Assembly (NCBI GenBank): GCA_016182485.1
Contig: JACPGH010000007.1
Location: 27,656-91,655 of the forward strand
From: Candidatus Kaiserbacteria bacterium
Lineage (GTDB): Bacteria > Patescibacteriota > Minisyncoccia > Phycocordibacterales > Phycocordibacteraceae
Direction: 5' to 3'
Length of the DNA stretch: 64,000 nucleotides
In this document: positions 1-64,000 of the stretch, in pieces
How the letters are laid out: every line of letters begins with the position of its first letter
How positions within the stretch are numbered: the stretch's first letter is position 1
Notes under the pieces: model-generated
What the model was told of the DNA's origin: nothing
Database searches by the model: none
The model's input: only the letters and a program-made list of their open reading frames with translations
Position numbers and translations under genes: made by a program

Positions 1-159
1 GCGCGTGCCGGCAGTGGCTCGCTCGGCGCCGTGCCTAAGAGAACCGAACGAAACGTCTACCGATTGATGCGGGGGCATGATGGATACGAAAATAATCTAT
101 TTGATGATAATGAGGTAAGTATAGCCCGCCTATTTGGTGTCGAGGGCGCTTATATACAG

Positions 160-190
160 GGAATTTTTCGGAAACTTGTGGTATAATATA
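160..190 (+). promoter_or_regulatory. Putative rnpB promoter with extended -10 element (TGgTATAAT at 179-187), ~5-10 nt upstream of the P1 helix
   Basis: Sequence cttgTGgTATAATat sits immediately upstream of the inferred 5' end of the RNase P RNA. Confidence 0.45.
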
Positions 191-213
191 AAAGGACCAG
201 GCTAGGCGATCGC

Positions 214-285
214 ACTCTGGAACGCTGGAGGCTGGATTCTGGATGCTGGTTACCCAGTCTCTAGGAACCAGCTTCTAGCCTCCAA
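214..285 (+). repeat. 72-nt hairpin-forming repeat, copy 1 (ggaggctgg...ccagcttctagcctcc), located where the P3 hairpin of rnpB would be
   Basis: Near-identical direct repeat of 533-605. Contains an internal imperfect inverted repeat. Confidence 0.7.
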
Positions 286-532
286 GGTGAGGAAAGTCCG
301 AACACGGGCCGCCCTGAAAGGGCGCGCAGCAAGTAGCGGGTAACTCCCGCACACCGCGAGGTGAGAGGTGCGAACAGAGACGCTCATGAGCGAAAGCGAA
401 TGAGCGCCCTGCGAAGCTTGATGCGAAGCAGGGCGACTTGGAGTGTATAGTCCTTCTTCGCCAAGGCTACGAAGGACATTTGTCGAAGACTCCAAATGAA
501 ACGGCAAAATCCTTACTTCCGTGCAAGGCCGT

Positions 533-605
533 ACTCTGGAGCGCTGGAGGCTGGACTCTGGATGCTGGTTTACCCAGCCTCTAGAAACCAGCTTCTAGCC
601 TCCAG
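533..605 (+). repeat. 72-nt hairpin-forming repeat, copy 2, in the P15-P17 region of rnpB
   Basis: ~90% identical to 214-285 by direct inspection. Confidence 0.7.
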
Positions 606-855
606 TTTGTGCCGCTAGATCCCGAGCGCAAGCGAGGGACCAGATAAATGATCGCCGCCGATTTTGCCTGCCGCAGGCAGCTGCAGATTCGACAAGCTCA
701 CTGTGGCGAGCTTTGTCGAGCCACAAATCGAGCGTCCCGAGCAAAGTCGAGGGACTGCGACCCTTCGACAAGCTCAGGGTACTCGATTCTGCAACCACCT
801 TCGGTGGGCAGAATCGGTACAGAATTCGGCTTATCGGCCTGGTCCATAAAACTGC

Positions 856-886
856 GAAAACCCGCCTCCCGGCGGGTTTTCGCTTC
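856..886 (+). terminator. Intrinsic terminator of rnpB (aaaacccgcc-tccc-ggcgggtttt); symmetric, so potentially bidirectional
   Basis: Perfect 10-bp GC-rich stem with a 4-nt loop followed by UUUUCG. Confidence 0.6.
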
Positions 887-905
887 CCCAAACCCCGCAG
901 CGCAC

Positions 906-975
906 ATTCTGTGAAGGTCTGACCTTCACAAGCTAAGCGTTCCCTAAATGTGAATGTGAAGGTCAGACCTTCACA
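906..975. repeat. Pair of REP-like 21-bp palindromes (TGTGAAGGTCTGACCTTCACA and its CAG-centred inverse), left flank of the REPtron
   Basis: Perfect inverted repeats tgaaggtc/gaccttca at 908-930 and 954-975. The same palindrome recurs at 1718-1742, 1763-1790 and 18548-18570. Confidence 0.8.
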
Positions 976-984
976 CTACCAGGA

Positions 985-1695
985 CTACCAGGGTTCGAGC
1001 ATGATGGATTTGAAGTCCTCGCCTCGCGAAGCCATGTGCGCCTCGAGCAGTTCCCTCGCCTCTCCTTTGAACGAATCTCCGCTTCCGATAACTTCCGCCA
1101 TTAGCCCCTCTGCATCGTCTACGATCGGAATGGGATTCTCGAAAATGAGACCGGGCAGACTTGAGAATGGATAACGGCACGCCCATTCCCATGCGTCGTC
1201 AAAATTGACAAGCGCCGCTCGCAGCCCGCCTGGATACATCTCGAGTACATTCTTCACGAGGATATAGAACGCGAGGTAATTCAGATGCTCGCCCCTCTCG
1301 ACGACCCTTCCATGATAAGCACCCTGAAATATGCTTCCTTTCTCCTCATATTTCAGGTTGAAACACATGGACATACTTCCGCCTATTCTTTGCATAAATT
1401 TCGCCGTCCCGCCCTTCCGGATTTCTTGCAGCAACAGATGGAAATGGTTCGACAAGAGCGTCCAGGCAAGTATCCGGACCAGCGGCTCGCGTTCGGGCCA
1501 ATGCGATGGGCGTTCGAAAGCGGGAAGTTTGGCCGCTTCTCGATGCCAGTTCGGATCAGTGTAAGTATCGTTGAGCAGCAGAAGCGATCTGGTCGAGCGC
1601 CACCGATCTTCATCGTCGCGTACGATGTCCATTTCGCGAACCCCGCGCTTAGTGACGTGGACAATAGAATCCACTGAGTAGGGTTCAAGCCTCAT
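985..1695 (-). CDS. REP-associated tyrosine transposase (RAYT), an IS200/IS605-like Y1 HUH transposase
   Basis: HUH motif (SNHFHLLLQ) and a downstream YILVKNV segment resembling the RAYT Y-x-x-NPV catalytic region. Flanked on both sides by inverted pairs of the REP palindrome (REPtron layout). The true start may be an internal Met. Confidence 0.55.
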   Translation of the reverse strand: MRLEPYSVDSIVHVTKRGVREMDIVRDDEDRWRSTRSLLLLNDTYTDPNWHREAAKLPAFERPSHWPEREPLVRILAWTLLSNHFHLLLQEIRKGGTAKFMQRIGGSMSMCFNLKYEEKGSIFQGAYHGRVVERGEHLNYLAFYILVKNVLEMYPGGLRAALVNFDDAWEWACRYPFSSLPGLIFENPIPIVDDAEGLMAEVIGSGDSFKGEARELLEAHMASRGEDFKSIMLEPW

Positions 1696-1715
1696 GAAAT
1701 AAGAATACCTCGCGC

Positions 1716-1792
1716 CCCTGTGAAGGTCAGACCTTCACAGGATAGCTGTGGATTACGACAGCTTGTGAAGGTCTGACCTTCACAAGCTGTTC
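1716..1792. repeat. Pair of REP-like palindromes, right flank of the REPtron (extended 14-bp arms acagcttgtgaagg/ccttcacaagctgt)
   Basis: Copies at 1718-1742 (cag centre) and 1763-1790 (ctg centre). Mirror-symmetric to the left-flank pair. Confidence 0.8.
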
Positions 1793-1879
1793 TTCGATGG
1801 AGGGTGGCCAGATAAACAGGCATGGACTTTGCTATGTAAAGCGAACCGGCGCACGCGAAGCGTGCGCCGGATAACTGGC

Positions 1880-2494
1880 CTACCCTATTAGGGGTCGCAC
1901 CAGGAGGAATCGACAGGTCGGAAGCCACAGACATTCATCCTCTTCTCGCAGGCCGATTACCCGCTTCCCCGACAGCTCCTGATACAGGACTACCGGATTG
2001 GGACAGAAGGATGCGATCGAGAAGCGACGCTGCCGGCCTGGATAGAGCGCGGCATGCGCGAGCATGTGCTCGATTCCCGCGAACGACCACCAGGTTGGGA
2101 CCAGCTGTCTGATCTCCTCTCTCGCGCGTGCCGACGTGACCTCCCTATCGAACCGGACATATTGCGCCAAGAACCATTTGGTATTGACGGTGGCCGGCTT
2201 CTGGACGAGGGCGCGGAATCTCTCCCCGACCTGCTTCTCGACGTCGAAGTCACCGAGGGCTAGCATCTCCTCGATCGACAGCGAGTAATCCACGACGAGA
2301 CGGAAGAGGCTCGACTCCAGACCGAGTGCCTGTCGAAAGCTCTTGAGGTCGGGCAGTGTGCGTTTCCTAGCCGCCTGAGCAAGAGCTGCCAGATGGCCGC
2401 CGTGAATCGTGTCGATCTCCTCTTCCGTGAGCCCCTGCTGATCGAGAATGAGAAGCGTCTGCCTCGCCCTGCCGAAGATGCCATCGGTGCCCAT
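1880..2494 (-). CDS. Hypothetical protein (204 aa), no recognisable family
   Basis: Long ORF with coding-like composition between the REPtron and the RNR gene. No motif recognised. Confidence 0.4.
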   Translation of the reverse strand: MGTDGIFGRARQTLLILDQQGLTEEEIDTIHGGHLAALAQAARKRTLPDLKSFRQALGLESSLFRLVVDYSLSIEEMLALGDFDVEKQVGERFRALVQKPATVNTKWFLAQYVRFDREVTSARAREEIRQLVPTWWSFAGIEHMLAHAALYPGRQRRFSIASFCPNPVVLYQELSGKRVIGLREEDECLWLPTCRFLLVRPLIG

Positions 2495-2614
2495 AGGTTC
2501 CTCCTATGTGGCGCTACTCCTTGCGGGTAGCATATGTATTTCTAGAAACGGCACATGCGCCTCATGTGCAAGGTACTCCGTAGGCACTATGCCAGAAGTA
2601 AAAAATGGCGCAAC

Positions 2615-4996
2615 CTAGACAATCTCGCAGGTGCCGCCGGCGCAGGCCAGCTCCTTCTTCATCTCGGTTTCGTCCTGCCGCTCGTACGCGATTAGTTTCG
2701 AGTAGTCCACCTTCGGGAAGCGGGCCATGCGCGCTTCATACTCCTCTTTAGTTATCGCCTCGTATGGCGCGAGGCGGTACACATGGTTCGCGCGCGGCAG
2801 GAACGAGAGTCCGCCGATGATATCCCAATTCTTCTGCAGCCAATCCACGACCCCGATCCACTCATCCTCGCCTACCGATACTGTGGCGGAAGGATTATGC
2901 TCGGTGAAATTAAGCTTTACCCGCTTCCAATATTCGAGCTGATCGAGCGCCGTGAGGTCGTCCTTGAAGCGGGCCTCCTTCGAATGGTCGGGCGCTTTCA
3001 CAGGGAATTCGAGTACGAATGTGTTCGCCTCCTCCACCGACTGCCCTACTTCGGGGTAATACGGAACGCCCTGGTCGCGCATAAGCTTGAATAGCGAATC
3101 GGTCGCGCTAATGCGCACCCGGCGGATATAGTACGGGGCGTGACGCGGATGGATGCCCGAGGCGCAATTGAAGGTTTGCGAGACAGTTCCGGAGGGCTTC
3201 ACGGCGGTGACGGACATAGAAGCCTCGATGCCGAACCGCTTCGCGTATGCTTGATTCGTCTTAATGGCCACATCGCGCATCTTGCGCATAATTTCCGGCT
3301 TGCGCGCGGCGGGCGAGTCCCATTGGCCGGTAACCGAGACGCCGAGCAGCCGCTCGGCACGGCAATGGTCGGTCCACTCCTTCGAAATGTAATTGAAATT
3401 CGTCAGCGAGGACTGGTACGTGCCGAGGATAGAGGCGAGGCGCGCCTTCCGAAGAAGCGTCGCTTCAGTGTCTCCCGCGCGCGCGATCACCTCGGAGAGA
3501 TTGCAGAATTGCTTCGACTGGAGGATGATCTCCGCGCACGGGTTGGTACCGATCGGGCCGCGCACGGTCATGTCTTCTCCGATGAATCCGATCTTCTTGA
3601 AATATTCTGCCCGCCGCTTCGGAAGCGTGATGGCCAGAGAGCCGCGGTTGAAGATACCCCGCTCTCCGGAGCCGCTCTTCATAAGCGCGACCCACTCATC
3701 CATCAGCTCCGCATTGGTAGGCTGGCTCTCGTAAACGGCGGAGTTATTCGCGACTGAGCGGTGCGGATCCGTCATATAGAACTGGCCCTTCTTGGCGTCG
3801 CGCATCTCGACGTCGTCGAGATCCGAGAGCGAGATCATCGCCGTGCGGCGAACGCCTCCAGACACTATGGCTTCGCCTATCTTGCAGACGATGTCATGCA
3901 CGTCGATATTGCGAAGGCGGCGGCCCTGGCGCGAGAGTATGCGTTCGCGGGCAAAGGCGAGAAGTGAACGCAGGGGTTCGGGGCCCGAAGCCTTTCCGCC
4001 CATCGTCTTGAGGCGCGCGCCGGCCGGTCGAACTTTCGAGAAGTCGAAGGAGACATCTTTCCCCGCATACCAAGTCTTGAGACCGAGCGTGAGCGCATTG
4101 CACCAGCCCTCGCTCGAATCTTCGACCGTGTGAGTCTGGAGTTTCGCCCCCGTCTGCTTCATTATCTGCGGCAGCTGCTCGACATTTTGGCTCTCGACGG
4201 CGAAGCCGACGCCGCAGCCGCGCGAAGAAAGGTACATGACCTCGGCAAAATCCTCGAGCTTGGTAGGCGCAGCAAACGTACAGTTGTACGCGCACGTATT
4301 GCAGCGGCGCGCGGCTTCGCCTGCGAACTGCATGAGCCGCATCGAGGGCATCACCTCCTGCTTGAGGATGCCCGTACGTATTTCGGTATATTCCTTGTCG
4401 GCGAGTTTGTTGCCAAGATTCTCCCGCATAAAATTCATGTACCGGTCCACCGTCTCTATCCAGGTTTCGCGCCGGCCCTCTTCGGGAATCCATTTCGCAT
4501 AGGTCCGCAGATAAACGAACTCGCCGAGCGCATTCCCTTCAAAATATTTCCTGCTCTCTTCCGCCAGCTTCTTCACCTGTGGAGGGATATCGACGTGCGC
4601 CGCGCGCAGCTGCGCGCGCTTGTCTCGGTACAGAATATAGGCCTTCGCCGTTTTGACGTAATCATTCAAGATCAGGTATTTCTCTACAGAATCCTGCATG
4701 CCCTCGACCGTCGGGAGAAAGTTCTTATATTTCCTCGCGAAGCGGGCCAATTCTCCGGCCACCTGATGTGCGACCAGCGTAGCGTCGTCCTGGCTGCCTT
4801 CGCCCGCGGCAGTCATGCCCTTCCAAATCGCGGTGGCGATTTTATCGAAATCGAAAGAAACAAGACGTCCGTCTCGCTTCTCGATCTGCGGGATCATTTC
4901 GCGATACCGCAGTGTTTCTTTAGAGATTGTGGGAGCGGCCGCTTTTGCAACCGGGATTACGGCAGTTTTGGAACGGATTTTGGCGGCCTTGGACAT
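2615..4996 (-). CDS. Ribonucleotide reductase large chain with N-terminal ATP-cone; likely class II (B12-dependent, NrdJ-like), since no nrdB is nearby
   Basis: ATP-cone-like N-terminus (KRDGRLVSFDFDKI). Active-site motif GTNPCAEI. Cys-rich C-terminal tail (CAGGTCEIV). 793 aa. Confidence 0.8.
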   Translation of the reverse strand: MSKAAKIRSKTAVIPVAKAAAPTISKETLRYREMIPQIEKRDGRLVSFDFDKIATAIWKGMTAAGEGSQDDATLVAHQVAGELARFARKYKNFLPTVEGMQDSVEKYLILNDYVKTAKAYILYRDKRAQLRAAHVDIPPQVKKLAEESRKYFEGNALGEFVYLRTYAKWIPEEGRRETWIETVDRYMNFMRENLGNKLADKEYTEIRTGILKQEVMPSMRLMQFAGEAARRCNTCAYNCTFAAPTKLEDFAEVMYLSSRGCGVGFAVESQNVEQLPQIMKQTGAKLQTHTVEDSSEGWCNALTLGLKTWYAGKDVSFDFSKVRPAGARLKTMGGKASGPEPLRSLLAFARERILSRQGRRLRNIDVHDIVCKIGEAIVSGGVRRTAMISLSDLDDVEMRDAKKGQFYMTDPHRSVANNSAVYESQPTNAELMDEWVALMKSGSGERGIFNRGSLAITLPKRRAEYFKKIGFIGEDMTVRGPIGTNPCAEIILQSKQFCNLSEVIARAGDTEATLLRKARLASILGTYQSSLTNFNYISKEWTDHCRAERLLGVSVTGQWDSPAARKPEIMRKMRDVAIKTNQAYAKRFGIEASMSVTAVKPSGTVSQTFNCASGIHPRHAPYYIRRVRISATDSLFKLMRDQGVPYYPEVGQSVEEANTFVLEFPVKAPDHSKEARFKDDLTALDQLEYWKRVKLNFTEHNPSATVSVGEDEWIGVVDWLQKNWDIIGGLSFLPRANHVYRLAPYEAITKEEYEARMARFPKVDYSKLIAYERQDETEMKKELACAGGTCEIV

Positions 4997-5081
4997 GGGT
5001 TGATAATCAGTGATTGGTAATGACTCCCTCGACTTAGGTTTAGTGTACTCCTCATGTGATTTCGATACCTGTGGATATTTT

Positions 5082-5540
5082 TTATTGCGAAACGTTCGGC
5101 AGATTTTTCAACGAGAACAACGTACCGGTGGCGACTCCGTACATTCGAGCAAAGCCCGCGGCTGTCTCAAGGACATAATGAGTTGGCAGAGCGGGGTAAA
5201 AGACATTCGGAAAGCTCGAGGCAGCCACATCGCTCGCGATAGATATGACTTGTCCTTTATCATCCAGCCAGAAAATATCTATCGGGACAAGCATATCCTT
5301 CATCCATATGCCGTAACGCTCGCTTTTCGGAAAAACTAAAAGCATCCCGGAATCTTCCGGGATGCTTTCTCGACCGCTAAGCCCCTTTTCCCGCGCGGCA
5401 GGAGTTGTAGCAAATTCGATCTTTAAGGACAGGTCGTCGAGCTTAACTACAGGCTCGTTCAGAGCGTATGTCCTATAGACAAGCAGGGCCCCCACGATAA
5501 TTACGCACCCTATCAACAGAGATGCTATCCATCTCGCCAT
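5082..5540 (-). CDS. DUF192 (COG1430) family protein with N-terminal signal/TM segment
   Basis: Motifs GLSGRESIPEDSGMLLVF and GIWMKDMLVPIDIFWLD are typical of DUF192. Confidence 0.6.
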   Translation of the reverse strand: MARWIASLLIGCVIIVGALLVYRTYALNEPVVKLDDLSLKIEFATTPAAREKGLSGRESIPEDSGMLLVFPKSERYGIWMKDMLVPIDIFWLDDKGQVISIASDVAASSFPNVFYPALPTHYVLETAAGFARMYGVATGTLFSLKNLPNVSQ

Positions 5541-5560
5541 TCGCTAATTATGCGCTACCT

Positions 5561-5749
5561 CTAGGAAGTCCTATGCCGCTGCCCACTTTCTTCCATTCGA
5601 GAATGCGTCTGTACGCCCCAGAGCGCGAATACGGCGACTAAGAGGCCGGTAACCACTAGCGTCCAAGATAGCGCCGAACCGGTCAGCCCCAAGAAAGGGA
5701 CGACTATCGTCCACAATCCGAGCACTGCGTTAACCCACTGTTGCCACAT
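5561..5749 (-). CDS. Small two-TM membrane protein (62 aa), possibly SPW-repeat-like
   Basis: Two hydrophobic helices with W/G-rich motifs. Family uncertain. Confidence 0.35.
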   Translation of the reverse strand: MWQQWVNAVLGLWTIVVPFLGLTGSALSWTLVVTGLLVAVFALWGVQTHSRMEESGQRHRTS

Positions 5750-5848
5750 GGTGTGAATAATTACCTAATAATAAGTTGCATGCTAGCCGAGCAGTGATGA
5801 AAATATCGTGAGCGAGATTTCTGTTTTTCTGCTATAACTCCCGTATAC

Positions 5849-5935
5849 GGAGGCGTCGCATAGTGGTCTAGTGCACCGCCTTGGAAAGGCGGCAGGCCGG
5901 AAACGGTCTCGAGAGTTCGAATCTCTCCGCCTCCG
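5849..5935 (+). tRNA. tRNA-Ser (anticodon GGA), class II with long variable arm; CCA not encoded
   Basis: Acceptor stem ggaggcg/cgcctcc, D-arm, anticodon stem ccgcc/ggcgg with loop uuGGAaa, long variable arm, T-arm gagag-ttcgaat-ctctc, discriminator G. Confidence 0.85.
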
Positions 5936-5936
5936 C

Positions 5937-6827
5937 TTATTTTGCAAGTAAAGCTCTGATGCGGTCCGCGACGGGCGGGTGCGTGGAGAAGAGACGCTCG
6001 AGCCAGCTGACCGTCTTGCCTTCCGGACGGCCATAGGGCTCGTCAATAAAGAGATGCGCCGTGGCATGGCTCTTGTGCCGCATAGGCCGGTTATGCGCGC
6101 TGATCTTCTCTAGTGCGGAAGCCAGTCCTTCCGGAAAGCGAGTCAAGAGCGCGCCGGAAGCGTCGGCCAGATATTCCCGCCGGCGGGAAATAGCGAGCTG
6201 AATGAGCTGAGCGGCGATCGGCGCGAGAATAATCCCGACGAGGCCGAGGACAAGGATGATCGGACTGCCGCGATTCTCCCGGTTATTGCCGCCGTAGAAC
6301 GACATGCGCAGAAAGAAGTCCGCCGCGATAGCGACGAAGCCGGCGAGCACCACGGCAATAGTCATCACGAGGATATCCCGATTCTTGATGTGCGAAAGCT
6401 CGTGCGCAATGACTCCTTCGAGTTCGGTCCGCGAAAGCATTGAGAGAAGTCCGGTCGTCGCCGCGACTACCGCGTGCTTCTCGTCGCGGCCGGTCGCGAA
6501 TGCGTTCGGCGCCGGATCGTTTATGACGTACAACTTCGGCATCGGCAATCCCGCCGTGATCGCGAGGTTTTCCGTGACGGTATAGAAATCGAAAAACTCC
6601 TTGCGAGATACCGGGCGCGCCTTCGTGAGCGAGAGCACGAGCTTGTCCGAGGCCCAGTACGCGTAAAAATTCGTCGCTATCGCGATGATGACCGCGAGCC
6701 AGAGGATCGCCGGCTCGTTGTAGTACCATGCGATCGCATAACCGACTGCTATAACGACGACCAGGAAGCCCGCGATCAAGGCCCATGTCCGGCGGATGTT
6801 GCTCGAGCGCTGTTCGTAGAGGTTCAT
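5937..6827 (-). CDS. htpX: Zinc metalloprotease HtpX (M48 family)
   Basis: HELSH zinc motif, four TM segments, and the conserved C-terminal layout of HtpX. Confidence 0.85.
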   Translation of the reverse strand: MNLYEQRSSNIRRTWALIAGFLVVVIAVGYAIAWYYNEPAILWLAVIIAIATNFYAYWASDKLVLSLTKARPVSRKEFFDFYTVTENLAITAGLPMPKLYVINDPAPNAFATGRDEKHAVVAATTGLLSMLSRTELEGVIAHELSHIKNRDILVMTIAVVLAGFVAIAADFFLRMSFYGGNNRENRGSPIILVLGLVGIILAPIAAQLIQLAISRRREYLADASGALLTRFPEGLASALEKISAHNRPMRHKSHATAHLFIDEPYGRPEGKTVSWLERLFSTHPPVADRIRALLAK

Positions 6828-6828
6828 G

Positions 6829-7311
6829 TTAGTGCCTTTTCCAGACGTATTTCTCGCCTTTGCGCAAAGCGTCGGCCATGACTATTTCATCATAGATACC
6901 GTCGAGCAGGTCGTATTCCTTCGACTCCTCCACGTCCACCCAAGCGTATTTGTCATTCTCTGCTTCCTCTAGCTTTACCTCCCCGCCCGCATGATCTGCG
7001 AGGCATGATATCACGATTGAGGCGGCGGCGCCGTCATGTTCGGTTGCGAGCGAGGTAACGTACCGGACGTTCTCAATCGCAAGGCCGACTTCTTCCAGGA
7101 TTTCCCGCGCGAGCGCCTTCTCGAGCACGTTATACCAATAATGCTCGGTATCCTTCGGATATCCGGTAAAGTCTGACGGTTCGAGATGCCCTCCCGGCAC
7201 CGTCCACTTGCCCGGGAATCTTTTCTTCGTGGCCGGACGGCGCGTTATCAAATATTTGCCGTCTTTCTGGATGATCGCGGTAATAACCACTTCAAACCGC
7301 GTGTAAGCCAT
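6829..7311 (-). CDS. NUDIX hydrolase
   Basis: Nudix box GKWTVPGGHLEPSDF...REILEEVG. Confidence 0.75.
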   Translation of the reverse strand: MAYTRFEVVITAIIQKDGKYLITRRPATKKRFPGKWTVPGGHLEPSDFTGYPKDTEHYWYNVLEKALAREILEEVGLAIENVRYVTSLATEHDGAAASIVISCLADHAGGEVKLEEAENDKYAWVDVEESKEYDLLDGIYDEIVMADALRKGEKYVWKRH

Positions 7312-7312
7312 T

Positions 7313-7876
7313 TTAGAACTGCACTTTGACCGGCTCCGCCGCGGCCGCCTCGCCTTCGCCTAGTTCAAAAAGGTCCATGAGCCCGAAGCCGAGCATAGAG
7401 GCGATCAGGTTGCCCGGGAACACTTGCTCGGCGGTGTTGAGGGCCATGACAGTTGAGTTATAGAAGCGCCGGGCGGCCTGGATCTTGTTCTCCGTATCGG
7501 CGAGCTCTTGCTGTAATCCGAGGAAGTTCTGGTTCGCCTTCAGTTCCGGGTACGCCTCGGAGACGGCAAAAAGAGTCTTCAACGCGCCGGTTAGCTGGTT
7601 CTCGGCCTGCGCCTTATCCGGCGCGCTCGTCGCGCTCATGGCGGCCGCCCGCGCCTTCGTTACGTTCTCGAAGGCGCGCGCCTCATGCGCGGCATAGCCC
7701 TTCACGGTCTCGACGAGATTCGGGATGAGGTCATAGCGGCGCTTGAGCTGGACCTGAATATCGGCCCAGGCCTCTTTCGCCCGGTTCACTAGAGTGATCA
7801 ACCGGTTATAGGCAAAAATGACCCACAGCACGACAAGCGCGAGAACGGCGAGCACGACGATGGTGGTAGTAGACAT
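7313..7876 (-). CDS. LemA family membrane protein
   Basis: N-terminal TM, then NRLITLVNRAKEAWADIQVQLKRRYDLIPNLVETVKGYA, typical of LemA. Confidence 0.8.
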   Translation of the reverse strand: MSTTTIVVLAVLALVVLWVIFAYNRLITLVNRAKEAWADIQVQLKRRYDLIPNLVETVKGYAAHEARAFENVTKARAAAMSATSAPDKAQAENQLTGALKTLFAVSEAYPELKANQNFLGLQQELADTENKIQAARRFYNSTVMALNTAEQVFPGNLIASMLGFGLMDLFELGEGEAAAAEPVKVQF

Positions 7877-7991
7877 GCCTAAAGTATACCCCGCATAGAA
7901 GCAAATTCAATGAATCCGGATGCTCTTCATGATATATTCATACAAGAGACGGATAATGACATAATTATAATTCGTATAAAATCCTAATTTT

Positions 7992-8432
7992 ATGACCGGG
8001 AGAACTGTCGGCATTATAATAATAGCGGTTATCGTAATCGCGTTCGGAATCTGGTACCTGCTCACCCTGGTTCCGGGGGAAGCGCGCCAGACTCCCGGCG
8101 CGACAGGAATAACCGGAACGGGCACAACGGTCGCATACACGAACGATGGTTTCTCTCCGAGGAACATCACAGTCCCGGTCGGCACGGCGGTGACGTTCGA
8201 CAATGACTCCGGCGACCCGATGTGGGTCGCCTCGGCGATGCACCCCACGCACGAGGCATATGACGGCACAGCCCTGAGCGCGCACTGCGCCTCTGGTTAC
8301 GCGGGTCCGGAGCCGTTCGATCAGTGCAACGCGGGAGGGAGCTACAGCTTCACCTTCACGAAACCCGGGACTTGGAACTACCACAACCACGCCAACCCCG
8401 CCGATTTCGGATCAGTCACAGTAACTCCGTAA
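7992..8432 (+). CDS. Membrane-anchored cupredoxin-like (plastocyanin/EfeO-type) domain protein
   Basis: N-terminal TM and a beta-sandwich-like segment with His/Cys residues (HPTHEAY, CASGY, YHNHANP). Confidence 0.5.
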   Translation: MTGRTVGIIIIAVIVIAFGIWYLLTLVPGEARQTPGATGITGTGTTVAYTNDGFSPRNITVPVGTAVTFDNDSGDPMWVASAMHPTHEAYDGTALSAHCASGYAGPEPFDQCNAGGSYSFTFTKPGTWNYHNHANPADFGSVTVTP

Positions 8433-8437
8433 AGGAG

Positions 8438-9595
8438 TTAACGTATCGCGCCCGCGACCGCTTTGACCACGCGCGGGTCGAGCATGTCGGGAATGATCTT
8501 GTCCGCCGCGGGCCGGGCGACAAGCGCCGCGAGCGCGCGAGCGGCGCGCAGCTTCGCGGCTTCAGTTATCTGCCGCACGCCGCGGTCGAGCGCGCCGCGG
8601 AAGACCCCCGGGAATACGAGCGAGTTGTTGATCTGGTTGGGGAAGTCGCTCCGGCCGGTCGCGACGACGACGGCGCCGGCTTTCTTCGCCACGTCCGGGA
8701 ATATTTCCGGCTCCGGATTCGCCATTGCGAAGACGATGGCCCTCGGCGCCATGCTGCGGACATGGCCTGCCGATAGGAGCCCTTTGCCGGAGAGGCCGAT
8801 GAATACGTCGGCGCCGACCATCGCTTCATCGAGCCCGCCCTTCACCTTGCGCGGATTCGTGAGCTTGGCGAGCTCGGCTTTATTTTCATTCAAGTTCTCG
8901 CGGCCGGCATAGAGCGTGCCTGTGCGGTCGAGCATAACGATGTCGCGCACTCCCGCCGCAATAAGGAGCTTCGCGGTCCCGGTGCCGGCCGCGCCAGCGC
9001 CGCTTATCACTATCTTCAATTCCTTAAGAGTCTTTTTCACCACCTTCGCGGCATTGGTGAGCCCCGCGAGCACCACGATCGCCGTGCCGTGCTGGTCGTC
9101 GTGCATAACGGGAATGTCGAGCGCTTCGATGAGGCGCTCCTCGATGTCGAAGCACTTGGGCGCCGCGATGTCCTCGAGATTAATGCCGCCGAAAGCCGGC
9201 GCGATCGCCTTCACGACCTGCACTATCTCCTCCGGTTCTTGCGTCGAAAGAACGATCGGCCACGCGTCCACTCCTGCTTTTTCTTTAAATATGAGCGCCT
9301 TCCCTTCCATGACCGGCAGGGCGCCATAGGGGCCGATATTCCCCAGCCCAAGCACGGCCGAGCCGTCGGAGACTACCGCTACGCTGTTTTTCTTGACCGA
9401 TAATTTGCGCGCCTCCTCCGGATGCTCCGCCAGATATCTCGAGGCGACCGCGACGCCCGGCGTATACCACAGCGAGAAATCCTTTTTTTCCTTTAGCTTC
9501 ACGCGCGCCTTGGTCTCCACCCGTGCGCCCTGTTTCTTGAATGCGGTCAATATCTTTTTTGATTTTGTATCCATAGATAGACCGTCAGTATACAT
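8438..9595 (-). CDS. NAD(P)-dependent malic enzyme (small form)
   Basis: YTPGVA motif, Rossmann GAGAAG, and the overall malic-enzyme/MaeB N-domain layout. 385 aa. Confidence 0.8.
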   Translation of the reverse strand: MYTDGLSMDTKSKKILTAFKKQGARVETKARVKLKEKKDFSLWYTPGVAVASRYLAEHPEEARKLSVKKNSVAVVSDGSAVLGLGNIGPYGALPVMEGKALIFKEKAGVDAWPIVLSTQEPEEIVQVVKAIAPAFGGINLEDIAAPKCFDIEERLIEALDIPVMHDDQHGTAIVVLAGLTNAAKVVKKTLKELKIVISGAGAAGTGTAKLLIAAGVRDIVMLDRTGTLYAGRENLNENKAELAKLTNPRKVKGGLDEAMVGADVFIGLSGKGLLSAGHVRSMAPRAIVFAMANPEPEIFPDVAKKAGAVVVATGRSDFPNQINNSLVFPGVFRGALDRGVRQITEAAKLRAARALAALVARPAADKIIPDMLDPRVVKAVAGAIR

Positions 9596-9615
9596 TACAG
9601 GTATATACTTGGCCC

Positions 9616-11793
9616 ATGCAGGACGACCTGGTAGAAAAATACTTCCCGCGCTTGCGGCGGGAGCAGTTGAGCGCGCTGCGCAAACTGAAAATTCGGACCG
9701 CGCGCGACCTCCTATATCACTTTCCCTCGCGTTATGAACGCTCGGGCCCTTCGGCCCAGATCGCGGGAGTATCGGCGGGAGCCGAAGTAACGCTCTATGG
9801 GATGGTGAGAAAACCGGATGTGCGCAAGACTTGGAAGAGCCGCCGGCCGATAGCCGAAGCGTGGCTTGAAGACGCCTCGGGAAAGATCAAAATGATGTGG
9901 TTCAACCAGCCCTATATCGCGAAGACCTTGCATGACGGGATGGTGGTGAAAGCGCGCGGCCGCGTTTCGGGCGCGGGTTCGAAAGTTTATCTTGCGAATC
10001 CCGAGATCGATCGAACGCCTGTAAATCCGGAAGAGATGCATGACTCTCTCTTTCAACAAGGTCGAACCTTGGAACAAGGTTCGACCTTGGATACCGAGTT
10101 ATATCCTATTTATCCGGAGAGCCAGGGGGTGTCCTCTCTCTGGTTCTTCCACGCGGTGAAGAAGCTTTTCGAGACGCGCGTGCATGAGGGGCTTTCCGAT
10201 CCTATCCCTTCCGACATCCGGGAACGGTACAATCTGCCTGCGCTAACCCCGGCGCTTCTTCTCATGCACGCCCCGCGGCGGCCTGCGGACGCCGCGGCGG
10301 CCCGGAAGCGCTTCGCCTTCGAAGAGATCTTCGCGCTTCAGATCGTGATGCAGAAGCGCCGGCGCGCGCTCCAGTCGGAGCGCGCCCTGCCGGTGGCTGT
10401 GAACCGAGCGGCCCTGGAAGATTTCATCGCCTCGTTTCCCTTTCCGGCTACCGCTGCGCAGTTGAGGGCTATCAACGCAATACTCGCCGATTTCGAAAAG
10501 CCGCATCCGATGATGCGTTTGCTTGAAGGCGACGTGGGGAGCGGCAAGACCGCGGTCGCCGCGGCTACCGCTTATCTCGTCGCGACTTCCCTGCCCGTCG
10601 GTCGCATTGCCGGTGCGCTCCAGGTCGCCTACCTCTGCCCGACCGAGGTGCTCGCGAAGCAGCATTTCTCGACGTTCGTCTCCTATTTCCGCGACCATCC
10701 GATACCTATCGGACTCATTACCGGCAGCGAATGCCGGAAGTTTCCCTCCCGCGTGCGGTATGAAGAATCGGCCAAACTGTCGAAGCCCGCGTTCAAAAAG
10801 ATGGTGGCGGGCGGCGAGATCCCTATCGTCATCGGGACGCACGCGCTCATCGAGCAGTCGCTCTCGTTTAAATATTTCGCCTACGCGATTATCGATGAAC
10901 AGCACCGCTTCGGAACTGGCCACCGGCAAAAAATGGTTTCCAAACACGACATTCAGCCGCACTTGCTCTCGATGACGGCAACGCCTATTCCGCGCACGCT
11001 CGCGCTCACGCTCTACGGCGATCTCGACCTCTCGCTTCTTGACGAGATGCCGGCCGGGAGAAAAAAGGTAATTACGGAAGTCCTCGCGCCGAAAGAGCGC
11101 GAGCGCGCCTATGTCTGCGTACGCGCTGAGCTTGCGAAGCATCACCAGGTTTATGTAATCTGTCCGCGAATCGATGAGCCGGACCCGGCCAAAGAACTCG
11201 CGCTCCAGGCCAAGTCGGTGAAGGCCGAAGCGGCCCGCCTAAAGAAATCCGTGTTCCCTGAAGCGGTGATAGGCATCCTGCACAGTAAGATGACTCCGGC
11301 GGACAAGGAGCAGGCGATGGAGGAATTCAAGAAGGGAGAAATGCAGATCTTAGTGGCCACCTCGGTGGTCGAAGTGGGCGTCAACGTACCGAACGCGACC
11401 GTCATTCTCATCGAAGGGGCCGAACGCTTCGGGCTGGCCCAGCTCCACCAGCTGCGCGGACGCGTCATCCGCTCGACACACCAATCCTACTGCTTCGTCC
11501 TTCCGGAAACGACTGGACCTTCGACCCAAGAGCGGCTGCGGGCATTTAAGAACGCGCAGAACGGGTTCGAGCTCGCCGAGTACGACCTCACGCTCCGCGG
11601 CGCGGGCGAGCTCGCCGGCGGCAGGCAGTGGGGCGTCTCAGACATCGCCATGGACGCGCTCAAGAATCTCAAGCTCGTCGAAGCCGCCCGCGCCGAGGCG
11701 GCAAGCCTCATCGAGCGCGATCCGGAACTCGCGCGCCACCCGGAACTGGCGCGGCGCGCCTCCCTCGCCGGCACGGCGCTCCACCTCGAGTAG
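9616..11793 (+). CDS. recG: ATP-dependent DNA helicase RecG
   Basis: N-terminal wedge/OB domain, Walker A GDVGSGKT, DEQHRFG box, helicase C motifs. 725 aa. Confidence 0.85.
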   Translation: MQDDLVEKYFPRLRREQLSALRKLKIRTARDLLYHFPSRYERSGPSAQIAGVSAGAEVTLYGMVRKPDVRKTWKSRRPIAEAWLEDASGKIKMMWFNQPYIAKTLHDGMVVKARGRVSGAGSKVYLANPEIDRTPVNPEEMHDSLFQQGRTLEQGSTLDTELYPIYPESQGVSSLWFFHAVKKLFETRVHEGLSDPIPSDIRERYNLPALTPALLLMHAPRRPADAAAARKRFAFEEIFALQIVMQKRRRALQSERALPVAVNRAALEDFIASFPFPATAAQLRAINAILADFEKPHPMMRLLEGDVGSGKTAVAAATAYLVATSLPVGRIAGALQVAYLCPTEVLAKQHFSTFVSYFRDHPIPIGLITGSECRKFPSRVRYEESAKLSKPAFKKMVAGGEIPIVIGTHALIEQSLSFKYFAYAIIDEQHRFGTGHRQKMVSKHDIQPHLLSMTATPIPRTLALTLYGDLDLSLLDEMPAGRKKVITEVLAPKERERAYVCVRAELAKHHQVYVICPRIDEPDPAKELALQAKSVKAEAARLKKSVFPEAVIGILHSKMTPADKEQAMEEFKKGEMQILVATSVVEVGVNVPNATVILIEGAERFGLAQLHQLRGRVIRSTHQSYCFVLPETTGPSTQERLRAFKNAQNGFELAEYDLTLRGAGELAGGRQWGVSDIAMDALKNLKLVEAARAEAASLIERDPELARHPELARRASLAGTALHLE

Positions 11794-11796
11794 CAA

Positions 11797-11890
11797 ATTT
11801 TCAATGCTCAATTTCGCAATTTTTAATCAATTTTCAAACATTGATACATTGGGCATTATTTGAAAATTGGAAATTGTAAATTGAAAATTA
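11797..11890. repeat. AT-rich imperfect-palindrome element, family 1 (arms caattttcaa / ttgaaaattg around a loop acattgatacattgg)
   Basis: The same arm/loop layout recurs in every spacer from 11797 to 18339. Confidence 0.75.
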
Positions 11891-11902
11891 TGTTAGACTA
11901 AA

Positions 11903-12889
11903 ATGATGGATTTCCTCGCTATCGGCGACACGACCGTAGACGAATTTATCCGGCTCAAAGAAGCGAAGATCTCTTGCGACGAGAACAGGGATCATTGCAC
12001 TATTACGTTCCCGTGGGGCGAGAAAATTCCCTACGAGTCTTCGGTGCTCCTCCCCGCCGTCGGCAATGCGGCGAATGCGGCCGTAGCGGCGGCGCGCCTC
12101 GGACTCTCTGCGGGCCTCGTGAGCAATGTAGGTAATGACCGTTTCGGCGAAGAGACGCTCGCGGTTTTCCAGCGGGAAGGCGTCGATGTCTCCCATACGC
12201 GCGTCAACGACGGCATCCCTACGAATCACCACTACGTCCTATATTACGATTCCGAGCGGACCATCCTTATCCGGCACGAGGCGTATCCGTACGCTCTGCC
12301 GGAGAATATGACCGCCCCGAAATGGATATACCTCTCCTCGCTCGGCGAAGGCGCGCATGCCTTCCATGACGAACTCGCTGCGTGGCTCGCGGACCACCCG
12401 GAAACCAAGCTCGCTTTCCAGCCGGGCACGTTCCAGATACAGATTGGGCGGGAACGATTGAGAAATTTATATGCGCAAGCGGCAGTCTTCGCGAGTAACA
12501 AGCAGGAGGCGGAAAACATCCTCGGGGTTGGGGACACCGACGTCAGGAGTCTCCTTGAGCAAATGCGGGCGCTGGGGCCGAAAATTGTTCTTATCACAAA
12601 TGGCGTCGCCGGCGCCTACGGCTTCGATGGCGAGAAAATGCTCAAAGTCCCGATGTACCCGGACCCCAAGCCGCCTTATGAGCGCACCGGCGCCGGCGAC
12701 GCCGCCACCGCAACCTTCGTAGCCGCGCTCGCGCTCGGCAAACCTCTGGAAGAAGCGCTTCGCTGGGGACCGATCAACTCGATGTCGGTCGTCCAATTCC
12801 TCGGCGCGCAAGAAGGCCTGCTCTCTCGCGACGCGCTCGAGAAACTGCTCGCCGACGCGCCCGAATCGTACGCAGTAACCACGCTCTAA
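11903..12889 (+). CDS. PfkB-family carbohydrate kinase (ribokinase-like)
   Basis: N-terminal GG motif region and C-terminal TGAGDA anion-hole motif. Confidence 0.75.
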   Translation: MMDFLAIGDTTVDEFIRLKEAKISCDENRDHCTITFPWGEKIPYESSVLLPAVGNAANAAVAAARLGLSAGLVSNVGNDRFGEETLAVFQREGVDVSHTRVNDGIPTNHHYVLYYDSERTILIRHEAYPYALPENMTAPKWIYLSSLGEGAHAFHDELAAWLADHPETKLAFQPGTFQIQIGRERLRNLYAQAAVFASNKQEAENILGVGDTDVRSLLEQMRALGPKIVLITNGVAGAYGFDGEKMLKVPMYPDPKPPYERTGAGDAATATFVAALALGKPLEEALRWGPINSMSVVQFLGAQEGLLSRDALEKLLADAPESYAVTTL

Positions 12890-12892
12890 TTT

Positions 12893-13010
12893 TCAATTAC
12901 CAATTTTCAATTTACATTGAATTTTCAAAGCTTCAATTTTCAAACATTAATACATTGGAAATTGGAACATTATTTGAAAATTGTAAATTGCAAAATTGAA
13001 AATTATTTGG
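12893..13010. repeat. Family-1 AT-rich palindromic element (loop caaacattaatacattgg)
   Basis: Arms caattttcaa ... ttgaaaattg. Inverse orientation of the copy at 16709-16802. Confidence 0.75.
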
Positions 13011-13151
13011 GCTGTTCGAGCCCGTACATCACCCGATTCCCGAAGGTTTCCGCGAGCGTAACATCTGTCGCCACGCGCACGATGAGCAGGGCCGCGCCGC
13101 CGCCAATGATCGTAATGAGCAATGCTCCGATATAAGAATTCACGCAGGCCC

Positions 13152-14165
13152 TCATGCTGCCAATACTATATCGCGTACGAGCGCTTTTGCCGCCTCGATA
13201 ATGTGGGTAACATCAAGCCCGTAGCGCGCCAACAGTTCCTGGGGCGTACCCGATTGGCCGAATTGATCTTGTATCCCGAGCCGTTTGATGGACACGACGT
13301 GTCCATCAGACAAGAATTCCGCGACGGCGCTCCCGAAGCCTCCGGCCGTTTGGTGTTCTTCTAGAGTAAGTACGCGGCCCGCGCTTTCCGCCGCTTCGAG
13401 TATCGCCCCGGTATCGAGGGGCTTCACGGTCGGCACATGGAGTACGACCGAATCGATTCCCTGTTCTTCGAGAGCGCGCGCGGCTTCGAGCGCGGCGTAG
13501 CTCAAGGAACCGGTCGAGAATATGGCGATTTCTGGTTTCTGGTTTCTGGTTTCTGGTTCCCAGAGTATAAGCGCCTTCCCGATCTCAAATGGCGTTTCGC
13601 GAGTGGTGAACACCGGAGTCGCCGCGCGTCCGAAACGTAAATATACAGGCTCTCCCAGGGCAGCCGCCGCAATGACTGCCTTGCGCGCCTCCTCGGCGTC
13701 CGCCGGAGCGATGACCGTCATCCCCGGCAGCATCCGCATCATGCCTATGTCCTCGAGCATCTGGTGCGTGGCGCCGTCGGCGCCGACCGATACGCCCGCA
13801 TGCATCCCGCACACGATGACCGGCATATTGTTGAGAGCAATCGTGGTGCGTATCTGCTCATAATTGCGCCCGGGATTAAACGCGGCATAGCTTGCGATGA
13901 AAGGAATTTTTCCCGCCGCCGCCATGCCCGCCGCCACAGTGGCCATATTCTGTTCCGCGACGCCCATCTCGATGAACCGGTCCGGGAAGGCTTTTTGAAA
14001 TTGTTCGGCGCGGGTGGATTCGGCCAAATCGGCGCAAAGCACTACGACGCGCGCATCCTTTTCTCCCGCCTCCACGCTTCCCGTTCCGAACCCGTCGCGC
14101 GTCGGCGCCGTCTCGATATCGTTCGAAAAAATTTTCTGCGAAAGCTTTGCGGAAAGATCCAACAT
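13152..14165 (-). CDS. Transketolase, C-terminal section (split transketolase subunit B)
   Basis: Pyrimidine-binding and C-terminal domains. Carries an in-frame (tggtttc)x3 microsatellite at 13533-13556. Confidence 0.85.
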   Translation of the reverse strand: MLDLSAKLSQKIFSNDIETAPTRDGFGTGSVEAGEKDARVVVLCADLAESTRAEQFQKAFPDRFIEMGVAEQNMATVAAGMAAAGKIPFIASYAAFNPGRNYEQIRTTIALNNMPVIVCGMHAGVSVGADGATHQMLEDIGMMRMLPGMTVIAPADAEEARKAVIAAAALGEPVYLRFGRAATPVFTTRETPFEIGKALILWEPETRNQKPEIAIFSTGSLSYAALEAARALEEQGIDSVVLHVPTVKPLDTGAILEAAESAGRVLTLEEHQTAGGFGSAVAEFLSDGHVVSIKRLGIQDQFGQSGTPQELLARYGLDVTHIIEAAKALVRDIVLAA

Positions 14166-14294
14166 AATTTTCGATTTACAATTTACAATTTACAAATAAG
14201 GACCAATTTCCAATTTTCAAACAAAGATTCCCGTTTGAGCATTGCACATTGAAAATTTCATTGGAAATTGCAAAATTGAAAATTGAAAATTCTT
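14166..14294. repeat. Family-1 AT-rich palindromic element
   Basis: Arms caatttacaattt... / ...ttgcaaaattgaaaattgaaaatt. Confidence 0.75.
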
Positions 14295-15209
14295 TCATGT
14301 TCTCTGTATTTGAGCTAAGAACCGCTCCCCTTCCTCCGCCGAAGGCGGCTTCCCATGCCACCTATAATCCCCTTCGATTTCCGGCACGCCCTTGCCGGCG
14401 GTCGTATGCGCGATGATTAGCGTCGGAGCGTCCGATACTGCCTTCGCTTCTTCAACCGCCCCGACAAATGCGTCCAAATCGTGCCCATCCACTTCGAGCA
14501 CGCGCCAGTTAAACGCGCGGTACTTCTCGGCGAGCGGTTCGAGCGGCATGACCTCCTCGGTATTGCCGTCGATTTGAATGTTGTTGCGATCCATGATCGC
14601 CGTGAGCCCGGCGAGACGGTGCTTCCCCGCGAACATGGCCGCCTCCCAAGTATTCCCCTCGTCCTGCTCGCCGTCGCTCATCACGCAGTAAATTCTAGGC
14701 GCTAGGCTATAGGCGCTAGGCTCTAGCTCTGATCCGTTTTTAAAATTGGAAATTGAAAATTGTCCGCCGGAGGCGGATCCGCCTTTGGCGGAAAAATTTT
14801 TAAGAGCCCACGCCATTCCCGCCGCCTGCGAGAGGCCCTCGCCAAGAGGCCCTGAGGTGGTTTCGAGACCTGTCAGCCGCGTTCTCTCGGGATGCCCTTG
14901 GAGCCGCGAGCCGAATTTCCGCAATGTGAGACATTCTTCGACCGGGAAATAGCCGGCATGAGCCAGAGTCGCGTACAAGACTGGGCAGATATGCCCGTTG
15001 CTGAGTACGAGCCTATCTCGTTCTTCCCAATCCGGCCGCGCAGGGTCGTGTTTCAAGATATGAAAATAAAAGGCGGCGAAGATGTCCGCCATGTCGAGCG
15101 GCCCCGCCGTGTGGCCGCTGCCCGCGGCGACAAGCATCCGGATCACAGTCTCGCGAATGGCCCGAGCCTTTCCCTCAAGCAGCCGAATCTCCTCATCAGT
15201 CAAAGCCAT
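14295..15209 (-). CDS. Transketolase, N-terminal section (TPP-binding subunit A); contains an in-frame ~25-aa repeat-derived insert
   Basis: GHxxxxxD and GDGE TPP motifs. An insertion (…KNFSAKGGSASGGQFSISNFKNGSELEPSAYSLAP…) is encoded by 14695-14775. Confidence 0.85.
   Translation of the reverse strand: MALTDEEIRLLEGKARAIRETVIRMLVAAGSGHTAGPLDMADIFAAFYFHILKHDPARPDWEERDRLVLSNGHICPVLYATLAHAGYFPVEECLTLRKFGSRLQGHPERTRLTGLETTSGPLGEGLSQAAGMAWALKNFSAKGGSASGGQFSISNFKNGSELEPSAYSLAPRIYCVMSDGEQDEGNTWEAAMFAGKHRLAGLTAIMDRNNIQIDGNTEEVMPLEPLAEKYRAFNWRVLEVDGHDLDAFVGAVEEAKAVSDAPTLIIAHTTAGKGVPEIEGDYRWHGKPPSAEEGERFLAQIQRT
14695..14775. repeat. Composite in-frame insertion inside the transketolase gene: ctaggcg/ctaggct tandem repeat plus a family-1 AT-rich motif (aaaattggaaattgaaaattg)
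   Basis: Direct sequence identity to the intergenic family-1 arms. Reading frame preserved. Confidence 0.7.
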
Positions 15210-15235
15210 GCTCTAAGTATACAGCATGAAACTAC

Positions 15236-15365
15236 CCTAATTTTTCAATTTACAATTTCCAATTTTCAAATAATTACCAATCTCCAATTTTCAAACAAAA
15301 TCCTTGTTTGGACATTGAATCATTGAAAATTGATTGAAAATTGCAAAACTAAACATTGAAAATTC
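15236..15365. repeat. Family-1 AT-rich palindromic element
   Basis: caatttacaatttccaattttcaa ... cattgaaaattgattgaaaattg. Confidence 0.75.
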
Positions 15366-16112
15366 TTAAACCCCGTAGGGATATTGGGCGATATACAACG
15401 CCTCGAACTCGGCGATGGCCTTTGCCGGATCTGCGGCTCGCAATATGCTCGAACCGACCACGAGATTCGAGACTCCGGCGGCAATAAGCCGCTTGGCATT
15501 ATGCAGGGAAACGCCGCCGTCAACCTGGATCGGGAGCCGCGGATATTTCTCGCGCAGGACGCGGATTTTCTCGAATACGCGCTCGTCGAAGGGCTGTCCT
15601 TGGCGGCCGATCCGCGCGATACCCATGCACTGCACGTACTGAACACAGCGGATACAGGGCTTGTCCTTCGTAGCTTCAGCGAAGAAGGGCTCGATGAGCG
15701 CAAGACTGCTCGCGAGATTAATTGCGAGACCGATCGAGAAGCCGCCGGCCTCTCCGAACCGTTCGGAGAGCGAGCCGAGAAGGCGCGGCAGGTCTATGGG
15801 GCTCTCGGCATGTATCGTGAGGCGGCTGGCGCCGAGAGCGAGCCATGCCGCCGCAGCCGCCTCCGCATCGATACACATGATATCGACTTCATACTCGACC
15901 GCGCCGAGCCGCGGCAACATGCCTTCCCAATTTTCAATTTCCAATTTCCAATTTTCAATGCTATACGGCCAGGAGGCAGGCGAGGCGAACTGCCCGTCTA
16001 CGACGTCGATCTGGATACGGTCAATCGAGGGAAGACTCGTGAGGAGTGCGAGTTTTTCTGCCAGCTCTTTTTTGGATGCGGGCAAAACGGCTGGAACGAC
16101 AAATGACATAGC
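15366..16112 (-). CDS. rpe: Ribulose-phosphate 3-epimerase
   Basis: IDVVDGQF…, HxMV-equivalent region, C-terminal VDGG(V)…GSSIL. Start set at MSFVVPAV; the upstream ORF extension only reads through the AT-rich element. Contains an in-frame repeat insert at 15927-15960 (IENWKLEIENW). Confidence 0.8.
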   Translation of the reverse strand, partial: AMSFVVPAVLPASKKELAEKLALLTSLPSIDRIQIDVVDGQFASPASWPYSIENWKLEIENWEGMLPRLGAVEYEVDIMCIDAEAAAAAWLALGASRLTIHAESPIDLPRLLGSLSERFGEAGGFSIGLAINLASSLALIEPFFAEATKDKPCIRCVQYVQCMGIARIGRQGQPFDERVFEKIRVLREKYPRLPIQVDGGVSLHNAKRLIAAGVSNLVVGSSILRAADPAKAIAEFEALYIAQYPYGV

Positions 16113-16216
16113 AAGAAAATTTTCAATTTTCAATTTTGCAATTTTCAAACGTTTGAAAATTAATACATTGAAAATTATTTGTAAATTGAAAATTGTAAAT
16201 TGTAAATTTGGTCATT
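16113..16216. repeat. Family-1 AT-rich palindromic element
   Basis: ttttcaattttcaattttgcaattttcaaacg ... ttgtaaattgaaaattgtaaattg. Confidence 0.75.
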
Positions 16217-16708
16217 CTAGAATTTCGCCAGCCTTCGCGCGTGGCGCGGCGAATCAGAGAACGGCGTGTTCAGGAAAATGCGGACCGCTTCGTCGGCTTC
16301 GCTCCCCGAAACGAACCGGGCGCCGATGCAGAGCACGTTCGCGTTATTGTGCCGGCGCGGGAGGCGCACGGCGTCATACCCGTCCTCCGAGCGGCCGCCT
16401 TCGATGTCGAGCGCTTCGGTCACCCGCATGGGGCCGTAGAAGACCGCGGCGCGGACGCCGGGCACTCGATTGGCGCACATCGCTTCGCCCTGCCCGCTGC
16501 CCCCGAGCGCGATGCCGCGCGCTTCGGGCTCGGCCGCCACGCGGCGGGCGAGCGCCCCGACGACGTCCGGATAATCGTCATCCGGCGCGAGCGAGTACGC
16601 GCCCAGGTCTTCGGCCTCGTGTCCGAGCGCCCGCACGTGCTCGAGGAGCGCGTTCTTCAGGTCAAACCCGGCGTGGTCAGAAGCAAAATAAATTTTCATA
16701 ATTTTCAA
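16217..16708 (-). CDS. rpiB: Ribose-5-phosphate isomerase B (RpiB/LacAB family)
   Basis: MKIYFASDHAGF… and the catalytic Cys region (GSGQGEAMCANR). Confidence 0.85.
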   Translation of the reverse strand: MKIMKIYFASDHAGFDLKNALLEHVRALGHEAEDLGAYSLAPDDDYPDVVGALARRVAAEPEARGIALGGSGQGEAMCANRVPGVRAAVFYGPMRVTEALDIEGGRSEDGYDAVRLPRRHNNANVLCIGARFVSGSEADEAVRIFLNTPFSDSPRHARRLAKF

Positions 16709-16802
16709 TTTTGCAATTTACAATTTTCAAATTATGTCCCAATTTCCAATGTATTAATGTTTGAAAATTTATTGTAAATTGCAAATTGATAATTGAGAAT
16801 TG
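16709..16802. repeat. Family-1 AT-rich palindromic element, inverse orientation
   Basis: Loop ccaatgtattaatgtttg is the reverse complement of the loop in the 12893-13010 copy. Confidence 0.75.
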
Positions 16803-17852
16803 TCACTTGGCCGTGCCGGCCGCTAGGACGTGCCGGACAAGTGACTCCGTATACCCCATCTCGTTGTCGTACCAAGCGAGCACCTTGACGAGATTGCCGT
16901 CCACGACCCGGGTCATGCCGAGGTCAGCGATCGAGGCGCACGGCTCTCCCACGATATCGCTTGAAACCAGCTCCTCATCGGTGGTCATGAAGAGGCCCTC
17001 CCAACGCGAGTCAGCCGCCGCCTTCCGCAAAATGTCATTGACTTCCTCGGCGGATGTCGGCCGCTTCGAAACGAAGGTGATATCCGCGATAGAGCCGGCT
17101 GCCACCGGCACGCGCAGGCTTATCCCGTCGAATTTCCCGGCGAGCGACGGGTACGCCTGCGTCACGGCGACGGCCGCGCCGGTCGAAGTCGGCACGATAT
17201 TAAGCGCGGCCGCCCTCCCTTCCTTCTTGTCTTTTCGCGAAGGCCCGTCGACGATAGACTGACTCGCTGTGTAAGCATGCGCCGTCGAGAGTATCGCCTT
17301 TTCGATACCAAGCGCCTCGTCGAGTATCGCTATGACCGGACTCGCGGCATTCGTCGTGCACGACGCATTCGAACTTATCTGACATGTCGAGAGCTTCTCC
17401 TCATTCACCCCCATCAGCACCGTGGCTCCTAGCGACTGGCTGCTAGTGGCTAGTGGTTGGTTTTTGACCGGTGCAGTGATGACAACACGCTTCGCTCCGG
17501 CCGCGAGATGCGCGCTCGCCTTCTCATAATCGGTGAACAATCCCGTAGACTCGACCGCTACATCGATACCGAGCTCCCCCCAAGGCAAATTCGCCGGCTC
17601 CTTTTCCGAGAAGAACTTCACTTCCTTCCCGTCAATCAGCAAAGCTGATTGCCCCGAGCTTGTCGAGGGGCTGATCCCGACCGAAAATGGCGCGCGCCCA
17701 TATACGGTGTCGTACTTCAATAAATAGGTTAGGTTTTCAAGCGAGCCGAGATCATTCACGGCGACCACTTCGATTCCGCGGCCCTGACTTCTCCTCGCAA
17801 ACGCGCGCCCTATTCGTCCGAATCCGTTAATGGCGACTCTAATGGGTTTCAT
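16803..17852 (-). CDS. gap: Glyceraldehyde-3-phosphate dehydrogenase (type I)
   Basis: NGFGRIGR Rossmann motif and catalytic SCTTN. Start set at MKPIRVAING; the upstream ORF extension is read-through of the repeat. In-frame repeat-derived inserts at ~17423-17460 and ~17640-17680. Confidence 0.85.
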   Translation of the reverse strand: MKPIRVAINGFGRIGRAFARRSQGRGIEVVAVNDLGSLENLTYLLKYDTVYGRAPFSVGISPSTSSGQSALLIDGKEVKFFSEKEPANLPWGELGIDVAVESTGLFTDYEKASAHLAAGAKRVVITAPVKNQPLATSSQSLGATVLMGVNEEKLSTCQISSNASCTTNAASPVIAILDEALGIEKAILSTAHAYTASQSIVDGPSRKDKKEGRAAALNIVPTSTGAAVAVTQAYPSLAGKFDGISLRVPVAAGSIADITFVSKRPTSAEEVNDILRKAAADSRWEGLFMTTDEELVSSDIVGEPCASIADLGMTRVVDGNLVKVLAWYDNEMGYTESLVRHVLAAGTAK

Positions 17853-17933
17853 GATGATAGTGTAGCATGGCCAAAAATGAGAATTTTCAATTTTGCAATT
17901 TTCAATTTTCAATAAATTTTCAAGGCTCAATTT
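17853..17933. repeat. Family-1 element, left-arm type (caattttcaa repeats), abutting the 3' end of the 4HB gene
   Basis: gagaattttcaattttgcaattttcaattttcaataaattttcaaggctcaattttcaaac. Confidence 0.7.
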
Positions 17934-18293
17934 TCAAACGGATCGCGCCGAGGCAGCAATTTTTTGGAAAATTAATGTTAATTCTTGGCTCTCTTTCTGT
18001 AATCTCCCTAAAGCATCGTCTTCTATCGTCCCACAGGACACCAGCATCCTAAGCCAGTGCTTCGTTTCTTGTATCTCTTTTTTGCATATGTAAATCTTGT
18101 TGACGAAATCTCTTTTTGAGCTGGCGCCGTTCGCTTCCATATAATTGGCTCCTACGCTCGTACCAGAGCGTAAAAGTTGGTTAACAATTGGATCTGTTAT
18201 ATGACTACGATGGATTTTCTTACAAAGCGATATAATTTCTTCACCAAACCGAGCCGTTCTTTCTTCTAGATCGTATTTCTTCGTTTGATCCAT
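17934..18293 (-). CDS. Four-helix-bundle protein (PF05635/TIGR02436, '23S rRNA intervening-sequence protein' family)
   Basis: 119 aa. Motifs LRSGTSVGANYMEA and RDFVNKIYICKKEIQETKHWL match the 4HB family. Sits exactly between a left arm and a right arm of a family-1 element. Confidence 0.75.
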   Translation of the reverse strand: MDQTKKYDLEERTARFGEEIISLCKKIHRSHITDPIVNQLLRSGTSVGANYMEANGASSKRDFVNKIYICKKEIQETKHWLRMLVSCGTIEDDALGRLQKESQELTLIFQKIAASARSV

Positions 18294-18339
18294 TGAAAAT
18301 TGGTCCTTATTTGAAAATTGGAAATTGTAAATTGAAAAA
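18294..18339. repeat. Family-1 element, right-arm type (ttgaaaattg repeats), upstream of the 4HB gene
   Basis: ccattgaaaattggtccttatttgaaaattggaaattgtaaattgaaaaatt. Confidence 0.7.
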
Positions 18340-21300
18340 TTATTGTGGCGTTGTCGAAGTTTCGGTAGCCGCGGAGAGGGGCTCGATTACTGTCACTAGC
18401 CTCGAAACCGAACCCGTGTTCCCCGCCGCGTCCGTCGCGCTGTAGGTGAGCGTGTATGAGCCGGCTGTTGCGGTATCTGCGGAACCCGAGGTCGCGATTT
18501 TTGCCGTTAGGTCTCCGTCCGTTTCATCTGTAGCGGTCGCCCCCGGGTCTGTGAAGGTCTGACCTTCACTGATCTGCATCGCCGCCTCTCCGTTCAAGGT
18601 CACGATCGGAGGTTGAGAGTCTGAATCCGGACTTATGACTTCCGACTCTGGAGTAGCGCTCGACTCTTGACTCGTGACTTGTGACTCTTGACTTGTTGTA
18701 CCGGCTACTACGCTCCCGTTGCCTACGATCACCGACCGCGTCGCCATGATGCTCCCATTCGGCCCGAGTACGCGATAGGTGATTATGTAGGTCGTCTCGC
18801 TTGAGGTATCAATAGTCCCCGGGCCGACTTCCGACTCCACGCCGTTGATATAAGTCGTTACGGGCGCACCCCCTGCATCGATTCCCGGATCAACGAAGTT
18901 CCCCCCGACCTCGATCAGATAAGGATTATCCCCGAGCACCGTAATCCATTGGGTGCTCGTGTTTGAATTGGAAATTGAAAATTGAGAATTGGAAATTTGT
19001 GACTCTGGCGTGCTTGTCGCCATCTGCCCTTCCGTCTGGATCAAGAAGTAATCGAAGGAGGTGTCTCCCGCCTGCGGGCTCTCGAGCACGAGGCGGAAGG
19101 AGCCGTCCTTCTTCTCCGCGATATACCAGGAGCCGGTCGTCGAGGCGGTGAAGGTGACGAATATCTTGGTCGAGGGCTTCACGTAGGCGTTCTGCACCTC
19201 CGCGACCGTGTTGCCGGCGATTATTTTCACCGTCCCGGCCGAGCTCGTACCGGCGGAATTCGTCGCCGCGACGAACTGGTCGGCCACGAGCGTGCCGAAC
19301 TGCGCGATGCCCTTCGCGATATAGGCGCCAAAGGCGTTAAAGGCGCTCGCGAGCGAGGTCGTCGAGAAGGAGACCGGCGAGCCGGAGGCAGAGGAGACCG
19401 CGCCGCTCTCGAGCGCCGCGAGGCGCGCCTCGAGCGAGGTGAGCCGCACCTCGGCGCGATCGACCTTCTCGGCGAGCGTCTGCACGCCCGCGAGGGTCAG
19501 GGTCGCGAGCTTGTAGAGATCCACGCCGTTGCCGTCTATCGAGAGGATCTCGGGCGCCGTCTCCCGCGCATCCTCGGCAATGAGGCCGAGCCGGAGCGGG
19601 TTGCTCCCGGCCTCTGCCGCGTAGCGATACGTCGCGACCTTGAGCCCGCGAACCTTGCCCAGCACGGCCTCGGTCGAGCTCGCGCTCATATAATTGATGT
19701 CGGTCTTGAGCGCGCGCGTCGAAGTGTTCACGAAGCTCGTCGCGCTCACTTCCTGCGCCGTGAGGCGATTGATGTAGCCCTCGTTCGTCACCGCGAGATT
19801 CGATGTCCACACGGAGGTCGAGGCGACAAAAGAATCCGCCGCTACGTTGCCATATACTGTGAACAAGCCGGCAGCTTGGTGCGGAAACGATCCTGTCACT
19901 TCGATTTCTGAGGGTTCGATTCCCTCTGCCGGCTTTTGCAGGTTTTCCACAATGCTTGCCGGGGTGCTTGACGCGTAAACCCAGTTTGCTATAATAGGTG
20001 CGGTGACAGGCTCGTTTCTCGCAGAAATCGAACCCTCGTAAGAGAACCCGAAGTAGCCGCCCGTAAGGGCGGTTATTTCGTTTTCCAGCGTCCCTACCCT
20101 CCCCGCGAGCCGCGTCGAAGTGGTGCTCAGCTCCTGTATCGCCAGTATCATCGGCGCGGCGAGGCCGTCGTAATTGATGGAGAGCGTGCCGTCGGGCGTG
20201 AGCGAGGTGGGGGCGGAAGTCTGTACGAGATCCGGGAACACCTCTCGCACCTGCTGGGCGATGAGGCCGAATTGCTTCTGGCTCGAGCGCTCCGCCGCCG
20301 GATCCCAGTAGAAAGAAACGGGCCGGAGCGCGTCGATCGCAGACAGCCCGCTCGCTGTCGCGAGCGGGCTTATATCCTGCTTCAGCCGCTCGTCAGACGC
20401 GGAGCAGGCGAGGAGGCCGTTGCCGTTAGACGTGAAGCCGGTGCAGTTCTTGTAGCCGTCGAAGGTGACGTTCGCCGTCTCCCCGCCGACTTCAAGCAGG
20501 GTCGCGGGCGTCGTAGTCCCGAGGCCTATCGCGCTCGCGCTCATGTAGATCGGCTGGACGCCGCTCCCCACGAGGCGCGAGGTGATGATGAGATTGCCGG
20601 TTGAGGCGTCGATGCCGAATTCGCCGATGTAGTTGGGGTCGGAGCCGTTGTAGATGGTCATGGCGGAAGCGCTCCCCGCGGTCGTCACGATCGAGAAGCG
20701 CTCGCTTTGTCCGCCGGGGCTTGCCGTCCCAATCCCGACATCACCGGAGTCGTCGATCACGAACGGCGTCGGGTCGCCTGCCTGGTCGTTCACGGCGAAG
20801 GAGAGCGCGGCGCTCGTATTCTCGACCGCGAACTTCGCGAACGGCGTGCTCGAGGCGATGCCGACCCGCTCGTTCGTGGCGACATAGAGCGAGGAAGTGG
20901 CGGTGAGGGTCGTACCGGTCCCCGCATAGTATGGGAACTGCCCGGCCGTGCCGGAACCGACCGTCCCTGTCCCGCTCCCGCCTCCCACGCAGACTCCGTT
21001 AATCGCAAAACATCCTGTTCGTATATCAATGCCGGAGCCGAACGTGGACGTGGCGGTCGCCGAAATGTTAATCGTATTGGCTCCCGTATCTCCAAGCGAG
21101 AGCAGCGTCCCCGGACTCGTCGTCCCGATGCCGACGTTGCCTTCTATTATCATCCCGTTAGTGGGAGCCGCCGCACCGTAATTTGTTCCCACGGAAACCC
21201 CTCCAGCAATACTCAATTTACTTCCCGGAGTAGTGGTGCCAATACCAACCCTCTGGTTGTACCCTCCAGAGACACCGCCAATAAAGAACGGCGTGTAGCT

Positions 21301-24300
21301 CGTGGAGAAATCTCTGACAGCAGCCGTGTTTTGCTCAATAGAAAAGAAATCAGTCGTATTTCCTACATGGAGCCGCCAGATACCTTCAGAAGTTGCATAA
21401 TTCTTGTTGTCCATTACGAAGTAATTGTCTCCGCCGGTTGTGGTTTGAAGAATGCTTAATGGCGTTGTCGTCCCTATGCCGACGTTGCCAGTGCTGTTTA
21501 TCACCATTTGTGTAGCATTGCCGCCTGTTCGGAAAGACATGCCTCTCGATAGCCCGTTGGGACTGTAGAAAACCCCCCCATCAGCTACGTTATTCGGGCT
21601 TCCAAACAACAAAGCTTGCTCATTAGCATTTGGAGCAAGAAGAGATAGGTAATTTGAGCCACTGTTTTCAACCGTCAGGACTGTCCCCGCAAGAGGGGTA
21701 ATCCCCGAAAATCCTCCTGTTACATGCAATTTACTCTGCGGACTCGTCGTCCCGATCCCGACGTTGCCATTCTTTATAATAGTCATGTAGTTCGAGATGG
21801 TAGAACCATCCCAGACGCCAAAGTCGAGTGCCATATTGCTGCCGCCGGGCGCCCGAGTTTGGATACGAGCGAAGTCATACCCTCCGGTGGCCGTATCGCT
21901 AAAGAGGAGCCCGATAGCATCACCGGTTTGTCCTCCAAAACCGCTCGTACCAATTTTGGCTACGCTTGTCAGGCTTCCTGCGACTCGTGTACCGGAAACA
22001 GTTAATGTATTTGTAGGCGTCGTCGTCCCGATGCCGACATTTCCGGTGCTTGCTTGAACGGTTAACTTAGGATTGCCACTGATAGACAATTGCACATCTC
22101 TGTTTGAACTTAACATCGCATATGTAGAATTGTCCGTGGAGAGATAATGGCTTTCATCACCAAAGAAAATATTCCCGGCTACTGAAAGTTTTCCTCCAGG
22201 TGCCGCCGCCCCAATCCCCACATTCCCATTCGCCAGCACGGTCATGAGGGTGGAAGTCGACGTGCCAGCAGTCGTAGAGGCGATAGTGAACAGCGGCGTG
22301 TTTACAGCGGTTCCCGCAGCGTTCGAAATCGAGAGGATTGAATACGGCGAGGTCGTCCCGATGCCCACGTTGCCGCCGCTTGTGATGCGCATTTTTTCAG
22401 AGGCATTGGTAGTAAACCCAAGATAGCTACTTCCAAAAATGCCGTAGCCAGTGAGGTTTGAAATATTTACGGCTGGAGTCTCTGCGGTACTTTGAGCTTG
22501 TTCATCAAACGAAGCCCGGCCGAAGGCGTCAATCTTAAACCATTCCTGGGCAGTCGTCAGGTCGGTACCATTTATCAAAACCGCGCCATTACCGGTAGTG
22601 CCGCGTAAAATTAGGCGAGTGTTGTTGGTCGTGGTGTTCGCTATTTCCAAATGACCGACCGGACTCGTCGTCCCGATGCCGACGTTGCCGGCAGTCGTGA
22701 TTGTTAATTTTGCGCCATCAGAAGGAACGGCGTTATTTGTCGTTATGTAGAATTTATTTTCAGAATCATCCCCGAGTCCCATTGCCCAATTCGTCGTTCC
22801 ATTTGTCTGGAATTCTAGCTCATTGTTATTGGTTACAGCTCCACGATTCAATCTCAAATAATTGTGGCTGCCGGAATCAAACCTTGAAACAAGATTCGAG
22901 CTTTTATAGACATCCAATAATACACCCGGCGTCGTTGTCCCAATCCCGACGTTGCCAGTCTGCACTATCAAAGCTGCGTGACTTGCATCAGCCATGTTTA
23001 TGTGAAGACCTCGCTGTATGCCTGCGTTTGATTGCGACCCTCCGGTTATTCTTAGACCGGTATTTATTCCGTTTGTCCCTGAGCCTGTCGTAGCGCCGGT
23101 CGTAATATCTATGCCGTAAGATTCCTGCGCATTGCCGCCGCTGTGATCTTTTCTCATGGTTGGGGTGGTAATTTGTACGCCCCTCCATGTAAAGCCGCCC
23201 GTATTCCCTAACCAATTCCCGGAGGTAATCTCGATTCCCCGAACTGTCGCGACATCGCCGCCTTGATCAAATTGGCCGGGGCTGCCTGTCTCGATCCTAG
23301 CTCCCGTGAGGGTAGCTGGCGCATTATTCATGGTGAAGGTTGGCATCTTGAGAACCAACCCTCTCTGCGTAACTCCCGAGGCATTGGTTACATTGGTATT
23401 CGCATCGAGAGTCGCAAGGTCAAAAGTAGAGCTTATAGCCGAAGGCTGTGCAACCGCCAATCTGCTTTCGGGACTCGTCGTCCCAATCCCAACATTCCCA
23501 TTCCCGTCGATCACGAAGCGGTCGTCGGTGCCTAAGGCGGATGACGACGCGATTTTGAATTTGCCTCCGTCGGAGTAATCCATGCCCATTGTCCACTTGT
23601 ACGTCGGCCCCGCGAGCGCTGATAATTCGATTGCGACGTCGTTCGCCGGCTGATAAAGAGTCAGGACTTGATTAGCGCTCGTCGTCGCAATGCTCAATTT
23701 TCCGTCACCGCTGCCAGTACCCTGCGCGGTTATGAATGGAATCGTTGCACCCACATATAGTTTAAAAACATCATTCCCTCCGCTAAGAGCCGTGTTATCC
23801 CAATCGTCGGAATTGCCTAAGTAGACAACTCCGTTCCCTCCGGTGCTTTTTGAAGAGCCTACTATGGCAATCCCAGCTGCTGAAGAGCTGCCCCACGCCC
23901 TTTCGAACAGCGCATTAAGCCAGCTGTCTGGGGTATCGGTAATACCCGCGCTTTGGGCTGTGTCGCGGACATGCAAATCCGCCCAAGGACTCGTCGTCCC
24001 GATGCCGACGTTGCCGCCGTTTGGATTTATCAACGCGCTGCGGTTATTAGCGGAATGAGCTTGCAGAGTCAAATTCCCGGTAGAGGTGTTATACAATTCG
24101 AGGTATCCATAGATAGAAGTGTTATCAAGACCTGAGCGAATTTGCTGAGAGTACGGCTGGAATATATCTCCGGCTACATGCAAGGTTGCGAGAGGACTTA
24201 CTGTTCCAATCCCAACATTGGAAGTTGTTGCCGATACAGTAAGGACATTTGTGCCAACTTGTAATGTAGCTCCGGGATTGGTAGTCCCGATGCCGACGTT

Positions 24301-27300
24301 GCCGCCGTTTGTCTGAAGAGAGAGCGGGTAGTTGACCGACTGGTCTGTGCTGTCATGTACTTGAATCCATGCAGACCACGGAGAAGTATTCAACGCACCA
24401 AAATCCATCGCAATATTATCTGTGCCGCTGAAACGTACCCGTCCGGTAGCAGTCGTCCCCGAATTAGCCGGGACACCCGCGGCTCCATTCACCTGGAGCG
24501 AAAGGGCGGGATTTGAAACGCCAATACCAACGCTTCCCCCCGCATCTATGGTAAAGGGCGTGGCGTCCGGCGACTCTGTGTCCTCCACAACGAATGAGGG
24601 ACCACTCCCTGCATTCGTTACCGAAAGCACTCCCCACGGACTCGTCGTCCCGATGCCGACGTTGCCGGAAGTGTCTATCGTCAAAGATTCTACACCGTTG
24701 GAATAGAGCGAAAGTTTTTGAGCCTTGCCATTGACATCCCCCATCTGCAAAGTGCTGCCCGATTGTGAGGCAATAATTATATTGCCCGGAGCCACCGAGA
24801 GAACATAATTGGAGGTCGCGTAGAATCCAGGAGCCGTAAGGTATCCGTTATAATCCCATCTGGCTAATTCTGATTGTGCGCTATTTTCGATTCTTATGAT
24901 TGGTCGGTTTGCTGCGTCATCTATAGTTCTAAAAACCGCGACATAGTCATTTGGAGACGCGCTCGTCGAACCGGCCACGACCAATTTCGACGTTGGATTC
25001 GTTACACCAATCCCCACGTTCCCTCCGAGGAACACCGCCGCCGGGCCAGTCGATTTCTGCTCGATAGCGAGCGTCGGATACGCCGAGGTGCTTGAGGCAG
25101 AGAGCTGGCCCCAAGGGGTGGTGGAACCGATCCCGAATTTCCCATTCGAAAGGTCAAGGGTCATTCGGGTTGTGGGCGTAAAAGCAGAATTCATCGTTAA
25201 GCCCGTATCCCCCGTAAACAAAAGTTCTCCGTTTAGCTCTCGGAGCATAGAAGCCGCCGTTCCGCGGGCAACCATAGCGGCTGCGACCTCGTCTACGTCG
25301 AAACCTAGGAATACATTTCCAGAATTGACGACGGACATTGAAATAGACCCGGGACCTGCGGCATAACCAGAATTCACAATAAATTGCGAATTAAGCCCTT
25401 GGCCCCCTCCATAATTCTGGATATTTAACAAAGCATCTGGACTCGTCGTCCCGATCCCGACGTTGCCGCCTTCCTGAATGTACATCCGCGCAGACAATGT
25501 TGCTGCACTCCCAACCGCCCCGCTTGGCGCGGTGTAAAATCCAATATCTCCAGCTCTGTTGTTATCATTAATCCCGATTGCTGCGCCACCGGCGGCTTCT
25601 ATATATTTCCAACCACTCGAATAGTAAAGGTTGCCCGCTACATTGGCTCCGGCGTTCCCACCAAAGGTCATGTCATCCCCTGATGTGGCAATATGAAGAA
25701 GATTTAGCGGACTCGTCGTCCCGATGCCGACGTTGCCAGTGCTATCAGCAATGAACATTGAATCATCTGGAGCGTTGTAGCCGATCGAAAACTTCCTTCC
25801 ACTCGTTCCTGCATCTGTCCCAAGAATTATTCTTCCAGCGTTATTACCAAAGTAAACTATCTTACCAGCTGGAGAAGATGCTGAGTCATCCAAGCGTATA
25901 TATGGAGTCGAACCAACTGCATGAATAATCTGTACAGGATTGGCGACTCCTATACCGAGTTTCCCATTAGTCCCCCCTGCAGTTGATGCTCCGACGAAAA
26001 GATCGCCTCCAATAGAGGTGAGTGCAGCCGGACTCGTCGTCCCAATGCCGACGTTGCCTGAGCCGTTTGCGTAGAGGGTGCTGGCGATCGCGACTTGAGT
26101 AGCCGAAACACTAATGGCATTATCGAGACCTGCTGCAGCAAATGCCAGAAGAGTTTTATCGTCTTTACCATCACGTATGTAGAAATTGTTACTGGTCAAG
26201 CCTCCAATGAAGCCAACCTTCCACAAAGCAGCTCCGTTCGAGTCTAATGTAAGCCCTCCATCATGGCTATTATTTGGTCTATTAAAAAGAATAGAAGCAG
26301 GGCCACCGCTAATGGAGAGTAACGCTCCCGGACTCGTCGTCCCGATGCCGACGTTGCCGTTCGCTTGCAATGTCATCACTGTAACATCCCCTGTTTTATC
26401 AAAACTGCCGCTGCTTTTGAGATTAATATCGAGGCGTGAATACGGATTGGTATCACCCACTTGGTATCGTCCGAGCGCAAATTCCGCAATATTGGGATAT
26501 GAGACACCGTCATTTACACCTCTATAGAGCTGCAGGATTCCTGCTGCTCCCACTGAAGAAGGAGCAACAGAGCCCACCACCTCAAGAGGCACCGCTGGAT
26601 TTATCGTTGGAGTTCCGATACTCACTTCGGTACCGCTTATAATCATCGCATCCGAAAATACATTTGCCCCCGTTGTGGTCTGAAACACTAACAAGGAGCA
26701 ATCATTTCCATAACAGTTACCCCCGAAAGTACCTAAAATTCTTCCAACCGACGGTGTTGGAGTCACACCTCCCGTAGGCGCAAGAAACCTGATACCCGCA
26801 CCCGGCCCATAATTTGTACCCGGTAAATCGTTCACCACCGCTATCTCGGCGCTTATATTTCCACTCCGTGTAGAAGTAGTATCGGACCGAGAAAATTCCG
26901 CAAGAAAATTCGGTATAGCTTTCCCAATCCCCACATTCCCCGCGTTCGTAATAGTAAGCGCCGCGGGGGTTGATGTCCCATACGCATCCGTCGATGTCCC
27001 GACGTACAGGTTCCCGCCCATTGAGGAAAAGAGCCAGTGTTTCAAGTTGGCACCCGCCGAAGAATCAGAGAGCGCAAAAGATGGTCGAGTGCCCGCGGCT
27101 TGCAGGAGCCAGTTCGGCGTCGTAGTCCCGATGCCGACGTTGCCGGAGTCATTGACGACCATCAGGACATTATTCGTTGCGTCTCCATCTGTTTGATGAT
27201 GGCCGATGACGAAGGCCTGGCCAGTGTTGTCATTATCAGCGTCAAGGTTGACCCGGAAACTGCCTGTGCTTGAAATCATTCCCCAACCATCAGGTCCGGT

Positions 27301-30300
27301 TGCAGGAACATATCCATCCTGTGTCGTGCCGCCGTAGCCAAAACGGAAGCTCGAAGATACTATCATCTGCGATCCAGTAAGAGATAGTCCCGATGCTCCT
27401 AACCCGAAAAATTCTACGGTGCTGTTTGGTTGAAACCGCATTCGTTCCGCAAGCGAACTGGTATTGGTATCCACCCCATAAAATACCAAAGACGTACCCA
27501 ATCCTCCCGGACTCCATGAGCCGTTTCCAGCTGCTTCCGCGATAATTCGCGCCCCGGTTTGATACGCCGAGCCGTCATATCCCATGAAATCTATCTGGCC
27601 CAATGTATCACTTGAACAATCCACTCCGCATGTTGCAGAGGGAGCACTTGCCGTCCCGCGGGCATGGATTAGTTGAAGCGCCGGACCTGCATCACTAGTA
27701 AGAAATTGACGAATCGTCGAGGTAGCACTCGAGTTACTGACAATGTCAAAGAGTGTACTTGGCCCCGCCGTCCCAATTCCTACCCTGCCATTCGCGAGCA
27801 CGGTCATCAAAGTCGAGGTCGAGGTGCCACCCGTCGTCGAGGCGATGGTGAAGAGCGGAGTATTCGCCGTCGTACCGGCTGAATTTGAAATCGAGAGGAG
27901 TGAATACGGAGAAGTAGTACCGATGCCTACTTTTCCGAGATCATTGATAGTCATCCTCTGAACAAGCGTATTGGTGGAATCTGCTCCGGTATTTACATAA
28001 AACTGCAATTCGGGGGAATTGTGCGACTCACCGCTTGATCCCACTATTTTAGCTTGGTTGGCAACGCCATTTCGCATATTGAACTGAAGTTCAGGAGCGC
28101 CCTGATTACTGTCGCCAGTAATGCGAATGGCTGTGACCCCTGAAGAGCTGTAAACTTCAAGTTCTTCTGCAGGAACTGTAGCAGTATTTAACCCACCTCC
28201 TACCCCCAATAAGCCGCCCGTGGTCAGAACCATCTTGCCGTTTGTACTTACTGCAGTCGAATCTTTGAAGAACCCGAGATGTCCGCTGTCTCCTGCGGAT
28301 ATATACCAGTCATCCCCCCCAACAGCCGCATTTGATGTTGAAAGATAGCCAGTTGTCGATATATTAGCTGCCGTAAGTGTTCCAGTAGCAGTGATATTGG
28401 CAGCTGTTATGTTTCCGGAGAAAAGGCCATTTCCGTGTACCGAGAATAGGCTTGCCGGACTCGTCGTCCCTATGCCGACGTTCCCGCCCAAGAACACCGC
28501 TGCAGGACCGGTCGACTTCTGCTCGATGGCGAGGGTTGGATATGCGGAGGTCGAGGAGGCAGAGAGCTGGCCCCAAGGGGTGGTGGAACCGATCCCGACA
28601 AGACCAGCGGCTGTGATGCGCATAAGCTCATATGCTCCTACAAAAGTGATAGGATCGGCGTTCGACAAAAGCCTATAGGCACTTCCTGTCCAGTTGAGAT
28701 TGTGATTTACATCATAGCCAATGTAGCCGCTTGTGGTAGTGAAATTCCCTCCAGAAACGACACCCGTTGAATTCACGGTCAATCTTGGGGTCCCTTCGGT
28801 AGCTACAACGAGAGCATTAGTGTTTGATCCTTGAGCTACATTGACATACATCCCGTGCGAGCCATTCGTAGTATTGGAGTTATAGAAGTTGGCTACATAA
28901 TTGCCTGGCTCACTTTTTGTAACATCGAGTGTGTAACCCGGCGCAGCCGTCCCGATTCCCACATTCCCATTCGCGAGAACGGTCATGAGGGTCGAAGTCG
29001 AGTTCCCTGCCGTAGTCGAAGCGATCGTGAACAGCGGTGTGTTCACCGTGGTGCCTGCCGAATTTGAAATCGAGAGGAGTGAATACGGAGAAGTAGTACC
29101 GATGCCGACGTTGCCTTCCACTATTAATCCATTTGTCGGCGCTACTGTCGTGTCATACGAAGCGCCGATTGTTGCTCCACCCGACACGCTCAGCTTAGAC
29201 CCTGGCGCCGTTTCCCCGATACCAAGGTTTCCGCCTGCAGTAAGTCTCATTTTTTCAGAATCATTGGTTACAAAAGCGAAGGGATGATTAGTGTATGTTC
29301 CTATGAAGGCGCCTGGGGTTCCAAGCTTGCCGGTGCCCACGCCTTCTCCCTGCCAGTAAGAGGTTACACCGCCCCCCGCAACGTCAACTTGAAATTGAGC
29401 ATACGATTTATCTGAGGTAGACAGGTTCCTAACTCTAACTGTCGGAAAAATCGTGCCATTGTCGCTTGTTGAATTTTTTACGACATCAAGCAATACACCC
29501 GGCGTCGTCGTCCCGATGCCGACGTTTCCAGTGCTTGAAATCCTGACCCGTTCTGCTACTGAAAGATTAGCCGGAGTTGTCCAAAACGATAAACCCGTAT
29601 CACCTTGTTCTGCTTGAAAATTGTCATGAACTGCAACAATTCTAGCGGCGTCATTTGTTACAACATTATTACCAACATCAACTTGGCGGAATCCAATATA
29701 TCCTCCCTGTTCGCTATATCCATTGGCCAGACGAGACTCAAGAATCATTATAGGCGCGTATGTCTGGGACGGAACCGTGGTCGGAACAATATCGAGTCGA
29801 GCTGACGGCGTCGTCGTCCCGATACCGATGTTGCCGGTGTTAAATATTGCGGCAGGATTTGTGCCATCGCCTACAACGTAAAGACGCGCGGGAATAGTGC
29901 TTGCAGTAGGCGTGTCCGATCCGATGATTTGAACATTTCCTCTACCAAGATTTAAACTACTTGCGTCGATGCCAGCATTGACAACAGCACTTACTGCTGC
30001 ATTGGTAAACTGCCAATAAGGAAGAGCGCCGCTTGAGGTAACGCGGACAGTATAATTATCTGACGTATTCGTGATAGCAAGTGGGGCAGAACCTGCTGCA
30101 CCGCTGACCACTTGAAGATTATTATTCGGACTCGTCGTCCCGATGCCGACGTTGTTGTTAGAAGAAAGGATCGTAAAGACGGCCGAGGAATCCTCTGCAG
30201 GTGCGTTTCCTTTGCTGATTACGAAGTTATCCGAAGCGCTGTACGGCAAGCCCAATCCCCACTTGACGGCTGAACTCCGCGAAAAATTCACAAAGGCACT

Positions 30301-33300
30301 CTGGCTGTCTCCCGTATTGAGGTTGATTCCTATGCTATTAGAATTCGGATTATTAATGGTGAAAATCGAAGTCGGCCCGGGTGTAAAATCAAATCGATCG
30401 CTGCCGCCGATTTGGACAGCCCCGTTTTGCATCACTAAGAGTCCCGCATTGCCGGCCGACAGTCCCCCCGCGAACGTCGAAGTCGCCGTCGTCGAGGTCG
30501 CGGTGAAATACTGTGAGACGGTTTCCCCAACCACCGAAAGTTTGGCATAGGGACTCGTCGTCCCGATACCGACGTTGCCAGAATTTGTAATACGCATTTG
30601 CTCCGTAGCAGAAGCTCCAGTTTCGAAAAGAATATTCCCGTAGGTAGCGCTGGCGCTCGTGTTGGTAATGTGTATGTTGCCGGTACTCGGATTATAAAGA
30701 TCAATGTACGCAATGTTATCAACTCCGAGAATCTTGCTTGTACTCAGCCCTAAATTGCCGGCGAGCGTATTGGAGGAACCGTTAAGCGCCATAACGTTTG
30801 TTGCGCCAACTCTCAGATTTAACACACTGTACCCGGCAGTTTTAAGGTATGATCCACTGTTTTCCGCGCTTATTTCCGTATACCACGTGGGGTCACTTGG
30901 TAAACTTGCTCTGACGTTCGTGCCCGCCACCAATCCACCAGTGAGCGTGGAAGTGCTTGTATTCGTAACGATAAGGTTCGTCAATGTCGACGTTCCCACT
31001 GCGAGCGTGCTTGTCCCCGTTATCGCACCACCAAAAAATCCTGTGCCACTAACATAACTATTGCCATGTACGCTTAACAGAGCCGCAGGACTCGTCGTCC
31101 CGATGCCGACGTTGCCCGTGTCGCTCTTGATGGCGATGTCTGTCCTCTGGATGCTGCCATCATCCGCCGAAATCCAGAAAGCATCGTCAATGATTCGGAG
31201 AATATGTTTCTTGCTGTTCGAGTTGTCTTGGAGGACGATACCCGGATTTGTGCCGCTGCCCGGGCCTATGTGCAGAGAGGTGGTGAGTGCCGTTGCAATG
31301 CCGCTTCCTGGGCTCGCCGTCCCGATGCCGACGTTGCCGGAAGTATCAATTCTCATTCTCTCTGTAGGTGTAAAACTATTGCCAGCTGTTAGCCCGCTGT
31401 TTGTGAAGAACCGAATATTCCCCAAATAATTTTCCACTTGCGAAGCCATCGTACTCCGGGCGACATAACTACTGCCATTCCACGACATTCCTCCGGCAAT
31501 ATTGCCTTGGCTGTCCGCAGTTGAAATGAGAAAGCCGCCACTGTTAGTCCCGTCGGAACCAAACCTTATTTGAGTATTTGAGCTTGCTGTGGCTATGTCC
31601 AGCTTATAGTTTGGCCCCGCCGTCCCGATGCCGACGTTGCCGGTGCTTGTTATTCGCATCCGCTCTGCAATCGTGGAATCGGTCTGCGTTGTCGAAAATT
31701 GCAGATACCCGGCGTTAGGGTTCGATTCCATTCTTCCTGCAATTGTGGCAAAGGCTAATGCACCTGTTGCTCCGCCACCAAAACCGGAGAATCGAAGTTG
31801 AGGACCTTTATCAATTGCTGCAGCATCGCTTGAACGTAAGACTAGGGTGCCAGCAGATTCGGCTGAATTAACCACTCCACTCGCTGCCTCAACCGTTAAT
31901 TTCCCACTTGGACTCGTCGTCCCGATGCCGACGTTGCCGCTCGACAAAGTAGTGCCAGTACCATCGATCCCCGTACCATAAATGAGATTGCCAATATTAA
32001 GAATATTTGATGAGGTGACCGCCGGAGCATCAATGTCGTAGCCTAGGATGATATTCCGCGAACCAGTCGTAAGCGCATCTCCTGCCTGATAGCCCAGGAG
32101 AATATTCCCCCCGCCGTAGGTGATGGCATTCCCCGCATTGTAACCAAGCGCTACGTTCCCTTCGGTATCATTGGAGGGGCCGGTAATCATATTAAGCAGA
32201 GCCTGATAGCCGATGGCGACTTGATTTGAAGAGCTCGTCGCTGTTTGAAGCGCACTCTGTCCCATTGCGATGTTGTAGCTACCCGTCGTATTGCTCAAGA
32301 GGACATTTACACCGATGCCGATGTTTGACGCTCCACTCGTATTCGCTGACATAGCACTTCTGCCGACAGCCGTATTGAAATCGCCCGTCACGATCGCGCC
32401 GCCAATCGCGTTACTACCGACAGCTGTATTATATGCGCCTGTGGAAATATGGTAGCCTGCTTGAAGTCCCAGACCAGTATTTTCGACACCCGTGGTATCG
32501 GCTAAGGCGTATGCTCCCAAAGCGGTAAGGCCATCTGTCGTGACATTGCTATTTAACGCTGATGTGCCTATAGCTACGTTATTGCTTGCAGTAGTAAGGG
32601 AGGCACCCGCCAAATAGCCCAAGACTGAATTATTGTTTCCTGTGGTCAAACTCTTCAAACCATAGCGTCCGATCGCGATATTAGAAGTTCCAGTGGTAAT
32701 ACTAGAAAGAACCAAGTCGCCGCCAATGCCAATATTGTAAGTTCCGGTCAAGGTCGTGTTTCCAGCCGGCGCACCGTTCGTGCCAATCATGAGATTGCCG
32801 GTACCGTAAGAGTCAATCCACCTGTTGTCTCCCATCTTTATTTGACCAACTGCTGTAGTTGTAACCGGAAGACGGAAGTTCCCAGTAATTTCTAATTGCT
32901 CCGCCGGCGTCGTCGTCCCGATGCCGACGTTGCCCGCGCTCGTTACTGTGAGATACGGCGTGACCGTATCACTCGAGGAGGCGATGCGGAAGAGGTCCGA
33001 GGTCTGGCCGCTCCAGCCCTGGACGAAGAGCGTCGAGGTGGCGGAGGTGAGCGAGGCGTCTTGTATATAGAGCGGCTGATTGAATTCAAAGCGCTTGCTC
33101 GACGTGGCGGCGTTCCAGGCCAGCTGAGCGTTCGGCGAACTGCTGCCGCGCGCGAACACTAGGTAGGCGCTCTCTTGATCTGCGGATGTGTTATCAGAAT
33201 TGACAGTGAGCGTCTCTGCCTGCACATTGCCGCCGACTATAGTGCCCACCACGGTGACCGCGCTCACTTCGTTGGCGTAGATTTTATCGAAGCGCACAGA

Positions 33301-36300
33301 CGGCGTGCCGATGTCCTGTGTGCCGTCAAGCGCTTCGATGTTGCCCGTGATGATGTTGGAGCCGATGCGGAGCGTCCCGCCAGCGGCGACGATGTCGTGA
33401 TTGCCCGTACCGGTGAAGGTGAGGCCCGATCCGGCGCCGTCTATCGTCACGCCGCCGTTCAAGAGCGACGCGCCGTTGACCGAGAACTTTGACGATGGGG
33501 TTGAAGTCCCTATGCCGACGTTGCCATCCGAGTCGATGATGAAAGGAGTGGAATCGGGAGAAGCAGTATCCTCTACGACAAAGGAAGGGAAACTATTATC
33601 GCCATTGGTCACGCTCAACTTCCCCCATGGAGTCGTTGTGCCAACACCGGCCGCCGATTTGCTTCGAGTGAGTGATAGAACCGTATTAACAACACCTCCC
33701 AGGGCCCGCTCGATATGCAGGTCTCCGCCGTTTGTATCCACTGCGGTCGTCGAGACGCGGAATCCCCAGGTCTGACGACCGCCGGTGAGCGAATCGCCCA
33801 AAGTAAGCACTTGATTAGAGCCAGCCGTGTCACCTCCCGAGGTAAGGATATTCAGCGCGCCAAGTGGAGCCTGTGTCCCTATTCCCACCCTCCCATTCGC
33901 GAGTACGGTCACGAGCGTGCTCGTCGAAGTGCCGGCAGTCGTAGACGCGATAGTGAAGAGCGGCGTGTCTACAGCCGTCGACGCAGAATTTGAGATCGAC
34001 AGGAGGGAGTAGGGAGAAGTCGTCCCGATGCCGACATTTCCTGCCGTATCGATGCGCATGCGCTCGAGATTGTTCGTGCCGAAGACGACAGGGTTATTCG
34101 AGGTAGCGCCGAAAGCGACTATGCCGCCCGCATCGGCCATATTTCCCTTGAACAATACGGAGTTGTTAAGTTGTAGCGCACCGAATAGATTCCCCGTCTG
34201 CGTCGTGCCATACACATCGACCGCGCCATAGGAGTTCCCGTCGTTTTGAATAGAGACTTGGGTCCTGCTATTGGGATCCGCCCCGGTTATCGCCACCTGC
34301 GTCTGCCCACTACCCGAACCGAGGATATCCAGCAATCTTGTGGGTACAGCTTTGCCGATACCGATCTTGCCGTTCGCGAGCACGGTCATGAGGGTCGAAG
34401 TCGAGGTGCCGCCGGTGGTCGAGGCGATGGTGAACAAGGGCGTGTTGACCGTTGTTTGTTGGCTGTTTGAAATTGAGAGAAGCGAATATGGAGAAGTGGT
34501 CCCGATACCGACGTTTACGGCGTTCGCGCCCGTGCCTCCCAGCACGAGAGAGTTGCTCGCGCCGACGATTGCGTTCGCGCCGATAGCCGTAGCGTTTGTC
34601 AAAGTACTCGAAGCCGCATCGGCCAAGTGGCCCAAGAACGTATTGTAGGTTCCTGTTGTGTTAGTCCAGCCTGCATAAGTCCCGAAGGCTGCGTTATTAC
34701 TACCAGTGGTGTTGTAGCGTAAAGAACGATATCCATAACCAGCGTTGAAGTTACCGGTCGTATTTACCGAGGCGGCTTGATAGCCCGCTACGGTGTTGTA
34801 ATCGCCAGTCGTGTTTGCATCTAACACAAGACTGCCAAGGGCCGTGTTGTAGCTGCCGGTCGTATTGGCGGTGAGAACCTGCAAACCGAGCGCCGTATTG
34901 TGCCTGCCCGTCGTATTTACTGGCAGAGTGTATCCGCCTATTGCCGTGTTGTAATCGCCCGTCGTGTTCGCATTGAGCGCGAGATTGCCGATCGCGGTGT
35001 TATATAGCCCGGTAGTGTTAGCGGTCAGCGTGTTCGCGCCGATGCCCGTGTTCTGCGTCCCGGTCATCGTGAAGTTGCCCGCGTCGAGGCCGAGGAATGT
35101 GTTGTCCGTGCCGTAATTGTGGAGGAAGCGCATCGAGTTGACGTATACGCCGCCGGCCGTCGCGGTCGAAGAGGCGAGGACGAGATTGCCGCTAAACGTA
35201 GTCCCGCCTGTGATAGTGAGCCGGCCGAAGGTGGCCTCCGCCGCCGCGACCGAGATGCCGTTCGTGAGCGTGCTCCTGTCGAAAGTCCCGCCGCCGAAGG
35301 TGCCGTTATTGATGGTCAGATTATCGAGCTTTTCGATTCTCGCCACTTGCTGAATGGTCGTGATATTGGTCGCGGTCTGTCGCGAGATTGGCGAGAGCAT
35401 GCCGCCGACGGTGGAGAGAATGTCGTTTTTGAGCGCATTGAGCGAGAGCGTAACGTAGTCCTGTGTGACGCCCTCGACGACGGTGGTGTAGAAGTTGGAG
35501 GCTGGTTGCTGGAGGCTGGTTACTGGAATGATGTAGGCGCTAGCCGGAGCGGAGGCGACAACCGGGGTGGAGCTTGCCGTGCCCTTCGTAGCCTTTGTCG
35601 CAGGCTTAGGCGAAGTAGGGGAGCTTGCCGTGCCCTTCGTAGCCTTTGTCGCAGGCTTAGGCGAAGTAGGGCTATATACGATGACGGGCGCTGGTGCGGG
35701 GTTCAAAAGATACGCGAGGCCGCTCGCCCCGTTAGAAATCAGATTTCTAACGGGGCTGGTCGCAGAGTCCCAAAAATTGTTGATCGCTCGGTAGGTCGTA
35801 AGCGCGACTTTTTCTCCGGCCGAGAGCTGGGAGATGACGGCGGCGACGGGAGTGCCTTCGCGGTTCATATTTTCAAGAAGAGCAGGACCCTTGCCGCGCG
35901 TCGCCTCGTACGCGCCGACGATGGTTCTGCCGACCGCGCTGAATATCTGCGGGTCATTCACCATCTCGCTGAACCTTCGAGGAGCGAGTGTGAGCGGCTG
36001 GGCGGCTGCGACACCCGCATACGCGAGGTCCCCGGTCCCGGTAACGAGGGCGAGATATCGGTCGGAAGCGAAGGCGGTCGCGCCGACGAAGCGGTGCGCG
36101 AGCGCGTACTCGGCGTCGAATACCGCCTGAGCGATTCTCGGCCCTGCTTCGCTCACGCTACGCAGGGCGAGCCCGGCTTTTTCTGGCGTTTTGATAGTAG
36201 CGGCGACAGTCGCCCGCGCGAGCAGATCGCCTGTATTCCCGACGAGCGCCACGGTGGCGCGCCCTGCTTCGTTAAAACTACGCAGGGCAAGAGCGCTTAC

Positions 36301-37398
36301 TTCAGGTGCGGCAGTGGCGGGTACATACGCGAGCGAGACGTCCGCCTGGATCGCCGCATGCGTGAGATCGATGACTGCATTGCCGAACGCGAGATTCACG
36401 CGATTGACGAAGGATGGGGAAGCGGCCAGCGCATCGCGCGCCGTCGCCGCGAAAGCGAGCGCTTCTCTCCCCGAGACATCGAGGAGCGATCGATACGTCG
36501 AAAATATTTTCTCGACCGCGCCGTACGAGTTCTCGCCAAGCGCGAGGTACTGCTCTTTGCCGACGCGCGCCACGTTTGCGGGCGCATGCAGGATAGCGCC
36601 TCGCATGCGCTCCGGAGAAGAGAGGAACGCGAATGTCTCGAGGATACTGTCCTCGAGAAGCTGGGCTTCGCTCGCAGACAATTCACGCGAAGTAATAGGA
36701 GAAGTGCCGCGCCCGCCGCTCGCCCCGTTAGAAATCAGATTTCTAACTGGGCGGGCATCAAGCTTCAGTACGAACAGTGGCGAAAGAGAGATGTCCTTAA
36801 TCTCTGACGTCGCATATGTCCTATGTGCATCCTCTGATTTGGTCGTATTCCTAAAGGACGCCGATTTACGCTGGTTCAGATCCGCGGATATCCTCTGATA
36901 TGGATCCGCGCTAATCTCCCGGAAGCCGAAAGCGACGACGCGCGCGAACGAACCGAGAGCGCGTGCTGCCTGCGGAATGATCGGGGTCTGCGCGGCGAAA
37001 GCCGCTCCGGTTACCACGAACGCGGCTACCGAAAGCGCGGCGAGTTGAGAACGCCATCCGCTAAACGCAGATGATCGCAGATCTAAATCCGCGGATATCC
37101 GCTGATTCAATTTGGCGGAAATCCGCTTATACATCTGCGGAATCCGCGCAGCATGCCGGTGTGAGCGATATTCAGCTTCGCGCGCGCGCGCGAGCGCGCG
37201 CGAATAATCAGACTTACGCGCTTCCTGCCGGTCAAGGAAGCGGATAAGAGACTCTCTGCCGACGAACCAGCTGTGGCCGATCTTTTTTCCGGAAATTTTC
37301 CCGCTGCGGACTAGACGCGCGAGGTAATCGGAAGTATATCCGGACAGCTCTCCAGCATCCTTTGTCGTGATCAGATTTCCGTTAAGAGAAGGATCCAT
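18340..37398 (-). CDS. Giant (6352 aa) membrane-anchored fibre/adhesin-like protein: N-terminal cytoplasmic HTH_17 (MerR/excisionase-type) domain, one TM helix, ~6000-aa extracellular region with YadA-head-like NTAIG/NTTG repeats and dozens of phage-tail-fibre-like GNVGIGTTSP repeats, two tandem peptidase-S74-like intramolecular chaperone domains, and C-terminal DUF5011-like Ig domains
   Basis: Uninterrupted 19,059-nt ORF. N-terminal motif ITTKDAGELSGYTSDYLARLVRSGKISGKKIGHSWFV. TM segment WRSQLAALSVAAFVVTGAAFAA. ggactcgtcgtcccgatgccgacgttgcc (GNVGIGTTSP on the minus strand) recurs throughout. CSASDERLKQDI…FYW…GLIAQQV…MILAIQEL matches the S74 autoproteolytic chaperone. PPIVTLNGEAAMQISEGQTFTDPGATATDETDGDLT…TDAAGN matches DUF5011. 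Confidence 0.8.
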   Translation of the reverse strand: MDPSLNGNLITTKDAGELSGYTSDYLARLVRSGKISGKKIGHSWFVGRESLIRFLDRQEARKSDYSRALARAREAEYRSHRHAARIPQMYKRISAKLNQRISADLDLRSSAFSGWRSQLAALSVAAFVVTGAAFAAQTPIIPQAARALGSFARVVAFGFREISADPYQRISADLNQRKSASFRNTTKSEDAHRTYATSEIKDISLSPLFVLKLDARPVRNLISNGASGGRGTSPITSRELSASEAQLLEDSILETFAFLSSPERMRGAILHAPANVARVGKEQYLALGENSYGAVEKIFSTYRSLLDVSGREALAFAATARDALAASPSFVNRVNLAFGNAVIDLTHAAIQADVSLAYVPATAAPEVSALALRSFNEAGRATVALVGNTGDLLARATVAATIKTPEKAGLALRSVSEAGPRIAQAVFDAEYALAHRFVGATAFASDRYLALVTGTGDLAYAGVAAAQPLTLAPRRFSEMVNDPQIFSAVGRTIVGAYEATRGKGPALLENMNREGTPVAAVISQLSAGEKVALTTYRAINNFWDSATSPVRNLISNGASGLAYLLNPAPAPVIVYSPTSPKPATKATKGTASSPTSPKPATKATKGTASSTPVVASAPASAYIIPVTSLQQPASNFYTTVVEGVTQDYVTLSLNALKNDILSTVGGMLSPISRQTATNITTIQQVARIEKLDNLTINNGTFGGGTFDRSTLTNGISVAAAEATFGRLTITGGTTFSGNLVLASSTATAGGVYVNSMRFLHNYGTDNTFLGLDAGNFTMTGTQNTGIGANTLTANTTGLYNTAIGNLALNANTTGDYNTAIGGYTLPVNTTGRHNTALGLQVLTANTTGSYNTALGSLVLDANTTGDYNTVAGYQAASVNTTGNFNAGYGYRSLRYNTTGSNNAAFGTYAGWTNTTGTYNTFLGHLADAASSTLTNATAIGANAIVGASNSLVLGGTGANAVNVGIGTTSPYSLLSISNSQQTTVNTPLFTIASTTGGTSTSTLMTVLANGKIGIGKAVPTRLLDILGSGSGQTQVAITGADPNSRTQVSIQNDGNSYGAVDVYGTTQTGNLFGALQLNNSVLFKGNMADAGGIVAFGATSNNPVVFGTNNLERMRIDTAGNVGIGTTSPYSLLSISNSASTAVDTPLFTIASTTAGTSTSTLVTVLANGRVGIGTQAPLGALNILTSGGDTAGSNQVLTLGDSLTGGRQTWGFRVSTTAVDTNGGDLHIERALGGVVNTVLSLTRSKSAAGVGTTTPWGKLSVTNGDNSFPSFVVEDTASPDSTPFIIDSDGNVGIGTSTPSSKFSVNGASLLNGGVTIDGAGSGLTFTGTGNHDIVAAGGTLRIGSNIITGNIEALDGTQDIGTPSVRFDKIYANEVSAVTVVGTIVGGNVQAETLTVNSDNTSADQESAYLVFARGSSSPNAQLAWNAATSSKRFEFNQPLYIQDASLTSATSTLFVQGWSGQTSDLFRIASSSDTVTPYLTVTSAGNVGIGTTTPAEQLEITGNFRLPVTTTAVGQIKMGDNRWIDSYGTGNLMIGTNGAPAGNTTLTGTYNIGIGGDLVLSSITTGTSNIAIGRYGLKSLTTGNNNSVLGYLAGASLTTASNNVAIGTSALNSNVTTDGLTALGAYALADTTGVENTGLGLQAGYHISTGAYNTAVGSNAIGGAIVTGDFNTAVGRSAMSANTSGASNIGIGVNVLLSNTTGSYNIAMGQSALQTATSSSNQVAIGYQALLNMITGPSNDTEGNVALGYNAGNAITYGGGNILLGYQAGDALTTGSRNIILGYDIDAPAVTSSNILNIGNLIYGTGIDGTGTTLSSGNVGIGTTSPSGKLTVEAASGVVNSAESAGTLVLRSSDAAAIDKGPQLRFSGFGGGATGALAFATIAGRMESNPNAGYLQFSTTQTDSTIAERMRITSTGNVGIGTAGPNYKLDIATASSNTQIRFGSDGTNSGGFLISTADSQGNIAGGMSWNGSSYVARSTMASQVENYLGNIRFFTNSGLTAGNSFTPTERMRIDTSGNVGIGTASPGSGIATALTTSLHIGPGSGTNPGIVLQDNSNSKKHILRIIDDAFWISADDGSIQRTDIAIKSDTGNVGIGTTSPAALLSVHGNSYVSGTGFFGGAITGTSTLAVGTSTLTNLIVTNTSTSTLTGGLVAGTNVRASLPSDPTWYTEISAENSGSYLKTAGYSVLNLRVGATNVMALNGSSNTLAGNLGLSTSKILGVDNIAYIDLYNPSTGNIHITNTSASATYGNILFETGASATEQMRITNSGNVGIGTTSPYAKLSVVGETVSQYFTATSTTATSTFAGGLSAGNAGLLVMQNGAVQIGGSDRFDFTPGPTSIFTINNPNSNSIGINLNTGDSQSAFVNFSRSSAVKWGLGLPYSASDNFVISKGNAPAEDSSAVFTILSSNNNVGIGTTSPNNNLQVVSGAAGSAPLAITNTSDNYTVRVTSSGALPYWQFTNAAVSAVVNAGIDASSLNLGRGNVQIIGSDTPTASTIPARLYVVGDGTNPAAIFNTGNIGIGTTTPSARLDIVPTTVPSQTYAPIMILESRLANGYSEQGGYIGFRQVDVGNNVVTNDAARIVAVHDNFQAEQGDTGLSFWTTPANLSVAERVRISSTGNVGIGTTTPGVLLDVVKNSTSDNGTIFPTVRVRNLSTSDKSYAQFQVDVAGGGVTSYWQGEGVGTGKLGTPGAFIGTYTNHPFAFVTNDSEKMRLTAGGNLGIGETAPGSKLSVSGGATIGASYDTTVAPTNGLIVEGNVGIGTTSPYSLLSISNSAGTTVNTPLFTIASTTAGNSTSTLMTVLANGNVGIGTAAPGYTLDVTKSEPGNYVANFYNSNTTNGSHGMYVNVAQGSNTNALVVATEGTPRLTVNSTGVVSGGNFTTTSGYIGYDVNHNLNWTGSAYRLLSNADPITFVGAYELMRITAAGLVGIGSTTPWGQLSASSTSAYPTLAIEQKSTGPAAVFLGGNVGIGTTSPASLFSVHGNGLFSGNITAANITATGTLTAANISTTGYLSTSNAAVGGDDWYISAGDSGHLGFFKDSTAVSTNGKMVLTTGGLLGVGGGLNTATVPAEELEVYSSSGVTAIRITGDSNQGAPELQFNMRNGVANQAKIVGSSGESHNSPELQFYVNTGADSTNTLVQRMTINDLGKVGIGTTSPYSLLSISNSAGTTANTPLFTIASTTGGTSTSTLMTVLANGRVGIGTAGPSTLFDIVSNSSATSTIRQFLTSDAGPALQLIHARGTASAPSATCGVDCSSDTLGQIDFMGYDGSAYQTGARIIAEAAGNGSWSPGGLGTSLVFYGVDTNTSSLAERMRFQPNSTVEFFGLGASGLSLTGSQMIVSSSFRFGYGGTTQDGYVPATGPDGWGMISSTGSFRVNLDADNDNTGQAFVIGHHQTDGDATNNVLMVVNDSGNVGIGTTTPNWLLQAAGTRPSFALSDSSAGANLKHWLFSSMGGNLYVGTSTDAYGTSTPAALTITNAGNVGIGKAIPNFLAEFSRSDTTSTRSGNISAEIAVVNDLPGTNYGPGAGIRFLAPTGGVTPTPSVGRILGTFGGNCYGNDCSLLVFQTTTGANVFSDAMIISGTEVSIGTPTINPAVPLEVVGSVAPSSVGAAGILQLYRGVNDGVSYPNIAEFALGRYQVGDTNPYSRLDINLKSSGSFDKTGDVTVMTLQANGNVGIGTTSPGALLSISGGPASILFNRPNNSHDGGLTLDSNGAALWKVGFIGGLTSNNFYIRDGKDDKTLLAFAAAGLDNAISVSATQVAIASTLYANGSGNVGIGTTSPAALTSIGGDLFVGASTAGGTNGKLGIGVANPVQIIHAVGSTPYIRLDDSASSPAGKIVYFGNNAGRIILGTDAGTSGRKFSIGYNAPDDSMFIADSTGNVGIGTTSPLNLLHIATSGDDMTFGGNAGANVAGNLYYSSGWKYIEAAGGAAIGINDNNRAGDIGFYTAPSGAVGSAATLSARMYIQEGGNVGIGTTSPDALLNIQNYGGGQGLNSQFIVNSGYAAGPGSISMSVVNSGNVFLGFDVDEVAAAMVARGTAASMLRELNGELLFTGDTGLTMNSAFTPTTRMTLDLSNGKFGIGSTTPWGQLSASSTSAYPTLAIEQKSTGPAAVFLGGNVGIGVTNPTSKLVVAGSTSASPNDYVAVFRTIDDAANRPIIRIENSAQSELARWDYNGYLTAPGFYATSNYVLSVAPGNIIIASQSGSTLQMGDVNGKAQKLSLYSNGVESLTIDTSGNVGIGTTSPWGVLSVTNAGSGPSFVVEDTESPDATPFTIDAGGSVGIGVSNPALSLQVNGAAGVPANSGTTATGRVRFSGTDNIAMDFGALNTSPWSAWIQVHDSTDQSVNYPLSLQTNGGNVGIGTTNPGATLQVGTNVLTVSATTSNVGIGTVSPLATLHVAGDIFQPYSQQIRSGLDNTSIYGYLELYNTSTGNLTLQAHSANNRSALINPNGGNVGIGTTSPWADLHVRDTAQSAGITDTPDSWLNALFERAWGSSSAAGIAIVGSSKSTGGNGVVYLGNSDDWDNTALSGGNDVFKLYVGATIPFITAQGTGSGDGKLSIATTSANQVLTLYQPANDVAIELSALAGPTYKWTMGMDYSDGGKFKIASSSALGTDDRFVIDGNGNVGIGTTSPESRLAVAQPSAISSTFDLATLDANTNVTNASGVTQRGLVLKMPTFTMNNAPATLTGARIETGSPGQFDQGGDVATVRGIEITSGNWLGNTGGFTWRGVQITTPTMRKDHSGGNAQESYGIDITTGATTGSGTNGINTGLRITGGSQSNAGIQRGLHINMADASHAALIVQTGNVGIGTTTPGVLLDVYKSSNLVSRFDSGSHNYLRLNRGAVTNNNELEFQTNGTTNWAMGLGDDSENKFYITTNNAVPSDGAKLTITTAGNVGIGTTSPVGHLEIANTTTNNTRLILRGTTGNGAVLINGTDLTTAQEWFKIDAFGRASFDEQAQSTAETPAVNISNLTGYGIFGSSYLGFTTNASEKMRITSGGNVGIGTTSPYSILSISNAAGTAVNTPLFTIASTTAGTSTSTLMTVLANGNVGIGAAAPGGKLSVAGNIFFGDESHYLSTDNSTYAMLSSNRDVQLSISGNPKLTVQASTGNVGIGTTTPTNTLTVSGTRVAGSLTSVAKIGTSGFGGQTGDAIGLLFSDTATGGYDFARIQTRAPGGSNMALDFGVWDGSTISNYMTIIKNGNVGIGTTSPQSKLHVTGGFSGITPLAGTVLTVENSGSNYLSLLAPNANEQALLFGSPNNVADGGVFYSPNGLSRGMSFRTGGNATQMVINSTGNVGIGTTTPLSILQTTTGGDNYFVMDNKNYATSEGIWRLHVGNTTDFFSIEQNTAAVRDFSTSYTPFFIGGVSGGYNQRVGIGTTTPGSKLSIAGGVSVGTNYGAAAPTNGMIIEGNVGIGTTSPGTLLSLGDTGANTINISATATSTFGSGIDIRTGCFAINGVCVGGGSGTGTVGSGTAGQFPYYAGTGTTLTATSSLYVATNERVGIASSTPFAKFAVENTSAALSFAVNDQAGDPTPFVIDDSGDVGIGTASPGGQSERFSIVTTAGSASAMTIYNGSDPNYIGEFGIDASTGNLIITSRLVGSGVQPIYMSASAIGLGTTTPATLLEVGGETANVTFDGYKNCTGFTSNGNGLLACSASDERLKQDISPLATASGLSAIDALRPVSFYWDPAAERSSQKQFGLIAQQVREVFPDLVQTSAPTSLTPDGTLSINYDGLAAPMILAIQELSTTSTRLAGRVGTLENEITALTGGYFGFSYEGSISARNEPVTAPIIANWVYASSTPASIVENLQKPAEGIEPSEIEVTGSFPHQAAGLFTVYGNVAADSFVASTSVWTSNLAVTNEGYINRLTAQEVSATSFVNTSTRALKTDINYMSASSTEAVLGKVRGLKVATYRYAAEAGSNPLRLGLIAEDARETAPEILSIDGNGVDLYKLATLTLAGVQTLAEKVDRAEVRLTSLEARLAALESGAVSSASGSPVSFSTTSLASAFNAFGAYIAKGIAQFGTLVADQFVAATNSAGTSSAGTVKIIAGNTVAEVQNAYVKPSTKIFVTFTASTTGSWYIAEKKDGSFRLVLESPQAGDTSFDYFLIQTEGQMATSTPESQISNSQFSISNSNTSTQWITVLGDNPYLIEVGGNFVDPGIDAGGAPVTTYINGVESEVGPGTIDTSSETTYIITYRVLGPNGSIMATRSVIVGNGSVVAGTTSQESQVTSQESSATPESEVISPDSDSQPPIVTLNGEAAMQISEGQTFTDPGATATDETDGDLTAKIATSGSADTATAGSYTLTYSATDAAGNTGSVSRLVTVIEPLSAATETSTTPQ
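18548..18570. repeat. Fifth copy of the REP palindrome (tgtgaaggtctgaccttcac), lying in frame inside the C-terminal DUF5011-like domain of the giant gene
   Basis: Identical 19-bp palindrome to the REPtron flanks. Encodes SEGQTFT. Confidence 0.7.
35567..35690. repeat. Perfect ~62-bp tandem duplication inside the giant gene (encodes SPTSPKPATKATKGTASS x2)
   Basis: ggagcttgccgtgcccttcgtagcctttgtcgcaggcttaggcgaagtaggg appears twice in succession. Confidence 0.85.
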
Positions 37399-37839
37399 GT
37401 CGGATAACCGAATTAACTAAATAATAGCTCGTCATTTCGGCAAAAAAATACCTACAAAAAAATTGTGTGGATAATGCGCTGACCTGCGCTTCAGATGAAC
37501 CGCTGAGACGGGGCCATTTTCGATCGAAACGTACGCATTTCTCACCCATTTTTTCAAAATCGTCCCGCAAAACCAGAAATCGGACGCTCCAAAGCGGAAT
37601 AGGCCACGCAAAGCCGGCCCAAGCGCATGTCAAAGCTCACGGAAACCTGTGTAAATTAGCTTTGAGAGCGGCATATTCGCGGTCCAGAGACGTCCATAAT
37701 TGATATTCTGAAATCACCCCAGACTTATGCGCGACATATACCGCTTATTTTTTAGATATTTCGGGCAAGCGACCTGGCTCACAACCGAATAGCAGTGATC
37801 GATGAATGGCGCTATTTACGCATTGTAAAAATAAATTCA

Positions 37840-37960
37840 GCCACTGCGCACAATATGAGATTGCATATATTGTGCGCACACATGCTTATCTCATAGAATA
37901 GATCTCCCTCAAGGAGATGAAATGCACAATATATATAGTATGTGACCTATACTTTCCCTT
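37840..37960. promoter_or_regulatory. AT-rich upstream region of the giant gene with operator-like inverted repeats (GCGCACAATAT / ATATTGTGCGC half-sites x3; hairpin atctccctcaaggagat)
   Basis: gcgcacaatatgagattgcatatattgtgcgc palindrome at 37845-37878, a further half-site gcacaatatatat at 37923-37935, and TATA-like hexamers. Confidence 0.4.
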
Positions 37961-38021
37961 TTTGGCACATTTTTCACTTTTATTTGTCAGGCAGTTTTAG
38001 ACGAGACAAGAAAGCATTGTA

Positions 38022-38795
38022 CTATCTGTCTATTTCATAGACTACTACCCCTGCCATGAGCGAGGCTCGTTTATCCGATTCTATATATTTATCGAAATAT
38101 CCAGTGCCAAGTATCGCCAGGGCCATAGTACACACGGCAACTAAAGCTCCAGACAGATATATCGCAGAGACCATCCTCTTTCCTCTGCTTTTAGGCTGAT
38201 CGTCTCCTTTATCCTCTGCTTCCTTCGGGAAATCCGGCAGCAGCTCCTTAGGAGGATGCCGGTATATGGCGCGGATTGGTATGTCTACCGATTCTTCGCT
38301 CTTCTCTCCGGGTCCTTCCACGCGTTCCGCGCGCTCTTCAGGCTCGAAATTGGCCTTCTCTATTTCGTTGGACGCTGTAATTGGGGTCGTAGCTATGCTT
38401 GCAACCTGCTCAAACCATGATTTCCAAGTCTCTGCCATATTCAATGGCGCAGATTCCGCGGAATTGTTCTCATCCGCGGATATCCGCTGATTTGAATCGG
38501 CGGTTATCAGCTCCTCCAGAGGAGCAGGCCCGTAGCGTGGAGATTCCCAGGCAGAAGAGACAAAAGATCGTGACTCATGGCTCTTTCCCCTCTTAGGCTC
38601 CTGTTTGGGAGTCTCCTCGCCGAAGCGATGATCGCGGACCGCAGTCTCAAGAACATACCAATTCCGACCTACTAGCCTGGCAGGCAGACGCCCTTCTCGG
38701 CACAGCTGCCCTATGTAATCCTTCGCATACCCGGTTACCTTCGCAGCTTGTTTTGACGATATGTACTTCTTGTCTTCGATAAGCAGCTCGTCCAT
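38022..38795 (-). CDS. Small paralogue of the giant protein's N-terminus: HTH_17-type DNA-binding domain + RISAD repeat region + C-terminal TM anchor (257 aa)
   Basis: KYISSKQAAKVTGYAKDYIGQLCREGRLPARLVGRNWYV aligns with the giant N-terminus. Shared palindromic DNA motif atccgcggatatccgctgat. C-terminal hydrophobic helix. Confidence 0.6.
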   Translation of the reverse strand: MDELLIEDKKYISSKQAAKVTGYAKDYIGQLCREGRLPARLVGRNWYVLETAVRDHRFGEETPKQEPKRGKSHESRSFVSSAWESPRYGPAPLEELITADSNQRISADENNSAESAPLNMAETWKSWFEQVASIATTPITASNEIEKANFEPEERAERVEGPGEKSEESVDIPIRAIYRHPPKELLPDFPKEAEDKGDDQPKSRGKRMVSAIYLSGALVAVCTMALAILGTGYFDKYIESDKRASLMAGVVVYEIDR

Positions 38796-38847
38796 GCCAG
38801 CAGTATAGCCATATCTCGGCTGGGATGGAAGGGAGATGTGTACAAAC

Positions 38848-40347
38848 CTATCCTATTCGTTCCCGTAGCAACTTTTGCAGTTCTTGAGGATTGCCCGCTC
38901 CGCGGCTCTCCCGCATAGCCTGCCCGACCAGGTACTGAAGGGAGGCCTGTTTGCCGCCTCTGTACTCCTCAACCGCCTTCTGCTCGCGGGCAATTACGGA
39001 ATCAACTATGGCGCCGAGCGCAGTCGCATCGTGCACTTGGATAAGATCGTGCTCCTTCGCGATAATTTCCGGATCTTCATTACCGCCGCCTTCTACTAAA
39101 AGCGCGAGCGTATCCTTCGCGCCGCGGGAAGAGAGCGACTGGGCTTTCACCAGCTTGATGAGTTTTGCGAATGCATTTGGATCCAGTGATTCGTAATCTT
39201 CATTCCCTTTCTTTGCGTATATACCGGCAAGATCTGAAACTATGTAATTTGCCGCCAGACGAACATTATCCGAATCATTTGAAAGCGCGGCTGCGACGGC
39301 GTCGAAGAAGGCCGCCCGCTCGAGAGTGCCTGAGACATATGCGATATCGTTCTCCTTAAGCGCATAGTCTCTCGCGTACCGCTCGCGCCGGAGCCAGGGC
39401 AGCTCGGGCAGCGACGCGCGTATCGCTTCAGTCCCGAATTCCGGAATCTCAGAAATAAGCAGCTTGGGCAGATCGGGTTCCGGAAAATACCTATAGTCGG
39501 CGCTCCCCTCTTTAAACCGCTGGTGGAAGGTCTCCTGTTTTTCTTCGTTCCAGCCGCGCGTCTCCTGCACCACCTTCCCTCCTTCTTGGAGCAGTTTCGT
39601 CTGCCGCTTGATCTCAAAATCAATCGCCCGCTCCACTGACCTAAACGAATTCAGGTTTTTTATTTCGACCTTTGTTCCCAGTTTTGAATTTTGGTCATTG
39701 GTGCTTGTTTGGTTCTTGAGATTTGGTTCTTGGGATTTAGCCACGCTGACGTTCGCCTCGATGCGCATCTCGCCTTTTTCCAGATTCGCTTCGCTGGCGC
39801 CGAGAGTGCGCAAGAGAAGCTGCAGTTCGCGCGCGAAGCGGCCGGCAGTCGAAGCATCGGGGATGACCGGCTCCGTTACTAGCTCCATGAGCGGGATGCC
39901 CGCGCGATTGAAATCGACGAGACTCCTTCCTGCAGTCCGTTCGCTGCGCTCAGGATCTCCGGCTTCGCCTGCGACGTGAATAGAGCGGGCGGTATCTTCT
40001 TCGAGATGCACGCGCGTCAATTCCACTCCAACAAGAGAGCCGCCGACAACAAGCGGGTTGGCATACTGACTGATCTGATACCCCTTCGGAATATCCGGGT
40101 AAAAATAGGACTTGCGATCGAATTCGCTGTAGTCCGCGAGCGCGCCGCCGAGCGCGGTGCCGACACGCAGGATATGCCGCACCGCCTCCCGATTCGCTAC
40201 CGGCAGAGTCCCGGGGTGAGCGAGACAAATGGGACATATATTGACGTTCGGCCGCGTCTCGTCCGGATCGTTCGCGCAGGAGCAGAACATCTTGGTCCGG
40301 GTCTTGAGCTCGGCGTGGATCTCGAGACCGATGGTAGGACGATACAT
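38848..40347 (-). CDS. gatB: Asp-tRNA(Asn)/Glu-tRNA(Gln) amidotransferase subunit B
   Basis: MYRPTIGLEIHAELKTRTKMFCSC…, GatB/YqeY C-terminal domain. Start set at the conserved N-terminus; the upstream extension is repeat read-through. Contains an in-frame family-2 repeat insert at 39655-39765. Confidence 0.85.
   Translation of the reverse strand: MYRPTIGLEIHAELKTRTKMFCSCANDPDETRPNVNICPICLAHPGTLPVANREAVRHILRVGTALGGALADYSEFDRKSYFYPDIPKGYQISQYANPLVVGGSLVGVELTRVHLEEDTARSIHVAGEAGDPERSERTAGRSLVDFNRAGIPLMELVTEPVIPDASTAGRFARELQLLLRTLGASEANLEKGEMRIEANVSVAKSQEPNLKNQTSTNDQNSKLGTKVEIKNLNSFRSVERAIDFEIKRQTKLLQEGGKVVQETRGWNEEKQETFHQRFKEGSADYRYFPEPDLPKLLISEIPEFGTEAIRASLPELPWLRRERYARDYALKENDIAYVSGTLERAAFFDAVAAALSNDSDNVRLAANYIVSDLAGIYAKKGNEDYESLDPNAFAKLIKLVKAQSLSSRGAKDTLALLVEGGGNEDPEIIAKEHDLIQVHDATALGAIVDSVIAREQKAVEEYRGGKQASLQYLVGQAMRESRGAGNPQELQKLLRERIG
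39655..39765. repeat. Family-2 AT-rich repeat (ttggtcattggtgcttgtttggttcttgagatttggttcttgggattt) inserted in frame in gatB
   Basis: Identical motifs to the intergenic copies at 40375-40535 and 41932-41995. Encodes …KSQEPNLKNQTSTNDQNSKLGTKVEIKNL…. Confidence 0.7.
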
Positions 40348-40374
40348 ATGCGAAAGATACTTCATAAAGCACCA

Positions 40375-40535
40375 AATCTCAAATCGCAAGATCCAAGATG
40401 AGTGCCCAAGAACCAACCTCTAAGAACCAAACAAAAACCAATGTCCAAAGGACCAATGTTTTATTTTTGAAGATTGGTGCTTGAAATTTGTTTGGTACTT
40501 GGGGTTTGGTGCTTGGAATTTAGTATTTTTGAGAG
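40375..40535. repeat. Family-2 AT-rich imperfect-palindrome element (arms caagaacca… / …ttggtgcttgg), complete copy between gatB and obg
   Basis: Left arm ccaagaaccaacctctaagaaccaaacaaaaaccaatg and right arm cattggtc…ttggtgcttgaaatttgtttggtacttggggtttggtgcttgg are roughly reverse-complementary. Confidence 0.7.
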
Positions 40536-41483
40536 TGTACCCGAGAATGCTTTGACCGATTCGGGCTCTTCGACCGTGACTGAAAGCACTTCCCTGCCGG
40601 TACTAGCGGCTAGAAGCTGGATCCTGGTTTCTCGTTCTGCGGCAGATATGAGGTCTATTTTTGACAGGATAATAATCTCTCGTTTGCGGGTCAGGCCTTG
40701 GCCGAATGCCTCAAGCTCTTTGCACACCTCCTCATAGGCCTTTAGCGGGTCATCTTGGTCTGCCGAGACGAGATGCAAGAGAATACCTGTCCTTTCTATA
40801 TGCTTCAGGAATTTTATGCCGAGTCCTCGGCCAGCCGAGGCGCCTTCTATCAAACCAGGTATATCGGCCAGGATATAGCCATAGAAATCGCCGAGCGTTG
40901 GTTCGAGGGTTGTAAAGGGATAGTCCCCTATCTTAGACTTCGCGCGAGTAAGGGCGTTTAAGAGAGAGGATTTCCCGGCATTGGGCAAGCCAATGAGCCC
41001 CACATCGGCGATAAGCTTGAGAGACAGCTCGATATTCCCCTCCTTCCCCGGCTTGCCGGCTGTCTGCTGGAAAGGATTCCGGTTCGTAGAGCTCTTGAAG
41101 CGCGCGTTGCCGAGCCCGCCCTTCCCCCCGCGGAAGATAATGATGCGCTCCCCTTCTTCCTTCACCTCGTACTCCTTCCCGACCGAGGGCACTCGGACAT
41201 GCGTTCCGACCGGGACCTTAAGGAGAACCGGCTCGCCGTCCGCCCCGGTCTGAAGCTCGTTCTTCCCAGCTTCGCCGTCTTCTGCCTTAAATTTTTTCTC
41301 ATATTTATAATTGGCGAGAGCGGCATAATCACGCACTCCAACCAGAATAACGTCGCCTCCCCTGCCGCCATCCCCGCCCGAGGGCCCGCCCTTCGCCTTT
41401 TCTTTGGTCCGCCGCCAGCGAATGACGCCGTCGCCGCCCTTCCCCGCCGCGGCGTAGATTGTCACCTCGTCTACAAATGCCAT
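40461..41483 (-). CDS. obg: GTPase Obg/CgtA
   Basis: Obg fold N-domain (GGDGG repeats), G1 GLPNAGKSS, G3 DIPGLIEGA. Start set at MAFVDEV. The C-terminal 23 aa are encoded by the family-2 repeat. Confidence 0.85.
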   Translation of the reverse strand: MAFVDEVTIYAAAGKGGDGVIRWRRTKEKAKGGPSGGDGGRGGDVILVGVRDYAALANYKYEKKFKAEDGEAGKNELQTGADGEPVLLKVPVGTHVRVPSVGKEYEVKEEGERIIIFRGGKGGLGNARFKSSTNRNPFQQTAGKPGKEGNIELSLKLIADVGLIGLPNAGKSSLLNALTRAKSKIGDYPFTTLEPTLGDFYGYILADIPGLIEGASAGRGLGIKFLKHIERTGILLHLVSADQDDPLKAYEEVCKELEAFGQGLTRKREIIILSKIDLISAAERETRIQLLAASTGREVLSVTVEEPESVKAFSGTLSKILNSKHQTPSTKQISSTNLQK

Positions 41484-41571
41484 TGCACCACGATACGCTA
41501 AAAAGAACCAAGAACCAAATCGCAAGAACCAAACAAACCACGCTAAAAAGAACCAAGGACCAAACAAACAC
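41484..41571. repeat. Family-2 element, left-arm type (aagaaccaa periodic repeats)
   Basis: aaaaagaaccaagaaccaaatcgcaagaaccaaacaaaccacgctaaaaagaaccaaggaccaaacaaaca. Confidence 0.65.
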
Positions 41572-41931
41572 TCAGGATACCTTATTGATGATTGCAGTAA
41601 GTATGAGCATGATTTCCCGCGCCTCGGATCTCAAGCGATGGCATTCCGCTATTCCATTTTCATTTGACTCTAGCAAGGAAAGCCAAAAGGCACTTTCCTT
41701 TGCTTCTTTTCGAGATATCCGCAATCTCATAACGAAGTCCTTCTTCCCGAGCGCCTCATTTCCTTCAATATAATTTGCCCCAATGGCTCCGGATGAGCGA
41801 ACTAATTGCTTAGCATCTTCATTGTTTTGTATGGTTTTCGGTAATCTGGAAACAAGCTTTCGTACGTCTTGAGCAAAAATCAGCGTCCTTTCTTCAAGAT
41901 TAAAACGTTTGCTCTTTTGAACATTGGTCAT
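41572..41931 (-). CDS. Four-helix-bundle protein (second paralogue; PF05635/TIGR02436 family)
   Basis: 119 aa. SSGAIGANYIEGNEA…KDFVMRLRISRKEAKESAFWL. Sits between the left and right arms of a family-2 element. Confidence 0.75.
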   Translation of the reverse strand: MTNVQKSKRFNLEERTLIFAQDVRKLVSRLPKTIQNNEDAKQLVRSSGAIGANYIEGNEALGKKDFVMRLRISRKEAKESAFWLSLLESNENGIAECHRLRSEAREIMLILTAIINKVS

Positions 41932-44474
41932 TGAGATTTGTTTGGTTCTTGCGATTTGTGATTTGGTACTTCAATAATACTCCATCCGTCGGCGAGGAAC
42001 GGTTCGGCTTTTTTATATTTTATCGTCTTCGTTTCGTCGCCTTTTTTGATGGTAACAAAATCGTTCCGGCCGTAGGATTGCTTGTTTACGATCGGCTGAG
42101 ACCCGGAGTCTTCCGAGCCGGCGGCTATGAGTTGCGCCCGGATCTTCGCTTCTTCCGCCCTGATGCGCGCCTCGTCCCGCGGCAGGATGTGCGGAACCAT
42201 CTCGGCGATGGTGGCACGGATATTTTCTTCGAGCTGACGGAAGCGCGCGAGCCCTTCGCGCCGATACTCGATGAGAGGATCCCGCTGGCCATACGCGCGC
42301 AAGGACACCGAGCGGCGCAGATAATCCATCGCCTCTAGATGCTCGAGCCAGAAAGTGTCGATTACCTGCAGAAGGAGTCTCCGGAGGGTCGCTCCGAACG
42401 CCTCGCCTAGCTCGGCCTTCCTGGCTTCGAATGTCTCGAGGGTCTGCGCAGGCGCGCCCGCGAGCATCTCCCGGACGATCTCTTCCACTTCGGCGTTACT
42501 CCCGAGAAGCGCGGTCCGGCGGCGAGCATAGATCGCGAGCCGCTGGGTATTCATCACGTCGTCGTAGGCGAGCACCTGCTTGCGCGCGTCGAAGTTGAAG
42601 CCCTCGATGCGCTCCTGCGCCGTCTCGAGCGACCGCGTTATCATCGCGCTCTCTATCGGCTCGTCCTCGGGAATGCCGAAGCGGCCCATCACCTTCTTCA
42701 GGGTCTCAGACGCGAACACGCGCATCAGCTTGTCTTCCAGAGATACGTAAAATCTCGTTTCGCCGGGATCGCCTTGGCGGCCGGAGCGGCCGCGCAGCTG
42801 ATTGTCGATGCGGCGCGCGTCATGCCGCTCCGTGCCGATGACCACCAACCCTCCCTTTAAGAGAACGGAGGCGCGCTCGTCCGCAGTGGCGCGCGCGCCG
42901 CCGAGCTTGATGTCGACGCCTCGGCCGGCGAGGTTGGTCGCCACCGTCACCCTCCCCTCCTTCCCCGCCTCCGCAATGATCTCGCCTTCGCGTTCGTGAT
43001 TCTTAGCGTTCAGCAACTCGTGCGGCACTCCCGCCTCGGCGAGATACCCGCTCACCAGCTCGTTGTCCTCGATCGATACGGTGCCGACGAGGATCGGCTG
43101 GCCTTTCTCATGCCGTTCCTTCACGGCTTTCGCCACCGCGCGGTATTTCCCGGCCGCCGTCTGGAATATGAGGTCGTCGTGATCCTTGCGCGCGACCGGC
43201 TTGTTAGTCGGGATGGCTACGACCTCGAGCCCGTAGACTGTATAAAATTCTTCCTCGGAAGAGAGGGCCGTGCCCGTCATGCCCGCGAGCCGCGCATACA
43301 TACGGAACAGATTTTGGAACGTCACGGTCGCGTACGTCCGCGTTTCTTCTTTCACTGCGGCGCCTTCTTTCGCCTCGATCGCTTGATGCAGGCCCTCCGA
43401 CCAGCGGCGGCCGGGCTGGAGCCTGCCGGTAAACTCGTCGACGATGACTATCTCGCCGCCCTGTACCACATATTCCTTATCCTTATGGAAAAGCGCCTTG
43501 GCGCGCACGGCCGTCTCAAGATGGTGCGCGTACTTCACCCCGCCCTCGGTATATAAGTTCTCGAGGCCGAGCGCCGCTTCGGCTTTTTTCATTCCCGCGT
43601 CCGTCACTTGGATCGCCTTCTGCTTCTCGTCCACCGTGTAATCCTCTCCCTCCCGCATGTGCTCGACGATGCCGGCGAACCGCTCGTAGAGCATCTGCGA
43701 ATCTCCCGCGGGCCCCGAGATGATAAGCGGAGTGCGCGCTTCGTCGATCAAGATCGAGTCTACCTCGTCGATGATCGCGTAATGGAAGCCGCTCTGCCGC
43801 TGGACTATCTGCGGCATTTCATACGCGGTATTGTCGCGCAGGTAATCGAATCCCAATTCGTTGTTCGTCACGTAGGTGATGTCCGCGGCGTACGCCTCCT
43901 GCTTGGACACCGGCCGCAGATAATCGTAAAAGACGAGATACGCCCCGGCTACATCGCGCGCCTCGTCCTCCTGCTTCTCCGTATGCGATGCGTCATATCG
44001 AAAGGCGCCGGAACTCGTCACCACGCCCACCGAAAGGCCGAGATAATCGTAGATCTGTCCCATCCAGGCCGCATCGCGCCGCGCGAGATAGTCGTTCACC
44101 GTGATGATGTGCACGCCTTTGCCGGAGAGCGCATGGAACGTGGCCGGTAGAGTCGCGACCAGCGTCTTCCCTTCTCCGGTGCGCATCTCGGCGATCTTCC
44201 CCTGCGCGAGCGCGAGCCCTCCCGCGAGCTGGACATCGAAATGGAACTGCCCGAGGGTACGGCGCGCCGCTTCGCGCACGAGAGCAAATACAAGCGGCAA
44301 GTCCTCCTCCCGAGCGGCTTCGCCCTTGAGCGCCGCGAGCCTCCCGGAAAGCGCCTCTTTCGGCAGTCCCGTAAGCTCGCCCTCGAGCGCATTCACCCTC
44401 TCGATGGCCGGCGCCGCCGCTTTGAGAAATGCGGCGGATTGATCCTTAGAGAATAAGCGCGAAAGCCCTAACAT
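41928..44474 (-). CDS. secA: Preprotein translocase ATPase SecA
   Basis: MLGLSRLFSKDQSAAFLKAAAPAIERVNALE… N-terminus, DEAD-like motor domains, GTERHDARRIDNQLRGRSGRQGDPG. Start set at the conserved Met; the upstream 100-codon ORF extension is not supported. Confidence 0.85.
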   Translation of the reverse strand: MLGLSRLFSKDQSAAFLKAAAPAIERVNALEGELTGLPKEALSGRLAALKGEAAREEDLPLVFALVREAARRTLGQFHFDVQLAGGLALAQGKIAEMRTGEGKTLVATLPATFHALSGKGVHIITVNDYLARRDAAWMGQIYDYLGLSVGVVTSSGAFRYDASHTEKQEDEARDVAGAYLVFYDYLRPVSKQEAYAADITYVTNNELGFDYLRDNTAYEMPQIVQRQSGFHYAIIDEVDSILIDEARTPLIISGPAGDSQMLYERFAGIVEHMREGEDYTVDEKQKAIQVTDAGMKKAEAALGLENLYTEGGVKYAHHLETAVRAKALFHKDKEYVVQGGEIVIVDEFTGRLQPGRRWSEGLHQAIEAKEGAAVKEETRTYATVTFQNLFRMYARLAGMTGTALSSEEEFYTVYGLEVVAIPTNKPVARKDHDDLIFQTAAGKYRAVAKAVKERHEKGQPILVGTVSIEDNELVSGYLAEAGVPHELLNAKNHEREGEIIAEAGKEGRVTVATNLAGRGVDIKLGGARATADERASVLLKGGLVVIGTERHDARRIDNQLRGRSGRQGDPGETRFYVSLEDKLMRVFASETLKKVMGRFGIPEDEPIESAMITRSLETAQERIEGFNFDARKQVLAYDDVMNTQRLAIYARRRTALLGSNAEVEEIVREMLAGAPAQTLETFEARKAELGEAFGATLRRLLLQVIDTFWLEHLEAMDYLRRSVSLRAYGQRDPLIEYRREGLARFRQLEENIRATIAEMVPHILPRDEARIRAEEAKIRAQLIAAGSEDSGSQPIVNKQSYGRNDFVTIKKGDETKTIKYKKAEPFLADGWSIIEVPNHKSQEPNKSQ
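41932..41995. repeat. Family-2 element, right-arm type (ttggttctt repeats)
   Basis: cattggtcattgagatttgtttggttcttgcgatttgtgatttggtacttc. Confidence 0.65.
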
Positions 44475-44600
44475 TGGGCCATCATACCCCGTATGACTAC
44501 TTTTCGCGATATTGCATATTGGTAAAAGTACGTACAGCCAGCGCGTGGAGGCATACATAGAAAACAGGCGCGGCATCGGCGAGTTGTCATACGGGGCATA

Positions 44601-44636
44601 ACAGAAAATCGCGTCCTCCGGGACGCGATTTTCTGT
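44601..44636 (-). promoter_or_regulatory. Perfect 16-bp stem hairpin (acagaaaatcgcgtcc-tccg-ggacgcgattttctgt) in the secA leader
   Basis: Lies ~125 nt upstream of the secA start and directly downstream of a 15-codon Lys-rich mini-ORF (44651-44698). Confidence 0.35.
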
Positions 44637-44936
44637 ATCGAGGCTGATACTATTTGCGCTTCTTCGATGCCTTTTTCTTTGCCTTCTTCTTTGCCATGGT
44701 GGTTGCAATTTAGAATAACGGCTGATATGTCGACCCGTCTGCGCATTCGCCAGCTGGCGAAAAATTTTCCGCAAACGTTTCTACTCACTAGTATCGCGCA
44801 TTAAAAATATTTTTTGGGTTAATTTTTGCGCGACCTGTGGATAAACTCGCGTCAAAAAATTTCTCCGCAAAAAAATTTTCTCTAAAAGTTTTGAAAATCT
44901 TCTTGTTTCTCCCGCTTGCCCAGTAGGAAATGCCTT

Positions 44937-47168
44937 TTACTGGGCTTGTATCTGCGCGATCGCGGAGTTCGCCGCGGCCGCCGCCTCCGGGAAACGGTCG
45001 GCGGCGGCGCGCAGCGTACGAATAGCTGCGGACGAATTGCCTGATTGGTACTCCGCTGAAGCGAGCGCGAACCAAGCCTGCGGCGGGGCCCCCGGCTTCT
45101 CTGTGCGCTGCGCGAGCATCGAAATAAGACGCGGCCAGTTTTTGGTACGTAAATACGCGATCGCGAGGATGTCGCTGTCCACTTCGGTAGTCCCGAAGTA
45201 AGACACGAGGATCGCGTCGGCCGCCGCCTGGTCGCCCGCCGCGAAATGGCCGAGAGCGGCATAAATCGCGAGATCGGAGAATTGGGGGCCGAGCTCATAC
45301 GCTTTCAGGAAATCCGCCTGAGCGGCTTTCGTCTCGCCGAGATCCAGCTCGAGCGCGCCCTTCTCGACATAAAAGCCTTCTTTCCTAGGGGAGAGCGCGA
45401 CGGCCGCTTCCATCTCCTCTAAGGCGCGCGCGCCGTCGCCGGCCGCGCGATACGCATAGGAGAGTTGCAGGCGTCCGCGCGCATCCCGCGGATACGCGGC
45501 AACCTGTTTCTGCATTTCTGCGATGGCGAGAGTTACCATCCGCTGCTTTAGTTCTTGCGGGGCAGCCGGATTCTGCGCGATCGCTCCGGCGGCTGTTACC
45601 ATCTGCTCGCGGATCTCTTGCGCCGCGAAGGAAGGATTTTTCGCGAGCTCCTCGAAAACAGAGATATTCTTCGCAAGATCGTTCGACGGCGTGAGGGCAG
45701 TGATGAGCTTGCCGGCTGTCTGCATGCCGGAGATATTTACGGTCCAAATGACGACGAGCGCTCCGACTGCCGCGACCGGAAGCGCGTAAGTGGCCGCGTC
45801 GCTTTCGGAAAGTACCGGCGCCCGCTCGACCCATCGCATCGGCCGCGCCGCGCCCTCCGAAGCCTTGTGCGAAGGAAGGGCCACTTTCGAATCTATGTAG
45901 GCGAGTATCGCGAAGAAGTAAACGTACGAATACAGATTGTCGAAGACGAACATATTGTGCACCGCATAGCCGACGAGCGCGGCCGTAAGCGCGATGCGCT
46001 CGCCTGCGGAAAGCTGCGGGCCATGCCTGCTCGCCTCGCTCGCAGGCCGCCACAAGTACCAGAACGCGAGGCCGAAAAGGGATACATATAATAGGAATGC
46101 CGGGACCCCTCCGGCAGTCAGCCAGTCAATGAATGCGCTGTGCGCGCGGTCGAACCACGGCTCCTGGGTATGCAAGGAAGGGTCGTAATGAGCGTTGAAT
46201 ATATAATTAAATCCCTCCTGCCCCCAGCCGGAAACCGGACGCTCGCCTACCCCTGCCAAGGCCATCTTCCAGATGGTGAATCGGGTCTGCCCGTCCGAAA
46301 GCGAGATCGAGGCGATGCGCTGAAGCGTATGATTACTCCGTACAAAGGAGGTATCGCGCGCCGCGTAGAACGCGGCCGAGGCGAAAATAATGAGCGCGAG
46401 CGCGAGGGCTGCTACAAGGCGGGCGCGCCGGTGCGCGAGCTTCCATGCGGCCAGAAGCGCGGCAAGGACGAGCGCTGCCGCGAGAGCAAGTACCGTACCG
46501 CGAGTTTCCGTAAAGAAAAGGAGAACGCCCTCAAGCAGCGCGAGCCCGCCAAGCGAGTAGCGCAGCCACGGCCGACGCTCTGAAAACGCGAGCGAGAGCG
46601 CTATGAAAATATTGAACAAGAGATAGATCGCGAGGTATGCGGAATTGCCGAACGAAGCGTCGATCCGGGTCGCGCCCTGATGGATAGCGAGCCTGCCCGC
46701 TATCTGAAGGAGCGCGTACGCAGAGACGATGAGCGAGACGGCGAGCGACGAAAGAAACCATGCGCGCCACTTCTTCTCGGCGCCGAGGACGGCGCTCGCG
46801 GCACCGAAGAAGCCCAAGAGATGCACCAGGAGAATCCAGCCTTCCATCCGCTCGAAATTGCTCCAGAACGCCTTGGCGGCATTCGGCGCGAATGCATCCG
46901 CCACGGACATCCAAGCCACGAAAACAAGGACCGCGACGCCGAGCCACGAGAACCGCGGGCGATATGCCTTATCGACAAGCATGAGCACCGCCCAGGCGGC
47001 GACGGCGATCTCCGTTACGATGCGAAAATAAAACGCCTTGCCCGTGATGAACGGGAAGAAGAAGGAGTCGACGACAATGAGCGGCGTGAGCGGTACCAGA
47101 AAAAGAGCCCCGAGCGCTACATATCTGGCTATTTGTCGAGCATCCATAATGGCGCAACTATAGCACAT
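44937..47168 (-). CDS. O-antigen ligase/polymerase-like (Wzy_C) multi-TM protein with C-terminal TPR domain
   Basis: ~12 TM helices, a Wzy_C-like loop, then TPR-like repeats. The start could instead be the internal Met at 47147. Confidence 0.6.
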
Positions 47169-47191
47169 CGTGTAAGGTATCCTTATATTGT

Positions 47192-48289
47192 ATGGCGGCT
47201 AAGGCCTTCATCACTGGAATAACAGGCCAGGACGGTTCGTATCTGGCCGAGCTCCTGCTTGAAAAAGGCTACGAGGTTCACGGACTCATCCGGCGGGCGA
47301 GCAATTTCAACACGCAGCGCATAGACCATATATATGAAGATTCCCATTCTCGAAGCGGGAAGCTCTTTCTCCATTTCGGGGATCTCTCCGACGGAAGCAA
47401 TTTGAACCGCCTCTTGAGCAAGATCGGGCCGGACGAGATATATCATCTCGGCGCCCAGAGCCATGTGCGGGTAAGCTTCGACATGCCGGAATTCACCGCC
47501 GACGTTACCGGCCTCGGCACGCTCCGCCTGCTCGATGCCATGCGGGAGGCGGGACTCTCGAAGACCCGGTTCTATCAGGCGTCTTCGAGCGAGATGTTCG
47601 GAAAAGCAACCGAGATCCCGCTCAAAGAAACCAGCCCTTTCCATCCGCGCTCGCCATATGGGTGCGCAAAAGTGTTCGCGTATTGGATCACCAAGAATTA
47701 CCGCGAATCTTACGGCTTGTTCGCGGCGAACGGCATCCTCTTCAATCACGAGAGCGAGCGGCGCGGCGAAACGTTCGTGACCAGAAAAATTACGAAAGGT
47801 CTTTCCCGCATCGCGCTCGGACTGCTAGAGAAGATTTATCTGGGTAATCTCGATGCCGAGCGCGACTGGGGCCATGCGAAAGACTACGCGGAAGGCATGT
47901 GGCGCATTCTCCAGCACACGGAACCGGACGATTTCATTCTGGCTACGAACGAGTCCCACAGCGTCCGCGAATTCGTCATGGAAGCCGGCAAAGCGCTCGG
48001 CATGAATATTGCCTGGAGCGGCAAGGGTCTCTCCGAGCGCGGCATAAATATGGATACCGGCAAGACGATCATCGAGATAGATCCCCGTTATTTCAGACCG
48101 GCGGAGGTGGATATTTTGCGCGGCGATTATGCCAAAGCTCGGAAAAAACTGGGGTGGAAACCGAAGACCTCGTTCCGAGATTTGGTGCGGTTGATGATCG
48201 AAGCCGATTTCGGGAAGGAGCGGCTGCTGACACACGCGCCTGTGTTGAACGCAGTGGGCCTTAAGAAATCTCATGGGGCGAAACGCTAA
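47192..48289 (+). CDS. gmd: GDP-mannose 4,6-dehydratase
   Basis: [25 protein letters not shown]…, YxxxK, conserved Gmd C-terminus. Confidence 0.9.
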
Positions 48290-49199
48290 AATCTACGTGG
48301 CCGGACACCGAGGGCTCGTCGGCTCGGCGCTCGTCCGCGCGCTAACGCGCGCCGGATATAAACGGATAATCACGCGCACGCACGCGGAGCTCGAGCTGCT
48401 TGACCAAGCGGCCGTTCTTAAATTTTTCGAGAAAGAACGGCCGGAGTACGTTTTCCTCGCCGCGGCGAAGGTGGGCGGCATAATGGCGAACAAGACTTTC
48501 CCCGCCGATTTCATAAGGTCTAACCTCGCGGTGCAGATGCACGCGATCCACGCGGCGCATACGCATGGCGTGAAAAAATTCCTTTTTCTCGGCAGTTCCT
48601 GCATCTATCCAAAACTCGCTCCGCAGCCAATTCCGGAAAGCGCGCTGCTCACGAGCGAGCTTGAAGAAACGAATATGCCCTACGCAATAGCGAAGATAGC
48701 CGGCATCGTAATGTGCCAAAGCTATAATCGCCAGCACGGCACCAATTACATCTCGGTCATGCCGACGAATCTGTACGGCCCGAATGACAATTACGATCTC
48801 GAAACTTCGCATGTCCTCCCAGCCCTCCTGCGCCGTTTCCACGAAGCCAAAGAAGCGCGCGCACCGTCCGTCACGCTATGGGGAACGGGAAGCGCCAAGC
48901 GCGAATTCCTGCACGTCGACGATCTCGCGGACGCCTGCTTATTCCTCATGCACCGGCATGACGGGAGCGAGATAATCAACATCGGCTCAGGCGAAGAAGT
49001 CTCTATCAAAGAGCTCGCCGAAACGATCAGCGAAGTCGTGGGGTACGCGGGCGAGATCCGCTGGGATAGCGAGAAGCCAGACGGCACGCCGCGGAAGCTT
49101 CTCGATGTTTCGAAACTCCACGCGCTCGGCTGGCGCCACTCGATACCGCTTATCGAGGGCCTGCGGCGCACCTACGAGACTTTCAGGCGGGAAGTCTAG
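48273..49199 (+). CDS. fcl: GDP-L-fucose synthase (GDP-4-keto-6-deoxymannose 3,5-epimerase/4-reductase)
   Basis: [11 protein letters not shown]…, [19 protein letters not shown] motifs. Overlaps gmd by 17 nt. Confidence 0.85.
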
Positions 49200-49207
49200 T
49201 CATATAC

Positions 49208-50476
49208 ATGCAGGCGGTTAAAAACACGCTAGTAAAGATCCTGCGCGCAAGCGAGCGCTACACCCATCTCGACATGGTGTATGTGGCTCATGGTAGTTTT
49301 TGGGTCCTGTTCGGACAGGTTGCCTCGAACTTACTCTCCCTCGTCCTTGTCATCGCGTTCGCGAACTTGCTTCCTAAAGAGACGTACGGCTTGTACCAGT
49401 ACATCCTGTCGCTTGCCGGCATCCTGAACATTTTCACGCTCACCGGCATGAATACGGCCGTCGCGCGCGCGGTAGCGGCCGGCGAGGAGGGCGCGTTCCG
49501 TACCTCGGTAAGCTACCAGCTAAAGTGGAATCTACTTCAATTCCTGGCGTTCTTAGGGCTCGGCGCGTATTACTTTTACAACGGCAATACGGCGATCGCT
49601 CTCTCGTTCCTGATTTTCAGCCTCGCCTCGCCGCTCTCGCAGGCCTTCAACACTTACAGCGCATATCTCTACGGTAAGAAAGAGATCCGGCTATCGAATA
49701 TTCTCGGCGTCCTTACGACCGCGGCTTACGTGCTCGGCATGCTGGCCGTCATCCTTATCGGCGGCGAGATCATATGGATGGTGGCCGCCTATGCGCTCAT
49801 CACGCTCATGGCGAACTTGGCATTCTATATATATACGCTGCGAGCCTTCGCCCCCTCTCGCGGGACAGACGCCCGGGAGACTTTGCGGTACGGACGGGAA
49901 CTCACCTTTATAAGCATTCTCGATCCTATCGTATCGCAGATAGATAAGATCATACTCACTCACTATTGGGGTAGCGCCCAGCTCGCCATGTATTCGCTCG
50001 CCACGGCGGCGCCCAGCCGGGCGACTACCCTTATAAAAAGCTGGGTCGGCCTCGCGCTCCCGAAATTTGCAGCCAAATCACCGGCAGAACTGAACTCAGT
50101 CTTTTACACCCGGATCTTCCAGGGACTCCTCCTCGGCGCGCTCTGCACCGCCGGATATTTTGTTCTCGCTCCGTACCTGTTCACGTTTCTTCTGCCAAAA
50201 TATCTGGATGCTTTGCAGTATTCGCAGATACTCTCGATAAGTTTCATCGTTGCGATACCGAACCGCTACATCAGCCAACTTTTGGCTTCCCAGAAATTAT
50301 CGAAGGTCATTTTCTCCAATAATTTAGTCCAGGTTACCATACGGATCGCCTCCTATGTAGGGTTCGGCATCTGGGGCGGCCTCATGGGCCTAGTGCTCGC
50401 ACAGGTGCTCAATTCATTCATTGGTCTCGCTGCCAATATAATCGTGTGGCGCAGCTGGAGCAGCAGAATCAACTGA
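49208..50476 (+). CDS. Polysaccharide flippase (Wzx-like, MOP superfamily)
   Basis: ~12 predicted TM helices. Position in the glycan locus. Confidence 0.6.
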   Translation: MQAVKNTLVKILRASERYTHLDMVYVAHGSFWVLFGQVASNLLSLVLVIAFANLLPKETYGLYQYILSLAGILNIFTLTGMNTAVARAVAAGEEGAFRTSVSYQLKWNLLQFLAFLGLGAYYFYNGNTAIALSFLIFSLASPLSQAFNTYSAYLYGKKEIRLSNILGVLTTAAYVLGMLAVILIGGEIIWMVAAYALITLMANLAFYIYTLRAFAPSRGTDARETLRYGRELTFISILDPIVSQIDKIILTHYWGSAQLAMYSLATAAPSRATTLIKSWVGLALPKFAAKSPAELNSVFYTRIFQGLLLGALCTAGYFVLAPYLFTFLLPKYLDALQYSQILSISFIVAIPNRYISQLLASQKLSKVIFSNNLVQVTIRIASYVGFGIWGGLMGLVLAQVLNSFIGLAANIIVWRSWSSRIN

Positions 50477-52202
50477 CCGAGCGGGACTCTCCTCGGATCA
50501 CCGCTTCTGCCTGGTCTACCATCCAGGCGCTGCCATTCTTCGCAGGATCACCGAAGAATCGCTCCTGTAGATCCTTAAGCTCGTCGAGCGATGCCTCTCT
50601 GCCCTGCTTGATGCGCGCAATAAGCTCGCTTGGGTCCTCTGCAAAATATTTTCCGCTTTTATACTCTCGCATAGCGAAATAATCGCCCCATTTTGATGAG
50701 TTGAAGAATACCAACGGCTTAAACTGAAGCAGCGCCTCAAGTACTGCGGTGCTGTATGAACCGACGACTACGTCGCATTCGGCAATATCCTCTTGTATGC
50801 GTCTGCCGCGGAAAATTAGATTTGCCGCGCCGAGTTCCTCCAATATCCGCGGATCATTTTTCTTCAGCCAGTCTTCGAACTGGTCCCGATACGGCCTGAA
50901 CGTGAGATAGAATGATATGCTTGGATCTTTGCGCAGTGCGTCGATATATCTCATAACTTCCTGCGGAACCGACAGCTCTCCCGGCACAAACAGTACTTTG
51001 ATCGGTCCATCCCTGCGCGGAGCAACCGCAGGCAGGACGCTCATCGGACGCATCGGGCCGGATACGACGATTTGCTCTGGCGCGTACGCCTTTCCATTCG
51101 CTATATAGTAATCGCGCCACCATTTGGACCACACGCCATAGATATCGAGCGCAAGCCGCTTCTTCCCGCGATATTCCGGCAAGAAGTCGTACACGTTGTA
51201 ATACTTCGACGCTGCGCCGTGCAGTATCCCGATCGTCGGCACATCCGCCGTGCGGCATCCGAGAACCTCATGGAATGTCCGGCTCGACGCTGCCGGGATG
51301 ATAGCGGCGCGGATGCCGATGCTGCGGACAAGCAACCGCATGGCGCGAATGGACCAGGCATGGGCGCGTTCATTCCGCGTATAGTGCAGAGCTAGCGCGA
51401 GCCTGAAGTCGTACTCGGCATTCCCTGTTTTTTTAGGAGTCTGCAGTGTAGAGACCCTGGAATCCGCGAGCCAGGCGATGAGCACCTTAAGCGCGTACGA
51501 ATAAATCACCGGACGCCTGCGCTTCATGGCATGCGCAAGCATTACCCGCCCCGGCTCCAAGCTTCTGATGAATTCCGCGAATGGTATTTTCTTTGCGCGC
51601 AATTCATCGTATATGAATCGCATGCGAAAGCTATGATCGCGCGGCGGATCAAAAAGGTCGCCCGTATATACTAGAAGCCACGGACGTTTGATCATGAGGA
51701 TCGGCCATGACAGCAGTGTGATGAGCGCTTGGATCCAGACGCCAAGCGCCGGCACCGAACGAGGGCCCTCTTCTATGGCATAAGAGATGCCGTGCGCTTC
51801 CAGGAACGATCGGAATAACGCGGTCGCCGGAGGAACATGGAGCGTGACATGCCCGAACGTACGAAGACGGTCAAGCAGGCGCCGATATTGCGTATACGGC
51901 ACGCACTGCCGATAAAAAAGCTCGTCATAGGAGAGCCACCACAGCTCATAGCCCTCATTGGCGACCGCTTCTGAAACGCGCCGGCCATCGGGGAGTTCTA
52001 CCGTCGCTAGCTCGTGCAAAAAAGCCGTGGCTTCTTCTATGCTGCCCGGGTCCGTGAAATCCTCGAGCGGCTCGAACGCGAGTCCGCGATCGGCTGCAGC
52101 TTGGGCGAACGCGCCCGGCCCTATTAGCGTCGTAAATTGCATCCACCACTTCTGCGAGCGATCCGGCAGCTTGGGAGTGAAGAGAACCAGGGCGCGGTTC
52201 AT
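50469..52202 (-). CDS. Putative GT-B-fold polysaccharide biosynthesis transferase (TagB/TagF glycerophosphotransferase- or KpsC/KpsS-like)
   Basis: C-terminal Rossmann-like segment …VVVGSYSTAVLEALLQFKPLVFF…. Start set at MNRALV; the family assignment is tentative. Confidence 0.35.
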   Translation of the reverse strand: MNRALVLFTPKLPDRSQKWWMQFTTLIGPGAFAQAAADRGLAFEPLEDFTDPGSIEEATAFLHELATVELPDGRRVSEAVANEGYELWWLSYDELFYRQCVPYTQYRRLLDRLRTFGHVTLHVPPATALFRSFLEAHGISYAIEEGPRSVPALGVWIQALITLLSWPILMIKRPWLLVYTGDLFDPPRDHSFRMRFIYDELRAKKIPFAEFIRSLEPGRVMLAHAMKRRRPVIYSYALKVLIAWLADSRVSTLQTPKKTGNAEYDFRLALALHYTRNERAHAWSIRAMRLLVRSIGIRAAIIPAASSRTFHEVLGCRTADVPTIGILHGAASKYYNVYDFLPEYRGKKRLALDIYGVWSKWWRDYYIANGKAYAPEQIVVSGPMRPMSVLPAVAPRRDGPIKVLFVPGELSVPQEVMRYIDALRKDPSISFYLTFRPYRDQFEDWLKKNDPRILEELGAANLIFRGRRIQEDIAECDVVVGSYSTAVLEALLQFKPLVFFNSSKWGDYFAMREYKSGKYFAEDPSELIARIKQGREASLDELKDLQERFFGDPAKNGSAWMVDQAEAVIRGESRSVS

Positions 52203-52278
52203 AGGAGCTCTACGAGATGTTCCGATAGTAGCACAAAAGAAAGCGGCCCGACACGCGAGCGTGTCGGGCCGCAGCCCG

Positions 52279-52803
52279 CTAGAACTTCCGGTCTCCGAAG
52301 AGACCAAGGTCGAAGGCCACCCCACTCGTCGTGTCGGGCTTGACCTCGGCCCCAGGCCCGTCAGCCGCCGGCGTCTCCTTCGGGAGGTACTCGATCCCGT
52401 AGAGGGTGACGACCGTGTCGTTGTCGAACTTCTTCCCGGGCGACATCTCCGTCTCGAGGTAGCGCCTCACTTCTGGCACCGTATGCGGGACTGCAGAGCG
52501 GCTGCAGAACCACAGATCGGTGTCTCTCAGATCGCCGAGCCTGCCGATCTTCTTCATGACGATCCGGATGGTGGTCCCGTCGTCCGGCTCGAAGCCGAGC
52601 CGACCGCCCCGCCCGGCCTCCTCGTCGAGGTAGTACACCGGCACCGGCGCGAACTGCTCGAGGTACTGCTTCGGCGCCTTCTCACGGCTCGACCGGTCGC
52701 CGAGCCGGATGACGACACCGAGCGTTTCCGCCTTGAGCATTTCTGCCTCGACGAGCTTCGCCCAAATACTGGGCTCTCCGTACACATGGTTGTTGGTTCG
52801 CAA
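52279..52803 (-). CDS. Hypothetical protein (174 aa) in a locally higher-GC segment
   Basis: ORF with coding-like codon use and no recognisable motif. Confidence 0.3.
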   Translation of the reverse strand: MRTNNHVYGEPSIWAKLVEAEMLKAETLGVVIRLGDRSSREKAPKQYLEQFAPVPVYYLDEEAGRGGRLGFEPDDGTTIRIVMKKIGRLGDLRDTDLWFCSRSAVPHTVPEVRRYLETEMSPGKKFDNDTVVTLYGIEYLPKETPAADGPGAEVKPDTTSGVAFDLGLFGDRKF

Positions 52804-52907
52804 GTTGTCCTCCCTTTCCGGCGTTTACTAACGCCATGAACGTCTGAATTAATTGTATACCAGAGTGTTGAAAATGTCAATAGCTCGTAAATTGGTCCTG
52901 ATTTGCA

Positions 52908-54767
52908 TTAAGGCTTGAGCAGTATCTTCAACTGCTTGCCCTCGCGCTGCATTTGCCACGCCGTCTCGAATTCCTCGAGCGGCAGTATCGTGTTCGTAAA
53001 TGCGGAGAGGTCCAGATGCGGCAGGAGAGCGAGCGCCTCGTCAAAGGCCCGCTCGTCGCCGCCGACGGAGCCGACGATTACCTTCTCGTTCCCCACGACG
53101 TCCTCAAAGTTGTATGACATTTTCCCGTACGGGAATCCCAAGACGAGCAGTGCGGAGTCAAACCGGCTCTGGGAAAGGGCTTTCTCGAGAACTTCGCGTA
53201 CACCCGTCAATTCCACGATGATATCGAATGACCCGAGGCCCGAGAGTTCCGTGTGCCCCTCCTCTGCGATCCCTTTAAGGAGCGCGAGGCGCTTCTCGTT
53301 ATTATCGAATGCCGTTACGCGGCAGCCGCGATGATGCAGCGCCTGCGCGGCTAGATTGCCGACCGACCCGACCCCGATCACGGCGACGCGAGAACCTGGA
53401 CGCAAATGGGATTCGATGCGGCGCAAAGCCCTCAGAACGACCGCGAGCGGCTCCGCTAGCGCCGCCTCTTTCATGTCGAGACCCTCTGGCACCGGGTGTA
53501 CGGCCCATCCCGGCACGACAATATGCGTCGCGTACGCTCCATTCTGATTGATGACTCCTACTTCCCGGCGATCATTCGGCTCGCGCGAGAGAATACATTC
53601 GCCGACGATCCGTTGCCCTACGCGGAAACGCTCCTGATAACGGTTATTCGGACCTATGCGCAGGATAGTGCCTGAAAACTCGTGTCCCGGGACAATGGGA
53701 TAGGAAGCCAGTCCTGAACGATAGTAGCCAAGTGAGCCCTCAAGAACCTCGAGATCGGTTCTGCAAACGCCGACGTACTCTACCTTGACGAGGATGTCAC
53801 TCGGCTTAAGCTGGGGCAAATCGATCGGCCCGAGTTCAGCATGACCCTGACTGCGAATTGCGACTGCACTCGCCGGAGCTTGAAAGAACATTTGTTCTTT
53901 TTCGGTCTGCAAGTTGAGATTTTTCCCTTGCTTGAAGCCCACGCGACTTCCCTTCCATTGGTAATAGCGGAATCGCAGGATCTCTTCTAACCGCGCACGC
54001 GTCCAATACGGGAAAGACGCGAGAATATCGCCCGCAAGCCGGGCAAGAAACCAGGGCCATGTAAGCCCCGACTGCGGCGGCTCGGTAAGGCCGATACGGA
54101 CGGCCGCGATCGCCTCGCGACGATAGCGATTGAAGACCTGAGGCCAGCGTTCCTCGTGGATGTGATAAATTGCCGCCCGCGGTTCGTACCGGACGCGCTG
54201 GCCGTCAGCGGTGATCTTGCGCGCGAAATCGATATCTTCAAGCCCGAAGAGATACTCATCGAACGGATACTTTTCCCACGCCTCCCGGTGTACGGCGGCA
54301 TTCGCATTGTTCGCATAGGAGAGCGGCGCCTGCGCATTCTCTGGCGTCATGCTGAAGAGCCGGGCGAAATCCCGTTTCTCCGAAAATTTCGACTGCGGCG
54401 CGCCGAGGTGCCGTCCGTAGACCATAGCGACGTTCTCGTGCTCAAATCCCCGTATGAGGTTCTCCAGCCAATTGCGATCGGCCGGCAGTACATGCGCCGA
54501 AACGAATACGAGATACGTGCCGTTCGCCGCTCTGCAGCCGATATTCAGCGCATAACCGAAAGTGAAATCCTGGCTTTTTATCTGAATGATATTTACTGAA
54601 AATGAACGCGCTATCTCAAGCGTCCGATCCGTAGAGCCAGAATCTACGAGAACGATCTCGTAATCCGAATACTCCTGCTCTTTGATCCTCTGTAATAGAT
54701 TGCCGAGATGTTTCTCTTCGTTATACGTTCGGATAACGATGCTTGTCTCCGGCTTACCGCCGGACAT
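52908..54767 (-). CDS. Bifunctional fusion: family-2 glycosyltransferase (N-terminal) + zinc-dependent medium-chain dehydrogenase/reductase (C-terminal)
   Basis: GT2 motifs (SIVIRTYNEE…, DSGSTD, DxD-like LEDID). Zn-ADH motifs (GVCRTDL, GHEFSG, Rossmann GVGSVG). Confidence 0.7.
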   Translation of the reverse strand: MSGGKPETSIVIRTYNEEKHLGNLLQRIKEQEYSDYEIVLVDSGSTDRTLEIARSFSVNIIQIKSQDFTFGYALNIGCRAANGTYLVFVSAHVLPADRNWLENLIRGFEHENVAMVYGRHLGAPQSKFSEKRDFARLFSMTPENAQAPLSYANNANAAVHREAWEKYPFDEYLFGLEDIDFARKITADGQRVRYEPRAAIYHIHEERWPQVFNRYRREAIAAVRIGLTEPPQSGLTWPWFLARLAGDILASFPYWTRARLEEILRFRYYQWKGSRVGFKQGKNLNLQTEKEQMFFQAPASAVAIRSQGHAELGPIDLPQLKPSDILVKVEYVGVCRTDLEVLEGSLGYYRSGLASYPIVPGHEFSGTILRIGPNNRYQERFRVGQRIVGECILSREPNDRREVGVINQNGAYATHIVVPGWAVHPVPEGLDMKEAALAEPLAVVLRALRRIESHLRPGSRVAVIGVGSVGNLAAQALHHRGCRVTAFDNNEKRLALLKGIAEEGHTELSGLGSFDIIVELTGVREVLEKALSQSRFDSALLVLGFPYGKMSYNFEDVVGNEKVIVGSVGGDERAFDEALALLPHLDLSAFTNTILPLEEFETAWQMQREGKQLKILLKP

Positions 54768-55548
54768 AATGCTTCATGAGAGGATCGTCTTTCATAAAGC
54801 GCCTGACTCGCTCGATGTCCGGGGGAGTATCGACGGCATAGGTCTCGAAATCTTCCGGGACCATCTTCACACGATGTCCGTACTCTAGTACACGGTTCAT
54901 ATCGATGGACTCGATCTCCTCAATAACGCCCGGCTGCATGTCCGAGAGCTCAGCCAGGAAATCACGGTTATAGGGGATAATGCACACTTGCTTGTACCGC
55001 GGGATATCGCCGCCTTTCCATTTCTTCTTCGACGGTATCGGTTCGCGCGAGAAATAGAGCGCGTAATTATTCTTATCGACAACTACTTTGGGGCAGTTGA
55101 CGTCCTCATGCTCCTCGTCGCTGCGGATCGGGGCCATGAGATTGATGACCTTGATCTCTGGGTTTTCTAGCATGGGAGCAACGGCCATATCGATCATTTC
55201 AGGTACGACCATAGGCTCATCGCCTTGGACGAGTACGACGATGTCCACTTTCTTGCCAATACGCCGTTCTATCTCGGTCGTCGCGTCGGCGATAGCGTCG
55301 CCGCAGCCGCGATAGGACTCCTTCTGGTCCGGAATCCATTTCGCGCCGATCGAATCCGCGAAACCCTCAAGCTCCTTCCCGGATACCGCCAGATAGACTT
55401 CGTCGAGTACGGGGCTCATCTTCGTGCGGTGATACACATGCCCGAGCATGGGCATGCCATGGATATCCTGCAGGTGCTTGCCGGGGAAGCGCGTCGAACC
55501 CATGCGCGCGGGAATAATCGCTATAACATGCGGCTTTTTCTTGTTCAT
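54754..55548 (-). CDS. Sugar-nucleotide cytidylyltransferase (CMP-Kdo / CMP-N-acylneuraminate synthetase family, CTP_transf_3)
   Basis: VIAIIPARMGSTRFPGKHL…, QGDEP motif. Confidence 0.7.
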   Translation of the reverse strand: MNKKKPHVIAIIPARMGSTRFPGKHLQDIHGMPMLGHVYHRTKMSPVLDEVYLAVSGKELEGFADSIGAKWIPDQKESYRGCGDAIADATTEIERRIGKKVDIVVLVQGDEPMVVPEMIDMAVAPMLENPEIKVINLMAPIRSDEEHEDVNCPKVVVDKNNYALYFSREPIPSKKKWKGGDIPRYKQVCIIPYNRDFLAELSDMQPGVIEEIESIDMNRVLEYGHRVKMVPEDFETYAVDTPPDIERVRRFMKDDPLMKHYVRR

Positions 55549-55632
55549 GATTTTGGGATTATATGATATAACCGGCCGATTTTCAACGAAGTTACTGCAT
55601 CTCCACTCTTGTGCTAGACTTCGATTACAGTA

Positions 55633-56493
55633 ATGAGCCTACGCAAAAAGATATACGCGGTATTTCCACTGGCGCGGAAAGTTACTGCGCTTCGCAATCA
55701 CGCGTGGTACCACCTCGCCGGCCGTAAGCCGTGGGCTCGCGGCTATTTCGAGCACAAATGGGCCACTATCGGGCGTGCCATTCGGAATGAAGCGCTGCTT
55801 GACTTATTCCGGCAGAAGGGTCGTCTGCCAGCCGGATTCGGAAGAGGCATCGACGACCGGGCGATCGAATATCCGTGGCTGCTCTCTCGTCTGCCCATTG
55901 GCCCCTCGCGCCTCTTGGATGCCGGTTCAGTGCTTAACTTCGAGACAATTCTCGATCATCCGAAGTTGGCTGATAAGCAGATAACCATCGCGAATCTCAA
56001 CCCGGAGCCCAACTGCTTTTGGAGGCGCGGCGTCTCATATGTGTTTGAAGACATCAGACAACTGCCTTTCAAGTCCGATATGTTCGATATGGTGACCTGC
56101 ATCTCCACGCTCGAGCATATCGGAATGGATAATACGGAGAAATATACTGCGGATTCCCGATACAAAGAAAACCGGCCGGACGATTACCTGCGCGCGCTCG
56201 AAGAATTGCGCCGCATACTGGTCCCGGGCGGAACGTTGTATCTCTCCGTTCCGTTCGGCGAGCGCAAGCACTTCGGCTTCCTCCAGCAATTCGACTCCTC
56301 GATGCTCCGCGCCATGGTCGCTCTCTTTAGCGAAAGCGAGAGCGTTTTTTACCATTGCGCCGAAGACGGTTGGCAGATAAGCACCGAGGAAGAAGGCGCT
56401 TCTGCAACGTTCACGCCCCCAGAACACGCTCGAAAAGACACATCACTACCTGCGGGCGCCGGCGCGCTCGCCTGCCTGAAACTGATCAAATGA
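55633..56493 (+). CDS. Class I SAM-dependent methyltransferase
   Basis: Motif I LLDAGS, FDMVTCISTLEHI, PGGTLYLS. Confidence 0.6.
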   Translation: MSLRKKIYAVFPLARKVTALRNHAWYHLAGRKPWARGYFEHKWATIGRAIRNEALLDLFRQKGRLPAGFGRGIDDRAIEYPWLLSRLPIGPSRLLDAGSVLNFETILDHPKLADKQITIANLNPEPNCFWRRGVSYVFEDIRQLPFKSDMFDMVTCISTLEHIGMDNTEKYTADSRYKENRPDDYLRALEELRRILVPGGTLYLSVPFGERKHFGFLQQFDSSMLRAMVALFSESESVFYHCAEDGWQISTEEEGASATFTPPEHARKDTSLPAGAGALACLKLIK

Positions 56494-56554
56494 GACCAAT
56501 TACGCTGGCGGCTTACGCCGCCCGCGTACTACGGTCTCATAGGGTATAGAAAAG

Positions 56555-57619
56555 CTACGAGAGCACTGCGTGGATCGCTTCGCGGTGCGCGGAAATCCAG
56601 GCGTACATGTTCCGCCATCCGTCGGCAATGTTTGTGCGCGGCTCCCAACCGAGCTCGTTCTTCAGCCTGCGAACATCGGCGACAAAAATCGGCTGATCGC
56701 CGGCCCGCTCTTCCGCCCGGCGCGGATTGATTTGTTTTCCCATCTCCCCTTCTAGGTGAGCCAAAAGCTCAATGAGCGAGATCGTATTCTTCGGCCCCCC
56801 GCCGACGTTGTAGGCCTGGCCGCTAACCTTATGTATTTTTCTGATGGCAAGGTCATAGAGACGTATGAGATCCTCGACAGATAGAATATCCCGCACCTGC
56901 TTGCCGGAGCCGTAGAGCGTTATGGGTTTATCGAGGAGCACGGCTATCGTGAACCATGCGACCCAGCCCTGATCCTCTACGCCGAACTGATGCGGCCCGT
57001 AGATGCACGACTGGCGGAAGACGACGGTCCGTAGCCCATAGATACGGCTGTAGTCGATGACATACTGGTCCGCAGCTCCTTTGGAACAGCCGTACGGGGA
57101 ATGGAAATCGAGCTGCTCATGCTCCGGAACGCCATAGGTCGCGTGCCGCTTTGATACGAACAGGTGGCGCGTTTTCGCATCTTTAACGGGTAAATGCGGC
57201 AATGACCCGTAGACTTTATTCGTCGATGAATAGAGAAGAATGGGTTTTTTCTTCGAGAGGCGAATGGCTTCGAGTACGTTAAAAGTGCCGATCATATTCG
57301 TCTCGAAATCGACGCGCGGATCGGCGATCGAAGTAGTAACCGCCACTTGCGCGGCCAGATGGATGACGACGTCCGCCCGCGCCGCCTCCCGATCGAGAGC
57401 CTTCAGGTCCTTAACGACGTCTCCGCGCACAACTCTCAGCGCCCCTGGCGCGCCCCTCACTTCCTTCTTCAGCAATTTGACATTCGTTTCCGTACCCTTA
57501 CGGGAGAAATTATCGAAGATAGTGACATTGGCACCCTTCTTGAGGAAATAGTGGGAGGCATTGACACCAATAAAACCTGCTCCGCCAGTTATAAGGATAG
57601 TCTTCCGCGTCGTAGTCAT
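56555..57619 (-). CDS. NAD-dependent sugar-nucleotide epimerase/dehydratase (extended SDR, CDP-paratose-2-epimerase-like)
   Basis: ILITGGAGFIG, YxxxK (YGCSKGAAD). Start set at MTTTRK. Confidence 0.7.
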   Translation of the reverse strand: MTTTRKTILITGGAGFIGVNASHYFLKKGANVTIFDNFSRKGTETNVKLLKKEVRGAPGALRVVRGDVVKDLKALDREAARADVVIHLAAQVAVTTSIADPRVDFETNMIGTFNVLEAIRLSKKKPILLYSSTNKVYGSLPHLPVKDAKTRHLFVSKRHATYGVPEHEQLDFHSPYGCSKGAADQYVIDYSRIYGLRTVVFRQSCIYGPHQFGVEDQGWVAWFTIAVLLDKPITLYGSGKQVRDILSVEDLIRLYDLAIRKIHKVSGQAYNVGGGPKNTISLIELLAHLEGEMGKQINPRRAEERAGDQPIFVADVRRLKNELGWEPRTNIADGWRNMYAWISAHREAIHAVLS

Positions 57620-57659
57620 GCCGTGGGGACAAACCCAGTATATACTGTATGAGCTGAAG

Positions 57660-58844
57660 ATGAAAATAGCGGTCAATCTTTTCTTAGCATCGCCCAAAAG
57701 CATTACCGGCGCTTTTGTGTATATCGAGGATATTTTACCGGCGCTCTTCAAAGCTGACACGCGCCACACGTATTATCTTTTGGGGCATGCGGAGACCATC
57801 GAGTATTTCAGGTCGAAATATCGCCACTTCCCTAACGTCAAATATCGCGTGTGCGATATCCGGCGCGATATCTTAGTTAATCCGGCAAGAGCTCTGCTGA
57901 AACTCGTTGCCAAGCTCAAGAAGAACAACGAGCTCCGCGAACGAATCGTCGCTACAGAAGTCCAAACATTCTTCGACAAGAAGGATATTGACGTGTACTT
58001 CTCGCCTTCGTCGGTCATATACCCTCGCGGCCTGCACGGCGCTCGGAACATCACGACGATCCTCGACCTTCAGCCCGAGTACTTTCCTGAGAATTTCCCC
58101 CAGAGCTACCTCGCGATGCGGAGGCGCGACGCAACCTACGCTGCCCAGCACTCAGAACGCCTGATCGCCATATCTGAATACACTAAAAAAACGCTTGAAG
58201 AAAAATACGGTACTGATCCTGGGAAAATGCGGGTTATTTATTTTGCCCCGCATGAGATCGAACACACCCAGGTTGATACTGCGCTTCCGGAAGATTTTAT
58301 TTTCTACCCGGCAGCGCTGTGGCCGCACAAGAACCACCGTGTCCTGATCAAAGCCATGAGCCTGCTTAAAGGCCGCTTTCCTTCGCTGCACGCCGTATGC
58401 GCGGGCGTCGTTAAACGGAAGGAACTGAAAACAGAACTTGAAGCCCTCGCGGAAGCAGAAGGCCTTGCTGGTCAAGTAGTATTCCCGGGCTATATGTCCG
58501 GTGGCAATTTACGCCAAATCTACGCGAAAGCCAGGGCGCTCGTATTCCCCTCCGCCTTCGAGGGGTTCGGCATCCCGCTAGTGGAGGCAATGCATTTCGG
58601 CTTGCCGATCGTGGCGGCGGATAATTCGAGCATAACGGAAGTGGTGGGCGACGCGGGAATATTGGTGCAGACCGGCGATGAACATGCGCTTGCTAAGGCG
58701 ATAGAGAAAGTCTTGACCGATACGGACTTGCGGAATGAGCTTATCCGGAAAGGCCGCGAGCGCGCCAAGCTCTTCTCCTGGGATAAAACGGCCCTGGAGA
58801 CGCTCGCGGTCTTCAGAGACGCGATATCCGGGCACATTCGTTGA
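57660..58844 (+). CDS. Glycosyltransferase family 4 (GT-B, retaining)
   Basis: C-terminal EGFGIPLVEAMHFGLPIV motif. Start set at MKIAVN. Confidence 0.75.
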   Translation: MKIAVNLFLASPKSITGAFVYIEDILPALFKADTRHTYYLLGHAETIEYFRSKYRHFPNVKYRVCDIRRDILVNPARALLKLVAKLKKNNELRERIVATEVQTFFDKKDIDVYFSPSSVIYPRGLHGARNITTILDLQPEYFPENFPQSYLAMRRRDATYAAQHSERLIAISEYTKKTLEEKYGTDPGKMRVIYFAPHEIEHTQVDTALPEDFIFYPAALWPHKNHRVLIKAMSLLKGRFPSLHAVCAGVVKRKELKTELEALAEAEGLAGQVVFPGYMSGGNLRQIYAKARALVFPSAFEGFGIPLVEAMHFGLPIVAADNSSITEVVGDAGILVQTGDEHALAKAIEKVLTDTDLRNELIRKGRERAKLFSWDKTALETLAVFRDAISGHIR

Positions 58845-58912
58845 GCCGTAATCCTTCCTCTCCGTCTCTCCCGCACCTATCCCCATTTATTCACGGTCGT
58901 ACACAAATAGCG

Positions 58913-59503
58913 TCAATCAGAATGCGGCAGGTTGAAATGCTCACGGAGATGGCGGTCATTTTCTATTTCCTGAACAACCATATACAAAACCGCGGAGCCG
59001 ATTTTTAGCTCTGCCTTAAGGAGCGCGAGTACCTCTTCGCAATCATACGGATACACCCACACGCTGTCCTGCAATCTTTTAAAGCCGAAAGATTCCATGA
59101 ATCTCCGCAGCCGATCGCGAACCCTTCTCCTCTTTTCGGAAATATCGAACACGATGACGCGCCAGTTCTGATCCCATTTCCTTTTTCTTTCCGGACTCAT
59201 GAACTCTTGCAATCCCTTGCTGAAAAGGAGCATTTTCCCCTCCTTAGTCGTACGCGCGTACCACTTCCCGTCCTCCTGTACGAACTTAACCAATCCGGCT
59301 TCTTTTAGCCTCCCGAGCGCGCGCTTGTTTTGATACTTAAATCTTGCATTATTTATCCCTGATATCCGCTTCAGCAATTGAAACGGGTCGGGTATACGCC
59401 CTCCGATGAGAATGAGACCTGCTCCCAAACAGGCCAGGAGCAATGCAGTTCGTAATTGCCGTTTCCGCCGCCTCACGCGTACTTTCCCCTCAACCGTGTT
59501 CAT
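58913..59503 (-). CDS. Membrane-anchored protein with wHTH-like segment and a C-terminal PaaX_C/Cas2-like motif
   Basis: Basic N-terminus + TM (LLLACLGAGLILIGG), GRLKEAGLVKF…WYARTTKEGK, then WRVIVFDISEKRRRVRDRLRRFMESFGFKRLQDSVWVYP. Confidence 0.35.
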   Translation of the reverse strand: MNTVEGKVRVRRRKRQLRTALLLACLGAGLILIGGRIPDPFQLLKRISGINNARFKYQNKRALGRLKEAGLVKFVQEDGKWYARTTKEGKMLLFSKGLQEFMSPERKRKWDQNWRVIVFDISEKRRRVRDRLRRFMESFGFKRLQDSVWVYPYDCEEVLALLKAELKIGSAVLYMVVQEIENDRHLREHFNLPHSD

Positions 59504-59641
59504 ATGTACATGATGACATCAGTATATCTCTACCCAGTCGCTATCCCCATTTGTTTACGGTCGTACAAAATAGCGTCGTATACCTAGCGGCACACATAAG
59601 CGACACCCCGAACGATGAGTTTTACGCTGCGGTATGGAGTT

Positions 59642-60883
59642 TTATACGCTGCGGTATGCGGCGAGATAGCGCGCAATATATGTATCGAAATTGAAATCTT
59701 TCAAGACTCTCTCCCGACCGGCGCGGCCTATGGCGGCTGCTTTTTCCGGATCTTGCAAAAGAGCGAGAGTCTTATCGGCTATTTCCCGCGATTGAAACGG
59801 ATTGACGACGTAGCCTGTCTCCCCGTCGACGACGAGCTCTGGCGCCCCGCCGAATTTCGTAGCAATGAGCGGTTTGCCTGCAGCGGACGCTTCAAGCGCC
59901 GAACGCGGGAAGGCGTCGAAGTAGGGAGAAGGAACCCATACAATGTCGCTCGCACAGTAGGCAACAATCTTTTCTTCGCCCGAAAGCCAGCCGGTAAAGA
60001 CCACATCCAGCCGAGGATTACTATCCCTATTTTTAGACGACCGTTCAAAAATGGGGATGTCTCTCTTTATCGCTTCGGCGTTTTCATCTTTCCCCATTAC
60101 CACCAGAACGGCATGGGGCATTCGCTCAGCCACGAGGCGCATAGCTTTGACGGCCTCTCGCCTCGCGCCGAGCCGGCCGCCGAAGAGGACAACCTTCTTC
60201 CCTATAAGCCCACGGTGGCTCTTGAACGCGGTTACCGCCTCGGCGCTTGCCTGCCAAGCGGCGGCGTCAATACCGGTATGTATTGCCGCAACCGAGCGAA
60301 TTCCGTTCTTCTCGAGCACTTCTTTGAGCGCCTCGCTTACCGCGAACCGGGCATCGGCATAGTTCAAGTATCTTCGTATCAGAAAATTGCGCAAGGGATT
60401 GTAGCGCTTTCCCGCTTGCCGCAGGTTATCGCGCCACGAAAGGCGCGGATCGAGTTTTTGGAAATACTTATCAGTCGCCAGTTTGCCGTAACTTACCGCC
60501 ATCGCATCGCGCGCAGTCCAGACGACCCTCTTCGCATAACGCTTCGCGATTTTGAGGCAATGATATGAAAGATAACAATGAATGTTGTTGGCATGCACGA
60601 CGTCCGGTTGTATCTTTTTCAATATGAATTCCACCTGCCGGATGACAGACGGATTGTAAAGAGACACCCAAGGGCGCCAGCGCTCGTGATAATCGCTAGC
60701 TATCTTGAAAACTGTGAGGCCTTGACAATACGACTCTCCTGCTTCGCTCTCTTTCCTACAGGCGGTAATTACAAAAACCTCGTGACCGGCTTTCTGCATT
60801 CCGACAGCGAGCTCGTAGGCAGAAATCCCTGCTCCTCCGAAACTTTGCGGAGGAAAATCGTCCTGCAAAAAGAGAATCTTCAT
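59642..60883 (-). CDS. Glycosyltransferase family 4 (GT-B)
   Basis: MKILFLQDDFPPQSFGGAGI… N-terminus; C-terminal E-x7-E region. Confidence 0.75.
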   Translation of the reverse strand: MKILFLQDDFPPQSFGGAGISAYELAVGMQKAGHEVFVITACRKESEAGESYCQGLTVFKIASDYHERWRPWVSLYNPSVIRQVEFILKKIQPDVVHANNIHCYLSYHCLKIAKRYAKRVVWTARDAMAVSYGKLATDKYFQKLDPRLSWRDNLRQAGKRYNPLRNFLIRRYLNYADARFAVSEALKEVLEKNGIRSVAAIHTGIDAAAWQASAEAVTAFKSHRGLIGKKVVLFGGRLGARREAVKAMRLVAERMPHAVLVVMGKDENAEAIKRDIPIFERSSKNRDSNPRLDVVFTGWLSGEEKIVAYCASDIVWVPSPYFDAFPRSALEASAAGKPLIATKFGGAPELVVDGETGYVVNPFQSREIADKTLALLQDPEKAAAIGRAGRERVLKDFNFDTYIARYLAAYRSV

Positions 60884-60891
60884 TTTGGGAT

Positions 60892-62397
60892 TTATCGTTC
60901 GATCTTATAGAAAACAAAAGATTCATTTTCTTCGACAACAACTGCGTGCTTGCCAGCCTTCCGTATCAGATTCGTTACAGTAGCAGCGTTACTCCTTCCT
61001 AACACCGCATATTGGGTGCCGTTCTTAATCAATGATATGAGCTCTTTCTCATTCGCAGGGTAGTTCCTGTCCCCCCACGAGGAAAGATGCGGGAGAAGAT
61101 ATACTGGCAGACTATTAAAATTGTATGCGTTATTATGCGCGTAAAACACCATGTCGGTATGCTCATCAATAAGAACTGAATCTTGCGGGGAAATTTCGCG
61201 TTGCGCTAGAAAAACCAGAGCCGCGTCGTCCCTTCGCGCGTTGTATCGAGAGACAGAGGTAAATGTCGAATAGGGGTACGGAACTAATTCGCTGCCGACG
61301 AATAATACAATACACCCTAGGAGCGCGCCGATTGCTTTTTTCTCAATTCTCTTATGCTGTACGGAGAGAGATAATATCGTTAGAACGGTCATAGTAAAGG
61401 CAAGTATCCCGAAACGGCTGTATATGAGCAGGATCGGGGACAATGACGAAACAAGCCAAATCAAGACATAAAACGCAATTGGGGTGAGCGAAACGGCTGC
61501 GAACGCTATGCTGCACTCGTACGGTTGAACCACTGCCTTAACGCGTTGATACACGCGTAGCATTAGGAATGCGAGCACTGCCCCAATAGCCGCTAGTACA
61601 GACAGAAAAATAGGGTGCTGAAGCGCTCTAGTCGCCAACGGCGGCAGAATTATCGGATACCCGACCCAGAAGACGTACGTAAAAACTATTGCCGCCCATG
61701 CTAGCCAATTAAGAAAAAGTAGTTTGCTGACGCGGTGGTTTTGTCTTTCGAAGCGTTCTCGAATGAATACATATGCTATTGCCGCGGCAGAAAAAATGAG
61801 GGCTTCTTCTCTCACAAAAAGAAGCAGGTTGAGAAAAAACAGGTTCTCGGCTAGACCGCGCCGACAGATAATCGAAAGGGTGAACAATATCGAAAAAGAG
61901 GAAAGGAGTACCCAAGGGGAGAGGTTCCCTGCCATGGTAATGACACTGCTGGGATATATCGCGCTGGCTATCACACCCGCAAGCAATAAAAAGGCGGAAG
62001 CGCTGCGCGGCTTCCACGCGATAACAGCTATATAAATCAGCGGTAAAAAATATAATACGGTCCACACGAGAAATAGAAAGAATACCGACGGAACCGCGCT
62101 ATACAGCAACGCATTGAAAAGTTTTACCGGTTCAAAATGAATCCAATGATAAAGCCCTTCCCCGCCATCAATTCCCTGCATGAAAAACATGTTATTGCCG
62201 GTTATGTCGGCAGCGAGGTGCTTCTGCAGGTTTGGATTGAATGCTTTTACAGCGAAGGGCAAATAATAGGTCCCCTCAAAACTAAGCGCTCTGTACTTAA
62301 TATTAGCCAGCGCGGAAGAGACCAGCACCAGGGCGCAAAACAATAATATGGAAAGCAGCGGCACGGTATGGATTCGAAAGAATGCGGAGATATGCAT
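60892..62397 (-). CDS. GT-C fold membrane glycosyltransferase (ArnT/PMT-like, GT39/83)
   Basis: ~11 TM helices followed by a soluble C-terminal domain. Neighbours an ArnE/F-like small transporter gene. Confidence 0.5.
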   Translation of the reverse strand: MHISAFFRIHTVPLLSILLFCALVLVSSALANIKYRALSFEGTYYLPFAVKAFNPNLQKHLAADITGNNMFFMQGIDGGEGLYHWIHFEPVKLFNALLYSAVPSVFFLFLVWTVLYFLPLIYIAVIAWKPRSASAFLLLAGVIASAIYPSSVITMAGNLSPWVLLSSFSILFTLSIICRRGLAENLFFLNLLLFVREEALIFSAAAIAYVFIRERFERQNHRVSKLLFLNWLAWAAIVFTYVFWVGYPIILPPLATRALQHPIFLSVLAAIGAVLAFLMLRVYQRVKAVVQPYECSIAFAAVSLTPIAFYVLIWLVSSLSPILLIYSRFGILAFTMTVLTILSLSVQHKRIEKKAIGALLGCIVLFVGSELVPYPYSTFTSVSRYNARRDDAALVFLAQREISPQDSVLIDEHTDMVFYAHNNAYNFNSLPVYLLPHLSSWGDRNYPANEKELISLIKNGTQYAVLGRSNAATVTNLIRKAGKHAVVVEENESFVFYKIER

Positions 62398-62404
62398 GAA
62401 AATT

Positions 62405-63451
62405 TCAAAATATATACTTAGCCAGCTTTAGAATGCCCTGATCCCAGGGCACTCGATGCGAAACACCGCTCGCACGAAACTCCGATCGATGTTCTAGAAA
62501 CCATTCATAGTTACGAATAAGAGCTTGTTTATTTGAGTAACGAGGGTGCCAATCAAGCTTCTGTTCCGCCTTTTCTATCGAAACGAAACTGTCTTTGGAG
62601 GCGGTCTCATATACCCATTTATACAGCGGCGAGAGATGTAGAAATTCCAATATACGCAGCGCCAAAATGATCGGCGCCGCTGGTAATCCGATTATGCGTT
62701 TATGGAAACCGGCTTTATCAAGCACCGCCTGATAATCTTCTTTCATAGTCGTAAATTCTTTAGCGCCGACGTTGAACGTGTCGTTTACTAGCTCTTTTGG
62801 CTTCGTTGCGGTCAGATAAATTGCGTCGCACAGATCCTCGACATCGAGGAGCTGATATCGATTAAGGCCATTCCCTATCATCGGGAAATTCTTTCCGTCA
62901 GCCGCCCAATCATAGAAGAGCGCGAATACGCCAAGGCGCTCAGGGCCTACAAATGATTTGGGGCGGAGAATCGGCACTATGACGCCCTTGGCACGATATT
63001 CCTGGCACAATCGTTCTGCTTTAATTTTCGCCTTGCCGTATTCACCCACGCCGTCGAGCGCATCATTTTCGAAAAGCGGGTGGTGGTCAGGAATTCCATA
63101 GACCGCAGTCGATGAGATTTGTATCACGCGCGAAATTCCGTTTTGAAACGCAGCTTCAAGCACGTTCCTGGTGCCATAAACATCGGTCGAATGAATATCC
63201 TCCGCGTTGTAGAGAGGCAGTGCCGCCGCGGCATGGATTACAACATCGCACTCGCGCATGGTCAATTTCAATTTTTCGAAGTCTCGGATGTCGCCAGTAA
63301 TGGCTGTCATCCGGCTTTTTTCCGGATACTCGAACTGAACTAGGTCATACGAAACGACTTTGTGTCCGCGCGCGAGCAAATGGCGCACCATATTAATGCC
63401 CAGAAACCCGGCTCCGCCGGTTATAAAAAATGTATGCGCCGCTTCAGGCAT
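62405..63451 (-). CDS. NAD-dependent epimerase/dehydratase (SDR family)
   Basis: FITGGAGFLG, YGKAK (YxxxK). Confidence 0.75.
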   Translation of the reverse strand: MPEAAHTFFITGGAGFLGINMVRHLLARGHKVVSYDLVQFEYPEKSRMTAITGDIRDFEKLKLTMRECDVVIHAAAALPLYNAEDIHSTDVYGTRNVLEAAFQNGISRVIQISSTAVYGIPDHHPLFENDALDGVGEYGKAKIKAERLCQEYRAKGVIVPILRPKSFVGPERLGVFALFYDWAADGKNFPMIGNGLNRYQLLDVEDLCDAIYLTATKPKELVNDTFNVGAKEFTTMKEDYQAVLDKAGFHKRIIGLPAAPIILALRILEFLHLSPLYKWVYETASKDSFVSIEKAEQKLDWHPRYSNKQALIRNYEWFLEHRSEFRASGVSHRVPWDQGILKLAKYIF

Positions 63452-63794
63452 AAAGCAGAATGACGCCGAGAACGATCAGCGAGAGACCGCTTGCCTGCAG
63501 ATACGACAAAGATTCGCCGAAGATAAATGCCGATGCTGTAGTGATAATAAGTAATCCGCCGATAATCATCGTTGGATATGCGAGCGAAAGCGGCAGGCGC
63601 GTGAGCGCATATGAATAAAAAACGACATTAAGCGCAAAAAGTATGATGCCGCCGACCAGATAAGGATTCGTTAATACGCGCGGCATGGTCGCGAATGAAA
63701 GACCTTCAGTTAATACAGGCGAGCCCGCCTTCAGAGACACATTTGCAGCCGCGTTGAGAATTAAAGCTAAACCGAGCGCAAGCCAATTCATCAT
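63444..63794 (-). CDS. Small 4-TM EamA/SMR-like transporter subunit (ArnE/ArnF-like undecaprenyl-phosphate-sugar flippase)
   Basis: 116 aa with four hydrophobic helices. Overlaps the upstream epimerase by 8 nt. Confidence 0.5.
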   Translation of the reverse strand: MMNWLALGLALILNAAANVSLKAGSPVLTEGLSFATMPRVLTNPYLVGGIILFALNVVFYSYALTRLPLSLAYPTMIIGGLLIITTASAFIFGESLSYLQASGLSLIVLGVILLYA

Positions 63795-64000
63795 ACGAAT
63801 AATGATACGATATTTTCTAGAATATACGAAAGGCGTACGCTGAGCTTCTCCGATTTTGAACGCTTTGGGCGGACGTGCAGAAAGGGTGCCTCTAGCATAT
63901 ACGCGAACAAACCGTCCGTAACAAGTTTGTCGCCAATGACAAGAAATGGCGGCGGGGCTGTTAAACCGCGCGCCGCACGTTTGAATGGCTTCCCCGCCGG

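Follow-up and report, generated by a model that had tools for sequence, protein, structure and literature searches.

A conserved giant gene of Patescibacteria encoding a predicted helix-turn-helix domain, a hydrophobic segment and a phage-tail-fibre-like body with Peptidase_S74 domains

The window analysed here, a 64,000-nt stretch of the chromosome of a Candidatus Kaiserbacteria bacterium (Patescibacteria/CPR), contains a giant gene that has housekeeping neighbours on both sides and stands in the conserved order Wzy/SecA/Obg/GatB/small HTH/giant. As the first-pass annotation had stated, the gene is one uninterrupted reading frame of 6352 codons, with an ATG start and no internal stop over 19 kb according to the open reading frame analysis. 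The inventory and order of domains proposed at that stage are also correct. The features of the locus are the following:

38022..38795, minus strand: partner gene, 257-aa HTH-TM protein with an HTH at the N-terminus that is paralogous to that of the giant, an acidic linker and, at the C-terminus, a TM helix (aa about 209-233)
37399..37474, minus strand: conserved promoter/leader of the giant gene (cross-locus conservation)
18340..37398, minus strand: giant ORF, 6352 aa, ATG start at 37398, stop codon 18340-18342
37225..37374, minus strand: excisionase/MerR-type winged helix-turn-helix, aa 9-58, predicted cytoplasmic (Pfam, AF2, Foldseek)
37075..37221, minus strand: long basic helix joining the HTH to the membrane segment, aa 60-108 (AF2 helix 48-108)
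36988..37047, minus strand: single hydrophobic segment, aa 118-137 (Kyte-Doolittle; AF2 helix 112-137)
35704..36975, minus strand: conserved Ala-rich helical juxtamembrane region, aa 142-565 (BLASTP to relatives; AF2)
35524..35703, minus strand: linker rich in Pro/Thr/Lys, aa 566-625; a 51-nt stretch is perfectly duplicated in tandem at 35569-35670
34576..35085, minus strand: Block I, 17-residue N-T-A-x-G / N-T-T-G repeats, aa 772-941 (autocorrelation; PHROG)
31999..32781, minus strand: Block II, 17-residue repeats, aa 1540-1800 (autocorrelation peak at lag 17)
20704..34521, minus strand: fibre body, aa 960-5565, at least 41 modules closing in G-N-V-G-I-G-T-T-S-P-x-x-x-L
20224..20397, minus strand: Peptidase_S74 intramolecular chaperone domain 1, aa 5668-5725, with Ser5668 and Lys5673 in SDERLK
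19549..19722, minus strand: Peptidase_S74 domain 2, aa 5893 to about 5950, with Ser5893 and Lys5898 in STRALK (Pfam; BLAST)
18994..19401, minus strand: conserved domain, aa 6000-6135 (BLASTP to relatives, E 1e-30 to 1e-67)
18724..18993, minus strand: Ig-like domain 1 (PF16403 type), aa about 6136-6225 (Pfam; BLAST to relatives)
18388..18600, minus strand: Ig-like domain 2 (PF16403), aa 6267-6337 (Pfam; PDB sequence matches 2KPN and 4MB3)

The public protein record covers only the last 519 aa of the frame, translated from an internal GTG (MBI2410207.1), and five accession numbers separate this C-terminal protein from the neighbour protein. NCBI lists both of them, each identical to the sequence in the window, under 'Candidatus Kaiserbacteria bacterium'. 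The N-terminal 250 aa are absent from the protein collection at 100% identity, and the alternative-frame ORFs of the gene, which were examined, do not explain the split annotation. Short-read Logan contigs covering the gene end at aa 227. Neither the Logan contigs nor the metagenome scan, which returned only relatives of at most 65% identity, provided an independent assembly of the entire gene. These findings could mean that the giant ORF is an artefact of assembly or curation, a chimera, a collapsed repeat array or a decaying pseudogene. Against this stand the absence of stops, the limited length of exact repeats, and the many independent genomes in which a single ORF, of up to 7214 aa, joins the same N-terminus to the same C-terminus, and we regard an artefact as very improbable. 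Exact internal repeats reach 52 nt at most, and k-mers from 55 nt upwards are all unique in the gene, so that the collapse of a repeat array, about which the first-pass annotation had been concerned, is unlikely.

The N-terminus of the giant protein had been assigned an HTH_17 motif. The Pfam match (PF12728, aa 9-58, E=1.5e-4) scores 22.4 bits, under the gathering score of 27, whereas structure prediction supports the fold. A PHROG excisionase family matches the domain at E=4.6e-5, and several relatives carry a precomputed PF12728 hit. In the AlphaFold2 model, which was built from a 17-sequence alignment, pLDDT is 95-98 over aa 10-70, and the topology is strand-helix-helix-strand-strand-helix (HTH elements E9-11, H12-19, H23-32, E37-40 and E43-47). 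The best Foldseek matches in the PDB are TraN, Pukovnik Xis, RdfS, BldC, RacA, GlnR and MtaN, with a TM score of 0.71 on the target and an rmsd of 1.7 for Pukovnik Xis. Foldseek probabilities for TraN, Xis, RdfS and BldC are 0.95-1.0, and the E-values, owing to the small size of the domain, are no better than 0.03-0.3. The predictions thus support a strand-helix-turn-helix-wing fold of the excisionase/MerR kind. The HTH is the most conserved part of the N-terminus, with R28, L29, R31, K34 and G41 invariant in the family alignment, and some relatives have two tandem HTH domains ahead of the hydrophobic segment.

The long basic helix that follows contains the QRISAD-type repeats (repeat family D8), and a period-24 tandem repeat lies at 37086-37147. 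It leads into the hydrophobic segment, which has the highest Kyte-Doolittle 19-mer of the entire protein (1.83). The 30-aa flanks of the segment contain 6 versus 4 Lys and Arg residues, a moderate positive-inside signal, and paired cysteines are confined to the predicted exported part of the protein. The segment ends in A133-F134-A135. The hydrophobic core is short and broken by S-G-A, and in 66 of 77 family members R/K stands before it and A-x-A/S after it. The segment may act as a signal anchor. It is also laid out like a signal peptide, of which it may form the core behind an extended N-terminal region, so that the HTH may not be tethered to the fibre permanently. If signal peptidase I cut after A-x-A/S, the HTH would no longer hold the fibre, which would be set free or be retained by the helical stalk described below. 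Each export event would then leave behind a stub of HTH plus membrane segment, laid out exactly like the small neighbour protein with its HTH, linker and TM helix, and intramembrane proteolysis could free this stub as an export-coupled regulator. However, an n-region of about 110 aa with a folded domain is far beyond known signal peptides, and the scanned ORFs of the window include no site-2 protease gene. Cleavage is the less probable course.

Beyond the HTH, AlphaFold2 modelling of aa 1-660 yields only low-confidence helices (mean pLDDT 49), and a PDB sequence search with aa 1-650 returned nothing useful. The juxtamembrane region is similar to that of the relatives (BLASTP E 1e-20 to 1e-44). 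It is modelled as all-helical at low confidence (pLDDT 30-65), and is probably a stalk.

The tail-fibre-like repeats span about 5000 aa. The likeness to phage tail fibres, already proposed from the sequence, is borne out by PHROG tail-fibre and tail-spike families, the E-values of which lie between 1e-30 and 1e-44 and which for the fibre body include the tail fibre families 9942 and 18345, and by a sequence match of the fibre body to PDB entry 8OND (Bd2133, E 7.7e-9). Block I separately matches PHROG virion structural protein and tail spike families at E about 1e-35. The modules of the fibre body are unevenly spaced, 31-332 aa apart. Counting the G-x-[VIL]-G-I-G motif gave 41 copies, in agreement with the earlier estimate of at least 40. 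The description of the N-T-A-I-G / N-T-T-G repeats as YadA-head-like 14-mers had to be given up, because aa 651-5500 have no Pfam match at E<=1, Hep_Hag included, and NCBIfam is likewise empty. Their period is 17 residues (autocorrelation 0.48 at lag 17). The resemblance to the YadA heads of trimeric autotransporter adhesins is confined to short Asn/Gly/Thr-rich repeats with a superficially similar consensus. In addition to the period of 17 instead of 14, the giant differs from such adhesins in the absence of a C-terminal beta-barrel anchor, in the place of which Pfam finds S74 and Ig-like domains.

Both types of C-terminal domain had been predicted, and both were recovered with scores above the cut-off. 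Peptidase_S74 (PF13884) reaches 88.4 bits against a cut-off of 22 in two stretches, the first covering profile positions 1-57 of 58. The S74 domain starts with the motif S-D-x-x-x-K, which contains the catalytic Ser and Lys (PMC10769870). This motif is complete in SDERLK, whereas STRALK retains the Ser and Lys and has Thr in place of Asp. PF16403 (formerly DUF5011) scores 104.8 bits against a cut-off of 27, also in two stretches. A short coiled coil (aa about 5965-6000) with a weak coiled-coil match to DUF7310 precedes the conserved domain.

The near-identical 29-nt unit reported to encode the GNVGIGTTSPxxxL motif, GGCAACGTCGGCATCGGGACGACGAGTCC, is present in 9 exact copies and 11 further copies within 3 mismatches, where 0 are expected, and all of them lie inside the giant ORF on the sense strand. 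Among the 28 GNVGIGT copies, the pairwise identity of the synonymous codon choice is 0.63-0.93, compared with 0.26-0.51 expected from the codon usage of the ORF itself. The unit is real, and it is conserved at synonymous sites across species. Viral tail-fibre genes do not share it in general. Of 138 motif copies in a codon-unbiased sample of viral sequences, only 3 have the unit, and the codons of the motif there track the G+C content of the genome.

The exact unit also occurs in at least 120 IMG/VR contigs, which may or may not be true phages as judged by a PHROG scan of the neighbours at four of the unit-bearing loci. Together with the strong PHROG tail-fibre matches, this could indicate that the giant is phage cargo, a prophage tail-fibre gene and not a cellular surface protein. 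Such an origin is extremely improbable. Phage genes do not adjoin the giant, which lies between housekeeping genes in a gene order that is constant in about 75 species. The membrane segment near the N-terminus and a conserved promoter dedicated to the gene also speak against it. It is instead a member of a conserved chromosomal gene family of Patescibacteria (Kaiserbacteria/Paceibacteria). We found 197 representative clusters at E<1e-30, the longest of 7214 aa, and the architecture in at least 80 Patescibacteria species. In the 80 loci, all from Patescibacteria, most of the HTH-starting ORFs either leave the contig or exceed 3400 aa. Complete relatives of 2000-7214 aa share the same order from N- to C-terminus, with one or two S74 domains, the conserved domain and the Ig-like domains. 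Pieces of the family carry public labels such as 'helix-turn-helix domain-containing protein, partial', 'DUF5011 domain-containing protein' and 'tail fiber domain-containing protein'. Our literature search found no paper describing an architecture of HTH, membrane segment, fibre and S74. The first-pass annotation was thus apparently right to call it undescribed, but it is not a singular case, being widespread and associated with a fixed partner gene and promoter.

The partner gene lies directly upstream of the giant in about 75 of 80 loci. Its product matches the N-terminus of the giant (BLASTP E 6e-10), and matches HTH_17 at E 1e-5 with 26.1 bits, likewise under the cut-off of 27. The Kyte-Doolittle value of its TM helix is 2.25. 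That two paralogous membrane-tethered HTH proteins are encoded side by side, and that the HTH of the giant stays under the Pfam threshold, could be taken to mean that the HTH is a protein-protein module, as in RodZ, and does not bind DNA. It would then dock the base of the fibre to a cytoplasmic partner or to the paralogue, and so position or cluster the fibres. We consider this role rather doubtful, since the fold and the conserved basic residues fit DNA-binding excisionase/MerR domains, and the tandem duplication of the HTH in relatives recalls the DNA-binding protein TraN.

Conservation is stronger in the promoter of the giant than in its protein. Its -31..-1 stretch (37399-37429) is nearly invariant across loci, and an imperfect inverted repeat, GCCGAAAT...AATTCGGT, flanks a -10-like TATTAT. 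When up to 5 substitutions are allowed, a 28-nt leader pattern has a single occurrence in each of 66 loci out of the 82 that were scanned (L005-L086), and its sole site within the window is directly before the ATG of the giant. RNA structure was considered and rejected: pair counts gave zero compensatory changes, and Rfam had no credible match. We therefore treat the leader as conserved at the DNA level, as promoter or operator, and this near-invariant leader is the obvious candidate target for the HTH domains. Further upstream, 63 of 67 loci have a TTATCC[AC]CA box, which in the window reads TTATCCACA and lies at 37466-37474. As this box corresponds to the DnaA-box consensus, the promoter may be under the control of DnaA instead of these HTH domains.

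The closest parallel to the giant is found in the mosaic adhesive trimer (MAT) proteins of Bdellovibrio bacteriovorus, the S74 subgroup of which includes Bd3182 and Bd2133, the latter being PDB entry 8OND (Caulton et al. 2024, PMC10769870). MAT fibres are surface adhesins that handle another bacterium, and a length of 550 Å has been reported (PMC10769870). Both systems are cell-encoded and tail-fibre-like, with trimeric beta-helix fibres that in the giant are predicted from sequence. They also have in common a capping-loop motif, V-G-G/N-x-x-x-P-x-x-x-L, and an S74 domain with SDxxxK towards the C-terminus (PMC10769870). The same paper links the S74 loop motif to the myelin regulatory factor, MYRF (PMC10769870). 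In contrast to the giant, MAT proteins are about 1000 aa long and have a signal peptide, followed by a beta-rich N-domain (about 130 aa) that is conserved (PMC10769870). No such beta-rich domain is present in the AF2 model of the giant, the N-terminus of which is made of HTH, helix, hydrophobic segment and helical region. The giant, with its 6352 aa, further differs from MAT proteins in the predicted cytoplasmic location of the HTH, the hydrophobic segment and helical stalk, the two S74 domains that are followed by further domains, the fixed partner gene, and a Patescibacteria host, which lacks an outer membrane.

Phage tail fibres and tailspikes, such as the K1F endosialidase and the T5 L-shaped fibre pb1, share with the giant the order of triple beta-helix repeats followed by Peptidase_S74. 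In phages, this domain trimerises the fibre and then cleaves itself off at the Ser/Lys dyad (PF13884). Phage fibres are, however, soluble components of the virion, between a few hundred and about 1500 aa long, in which S74 normally comes last, and none of them is known to have an N-terminal HTH or membrane segment. To our knowledge, MYRF is the sole characterised protein that unites a DNA-binding domain with S74 and a membrane segment in one chain. Its order is DNA-binding domain, S74, TM, and S74 cleavage frees the DNA-binding trimer. The giant has the order HTH, TM, fibre, S74, and the DNA-binding folds are unrelated. As the S74 cut in the giant would lie on the far side of the membrane, it cannot free the HTH. 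The predicted layout also fits ToxR, TcpP, CadC and RodZ, in which a cytoplasmic helix-turn-helix at the N-terminus is followed by one membrane segment and a domain outside the cytoplasm. The winged helices of ToxR-like proteins are of OmpR type and their sensor domains are small, and RodZ binds MreB through a cytoplasmic HTH of Xre type. We know of no ToxR-like regulator or RodZ with a giant fibre. Besides this layout, the giant has a conserved candidate operator, but its putative DNA-binding domain is of another type than in the ToxR-like regulators, and its membrane segment may be cleaved.

Taken together, the best reading of the protein is an attachment fibre assembled with the help of S74, for which we infer the trimerisation and the attachment function. 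It is likely that the giant is a Patescibacteria cell-surface fibre of the phage-tail-fibre or Bdellovibrio MAT kind, made as follows. The N-terminal 117 aa, with winged HTH and basic helix, would remain in the cytoplasm, while the hydrophobic segment would direct the other ~6200 aa into co-translational Sec export. Once exported, the two S74 chaperone domains would nucleate trimerisation, upon which the triple beta-helix modules, each capped by a GNVGIGTTSPxxxL loop, would fold. The Ser/Lys dyads would then cleave at Ser5668 and perhaps at Ser5893, and free the chaperone-bearing C-terminal piece, including the conserved domain and the Ig-like domains. A cut at the first S74 domain would make the Ig-like domains leave the fibre, which would be odd for a tip adhesin. 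Extrapolation from the 550 Å of the 922-aa MAT protein Bd3182 suggests a fibre roughly 0.3 µm long, which would reach and bind another cell or a surface. Inside the cell, the HTH and the adjacent small HTH-TM paralogue most likely would bind DNA and couple fibre production to transcription. Of this picture, the ORF, the domains, the HTH fold, the family, the synteny and the conservation of the promoter are results of the analysis, and the topology, the S74 cleavage and the DNA binding with its target are putative.

A bolder extension of the fibre reading, which we consider unlikely, is that the HTH at the fibre root and the paralogue bind the promoter/leader of the giant gene itself and feed export, assembly or contact with the host back on transcription. 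The acting form of the HTH would be a trimer under the assembled fibre, or a stub freed by signal-peptide-like cleavage. In parallel, the 29-nt units would serve as in-frame recombination linkers. If so, the gene would be able to rearrange its fibre modules and to trade them with other Patescibacteria and with unit-bearing viruses. Irrespective of this, a 29-nt coding unit with synonymous conservation across species is a separate puzzle that bears on the evolution of tail-fibre genes.

Patescibacteria account for a large part of the diversity of bacteria, and most of them are thought to live attached to other cells by contact molecules that are largely unknown. The family described here, hidden so far by the public annotation of its pieces, is a concrete and conserved candidate for such a contact molecule. 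The gene is among the largest in each genome, at a fixed chromosomal place and with a fixed partner, and parts of its product have a biochemistry that is known from phages and Bdellovibrio. The family also provides a case in which the wiring of a DNA-binding-type domain to a surface organelle can be tested.

The giant ORF runs uninterrupted from an ATG start through 6352 codons, and is set among ordinary chromosomal genes. Its layout, and that of its surroundings, is as follows (window coordinates, or residues of the giant protein):

18340-37398, minus strand: giant ORF
aa 9-58: HTH, excisionase/MerR-type (Pfam, PHROG, AlphaFold2, Foldseek)
after the HTH to about aa 108: predicted basic helix (AlphaFold2)
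aa 118-137: hydrophobic segment (Kyte-Doolittle, AlphaFold2 helix)
aa 142-565: Ala-rich region, conserved in relatives, predicted all-helical with low confidence
between the Ala-rich region and the fibre: Pro/Thr/Lys-rich linker holding a perfect 51-nt tandem duplication
aa 772-941 and aa 1540-1800: N-T-A-x-G / N-T-T-G repeat blocks
aa 5668: start (SDERLK) of the first Peptidase_S74 domain
aa 5893: start (STRALK) of the second Peptidase_S74 domain
C-terminal end: short coiled coil, conserved domain of about 135 aa, two PF16403 Ig-like domains
38022-38795, minus strand: partner gene, 257 aa, with a paralogous HTH, an acidic linker and a C-terminal TM helix
downstream of the giant ORF: GAPDH, ribulose-phosphate epimerase, split transketolase, PfkB kinase, RecG, malic enzyme
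upstream of the giant ORF: GatB, Obg, SecA, Wzy_C-TPR protein, sugar-nucleotide enzymes

The transketolase (13152-15209, minus strand) is encoded by two ORFs, one for the N-terminal TPP-binding part and one for the pyrimidine-binding and C-terminal parts. Judging by the ORF table, this is a split arrangement rather than a frameshift artefact.

In the public record, MBI2410207.1 ('DUF5011 domain-containing protein', Candidatus Kaiserbacteria bacterium) covers the last 519 aa of the giant protein (18340-19899), from an internal GTG start. MBI2410213.1, from the same organism, is identical to the upstream neighbour of the giant ORF. Both are on a 123-kb NCBI contig with five accession numbers between them, and the public record thus has no single protein for the giant ORF. 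The CPR context proposed in the first-pass annotation is correct, in view of these names and of the labels of the relatives (Kaiserbacteria, Paceibacterota, Minisyncoccia or Patescibacteria). The partial public annotation could suggest that the giant ORF is an artefact, all the more so as the N-terminal 250 aa have no 100%-identity match in the protein collection, and an independent assembly of the gene was not found. Nevertheless, an artefact is very improbable. Exact repeats within the ORF reach at most 52 nt, and all its k-mers from 55 nt upwards are unique, so that a short-read assembler is unlikely to have collapsed or mis-joined it. More weightily, single ORFs in many independent genomes show the entire architecture, HTH through Ig-like domains (2690, 2732, 3115, 3655, 3939, 4883 and 7214 aa, among others).

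The N-terminal domain had been annotated as an HTH_17 motif. The fold is upheld, but the Pfam score is not: HTH_17 matches aa 9-58 with E 1.5e-4 and 22.4 bits, under the gathering threshold of 27 bits. A PHROG excisionase family matches with E 4.6e-5, and AlphaFold2 (17-sequence alignment) predicts strand, helix, helix, two-strand wing and helix for aa 10-70, with pLDDT 95-98. The top Foldseek PDB matches (TraN, Pukovnik Xis, RdfS, BldC, RacA, GlnR, MtaN) are all excisionase/MerR-type DNA binders, and Pukovnik Xis superimposes with TM 0.71 on the target and rmsd 1.7 Å. Foldseek probabilities are 0.95-1.0, with weak E-values (0.03-0.3), because the domain has only about 50 residues. In the family alignment the HTH is the most conserved stretch, with R28, L29, R31, K34 and G41 invariant. 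The segment at aa 118-137 contains the most hydrophobic 19-mer of the protein (Kyte-Doolittle 1.83), and Lys and Arg are more frequent on its N-terminal than on its C-terminal side (23 versus 15 within 117 aa, 6 versus 4 within 30 aa). It has a short core and S-G-A, followed by A-x-A/S in 66 of 77 relatives. This pattern suggests that the segment may be a signal-peptidase substrate, in which case the HTH would not anchor the fibre, and would be a membrane stub left behind by each export event. The Ala-rich region that follows may form a stalk.

The 5' part of the gene also carries short palindromic repeats. The near-perfect 29-nt palindrome CCCCGTTAGAAATCAGATTTCTAACGGGG occurs twice in frame (35727-35755 and 36723-36751), both copies encoding PVRNLISNGASG (aa 217 and 549). 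Logan short-read contigs end at the first copy, and the core has one more copy in a related locus (L031, 8108-8132), outside its giant gene. Possibly it is a small, mobile palindromic element that can reside in coding regions. A second palindrome-bearing repeat, GGATATCCGCGGAT (encoding QRISAD), is present three times around the hydrophobic segment (36858-37147) and once in the linker of the partner protein (38467-38489), and is missing from relatives at the matching alignment positions.

The fibre region of about 5000 aa has no Pfam or NCBIfam match. Every tile of it matches PHROG tail-fibre and tail-spike families (E 1e-30 to 1e-44), and in the PDB the only match by sequence is to Bdellovibrio Bd2133 (8OND, E 7.7e-9). 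The N-T-A-x-G / N-T-T-G blocks have a period of 17 residues, not of 14 as reported earlier. At least 41 modules end in G-N-V-G-I-G-T-T-S-P-x-x-x-L, in line with the earlier count of at least 40. These ends agree with V-G-G/N-pi-x-x-P-x-x-x-L, the consensus for the capping loop which Caulton et al. obtained from solved mosaic adhesive trimer (MAT) fibres and S74 proteins (PMC10769870). The two S74 domains and the DUF5011-like Ig domains noted before are supported by Pfam (88 bits for Peptidase_S74, 105 bits for PF16403), and both S74 domains retain Ser and Lys at the catalytic positions of SDxxxK. The conserved C-terminal domain of about 135 aa has no family match. There are just eight cysteines, forming four close pairs, all in the predicted exported part. 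A cut at Ser5668 would release the whole C-terminal remainder of the protein, Ig-like domains included. These might then stay attached non-covalently or constitute a released factor; alternatively, the first S74 domain does not cut.

The near-identical 29-nt unit that encodes copies of the fibre motif is borne out, with 9 exact copies and 20 within 3 mismatches in the window, and it extends to other species. Synonymous sites of the copies are far more uniform than the codon usage of the giant ORF predicts, and giant genes of other species share the consensus DNA, including one at 47% G+C. Across 29 species, the exact 29-mer accounts for 29 of 93 GNVGIGTTSP copies, and the rare codons GGG and AGT reach 61% and 60%, versus 13% and 10% elsewhere in these genes. 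The exact 29-mer is also contained in at least 120 IMG/VR contigs (loci L098-L217), compared with 4 for a synonymous control with commoner codons. In a codon-unbiased sample of viral GNVGIGTT motifs, codons are ordinary and follow G+C, and the exact 29-mer is found in 3 of 138 copies, which rules out codon homogeneity as a general property of the motif. The homogeneity thus characterises the giant-gene family, together with a subset of contigs that are viral or labelled as such. The unit-bearing ORFs of these contigs mostly have 350-1500 aa; G+C is 0.29-0.60 in the 80 loci examined, other motif copies use the same codons even in AT-rich contigs, and several contig names carry the GVMAG label. 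They could be Patescibacteria phages, other viruses or misclassified cellular fragments. Concerted evolution appears to be the most economical explanation of the unit: in-frame modules would recombine or undergo gene conversion, both inside a gene and from one genome to another, with the unit as their shared homology block, much as conserved motifs in T-even tail-fibre genes mediate the swapping of adhesin modules.

A scan of one genome per species identified 80 family loci, all in Patescibacteria. In most, the HTH-starting ORF leaves the contig or the 10-kb flank (at least 3400 aa in ten); 13 have a stop inside the locus, five at 126-956 aa and eight at 1080-3229 aa. A profile search of 1.84 billion representatives yielded 197 clusters (E<1e-30), all of which have the module at residue 1. 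A hydrophobic segment follows in the same ORF in 165 of 174 HTH matches among the loci, and several relatives have two tandem HTH domains. An orthologue of the partner gene lies directly upstream on the same strand in about 75 of the 80 loci (35-46% identity, full length). Its HTH matches the N-terminus of the giant protein (BLASTP E 6e-10), and the partner is predicted to be a second membrane-tethered HTH protein. The window contains no further copies of this HTH.

Of the 620-nt spacer between the two genes, only about the last 80 nt are conserved, and these more strongly than the proteins. In the non-conserved part, at 37845-37934 (about 450-540 nt upstream of the giant ATG), there is a perfect 12-nt inverted repeat, TGCGCACAATAT / ATATTGTGCGCA, 10 nt apart, plus a third 11-nt copy 48 nt off. 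In an ATG-anchored alignment of 67 loci, positions -31 to -1 read AAGTTATTATTTAGTTAATTCGGnTATCCGAC, mostly with 90-100% identity. Within the TATTAT, T-28, A-27 and T-23 do not vary, which fits a sigma-70 -10 hexamer; such a -10 implies a leader of about 16 nt lacking a Shine-Dalgarno sequence. The -10 is flanked by an imperfect inverted repeat, GCCGAAAT ... AATTCGGC, which shows no compensatory changes and is therefore taken to act at the DNA rather than the RNA level. A 28-nt leader pattern (up to 5 substitutions) occurs exactly once in 66 of 82 scanned loci (L005-L086), and in the window only directly 5' of the giant-gene ATG. Further upstream, 63 of 67 loci carry TTATCC[AC]CA, in two classes that start at -69 or at -78/-79, about one helical turn apart.

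The sequence TTATCCACA, which we take to be the canonical DnaA-box consensus, occurs 116 times in 1.09 Mb of loci, almost always at two places, the giant-gene promoter and a site 6.3-8 kb upstream. In the window the second box is perfect (44836-44844, in the region 44650-44850, minus strand) and heads a strongly conserved promoter and leader just upstream of SecA. Some 40 nt downstream of it comes a -10-like GATACT, which is GATAAT in most relatives, and then a conserved leader with TAGAAACGTTTG, a hairpin and CAGACGGGTCGACATATCA. Next are a highly basic ORF of 15 codons (MAKKKAKKKASKKRK, 44697-44650) and a hairpin resembling a terminator. This arrangement is conserved in about 55 related loci and has no Rfam match. 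In view of the boxes, control of the giant-gene promoter by DnaA is a live alternative to control by the HTH proteins.

We favour a putative DNA-binding, regulatory role for the HTH of the giant protein, because of its predicted fold and conserved basic residues, its tandem duplication in some relatives, the paralogous tethered partner and the adjacent conserved candidate operator. A RodZ-like role in protein docking is a live alternative.

We propose that the giant protein is an S74-assembled, trimeric, tail-fibre-like surface fibre that would be exported through its single hydrophobic segment. Its fibre and S74 parts are shared with MAT proteins and phage tail fibres, and would work similarly. 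However, MAT proteins start with a signal peptide followed by a beta-rich domain, an arrangement that the giant protein does not have, and it does not belong to the YadA family at all. MYRF likewise combines a DNA-binding domain with an S74 domain and a membrane segment; their order differs, however, and so does the resulting logic. In a search that was not exhaustive, no literature description of the giant family, the partner gene, the promoter or the peptide motif was found. The MAT fibre Bd3182 measures 550 Å for 922 aa (PMC10769870); at this length per residue, a fibre of about 5000 aa would span roughly 0.3 µm. With it, the cell could probably reach out to a partner cell or a surface and bind it; the MAT proteins of Bdellovibrio are used in this way, and the same has been proposed for other giant surface proteins of CPR bacteria (PMC8080830). 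The family is of solid interest for the biology of Patescibacteria and for the evolution of tail fibres.

Follow-up and report, generated by a model that had tools for sequence, protein, structure and literature searches.

A conserved chromosomal gene of Candidatus Kaiserbacteria was found to encode a giant fibre made out of phage tail-fibre parts, whose end carries two Peptidase_S74 (S74) chaperone domains with intact Ser/Lys dyads followed by receptor-like domains. Judged from its sequence, the protein belongs to a CPR cell and not to a phage: it is a giant fibre encoded on the chromosome and anchored in the membrane. With slightly better than even confidence, we propose that this surface fibre is homotrimeric and that its C-terminal S74 domains first fold it and then cut it. 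CPR bacteria (Patescibacteria) are ultrasmall and presumably lead an attached life on other cells. If the proposed cleavage is true, it would represent a third use of the S74/intramolecular chaperone (ICA) domain, beside phage fibre maturation and MYRF release, and the two predicted cut sites would offer a handle on the folding and processing of 0.6-MDa chains outside a chaperone-poor cell. The family has many members besides the Kaiserbacteria gene, whose value lies in the well-defined, testable description of a family, not in surprise. A literature search on S74 domains in Patescibacteria or CPR giants returned no relevant paper and no description of the family.

The window, i.e., the whole 64,000-nucleotide stretch of DNA analysed, contains the gene as one uninterrupted ORF of 6,352 aa plus a stop codon (Table 1). 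Positions 18340-20450 correspond to its final ~703 codons plus the stop, and the motifs that the first-pass annotation had quoted from this region were all found in place. Overall, the observation of two S74 domains and DUF5011 Ig-like domains made there was confirmed, and the interpretation given to it was supported in part. The results named there as refuting it, a missing Peptidase_S74 profile match and a missing Ser/Lys dyad, were not obtained for either copy.

Table 1. Features of the giant ORF, from N- to C-terminus (window positions)
Feature	Residues (aa)	Positions	Strand	Basis or remark
Giant ORF, S74/Ig region at C-terminus	1-6352	18340..37398	-	Stop-free for 19 kb
HTH_17-like N-terminal segment, presumed cytoplasmic	9-58	37225..37374	-	Pfam, PHROG
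Putative membrane anchor	118-136	36991..37047	-	Sole strongly hydrophobic 19-residue stretch
Fibre shaft	~700-5651 (start approximate)	20446..35301	-	PHROG matches, repeats
Cys5652...Cys5665 loop, immediately ahead of the cleavage motif of S74 copy 1	5652-5665	20404..20445	-	Cys positions
S74/intramolecular chaperone copy 1	5668-5779	20062..20397	-	Pfam, alignment, PDB profile matches, AF2
Inter-S74 linker, predicted disordered, lineage-specific	5780-5884	19747..20061	-	pLDDT <50
S74 copy 2	5885-5997	19408..19746	-	Pfam, alignment, PDB profile matches, AF2
Long helix, putative trimeric coiled coil	5961-5997	19408-19518	-	End of S74 copy 2
Beta-sandwich, tailspike C-terminal/H-type-lectin-like	6014-6124	19027..19359	-	Outside Pfam families
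Ig-like DUF5011 domain 1	6152-6225	18724..18945	-	Pfam PF16403, 32.1 bits
Ig-like DUF5011 domain 2	6267-6337	18388..18600	-	Pfam PF16403, 89.9 bits

Two tandem S74 domains with conserved dyads

Each piece of the C-terminus was scanned separately against Pfam, and both S74 copies exceeded the Peptidase_S74 cut-off of 22 bits, with 60.2 bits (E 2.3e-16) for copy 1 (from aa 5668) and 35.9 bits (E 9e-9) for copy 2 (from aa 5893). NCBIfam gave nothing useful on the C-terminus. The dyad of copy 1 consists of S5668/K5673 (20380-20397), accompanied by the aromatic residues F5696/W5698, and neither the Ser nor the Lys varies among 23 relatives. Copy 2 contains the Ser-x4-Lys dyad S5893/K5898 (19705-19722) and the aromatics Y5924/Y5926, all four being invariant among 20 relatives. 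These counts were taken from domain-wise alignments (A2 and A3); the whole-homologue alignment (A1) mixed intein and S74 columns. The second copy had initially been described as degenerate, but the invariance of these residues and a mean column identity of 73% within its tightly conserved subfamily indicate instead a domain that is divergent yet not degenerate, with its predicted dyad intact.

The family profile of copy 1 matched the PDB entries 8jov (1e-13), 6f45 (2e-13) and the MyRF ICA 7dc3 (3.5e-10), as well as the T5-like L-shaped fibre 8hqz (1e-6) and GA-1 3gud (8e-6), and the profile of copy 2 matched 8hqz (1.6e-7) and 7dc3 (0.014). Compared with each other by hhalign, the two profiles matched at a probability of 97.9%, and the Ser and the Lys of one fell opposite those of the other. 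In the comparison with MyRF, residues S587 (Ala in the crystallised mutant), K592, Y615 and Y617 correspond to S5668, K5673, F5696 and W5698 of copy 1. Y615/Y617 align directly with Y5924/Y5926 of copy 2, whose S5893/K5898 were equated with the catalytic Ser/Lys via 8hqz and via copy 1. The AF2 monomer models display the same order of elements in both copies, an alpha/beta core and then a long helix, with pLDDT values (10-residue block means) of ~67-94 in copy 1 and ~90 in copy 2. A Foldseek search with the whole C-terminal model retrieved the MyRF ICA 7dc3 (TM 0.64-0.68, E 5e-6; aligned copy unreported). No additional S74 domain was detected in the shaft by Pfam, by a six-frame motif scan or by family HMMs at maximum sensitivity. 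Ahead of copy 1, C5665 is shared by the majority of the 23 relatives aligned for that copy, and the Cys-to-Cys loop motif N-C-T-G-F-T-S-N-x-N-G-L-L-A-C recurs in several homologues.

Linker, C-terminal domains and family architecture

The 105-residue linker between the copies shows no likeness in relatives apart from the identical P0001, and its weak BLAST similarities trace to a duplicated 'neck' strand. Its restriction to this genome and its predicted disorder count against the proposed model. Relatives carry a split intein with a mobile nuclease cassette placed exactly between both S74 copies, whereas the Kaiserbacteria gene lacks an intein and has the linker instead. The relatives have IntN and IntC genes and a 432-aa PD-(D/E)XK protein, for which the intein-less stretch 19747-20061 of the window would be a candidate substrate in site-specific cutting. 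The linker as an intein remnant was considered and rejected, with a profile of the IntC segments of 44 relatives scoring ~0 bits on the window protein. A Pfam search with aa 5780-5890 gave no match, including none to Hint/intein splicing blocks.

Roughly 600 residues had been reported to follow the chaperone, in agreement with counts of 627 from the end of the Pfam match in copy 1 and 573 from the end of its full domain; 355 residues follow the domain of copy 2. The Ig-like domains do not come straight after the second S74 copy, as had been assumed, but are separated from it by ~150 residues comprising a predicted coiled coil and a beta-sandwich that had been overlooked. For the helix, the PDB search with the copy 2 profile returned designed trimeric coiled coils as weak hits. 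The beta-sandwich resembles the C-terminal domains of tailspikes and depolymerases (9K4A, 7W1C, 7EEA, Sf6) and H-type lectins, a likeness confined to the fold (9-19% identity, Foldseek E >= 0.012). Both Ig-like domains exceed the cut-off of 27 bits for Bact_surface_Ig-like (DUF5011) and are modelled with pLDDT of about 90 or above. Sequence searches with the second of them hit 2kpn and Ig-like domains of chitinase 60, and Foldseek hit 4mb3, 5fq7 and 2kpn; a short S/T-rich tail reaching 18343 follows it. As modelled, the module formed by aa 5893-6352 resembles a tip for binding sugars or surfaces.

This layout had been called unusual, a description that holds against phages, as S74 is terminal in all eight PHROG families matched (the S74 match ends <=32 positions from the profile end), but not in Patescibacteria, where further domains C-terminal to S74 are the rule and tandem or multiple S74 domains are recurrent. 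Among the 150 closest S74 representatives, 108 have >200 residues between the S74 start and the C-terminus, and 21 possess at least two S74 domains. The order shaft, S74#1, S74#2, coiled coil, sandwich and Ig recurs in 15 or more independent clusters at 90% identity, and the same cassette order was seen again among additional representatives at 50% identity that came from other samples, some of them giants of 2.7-5.7 kaa. In relatives, the shaft (or an enzyme passenger) is invariably separated from the coiled-coil/sandwich/Ig tail by one or more dyad-intact S74 domains. Direct homologues with 50-70% identity and the same C-terminal cassette are Patescibacteria proteins named 'DUF5011 domain-containing' or 'tail fiber domain-containing' (for instance P0002, P0014, P0088, P0130 and P0214). 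Some homologues are likewise giants with an HTH N-terminus, and many have a split intein between the S74 copies, or 1, 1.5, 3 or 5 S74 domains. Relative P0141 contains five, ~1,100 residues apart, and type-C relatives such as P0044 are devoid of the Ser/Lys half of copy 2 and retain the tail.

Predicted processing and possible role of the tip

The phage chaperones (K1F endosialidase 3GW6, T5 pb1 and the T5-like 8HQZ, GA-1 gp12 3GUD, 8JOV and 6F45) share with both copies the Pfam family, the Ser-x4-Lys dyad, a strand/helix core ending in a long helix and a location directly behind a tail-fibre-type shaft. However, they are present in single copy at the extreme C-terminus and are discarded, exposing the receptor-binding tip, whereas the Kaiserbacteria fibre has two in tandem and ~350 residues of folded receptor-like domains after copy 2. 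The receptor-binding part of phage fibres precedes the chaperone, whereas the most receptor-like domains of this cellular, membrane-anchored protein come after it. Neither S74 copy is a phage-type CIMCD in the strict sense of an extreme C-terminal domain that is the sole part removed. The active site of phage chaperones is intertwined, in that residues of the neighbouring chain upstream of the Ser are also used.

The ICA of eukaryotic MYRF/MrfA (7DC3) is an established example of an S74 domain that, like the Kaiserbacteria copies, is internal and followed by a long C-terminal stretch. The Ser, the Lys and the two aromatic positions are shared, the Y-R-Y motif being kept in copy 2. Its self-cleavage needs trimerisation by the following coiled coil. 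Nevertheless, the MYRF domain is cytoplasmic, lying between a DNA-binding domain and a membrane anchor, and its cleavage frees a transcription factor, whereas in the fibre the anchor is N-terminal and the two S74 domains would, from the predicted topology, be extracellular. T5 pb1 and MyRF are cut N-terminal to the conserved Ser in a trimer-dependent manner (PMC8326128, PMC4690869), in contrast to the cut after this residue initially envisaged. In MyRF, cleavage is abolished by mutating S587, or K592, or Y615 and Y617 together, and trimerisation takes place via a helix equivalent to that after S74#2 (PMC8326128). By analogy, the fibre is probably cut before S5668 and S5893.

The analysis established directly what the domains are, that the catalytic and aromatic residues are conserved, which folds are predicted, the chromosomal setting of the gene and the architecture across the family, and the proposed mechanism builds on these. 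The fibre would be held in the membrane through one N-terminal hydrophobic segment (aa 118-136) and would extend as a shaft of phage tail-fibre-type repeats. At the C-terminus, the coiled coil and the two S74 domains would align three chains and the shaft would be templated towards the N-terminus, in the manner of phage fibres. After trimer formation, each S74 dyad would cut the chain just N-terminal to its Ser, yielding an anchored shaft (aa 1-5667), a ~25 kDa fragment (aa 5668-5892) and a ~46 kDa product (aa 5893-6352) composed of S74#2, the coiled coil, the lectin-like beta-sandwich and the two Ig-like domains. We infer the trimeric state, the C-to-N folding direction, the cleavage itself and the fate of the tip (release or non-covalent retention), the models being of monomers. 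Full release would discard the receptor-like domains, placed as they are after the chaperone, and retention or non-covalent attachment is therefore favoured.

Alternatively, the S74 domains could act as uncleaved trimerisation knots, with the coiled coil, lectin-like sandwich and Ig-like domains forming a permanent distal tip that would adhere to a glycan of a host cell or matrix. The domains after S74#2 do resemble distal domains of tailspikes and pyocin fibres, lectins and Ig-like adhesin modules, and an N-terminal anchor would place the C-terminus at the far tip, a sensible position for a binding module. Moreover, type-C relatives keep the tail without a copy-2 dyad, indicating that not every member needs a cut at site 2. 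However, among relatives whose identity is otherwise 30-70%, both dyad residues are strictly conserved, and such invariance in both copies is hard to account for without catalysis. Furthermore, the characterised S74/ICA domains with an intact dyad all self-cleave (PMC8326128, PMC4690869). We regard permanent knots as possible, though at well below even chances.

A broader version of the preferred reading, in which the S74 domains cut the fibre, would take the S74 domain of CPR giants as a programmed self-cutting joint, converted to this use from a throw-away folding helper, a proposal that we consider speculative and unlikely to hold as a whole. A Sec-exported trimer would be split at each S74 domain into trimeric products, and the joint would dock the split intein, which would ligate the shaft to a tip module encoded separately and make tips exchangeable. 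The Kaiserbacteria gene would then give an anchored shaft plus a lectin/Ig 'tip' complex that is either free or loosely attached, and the five S74 joints of P0141 would make true fibre polyproteins.

A cellular gene with phage-like parts

The shaft contains 38 repeats of the G-N-V-G-I-G-T type by motif count, the repeat core being kept also at the DNA level in 20 copies, and matches PHROG tail fibre/tailspike families (phrog_9942, 5e-51; phrog_18345, 7e-39; phrog_4636, 4e-22). Such strong matches of both shaft and S74 domains to tail-fibre families could suggest a prophage or phage tail-fibre gene with an ordinary phage chaperone. However, the ORF is flanked by housekeeping genes (GatB, Obg, SecA, GAPDH, RpiB, Rpe, a split transketolase, PfkB and RecG) in an order repeated on two other Patescibacteria contigs, and no further phage genes were found near it. 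In addition, the N-terminal HTH-like and membrane segments are common to giant relatives, and S74 is terminal in the phage families. A phage gene is thus very improbable, and a prophage origin was rejected on the basis of gene context and synteny. The gene is a chromosomal one of Patescibacteria (Candidatus Kaiserbacteria), its cellular nature following from the synteny of the locus in relatives beside GAPDH, RpiB, Rpe, transketolase and PfkB.

That the giant ORF or its tandem-S74 end arose as an artefact of assembly or annotation, for example through a chimera of repeats, could be suspected from the highly repetitive DNA of the shaft and from the public record, which is limited to the last 519 aa (MBI2410207.1, Candidatus Kaiserbacteria); the complete 6,352-aa product was absent from the protein collection searched. 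Nevertheless, the open frame of 19 kb and the equal domain order in the independent clusters and further representatives described above make this explanation highly unlikely.

In a Kyte-Doolittle scan of the whole protein, aa 118-136 was the single window >1.7. The HTH_17 score at aa 9-58 was 20 bits, under the Pfam cut-off of 27, and the same segment matched the excisionase family phrog_1840 (E 1.7e-4). The presence of an HTH-like segment, one membrane segment and S74/ICA domains, with the MyRF ICA among the best structural matches, might evoke a MYRF-like switch in which trimer-dependent self-cleavage frees the HTH from the membrane to act on DNA, but this is barely conceivable and was discarded, given the low HTH score and an anchor located between the HTH and the S74 domains, ~5,500 residues apart, so that the HTH would stay tethered whether the chain was cut at S5668 or at S5893. 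The HTH-like N-terminus is common to the giant ORF and the giant relatives P0214 and P0129.

Domain identities and predicted structure of the fibre end

The first-pass annotation had placed two tandem S74 chaperone domains, the second regarded as degenerate, and DUF5011 Ig domains in window 18340-20450, which corresponds to the 3' end of a giant ORF encoding 6,352 residues; all peptide motifs it quoted were found there as located. Pieces of the C-terminus were scanned separately against Pfam. Peptidase_S74 was matched from aa 5668 (copy 1; 60.2 bits, E 2.3e-16) and from aa 5893 (copy 2; 35.9 bits, E 9e-9), both above the curated cut-off of 22 bits, and Bact_surface_Ig-like (DUF5011) domains were matched at aa ~6152-6225 (32.1 bits) and ~6267-6337 (89.9 bits), above their cut-off of 27 bits. 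These scores lie far beyond chance, confirming the domain assignment. In public annotation, only the last 519 residues are present, as MBI2410207.1 (Candidatus Kaiserbacteria, 100% identical), in which the GTG codon of V5834 serves as the start and is read as M, and the 6,352-aa product was not found in a collection of 15 billion proteins. Thus, the deposited annotation shows neither copy 1 nor any of the shaft.

Copy-1-type and copy-2-type domains were taken out of homologues and each set was aligned separately. Ser9 and Lys14, equivalent to S5668 and K5673, were invariant among the 23 copy-1 sequences (27-58% identical to that of the window), and S5893 and K5898 were invariant among the 20 copy-2 sequences, as were 23 further positions (mean column identity 73%). 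The N-T-S-T-R-x-x-K-x-x-I motif was present in 37 of 118 hits. Among solved chaperone domains, the copy-1 profile matched 8jov, 6f45, the MyRF ICA domain 7dc3, the T5-like L-shaped fibre 8hqz and GA-1 3gud, and the copy-2 profile matched 8hqz (1.6e-7) and 7dc3 (0.014); aligned with each other, the two profiles gave 97.9% probability, Ser falling on Ser and Lys on Lys. In MyRF, cleavage is lost in S587A and in K592A, and the Y615A/Y617A double mutant is not cleaved at the normal site (PMC8326128). The aligned equivalents of these tyrosines are F5696/W5698 in copy 1 and Y5924/Y5926 in copy 2. Copy 2 is therefore divergent without being degenerate. Since MyRF is cut between P586 and S587 (PMC8326128) and T5 pb1 between T1263 and S1264 (PMC4690869), cuts would be expected before S5668 and S5893.

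When aa 5640-6352 were modelled as a monomer with AlphaFold2 (86 aligned sequences), block-mean pLDDT was ~67-94 for copy 1; pLDDT was ~90 for copy 2 with its long helix, and >90 for a beta-sandwich (aa 6014-6124) and for each Ig domain. The 105-residue linker between the S74 copies (aa 5780-5884) was predicted to be disordered (pLDDT <50) and had no counterpart in the relatives. In Foldseek searches, PDB matches included the MyRF ICA domain (TM 0.64-0.68, E ~5e-6) and the Ig-like folds of chitinase 60, BT2262 and 2kpn. For the beta-sandwich, tailspike C-terminal/H-type-lectin families ranked first, at E >=0.012 only, and a tailspike-tip/lectin-like fold is proposed with moderate confidence. 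The helix following copy 2 (aa 5961-5997), which weakly matched designed trimeric coiled coils, is the counterpart of the helix driving trimerisation in MyRF.

Features of the giant fibre locus and of the split-intein loci in two relatives' contigs (L001 and L002)
Feature	Location	Strand	Description
Giant ORF	window 18340-37398	minus	6,352 residues, single, uninterrupted
HTH_17-like segment	N-terminus of giant protein		Pfam 20 bits, weak, below cut-off
23S_rRNA_IVP gene	window 17934-18293	minus	four-helix bundle; 46 bp downstream of giant ORF stop
Gene directly upstream of giant ORF	window 38022-38795	minus	257-aa protein
Split-intein locus	L002:3563-8868		in relative, not window
Split-intein locus	L001:1139-6682		in relative, not window
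Cassette ORF, PemK toxin or Bro-N protein	L001/L002, between IntN and IntC
Cassette ORF, Zn-ribbon + PD-(D/E)XK nuclease-like protein	L001/L002		432/450 aa; 83% identical between the two
Cassette ORF	L001/L002		155/174 aa; 81% identical between the two

Layout in phages and relatives, and the split intein

The position of S74 ahead of further domains, noted at first as unusual, is indeed so when compared with phages: the S74 parts hit 8 PHROG families, and in all 8 the match ends at most 32 positions from the C-terminus of the profile. Within this bacterial group it is not unusual. An internal S74 domain with a long region behind it has an established precedent in MYRF. Among 118 close homologues, 15 carried the copy 1-copy 2 tandem; others had a single S74 fused to a coiled-coil/sandwich/Ig tail like that of the window's protein, or copy 1 followed by the distal half only of copy 2. 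An exhaustive search of 1.84 billion representatives with copy 1 returned 19,504 proteins at E <=0.001 (751 at E <=1e-10). Within the best 150 of these 19,504, 21 had at least two S74 domains, P0141 being one of these 21, and in 108 the C-terminus lay over 200 residues beyond the start of S74. Two giant relatives, P0214 (5,704 aa) and P0129 (3,413 aa), have the HTH N-terminus as well as the C-terminal cassette. In more distant ones, an S74/Cys-loop/DUF5011 ending is preceded by a signal peptide plus an enzyme-like passenger, which is a GDSL lipase, LVIVD repeats or, according to a precomputed Pfam listing, a pectate-lyase-like domain. Some relatives (P0141, P0173 and P0148) contain 3-5 S74 domains whose S-x4-K motifs are intact and spaced ~1,100-1,500 residues along the chain (five, ~1,100 apart, in the 5,473-aa P0141), and resemble fibre polyproteins carrying multiple self-cutting joints.

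The component domain families are already known. Judged from sequence, this CPR giant fibre ends in a cassette in which tandem S74 domains, apparently catalytically intact, are combined with a coiled coil, a sandwich of tailspike type and DUF5011 domains. The cassette is widespread in databases under generic names only, and no paper describing it turned up in the library searched. The fibre end encoded in the window is well defined and testable, and belongs to a large family as one of its many members.

A C-terminal intein part (IntC), ending H-N | T, forms the start of the protein in 44 of the 118 homologues. In both L001 and L002, copy 1 and then IntN (C-V-V-G-D-T-K-L ... T-T-A-N-H-P-F-L) stand at the end of the upstream gene, before a stop, and IntC starts the downstream gene (matching positions 9-71 and 115-155 of Pfam Intein_splicing, respectively). 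Between both halves lie 3-4 ORFs (2.4-3 kb), of which the nuclease-like and 155/174-aa proteins show far higher conservation than the fibre parts on either side (~56% identity to the protein of the window). The split intein thus sits exactly at the joint between the S74 copies, and this joint is where it and its mobile cassette are inserted. In the gene of the window, neither Pfam nor a profile built from the 44 IntC segments detected an intein or remnant between the copies. The 155-174-aa protein had no Pfam match; it presumably shares with the 23S_rRNA_IVP gene product a similar 'FRDLDIYQ' start.

Genomic setting and proposed function

The window is cellular chromosome, not phage. The giant ORF is preceded by genes for a small HTH protein, GatB, Obg and SecA, and followed by those for a 23S-IVS-type protein, GAPDH, RpiB, Rpe, a split transketolase, PfkB and RecG. 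L001 and L002 carry the fibre gene at the equivalent position, adjoining GAPDH, RpiB, Rpe, transketolase and PfkB, indicating a conserved chromosomal locus. All homologues of the C-terminal 753 residues (n=118) with a source name belong to Patescibacteria (Kaiserbacteria, Paceibacteria, Parcubacteria or Minisyncoccia).

The gene product is best interpreted as a trimeric surface fibre anchored in the membrane. Residues 118-136 form the sole strongly hydrophobic 19-residue stretch of the protein, and the shaft (residues ~700-5651), with 38 G-N-V-G-I-G-T-type repeats, matches phage tail-fibre/tailspike families (phrog_9942, 5e-51; phrog_18345, 7e-39; phrog_4636, 4e-22). We infer the trimer state, folding direction, cleavage and fate of the tip alike: the C-terminal block of coiled coil and two S74 domains would set the register of the three chains and template the shaft, and each S74 would then cut the chain before its Ser. 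Cutting is favoured because all four MyRF-critical positions are strictly conserved in both copies among relatives otherwise differing by 30-70%. The main argument against it is that receptor-like domains follow the chaperones and would be discarded on complete release. In the rival reading, the S74 domains stay uncleaved as trimer knots and the lectin/Ig tip is permanent; given the conservation of the critical positions, we consider this arrangement less likely. A prophage origin of the gene is disfavoured by its housekeeping neighbours and the locus conserved in L001 and L002, and specific tests disfavoured MYRF-like release of the HTH and an assembly artefact.

Further features of the giant gene and its surroundings were also observed. 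The G-N-V-G-I-G-T-T-S-P repeat is conserved at the nucleotide level, with a core of ~29 nt (GGACTCGTCGTCCCGATGCCGACGTTGCC, + strand) in at least 20 irregularly spaced copies (window 21095-32949), and a 194-nt unit occurs 5 times in the shaft DNA with 69-77% identity to the reference copy; such repeats could drive recombination or length variation, or complicate assembly. GC content (window 18001-38000) is 0.50-0.51 in the middle (22-32 kb) and 0.55-0.58 at either end, the S74/Ig cassette included, which could reflect different histories of the parts. After the membrane segment and before the shaft, two perfect tandem copies of an 18-residue unit rich in Pro, Lys and Thr (SPTSPKPATKATKGTASS) are found (window 35560-35670, aa ~577-613), which may form a flexible stalk. 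The 257-aa protein encoded directly upstream has, like the giant protein, an HTH_17-like N-terminus (26 bits), together with a C-terminal hydrophobic segment, and shares with it the motif 'NQRISAD', repeated within the first 180 residues of the latter; this protein may be a membrane-tethered paralogue and HTH partner of the giant protein.

What the first reader, a model, noticed from the sequence alone, without database searches (positions are those of the whole stretch)
36700..38795. Duplicated HTH+TM module: a 257-aa stand-alone paralogue sits immediately upstream of the giant gene
Both proteins begin with the same HTH_17-type motif and an RISADL/QRISAD repeat region. Both share the DNA palindrome atccgcggatatccgctgat (giant gene 37088-37107; paralogue 38483-38502), and both contain a TM helix. 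The small protein could be a regulatory or anchoring partner (anti-sigma-like or ToxR-like logic), or the remnant of a module duplication that seeded the giant gene.
Basis: seen in the sequence. Interest (0 to 1): 0.6.

Follow-up and report, generated by a model that had tools for sequence, protein, structure and literature searches.

The report
Paired membrane-anchored DNA-binding genes, giant fibre
Two adjacent genes of an ultra-small (Patescibacteria) bacterium each start with a related DNA-binding domain tethered to the membrane, one of them on a 6,352-residue surface fibre; the pair and a control region between them recur in over 70 species, suggesting the fibre protein regulates its own gene, while the DNA palindrome they share is only a small inserted repeat.

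Summary
Both ORFs (small 38022-38795; giant 18340-37398, minus strand) begin with an HTH_17/excisionase-type winged helix, and both have one TM helix. Only the HTH is homologous (hhalign 97%, 49 columns).

The small protein is not a remnant. It is a strongly conserved ~250-aa tail-anchored family (1,589 clusters, 183 species). It lies after gatB in 84/84 loci and before a fibre-type HTH-TM gene in 74/84.

The shared "RISAD" palindrome does not show paralogy. It is a ~60-nt composite palindromic repeat, absent from 84 orthologous loci. In other Patescibacteria it is intergenic, or in frame inside GatB, IF-2, GAPDH and RecG.

The 0.3-0.9 kb spacer is a conserved DNA control region:
- a near-invariant element abuts the giant gene's ATG;
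- a TTATCCACA box and two palindromes lie upstream;
- spacings change in ~10-bp steps, and no RNA fold was found.

The ATG-proximal element has decayed in the three species whose fibre gene lost its HTH.

Best reading (inferred, ~0.45): membrane-tethered HTH proteins act on this region, with the fibre protein autoregulating. This is a new variant of membrane-bound transcription factors.

The parts
38022..38795 (-). Small gene: a 257-aa tail-anchored HTH_17 protein. It belongs to a conserved ~250-aa family with motifs WESPRY, SWKAWFDR, VPIHAVY..PPxELLP and GSGYFDxYI.
38634..38765 (-). HTH_17 / excisionase-type domain of the small protein (aa 11-54). It is nearly invariant across 23 aligned species.
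38100..38174 (-). C-terminal TM helix of the small protein (aa 208-232), followed by a conserved tail of about 25 aa.
18340..37398 (-). Giant gene, 6,352 aa: HTH_17, long helix, TM, repetitive fibre, Peptidase_S74 (two stretches), then Ig-like domains.
37225..37374 (-). HTH_17 winged helix of the giant protein (aa 9-58), with a beta-alpha-alpha-beta-beta fold and model pLDDT of 95-98.
36988..37050 (-). Signal-anchor TM helix of the giant protein (aa ~117-137).
20224..20397 (-). Best-scoring Peptidase_S74 stretch (chaperone of endosialidase), giant aa ~5668-5725, far C-terminal to the TM helix.
18388..18600 (-). C-terminal Bact_surface_Ig-like domain (giant aa ~6267-6337).
38448..38508 (-). Composite palindromic repeat A, in frame in the small gene. 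It encodes ..ITADSNQRISADEN.. and has its core at 38472-38491.
37066..37128 (-). Composite palindromic repeat B, in frame in the giant gene before the TM helix. It encodes KRISAKLNQRISADLDLRSSA and has its core at 37087-37106.
36859..36918 (-). Composite palindromic repeat C, in frame in the giant gene after the TM helix. It encodes EISADPYQRISADLNQRKSAS and has its core at 36880-36899.
36715..36752 (-). Second kind of in-frame palindrome, GCCCnGTTAGAAATCTGATTTCTAACGGGGCGAGCGGC, encoding VRNLISNGASG (copy 1).
35719..35756 (-). The same in-frame palindrome, copy 2.
37399..37441 (-). Near-invariant element abutting the giant gene's ATG: GCCGAAATGACGAGCTATTATTTAGTTAATTCGGTTATCCGAC. It contains a -10-like TATTAT (37421-37426) and the palindromic core TTCGGnTATCCGAC (37399-37412).
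37466..37474 (-). TTATCCACA box (identical to the DnaA-box consensus), 67-69 or 76-80 nt before the ATG across species.
37644..37657 (-). Conserved block GAATTTTCACAGGTTAATTT (in the window: AATTTACACAGGTT).
37736..37765 (-). Window counterpart of the conserved block TTCGnATAnCCGAnATAnCTAA..ATACAAT. This is a second TCG-N6-CGA palindrome related to the ATG-proximal core, and it is only partly preserved in the window.
37845..37880 (-). Inverted repeat TGTGCGCACAATAT-N10-ATATTGTGCGCA. It is the window copy of the conserved TCGCACAAT-N9-11-ATTGTGCGA palindrome.
38802..38845 (-). Conserved promoter-like element of the small gene: box TTGTACACA (38837-38845), spacer GCCGAGATATGGC (38808-38820) and TATACT (38802-38807) 6 nt before the ATG, which implies a leaderless mRNA.

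Best explanation
The two ORFs are a conserved gene pair of Kaiserbacteria-like Patescibacteria (Paceibacteria).

Architecture. Each protein carries an N-terminal, cytoplasmic, excisionase/MerR-type winged HTH held at the membrane by one TM helix. The small protein is tail-anchored, with about 150 aa of largely disordered linker containing conserved short motifs, then a TM helix and a 25-aa external tail. The giant protein is type-II anchored: HTH, a ~60-residue helix, a TM helix, then about 6,200 aa of extracellular, tail-fibre-like repeats ending in S74 chaperone and Ig-like domains. Only the HTH is homologous between them.

Control region. The spacer between the genes is a DNA control region made of several conserved protein-binding-type sites kept in helical phase.

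Inferred mechanism.
- The HTH of the fibre protein binds the palindromic element that abuts its own start codon, and a related upstream palindrome. The fibre protein would then be a membrane-tethered autoregulator of its own 19-kb gene.
- The small paralogue is a second membrane-tethered DNA-binding protein acting on the same region. The two promoters share a TT[AG]T[CG]CACA box and a GCCGARATA motif.

Shown versus inferred. Shown: architecture, homology, synteny, conservation and phasing of the sites, and co-loss of the ATG-proximal element with the fibre's HTH. Inferred: DNA binding, which protein binds which site, and the sign of regulation.

The shared RISAD palindrome is a separate matter. 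It is a ~60-nt composite palindromic (REP/MITE-like) repeat that entered the variable linkers of both genes in frame in this lineage only.
For: Family and synteny.
- The small protein has 1,589 cluster hits at 98% coverage, with an invariant HTH and its own motifs.
- Its relatives are encoded in 183 species genomes.
- gatB lies upstream in 84/84 loci, and a fibre-type HTH gene lies downstream on the same strand in 74/84.

HTH identity.
- HTH_17 is hit by 23/23 small proteins and 24/25 giant N-termini.
- The AF2 model of the giant N-terminus has pLDDT 95-98 over aa 10-80, with a beta-alpha-alpha-beta-beta fold followed by a long helix and a TM helix.
- The best PDB fold matches are dsDNA-binding excisionase/MerR-type domains: TraN, Xis, RdfS, BldC, RacA and GlnR.
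- The fibre-type HTH always sits at residue 1 of proteins up to 7,214 aa long.

Control region.
- The 43-nt element before the ATG is near-invariant in 67 species whose small proteins are only 34-48% identical.
- The TTATCCACA box is present (<=1 mismatch) in 60/61 spacers, always in the same orientation.
- Further blocks are conserved in about 20 species.
- Spacings fall into classes about 10 bp apart.
- RNAalifold finds no pairs and Rfam finds nothing.

Link to the fibre's HTH.
- In L070, L073 and L084 the fibre orthologue has lost its HTH. There the 22 nt before the ATG carry at least 8 mismatches, against a mean of 1.4 in HTH-bearing loci.
- In those three loci the box, a -10-like hexamer and the small gene remain.
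- Lineages without a fibre still keep a ~235-aa HTH-TM-stalk-base protein next to the small gene.
Against: - No binding has been shown. Nothing tells which HTH binds which site.
- Co-loss of the HTH and the ATG-proximal element rests on three loci. Their independence is inferred from different N-termini, not from a phylogeny.
- The spacing statistics ignore phylogenetic relatedness.
- The small protein is kept next to gatB even where no fibre gene follows (L082), so it may have a more general role.
- The TTATCCACA box is also the DnaA-box consensus and also precedes secA, so at least that site may belong to another regulator.
- Individual Pfam scores are just below the gathering threshold.
- The AF2 model of the small protein is poor (pLDDT 56).
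Confidence: 0.45

Rival explanations
1. The HTH domains are cytoplasmic anchors rather than gene regulators. They would tie the fibre base and the small protein to the chromosome non-specifically or at many sites (RacA-like), or to a protein partner (RodZ-like, where the HTH binds MreB). The conserved spacer would then be an ordinary promoter region served by other factors such as DnaA.
For: - RacA is among the fold matches.
- The small protein's HTH is far more conserved than usual for a specific regulator, and it persists without an adjacent fibre gene.
- The TTATCCACA box equals the DnaA-box consensus and also precedes secA.
Against: - The ATG-proximal element decays specifically where the fibre's HTH is lost, while the box and the -10-like hexamer stay.
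- No XRE/HTH_25 signature of RodZ was detected.
Confidence: 0.2
2. The two genes are functionally independent neighbours. The small protein would be a housekeeping membrane protein of the secA-obg-gatB cluster, and adjacency to the fibre gene would be inherited synteny. The shared HTH would reflect an old duplication with no present interaction.
For: - gatB-small adjacency is seen in 84/84 loci, against 74/84 for the fibre-type gene.
- The small gene has its own promoter-like element with a leaderless geometry.
- L082 lacks any HTH gene downstream.
Against: - Where the fibre is missing, a fibre-type HTH-TM mini-protein is usually still kept right after the small gene (L026, L028, L035, L047).
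- Both promoters share the box and the GCCGARATA motif.
Confidence: 0.15
3. The near-invariant element before the giant gene's ATG works as RNA. It would be a short Shine-Dalgarno-less 5' leader or mini-hairpin (UCGG-nUAU-CCGA) controlling translation initiation or membrane targeting of the huge mRNA, and would not be an operator.
For: - The element abuts the start codon and has no Shine-Dalgarno sequence.
- The variable base n would fall in the loop.
- Two loci carry a both-sided change, TCGT..ACGA.
Against: - A both-sided change is equally expected for a DNA palindrome.
- There is no reason for an RNA leader to decay when the HTH is lost.
- A related palindrome recurs 290-440 nt upstream, with quantised spacing typical of DNA sites.
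- No structure was found by RNAalifold or Rfam.
Confidence: 0.1
4. This is the first reader's alternative: the small ORF is a decaying remnant of the module duplication that seeded the giant gene, with the RISAD region and palindrome as relics of common descent.
For: The HTH domains are homologous.
Against: - The small protein is full-length and strongly conserved in 183 species, with invariant motifs outside the HTH.
- RISAD repeats are absent from all orthologues.
- The same element is found inside unrelated genes elsewhere.
Confidence: 0.03

Closest known systems
ToxR/TcpP/CadC-type membrane-bound one-component transcription regulators (from general knowledge)
   Same: - The predicted topology matches: cytoplasmic N-terminal DNA-binding domain, single TM helix, extracytoplasmic C-terminus.
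- A second small membrane protein is encoded alongside (compare ToxS/TcpH).
- The candidate target sites lie next to the regulated gene.
   Different: - The DNA-binding domain is HTH_17 (excisionase/MerR-like), not an OmpR/PhoB winged helix.
- The outside part is a 6,200-aa fibre or a 25-aa tail, not a sensor domain.
- The partner here is a paralogue carrying its own HTH.
- DNA binding is untested.
MYRF, a membrane-bound transcription factor released by a phage-tailspike ICA/Peptidase_S74 domain (PMC3742443)
   Same: One polypeptide combines a DNA-binding domain, a TM helix and an S74 intramolecular-chaperone domain that acts on trimers.
   Different: - In MYRF the S74 domain lies between the DNA-binding domain and the TM helix, on the cytoplasmic side, and its cleavage frees the DNA-binding domain.
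- Here S74 is about 5,500 residues beyond the TM helix, on the outside, as in phage fibres. It cannot free the HTH.
- The DNA-binding domain here is HTH_17, not Ndt80-type.
Excisionase/MerR-like small DNA binders: TraN of pIP501, phage and ICE Xis/RdfS, BldC, RacA (fold matches)
   Same: - The beta-alpha-alpha-beta-beta winged-helix fold is the same.
- TraN shares 30% identity with rmsd 2.0 A over 54 columns.
- Tandem duplication of the domain occurs in TraN and in some fibre orthologues.
   Different: Those proteins are soluble. None is fused to a TM helix or to a surface fibre.
RodZ (from general knowledge)
   Same: It has an N-terminal cytoplasmic HTH, a single TM helix and an outside domain. 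It shows that such an HTH need not bind DNA.
   Different: - RodZ has an XRE-type HTH, which was not detected here.
- It has a periplasmic domain of about 150 aa and no paralogous pair.
Rickettsia palindromic elements and intragenic ERIC/RU repeats (PMC10969869, PMC2759123). This comparison applies to the RISAD palindrome only.
   Same: They are short palindromic repeats found between genes and also inserted in frame in unrelated housekeeping genes, where they add a peptide to the product.
   Different: - The element here is about 60 nt, built from 10-11-nt ATCNGCG units around a perfect 20-nt palindrome.
- It reads (Q/P)RISAD on both strands.
- It occurs in Patescibacteria.
- Mobility, target-site duplications and a transposase were not examined.

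Membership tests
HTH_17 / excisionase-family DNA-binding domain (PF12728, TIGR01764) | The profile match reaches the curated threshold. | tested here: inconclusive
   Scores are 26.1 bits (small) and 22.8-25.4 bits (giant), against a gathering score of 27. TIGR01764 gives 21 bits against a cut-off of 28.8. However, 23/23 small proteins and 24/25 fibre N-termini match at E<=0.01.
HTH_17 / excisionase-family DNA-binding domain (PF12728, TIGR01764) | A beta-alpha-alpha-beta-beta winged-helix fold. | tested here: met
   The AF2 model of the giant N-terminus has pLDDT 95-98 for aa 10-80, with E9-11, H12-19, H23-32, E37-40 and E43-47. The Foldseek top hits are TraN, Xis, RdfS, BldC and RacA. The model of the small protein was too poor to test.
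HTH_17 / excisionase-family DNA-binding domain (PF12728, TIGR01764) | Binds double-stranded DNA. | not testable with these tools
   There is indirect evidence only: conserved palindromic sites, and their decay when the HTH is lost.
ToxR/CadC-like membrane-bound transcription regulators | Cytoplasmic N-terminal DNA-binding domain, single TM helix, extracytoplasmic C-terminus. | tested here: met
   This is met by prediction only: hydropathy and the AF2 TM helix. The C-terminal S74 and Ig-like domains imply an outside location.
ToxR/CadC-like membrane-bound transcription regulators | An OmpR/PhoB-type (Trans_reg_C) winged helix. | tested here: not met
   Only HTH_17 and AbiEi_4 are found.
MYRF-type self-cleaving membrane-bound factors | The S74/ICA domain lies between the DNA-binding domain and the TM helix, so that cleavage releases the DNA-binding domain. 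| tested here: not met
   The TM helix is at aa ~117-137 and S74 at aa ~5668-5725.
RodZ | An XRE-type HTH (HTH_25 or similar) followed by a TM helix and a periplasmic domain. | tested here: not met
   There is no XRE-family hit. The small protein has only about 25 aa outside the membrane.
Anti-sigma factors | An N-terminal anti-sigma domain (zf-HC2, RskA or similar), with a sigma-factor gene nearby. | tested here: not met
   No such domain is present in either protein, and no sigma-factor gene is among the neighbours scanned.
Phage tail-fibre / endosialidase-like proteins with an intramolecular chaperone | A Peptidase_S74 domain above threshold near the C-terminus of a repetitive fibre. | tested here: met
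   PF13884 scores 84.8 bits (gathering score 22) with two stretches. PF16403 Ig-like scores 103 bits. Self-cleavage was not testable.
REP/MITE-like palindromic repeats (for the RISAD element) | A palindromic unit present in many copies, between genes and within genes, across genomes. | tested here: met
   86 metagenome contigs carry the exact core. Most copies are intergenic. In-frame copies occur in GatB, IF-2, GAPDH and RecG.
REP/MITE-like palindromic repeats (for the RISAD element) | Evidence of mobility: target-site duplication, presence/absence polymorphism, or an associated transposase. | not tested
   Only absence from 84 orthologous loci is shown. Same-species contigs are identical and merely break at the repeats.
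DnaA box / replication origin (for TTATCCACA and the spacer) | A 9-mer matching TTATCCACA. | tested here: met
   Exact in 47/61 spacers and within one mismatch in 60/61.
DnaA box / replication origin (for TTATCCACA and the spacer) | A cluster of boxes at a GC-skew and gene-orientation switch. | tested here: not met
   There are one or two boxes per spacer. Genes on both sides are co-directional, and GC skew stays negative across the window.

The most novel reading that the evidence does not exclude
The giant fibre protein may be a self-counting, membrane-tethered autoregulator.

- Its N-terminal HTH emerges first from the ribosome while RNA polymerase is still near the 5' end of the 19-kb gene. 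It binds, in cis, the palindrome that abuts its own start codon.
- After the TM helix inserts, the gene is pinned to the membrane and re-initiation is blocked.
- The state of the 6,200-aa extracellular fibre (assembly, tension, contact with a host cell) could then be relayed inward to this HTH. The small tail-anchored paralogue would act as competitor or co-repressor on the phased upstream sites.

This would be a direct physical coupling between a surface fibre and its own promoter, and it has no described precedent.
Probability: 0.15. Interest if true: 0.85.

Novelty: new variant of a known kind. Interest (0 to 1): 0.6.

Why it matters
Patescibacteria live attached to other cells, but how they build and control their attachment structures is largely unknown.

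- **A testable regulatory circuit.** A DNA-binding domain at the start of giant surface-fibre proteins recurs at the N-terminus of hundreds of related proteins. It comes with a dedicated paralogue and an elaborate, phase-locked control region. Testing needs only cloned domains and short DNA fragments, not a cultured organism. If the fibre protein does bind its own gene, the class of membrane-bound transcription factors extends to a protein whose outside part is a 6,000-residue fibre.
- **Protein evolution.** The RISAD element shows that small palindromic repeats are tolerated in frame in essential proteins of these reduced genomes.
- **A practical warning.** Such repeats create false signals of homology and break assemblies.

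Tried and rejected
- **Replication origin.** I considered this because of the perfect DnaA-box 9-mer. I rejected it: there are one or two boxes per spacer, the flanking genes are co-directional, and GC skew shows no sign change.
- **Structured RNA in the spacer.** Rfam found nothing meaningful in the window spacer or in 11 related loci. RNAalifold found 0 pairs on the block2-block3 segment.
- **TTATCCACA as a general promoter element.** Only 6 relaxed matches occur in 64 kb, and three of them sit at the secA, small-gene and giant-gene promoters.
- **RISAD core as extra operators.** The RISAD palindrome core (CGGATATCCG) equals the core of the ATG-proximal element when n=A. I now regard this as probably coincidental, because the same 20-mer belongs to a repeat family found in many unrelated contexts.
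- **AF2 of the small protein.** The model was too poor (pLDDT 56) for fold searching.
- **PDB sequence searches.** These gave nothing significant.
- **Word-indexed search with the fibre N-terminus profile.** It saturated and returned only 18 fragments.
- **Viral-contig scan for the second palindrome.** No hits.
- **Same-species contigs.** They showed no polymorphism and only break at the repeats.
- **Literature.** Five full-text searches found no description of this gene pair or of the RISAD element.
- **NCBIfam.** It has no model for either family.

Full report
**1. What is there**

On the minus strand, a 257-aa ORF (38022-38795) lies 622 nt upstream of a 6,352-aa ORF (18340-37398).
- Both begin with a Pfam HTH_17 match: 26.1 bits for the small protein and 22.8-25.4 bits for the giant, against a gathering score of 27.
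- BLASTP of the N-termini gives 26% identity over 137 aa, E=1e-10.
- Hydropathy gives one TM helix in each: aa 208-232 of 257, and aa ~117-137 of 6,352.
- The 20-mer ATCAGCGGATATCCGCGGAT is exact at 37087-37106 and 38472-38491, and has one mismatch at 36880-36899. Shuffles expect 0.01 matches.

**2. The small protein is a conserved family, not a remnant**

It has 1,589 cluster-level relatives, nearly all about 240-275 aa and covering 98% of the query. Sources name them Kaiserbacteria, Paceibacterota or Patescibacteria.

An alignment of 23 members shows an almost invariant HTH (MDEILIEEKKYVSSKQAAKxTGYAKDYIGQLCREGRVPARLVGRSWYVLE). It also shows further invariant motifs (WESPRY, SWKAWFDR, VPIHAVY..PPxELLP), a C-terminal TM helix and a conserved 25-aa tail. 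No NCBIfam model exists for the family.

The AF2 model is poor (pLDDT 56) apart from the TM helix and one short helix. This is consistent with a largely disordered linker.

**3. The pair is syntenic**

Four long contigs from other species show the same gene order: Wzy_C-TPR / murB / secA / obg / gatB / small gene / 0.4-0.8 kb gap / large HTH_17 protein with S74 and Ig-like domains / GAPDH / rpiB / rpe / tkt.

A scan of one genome per species found relatives in 183 species. In the 84 loci examined:
- gatB is immediately upstream in 84;
- a fibre-type HTH N-terminus (50-77% identical over 74 aa) follows on the same strand in 74;
- most of the remainder are contig ends.

The downstream ORF usually runs off the 6-kb flank. 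An exhaustive phmmer search finds 714 cluster representatives at E<=1e-10. The match always starts at residue 1 (or forms a tandem pair), in proteins up to 7,214 aa long.

In one lineage (L026, L028, L035, L047) the fibre is replaced by a ~235-aa protein. This consists of the fibre-type HTH, a TM helix and the conserved post-TM segment (AIxADVxLAYG).

**4. What is homologous**

A profile-profile comparison of the two families aligns only the HTH: 49 columns, probability 97%, E=4.9e-11. HTH_17 is hit by 23/23 small proteins and 24/25 fibre N-termini.

The AF2 model of the fibre N-terminus is confident (pLDDT 95-98 for aa 10-80). It shows a beta-alpha-alpha-beta-beta fold, then a helix spanning aa 48-108 that leads to the TM helix. 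Its best PDB matches are dsDNA-binding excisionase/MerR-type domains: TraN (30% identity, rmsd 2.0 A), Pukovnik Xis, RdfS, BldC, RacA and GlnR.

So the duplicated unit is the HTH. The TM helices are at non-equivalent positions.

**5. The RISAD repeats and the palindrome**

None of the 22 other small proteins, and none of the 24 other fibre N-termini aligned, has RISAD repeats. In the window they occupy variable linker positions.

Each window copy is a ~60-nt composite palindrome built from ATCNGCG/CGCNGAT units around the 20-mer: 38448-38508, 37066-37128 and 36859-36918. Clusters of such units occur nowhere else in the 64 kb, and nowhere in 907 kb of 84 orthologous loci.

An exact-match scan of metagenome contigs found the core in 86 contigs. 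It usually appears as the perfect palindrome ATCCGCGGATATCCGCGGAT within the same composite architecture, and it is mostly intergenic.

In several contigs the element lies in frame inside GatB (three times), IF-2, GAPDH and RecG. The GatB, GAPDH and RecG proteins are 53-65% identical to the window's, so these contigs come from related Patescibacteria. Twice it flanks an inserted ORF with a GxxExxY-like sequence, which I recognise from memory as the PD-(D/E)XK nuclease type and did not test. Because the core is a palindrome, it reads (Q/P)RISAD on either strand.

A second, unrelated 38-nt palindrome encoding VRNLISNGASG is present twice in the giant gene. Same-species assemblies break exactly at these repeats.

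The shared palindrome is therefore an inserted repeat, comparable to the Rickettsia palindromic elements (PMC10969869). It is not evidence of common descent. Why three copies sit in these two genes is unexplained.

**6. The spacer is a conserved DNA control region**

Most of the spacer is not alignable across all species. The last 43 nt before the giant gene's ATG are the exception (GCCGaAATagTAAGTTATTATTTAGTTAATTCGGnTATCCGAC). They are near-invariant in 67 species.

The element contains a -10-like TATTAT and a 12-bp palindrome, TCGGnTATCCGA. There is no Shine-Dalgarno sequence.

A TTATCCACA box lies 67-69 nt (32 loci) or 76-80 nt (24 loci) before the ATG. The same 9-mer, in the same orientation, precedes a clear TTACAC-N18-GATAAT promoter upstream of secA. 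A variant of it (TTGTGCACA) precedes the small gene. The small gene's TATACT hexamer sits 6-7 nt before its ATG, which implies a leaderless mRNA.

Both HTH-gene promoters share GCCGARATA just upstream of the -10.

In about 20 species three more blocks are conserved:
- a second TCG-N6-CGA palindrome followed by ATAnCTAA..ATACAAT;
- GAATTTTCACAGGTTAATTT.

The sequence between blocks is not conserved, but its length is quantised: 114-115 or 124-126 nt, and 47/57/64/75/85/95 nt. The best-fitting periods are 9.5-10.75 nt. RNAalifold finds no pairs, and Rfam finds nothing.

Together these points indicate protein-binding sites held on one face of the DNA helix. The spacing statistics are not corrected for relatedness.

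**7. Link between the ATG-proximal element and the fibre's HTH**

In L070, L073 and L084 the fibre orthologue is recognisable by its post-TM motifs but has lost the HTH. In L070 and L084 the MDxL.. start is retained. In all three, the 22 nt before the ATG carry 8-13 mismatches, against a mean of 1.4 in 67 HTH-bearing loci. The box, a TATCAT hexamer and the intact small gene remain.

This is the main argument that the element is the target of the fibre protein's own HTH. It rests on three cases.

**8. Mechanism**

Shown: two membrane-tethered HTH_17 proteins are encoded side by side. A conserved, phased set of DNA sites lies between them. One site co-varies with one of the HTHs.

Inferred: the fibre protein is a membrane-bound autoregulator, and the small paralogue acts on the same region.

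Rivals are:
- anchoring rather than regulation (RacA- or RodZ-like);
- functional independence of the two genes;
- an RNA role for the element.

The 'remnant' reading is rejected.

**9. Comparison and novelty**

The topology resembles ToxR/CadC, but the HTH family differs (HTH_17, not OmpR-type), and so does the outside part.

MYRF combines a DNA-binding domain, a TM helix and an S74 domain (PMC3742443). There the S74 domain lies between the DNA-binding domain and the TM helix and releases the factor. Here it is about 5,500 residues beyond the TM helix, as in phage fibres.

Five full-text searches found no description of this pair. I rate it a new variant of a known kind (membrane-bound transcription factors), with moderate-to-high interest.

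Noticed in passing
window 44700-44850 (minus); L005 4677-4790 and equivalents: Upstream of secA there is a conserved promoter: GTTATCCACAC, then about 25 nt, then TTACAC-N18-GATAAT. It is followed by a conserved leader, TAGAAACGTTTGCGCATGAAA..TTTCGCGCGCAGACGGGTCGAC, in dozens of species. This could be a regulatory leader, and secA may share a regulator with the two HTH genes.
   Followed up: partly
L098 3255, L167 3416, L110 909, L155 6276, L137 1078, L109 8556: The RISAD-type composite palindrome sits in frame in GatB, IF-2, GAPDH and RecG of other Patescibacteria. In L110 and L109 it flanks an inserted ORF with a GxxExxY-like sequence (PD-(D/E)XK-like by recollection, not tested) inside the host gene. 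This points to a family of in-frame insertions in essential genes.
   Followed up: partly
window 41572-41931 (minus): A 23S_rRNA_IVP (four-helix-bundle) gene lies between secA and obg in this genome. It is absent at that position in L005, L006 and L008, and L007 has a Trp_repressor gene there instead. The slot appears to be variable, with mobile-like content.
   Followed up: no
window 44937-63451: Upstream of secA lies a conserved Wzy_C+TPR protein (O-antigen-ligase-like) and then a glycan cluster: GDP-mannose dehydratase, epimerases, a flippase, glycosyltransferases and a cytidylyltransferase. The fibre has Ser/Thr/Pro-rich repeats (TSPKPATKATKGTASS, twice). The fibre may therefore be O-glycosylated.
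   Followed up: no
L008 11169-11561; L014, L016, L032, L037, L059; P0157 (7,214 aa): Some fibre orthologues carry two tandem copies of the HTH at the N-terminus, and one protein in the exhaustive search matches in three stretches. Duplication of this domain is therefore recurrent in the family.
   Followed up: partly
L001 and L002 end at window 36718; L004 ends at window 37094: Independent assemblies of the same species, 100% identical to the window, terminate exactly inside the two kinds of in-frame palindrome. These repeats break short-read assemblies.
   Followed up: yes
window 32000-38000: There is a local reversal of GC skew (+0.06, against about -0.05 elsewhere) over the 5' part of the giant gene. 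Long spurious ORFs lie on the opposite strand there, for example 35119-36807 (+), 562 aa.
   Followed up: no
window 39808-40008 (minus), GatB aa ~137-175: The window's own GatB has a 17-residue stretch (VAGEAGDPERSERTAGR) at the same site where other Patescibacteria carry the RISAD insertion. It may be an old, degenerate insertion.
   Followed up: no
L033 7071, L046 7075, L049 7079, L074, L080, L034 (spacer, 290-440 nt before the ATG): A second copy of the TTCGGnTATCCG-type palindrome lies far upstream of the first. The motif is about ten times denser in the spacers than in the rest of the loci. This arrangement is compatible with paired operators.
   Followed up: partly
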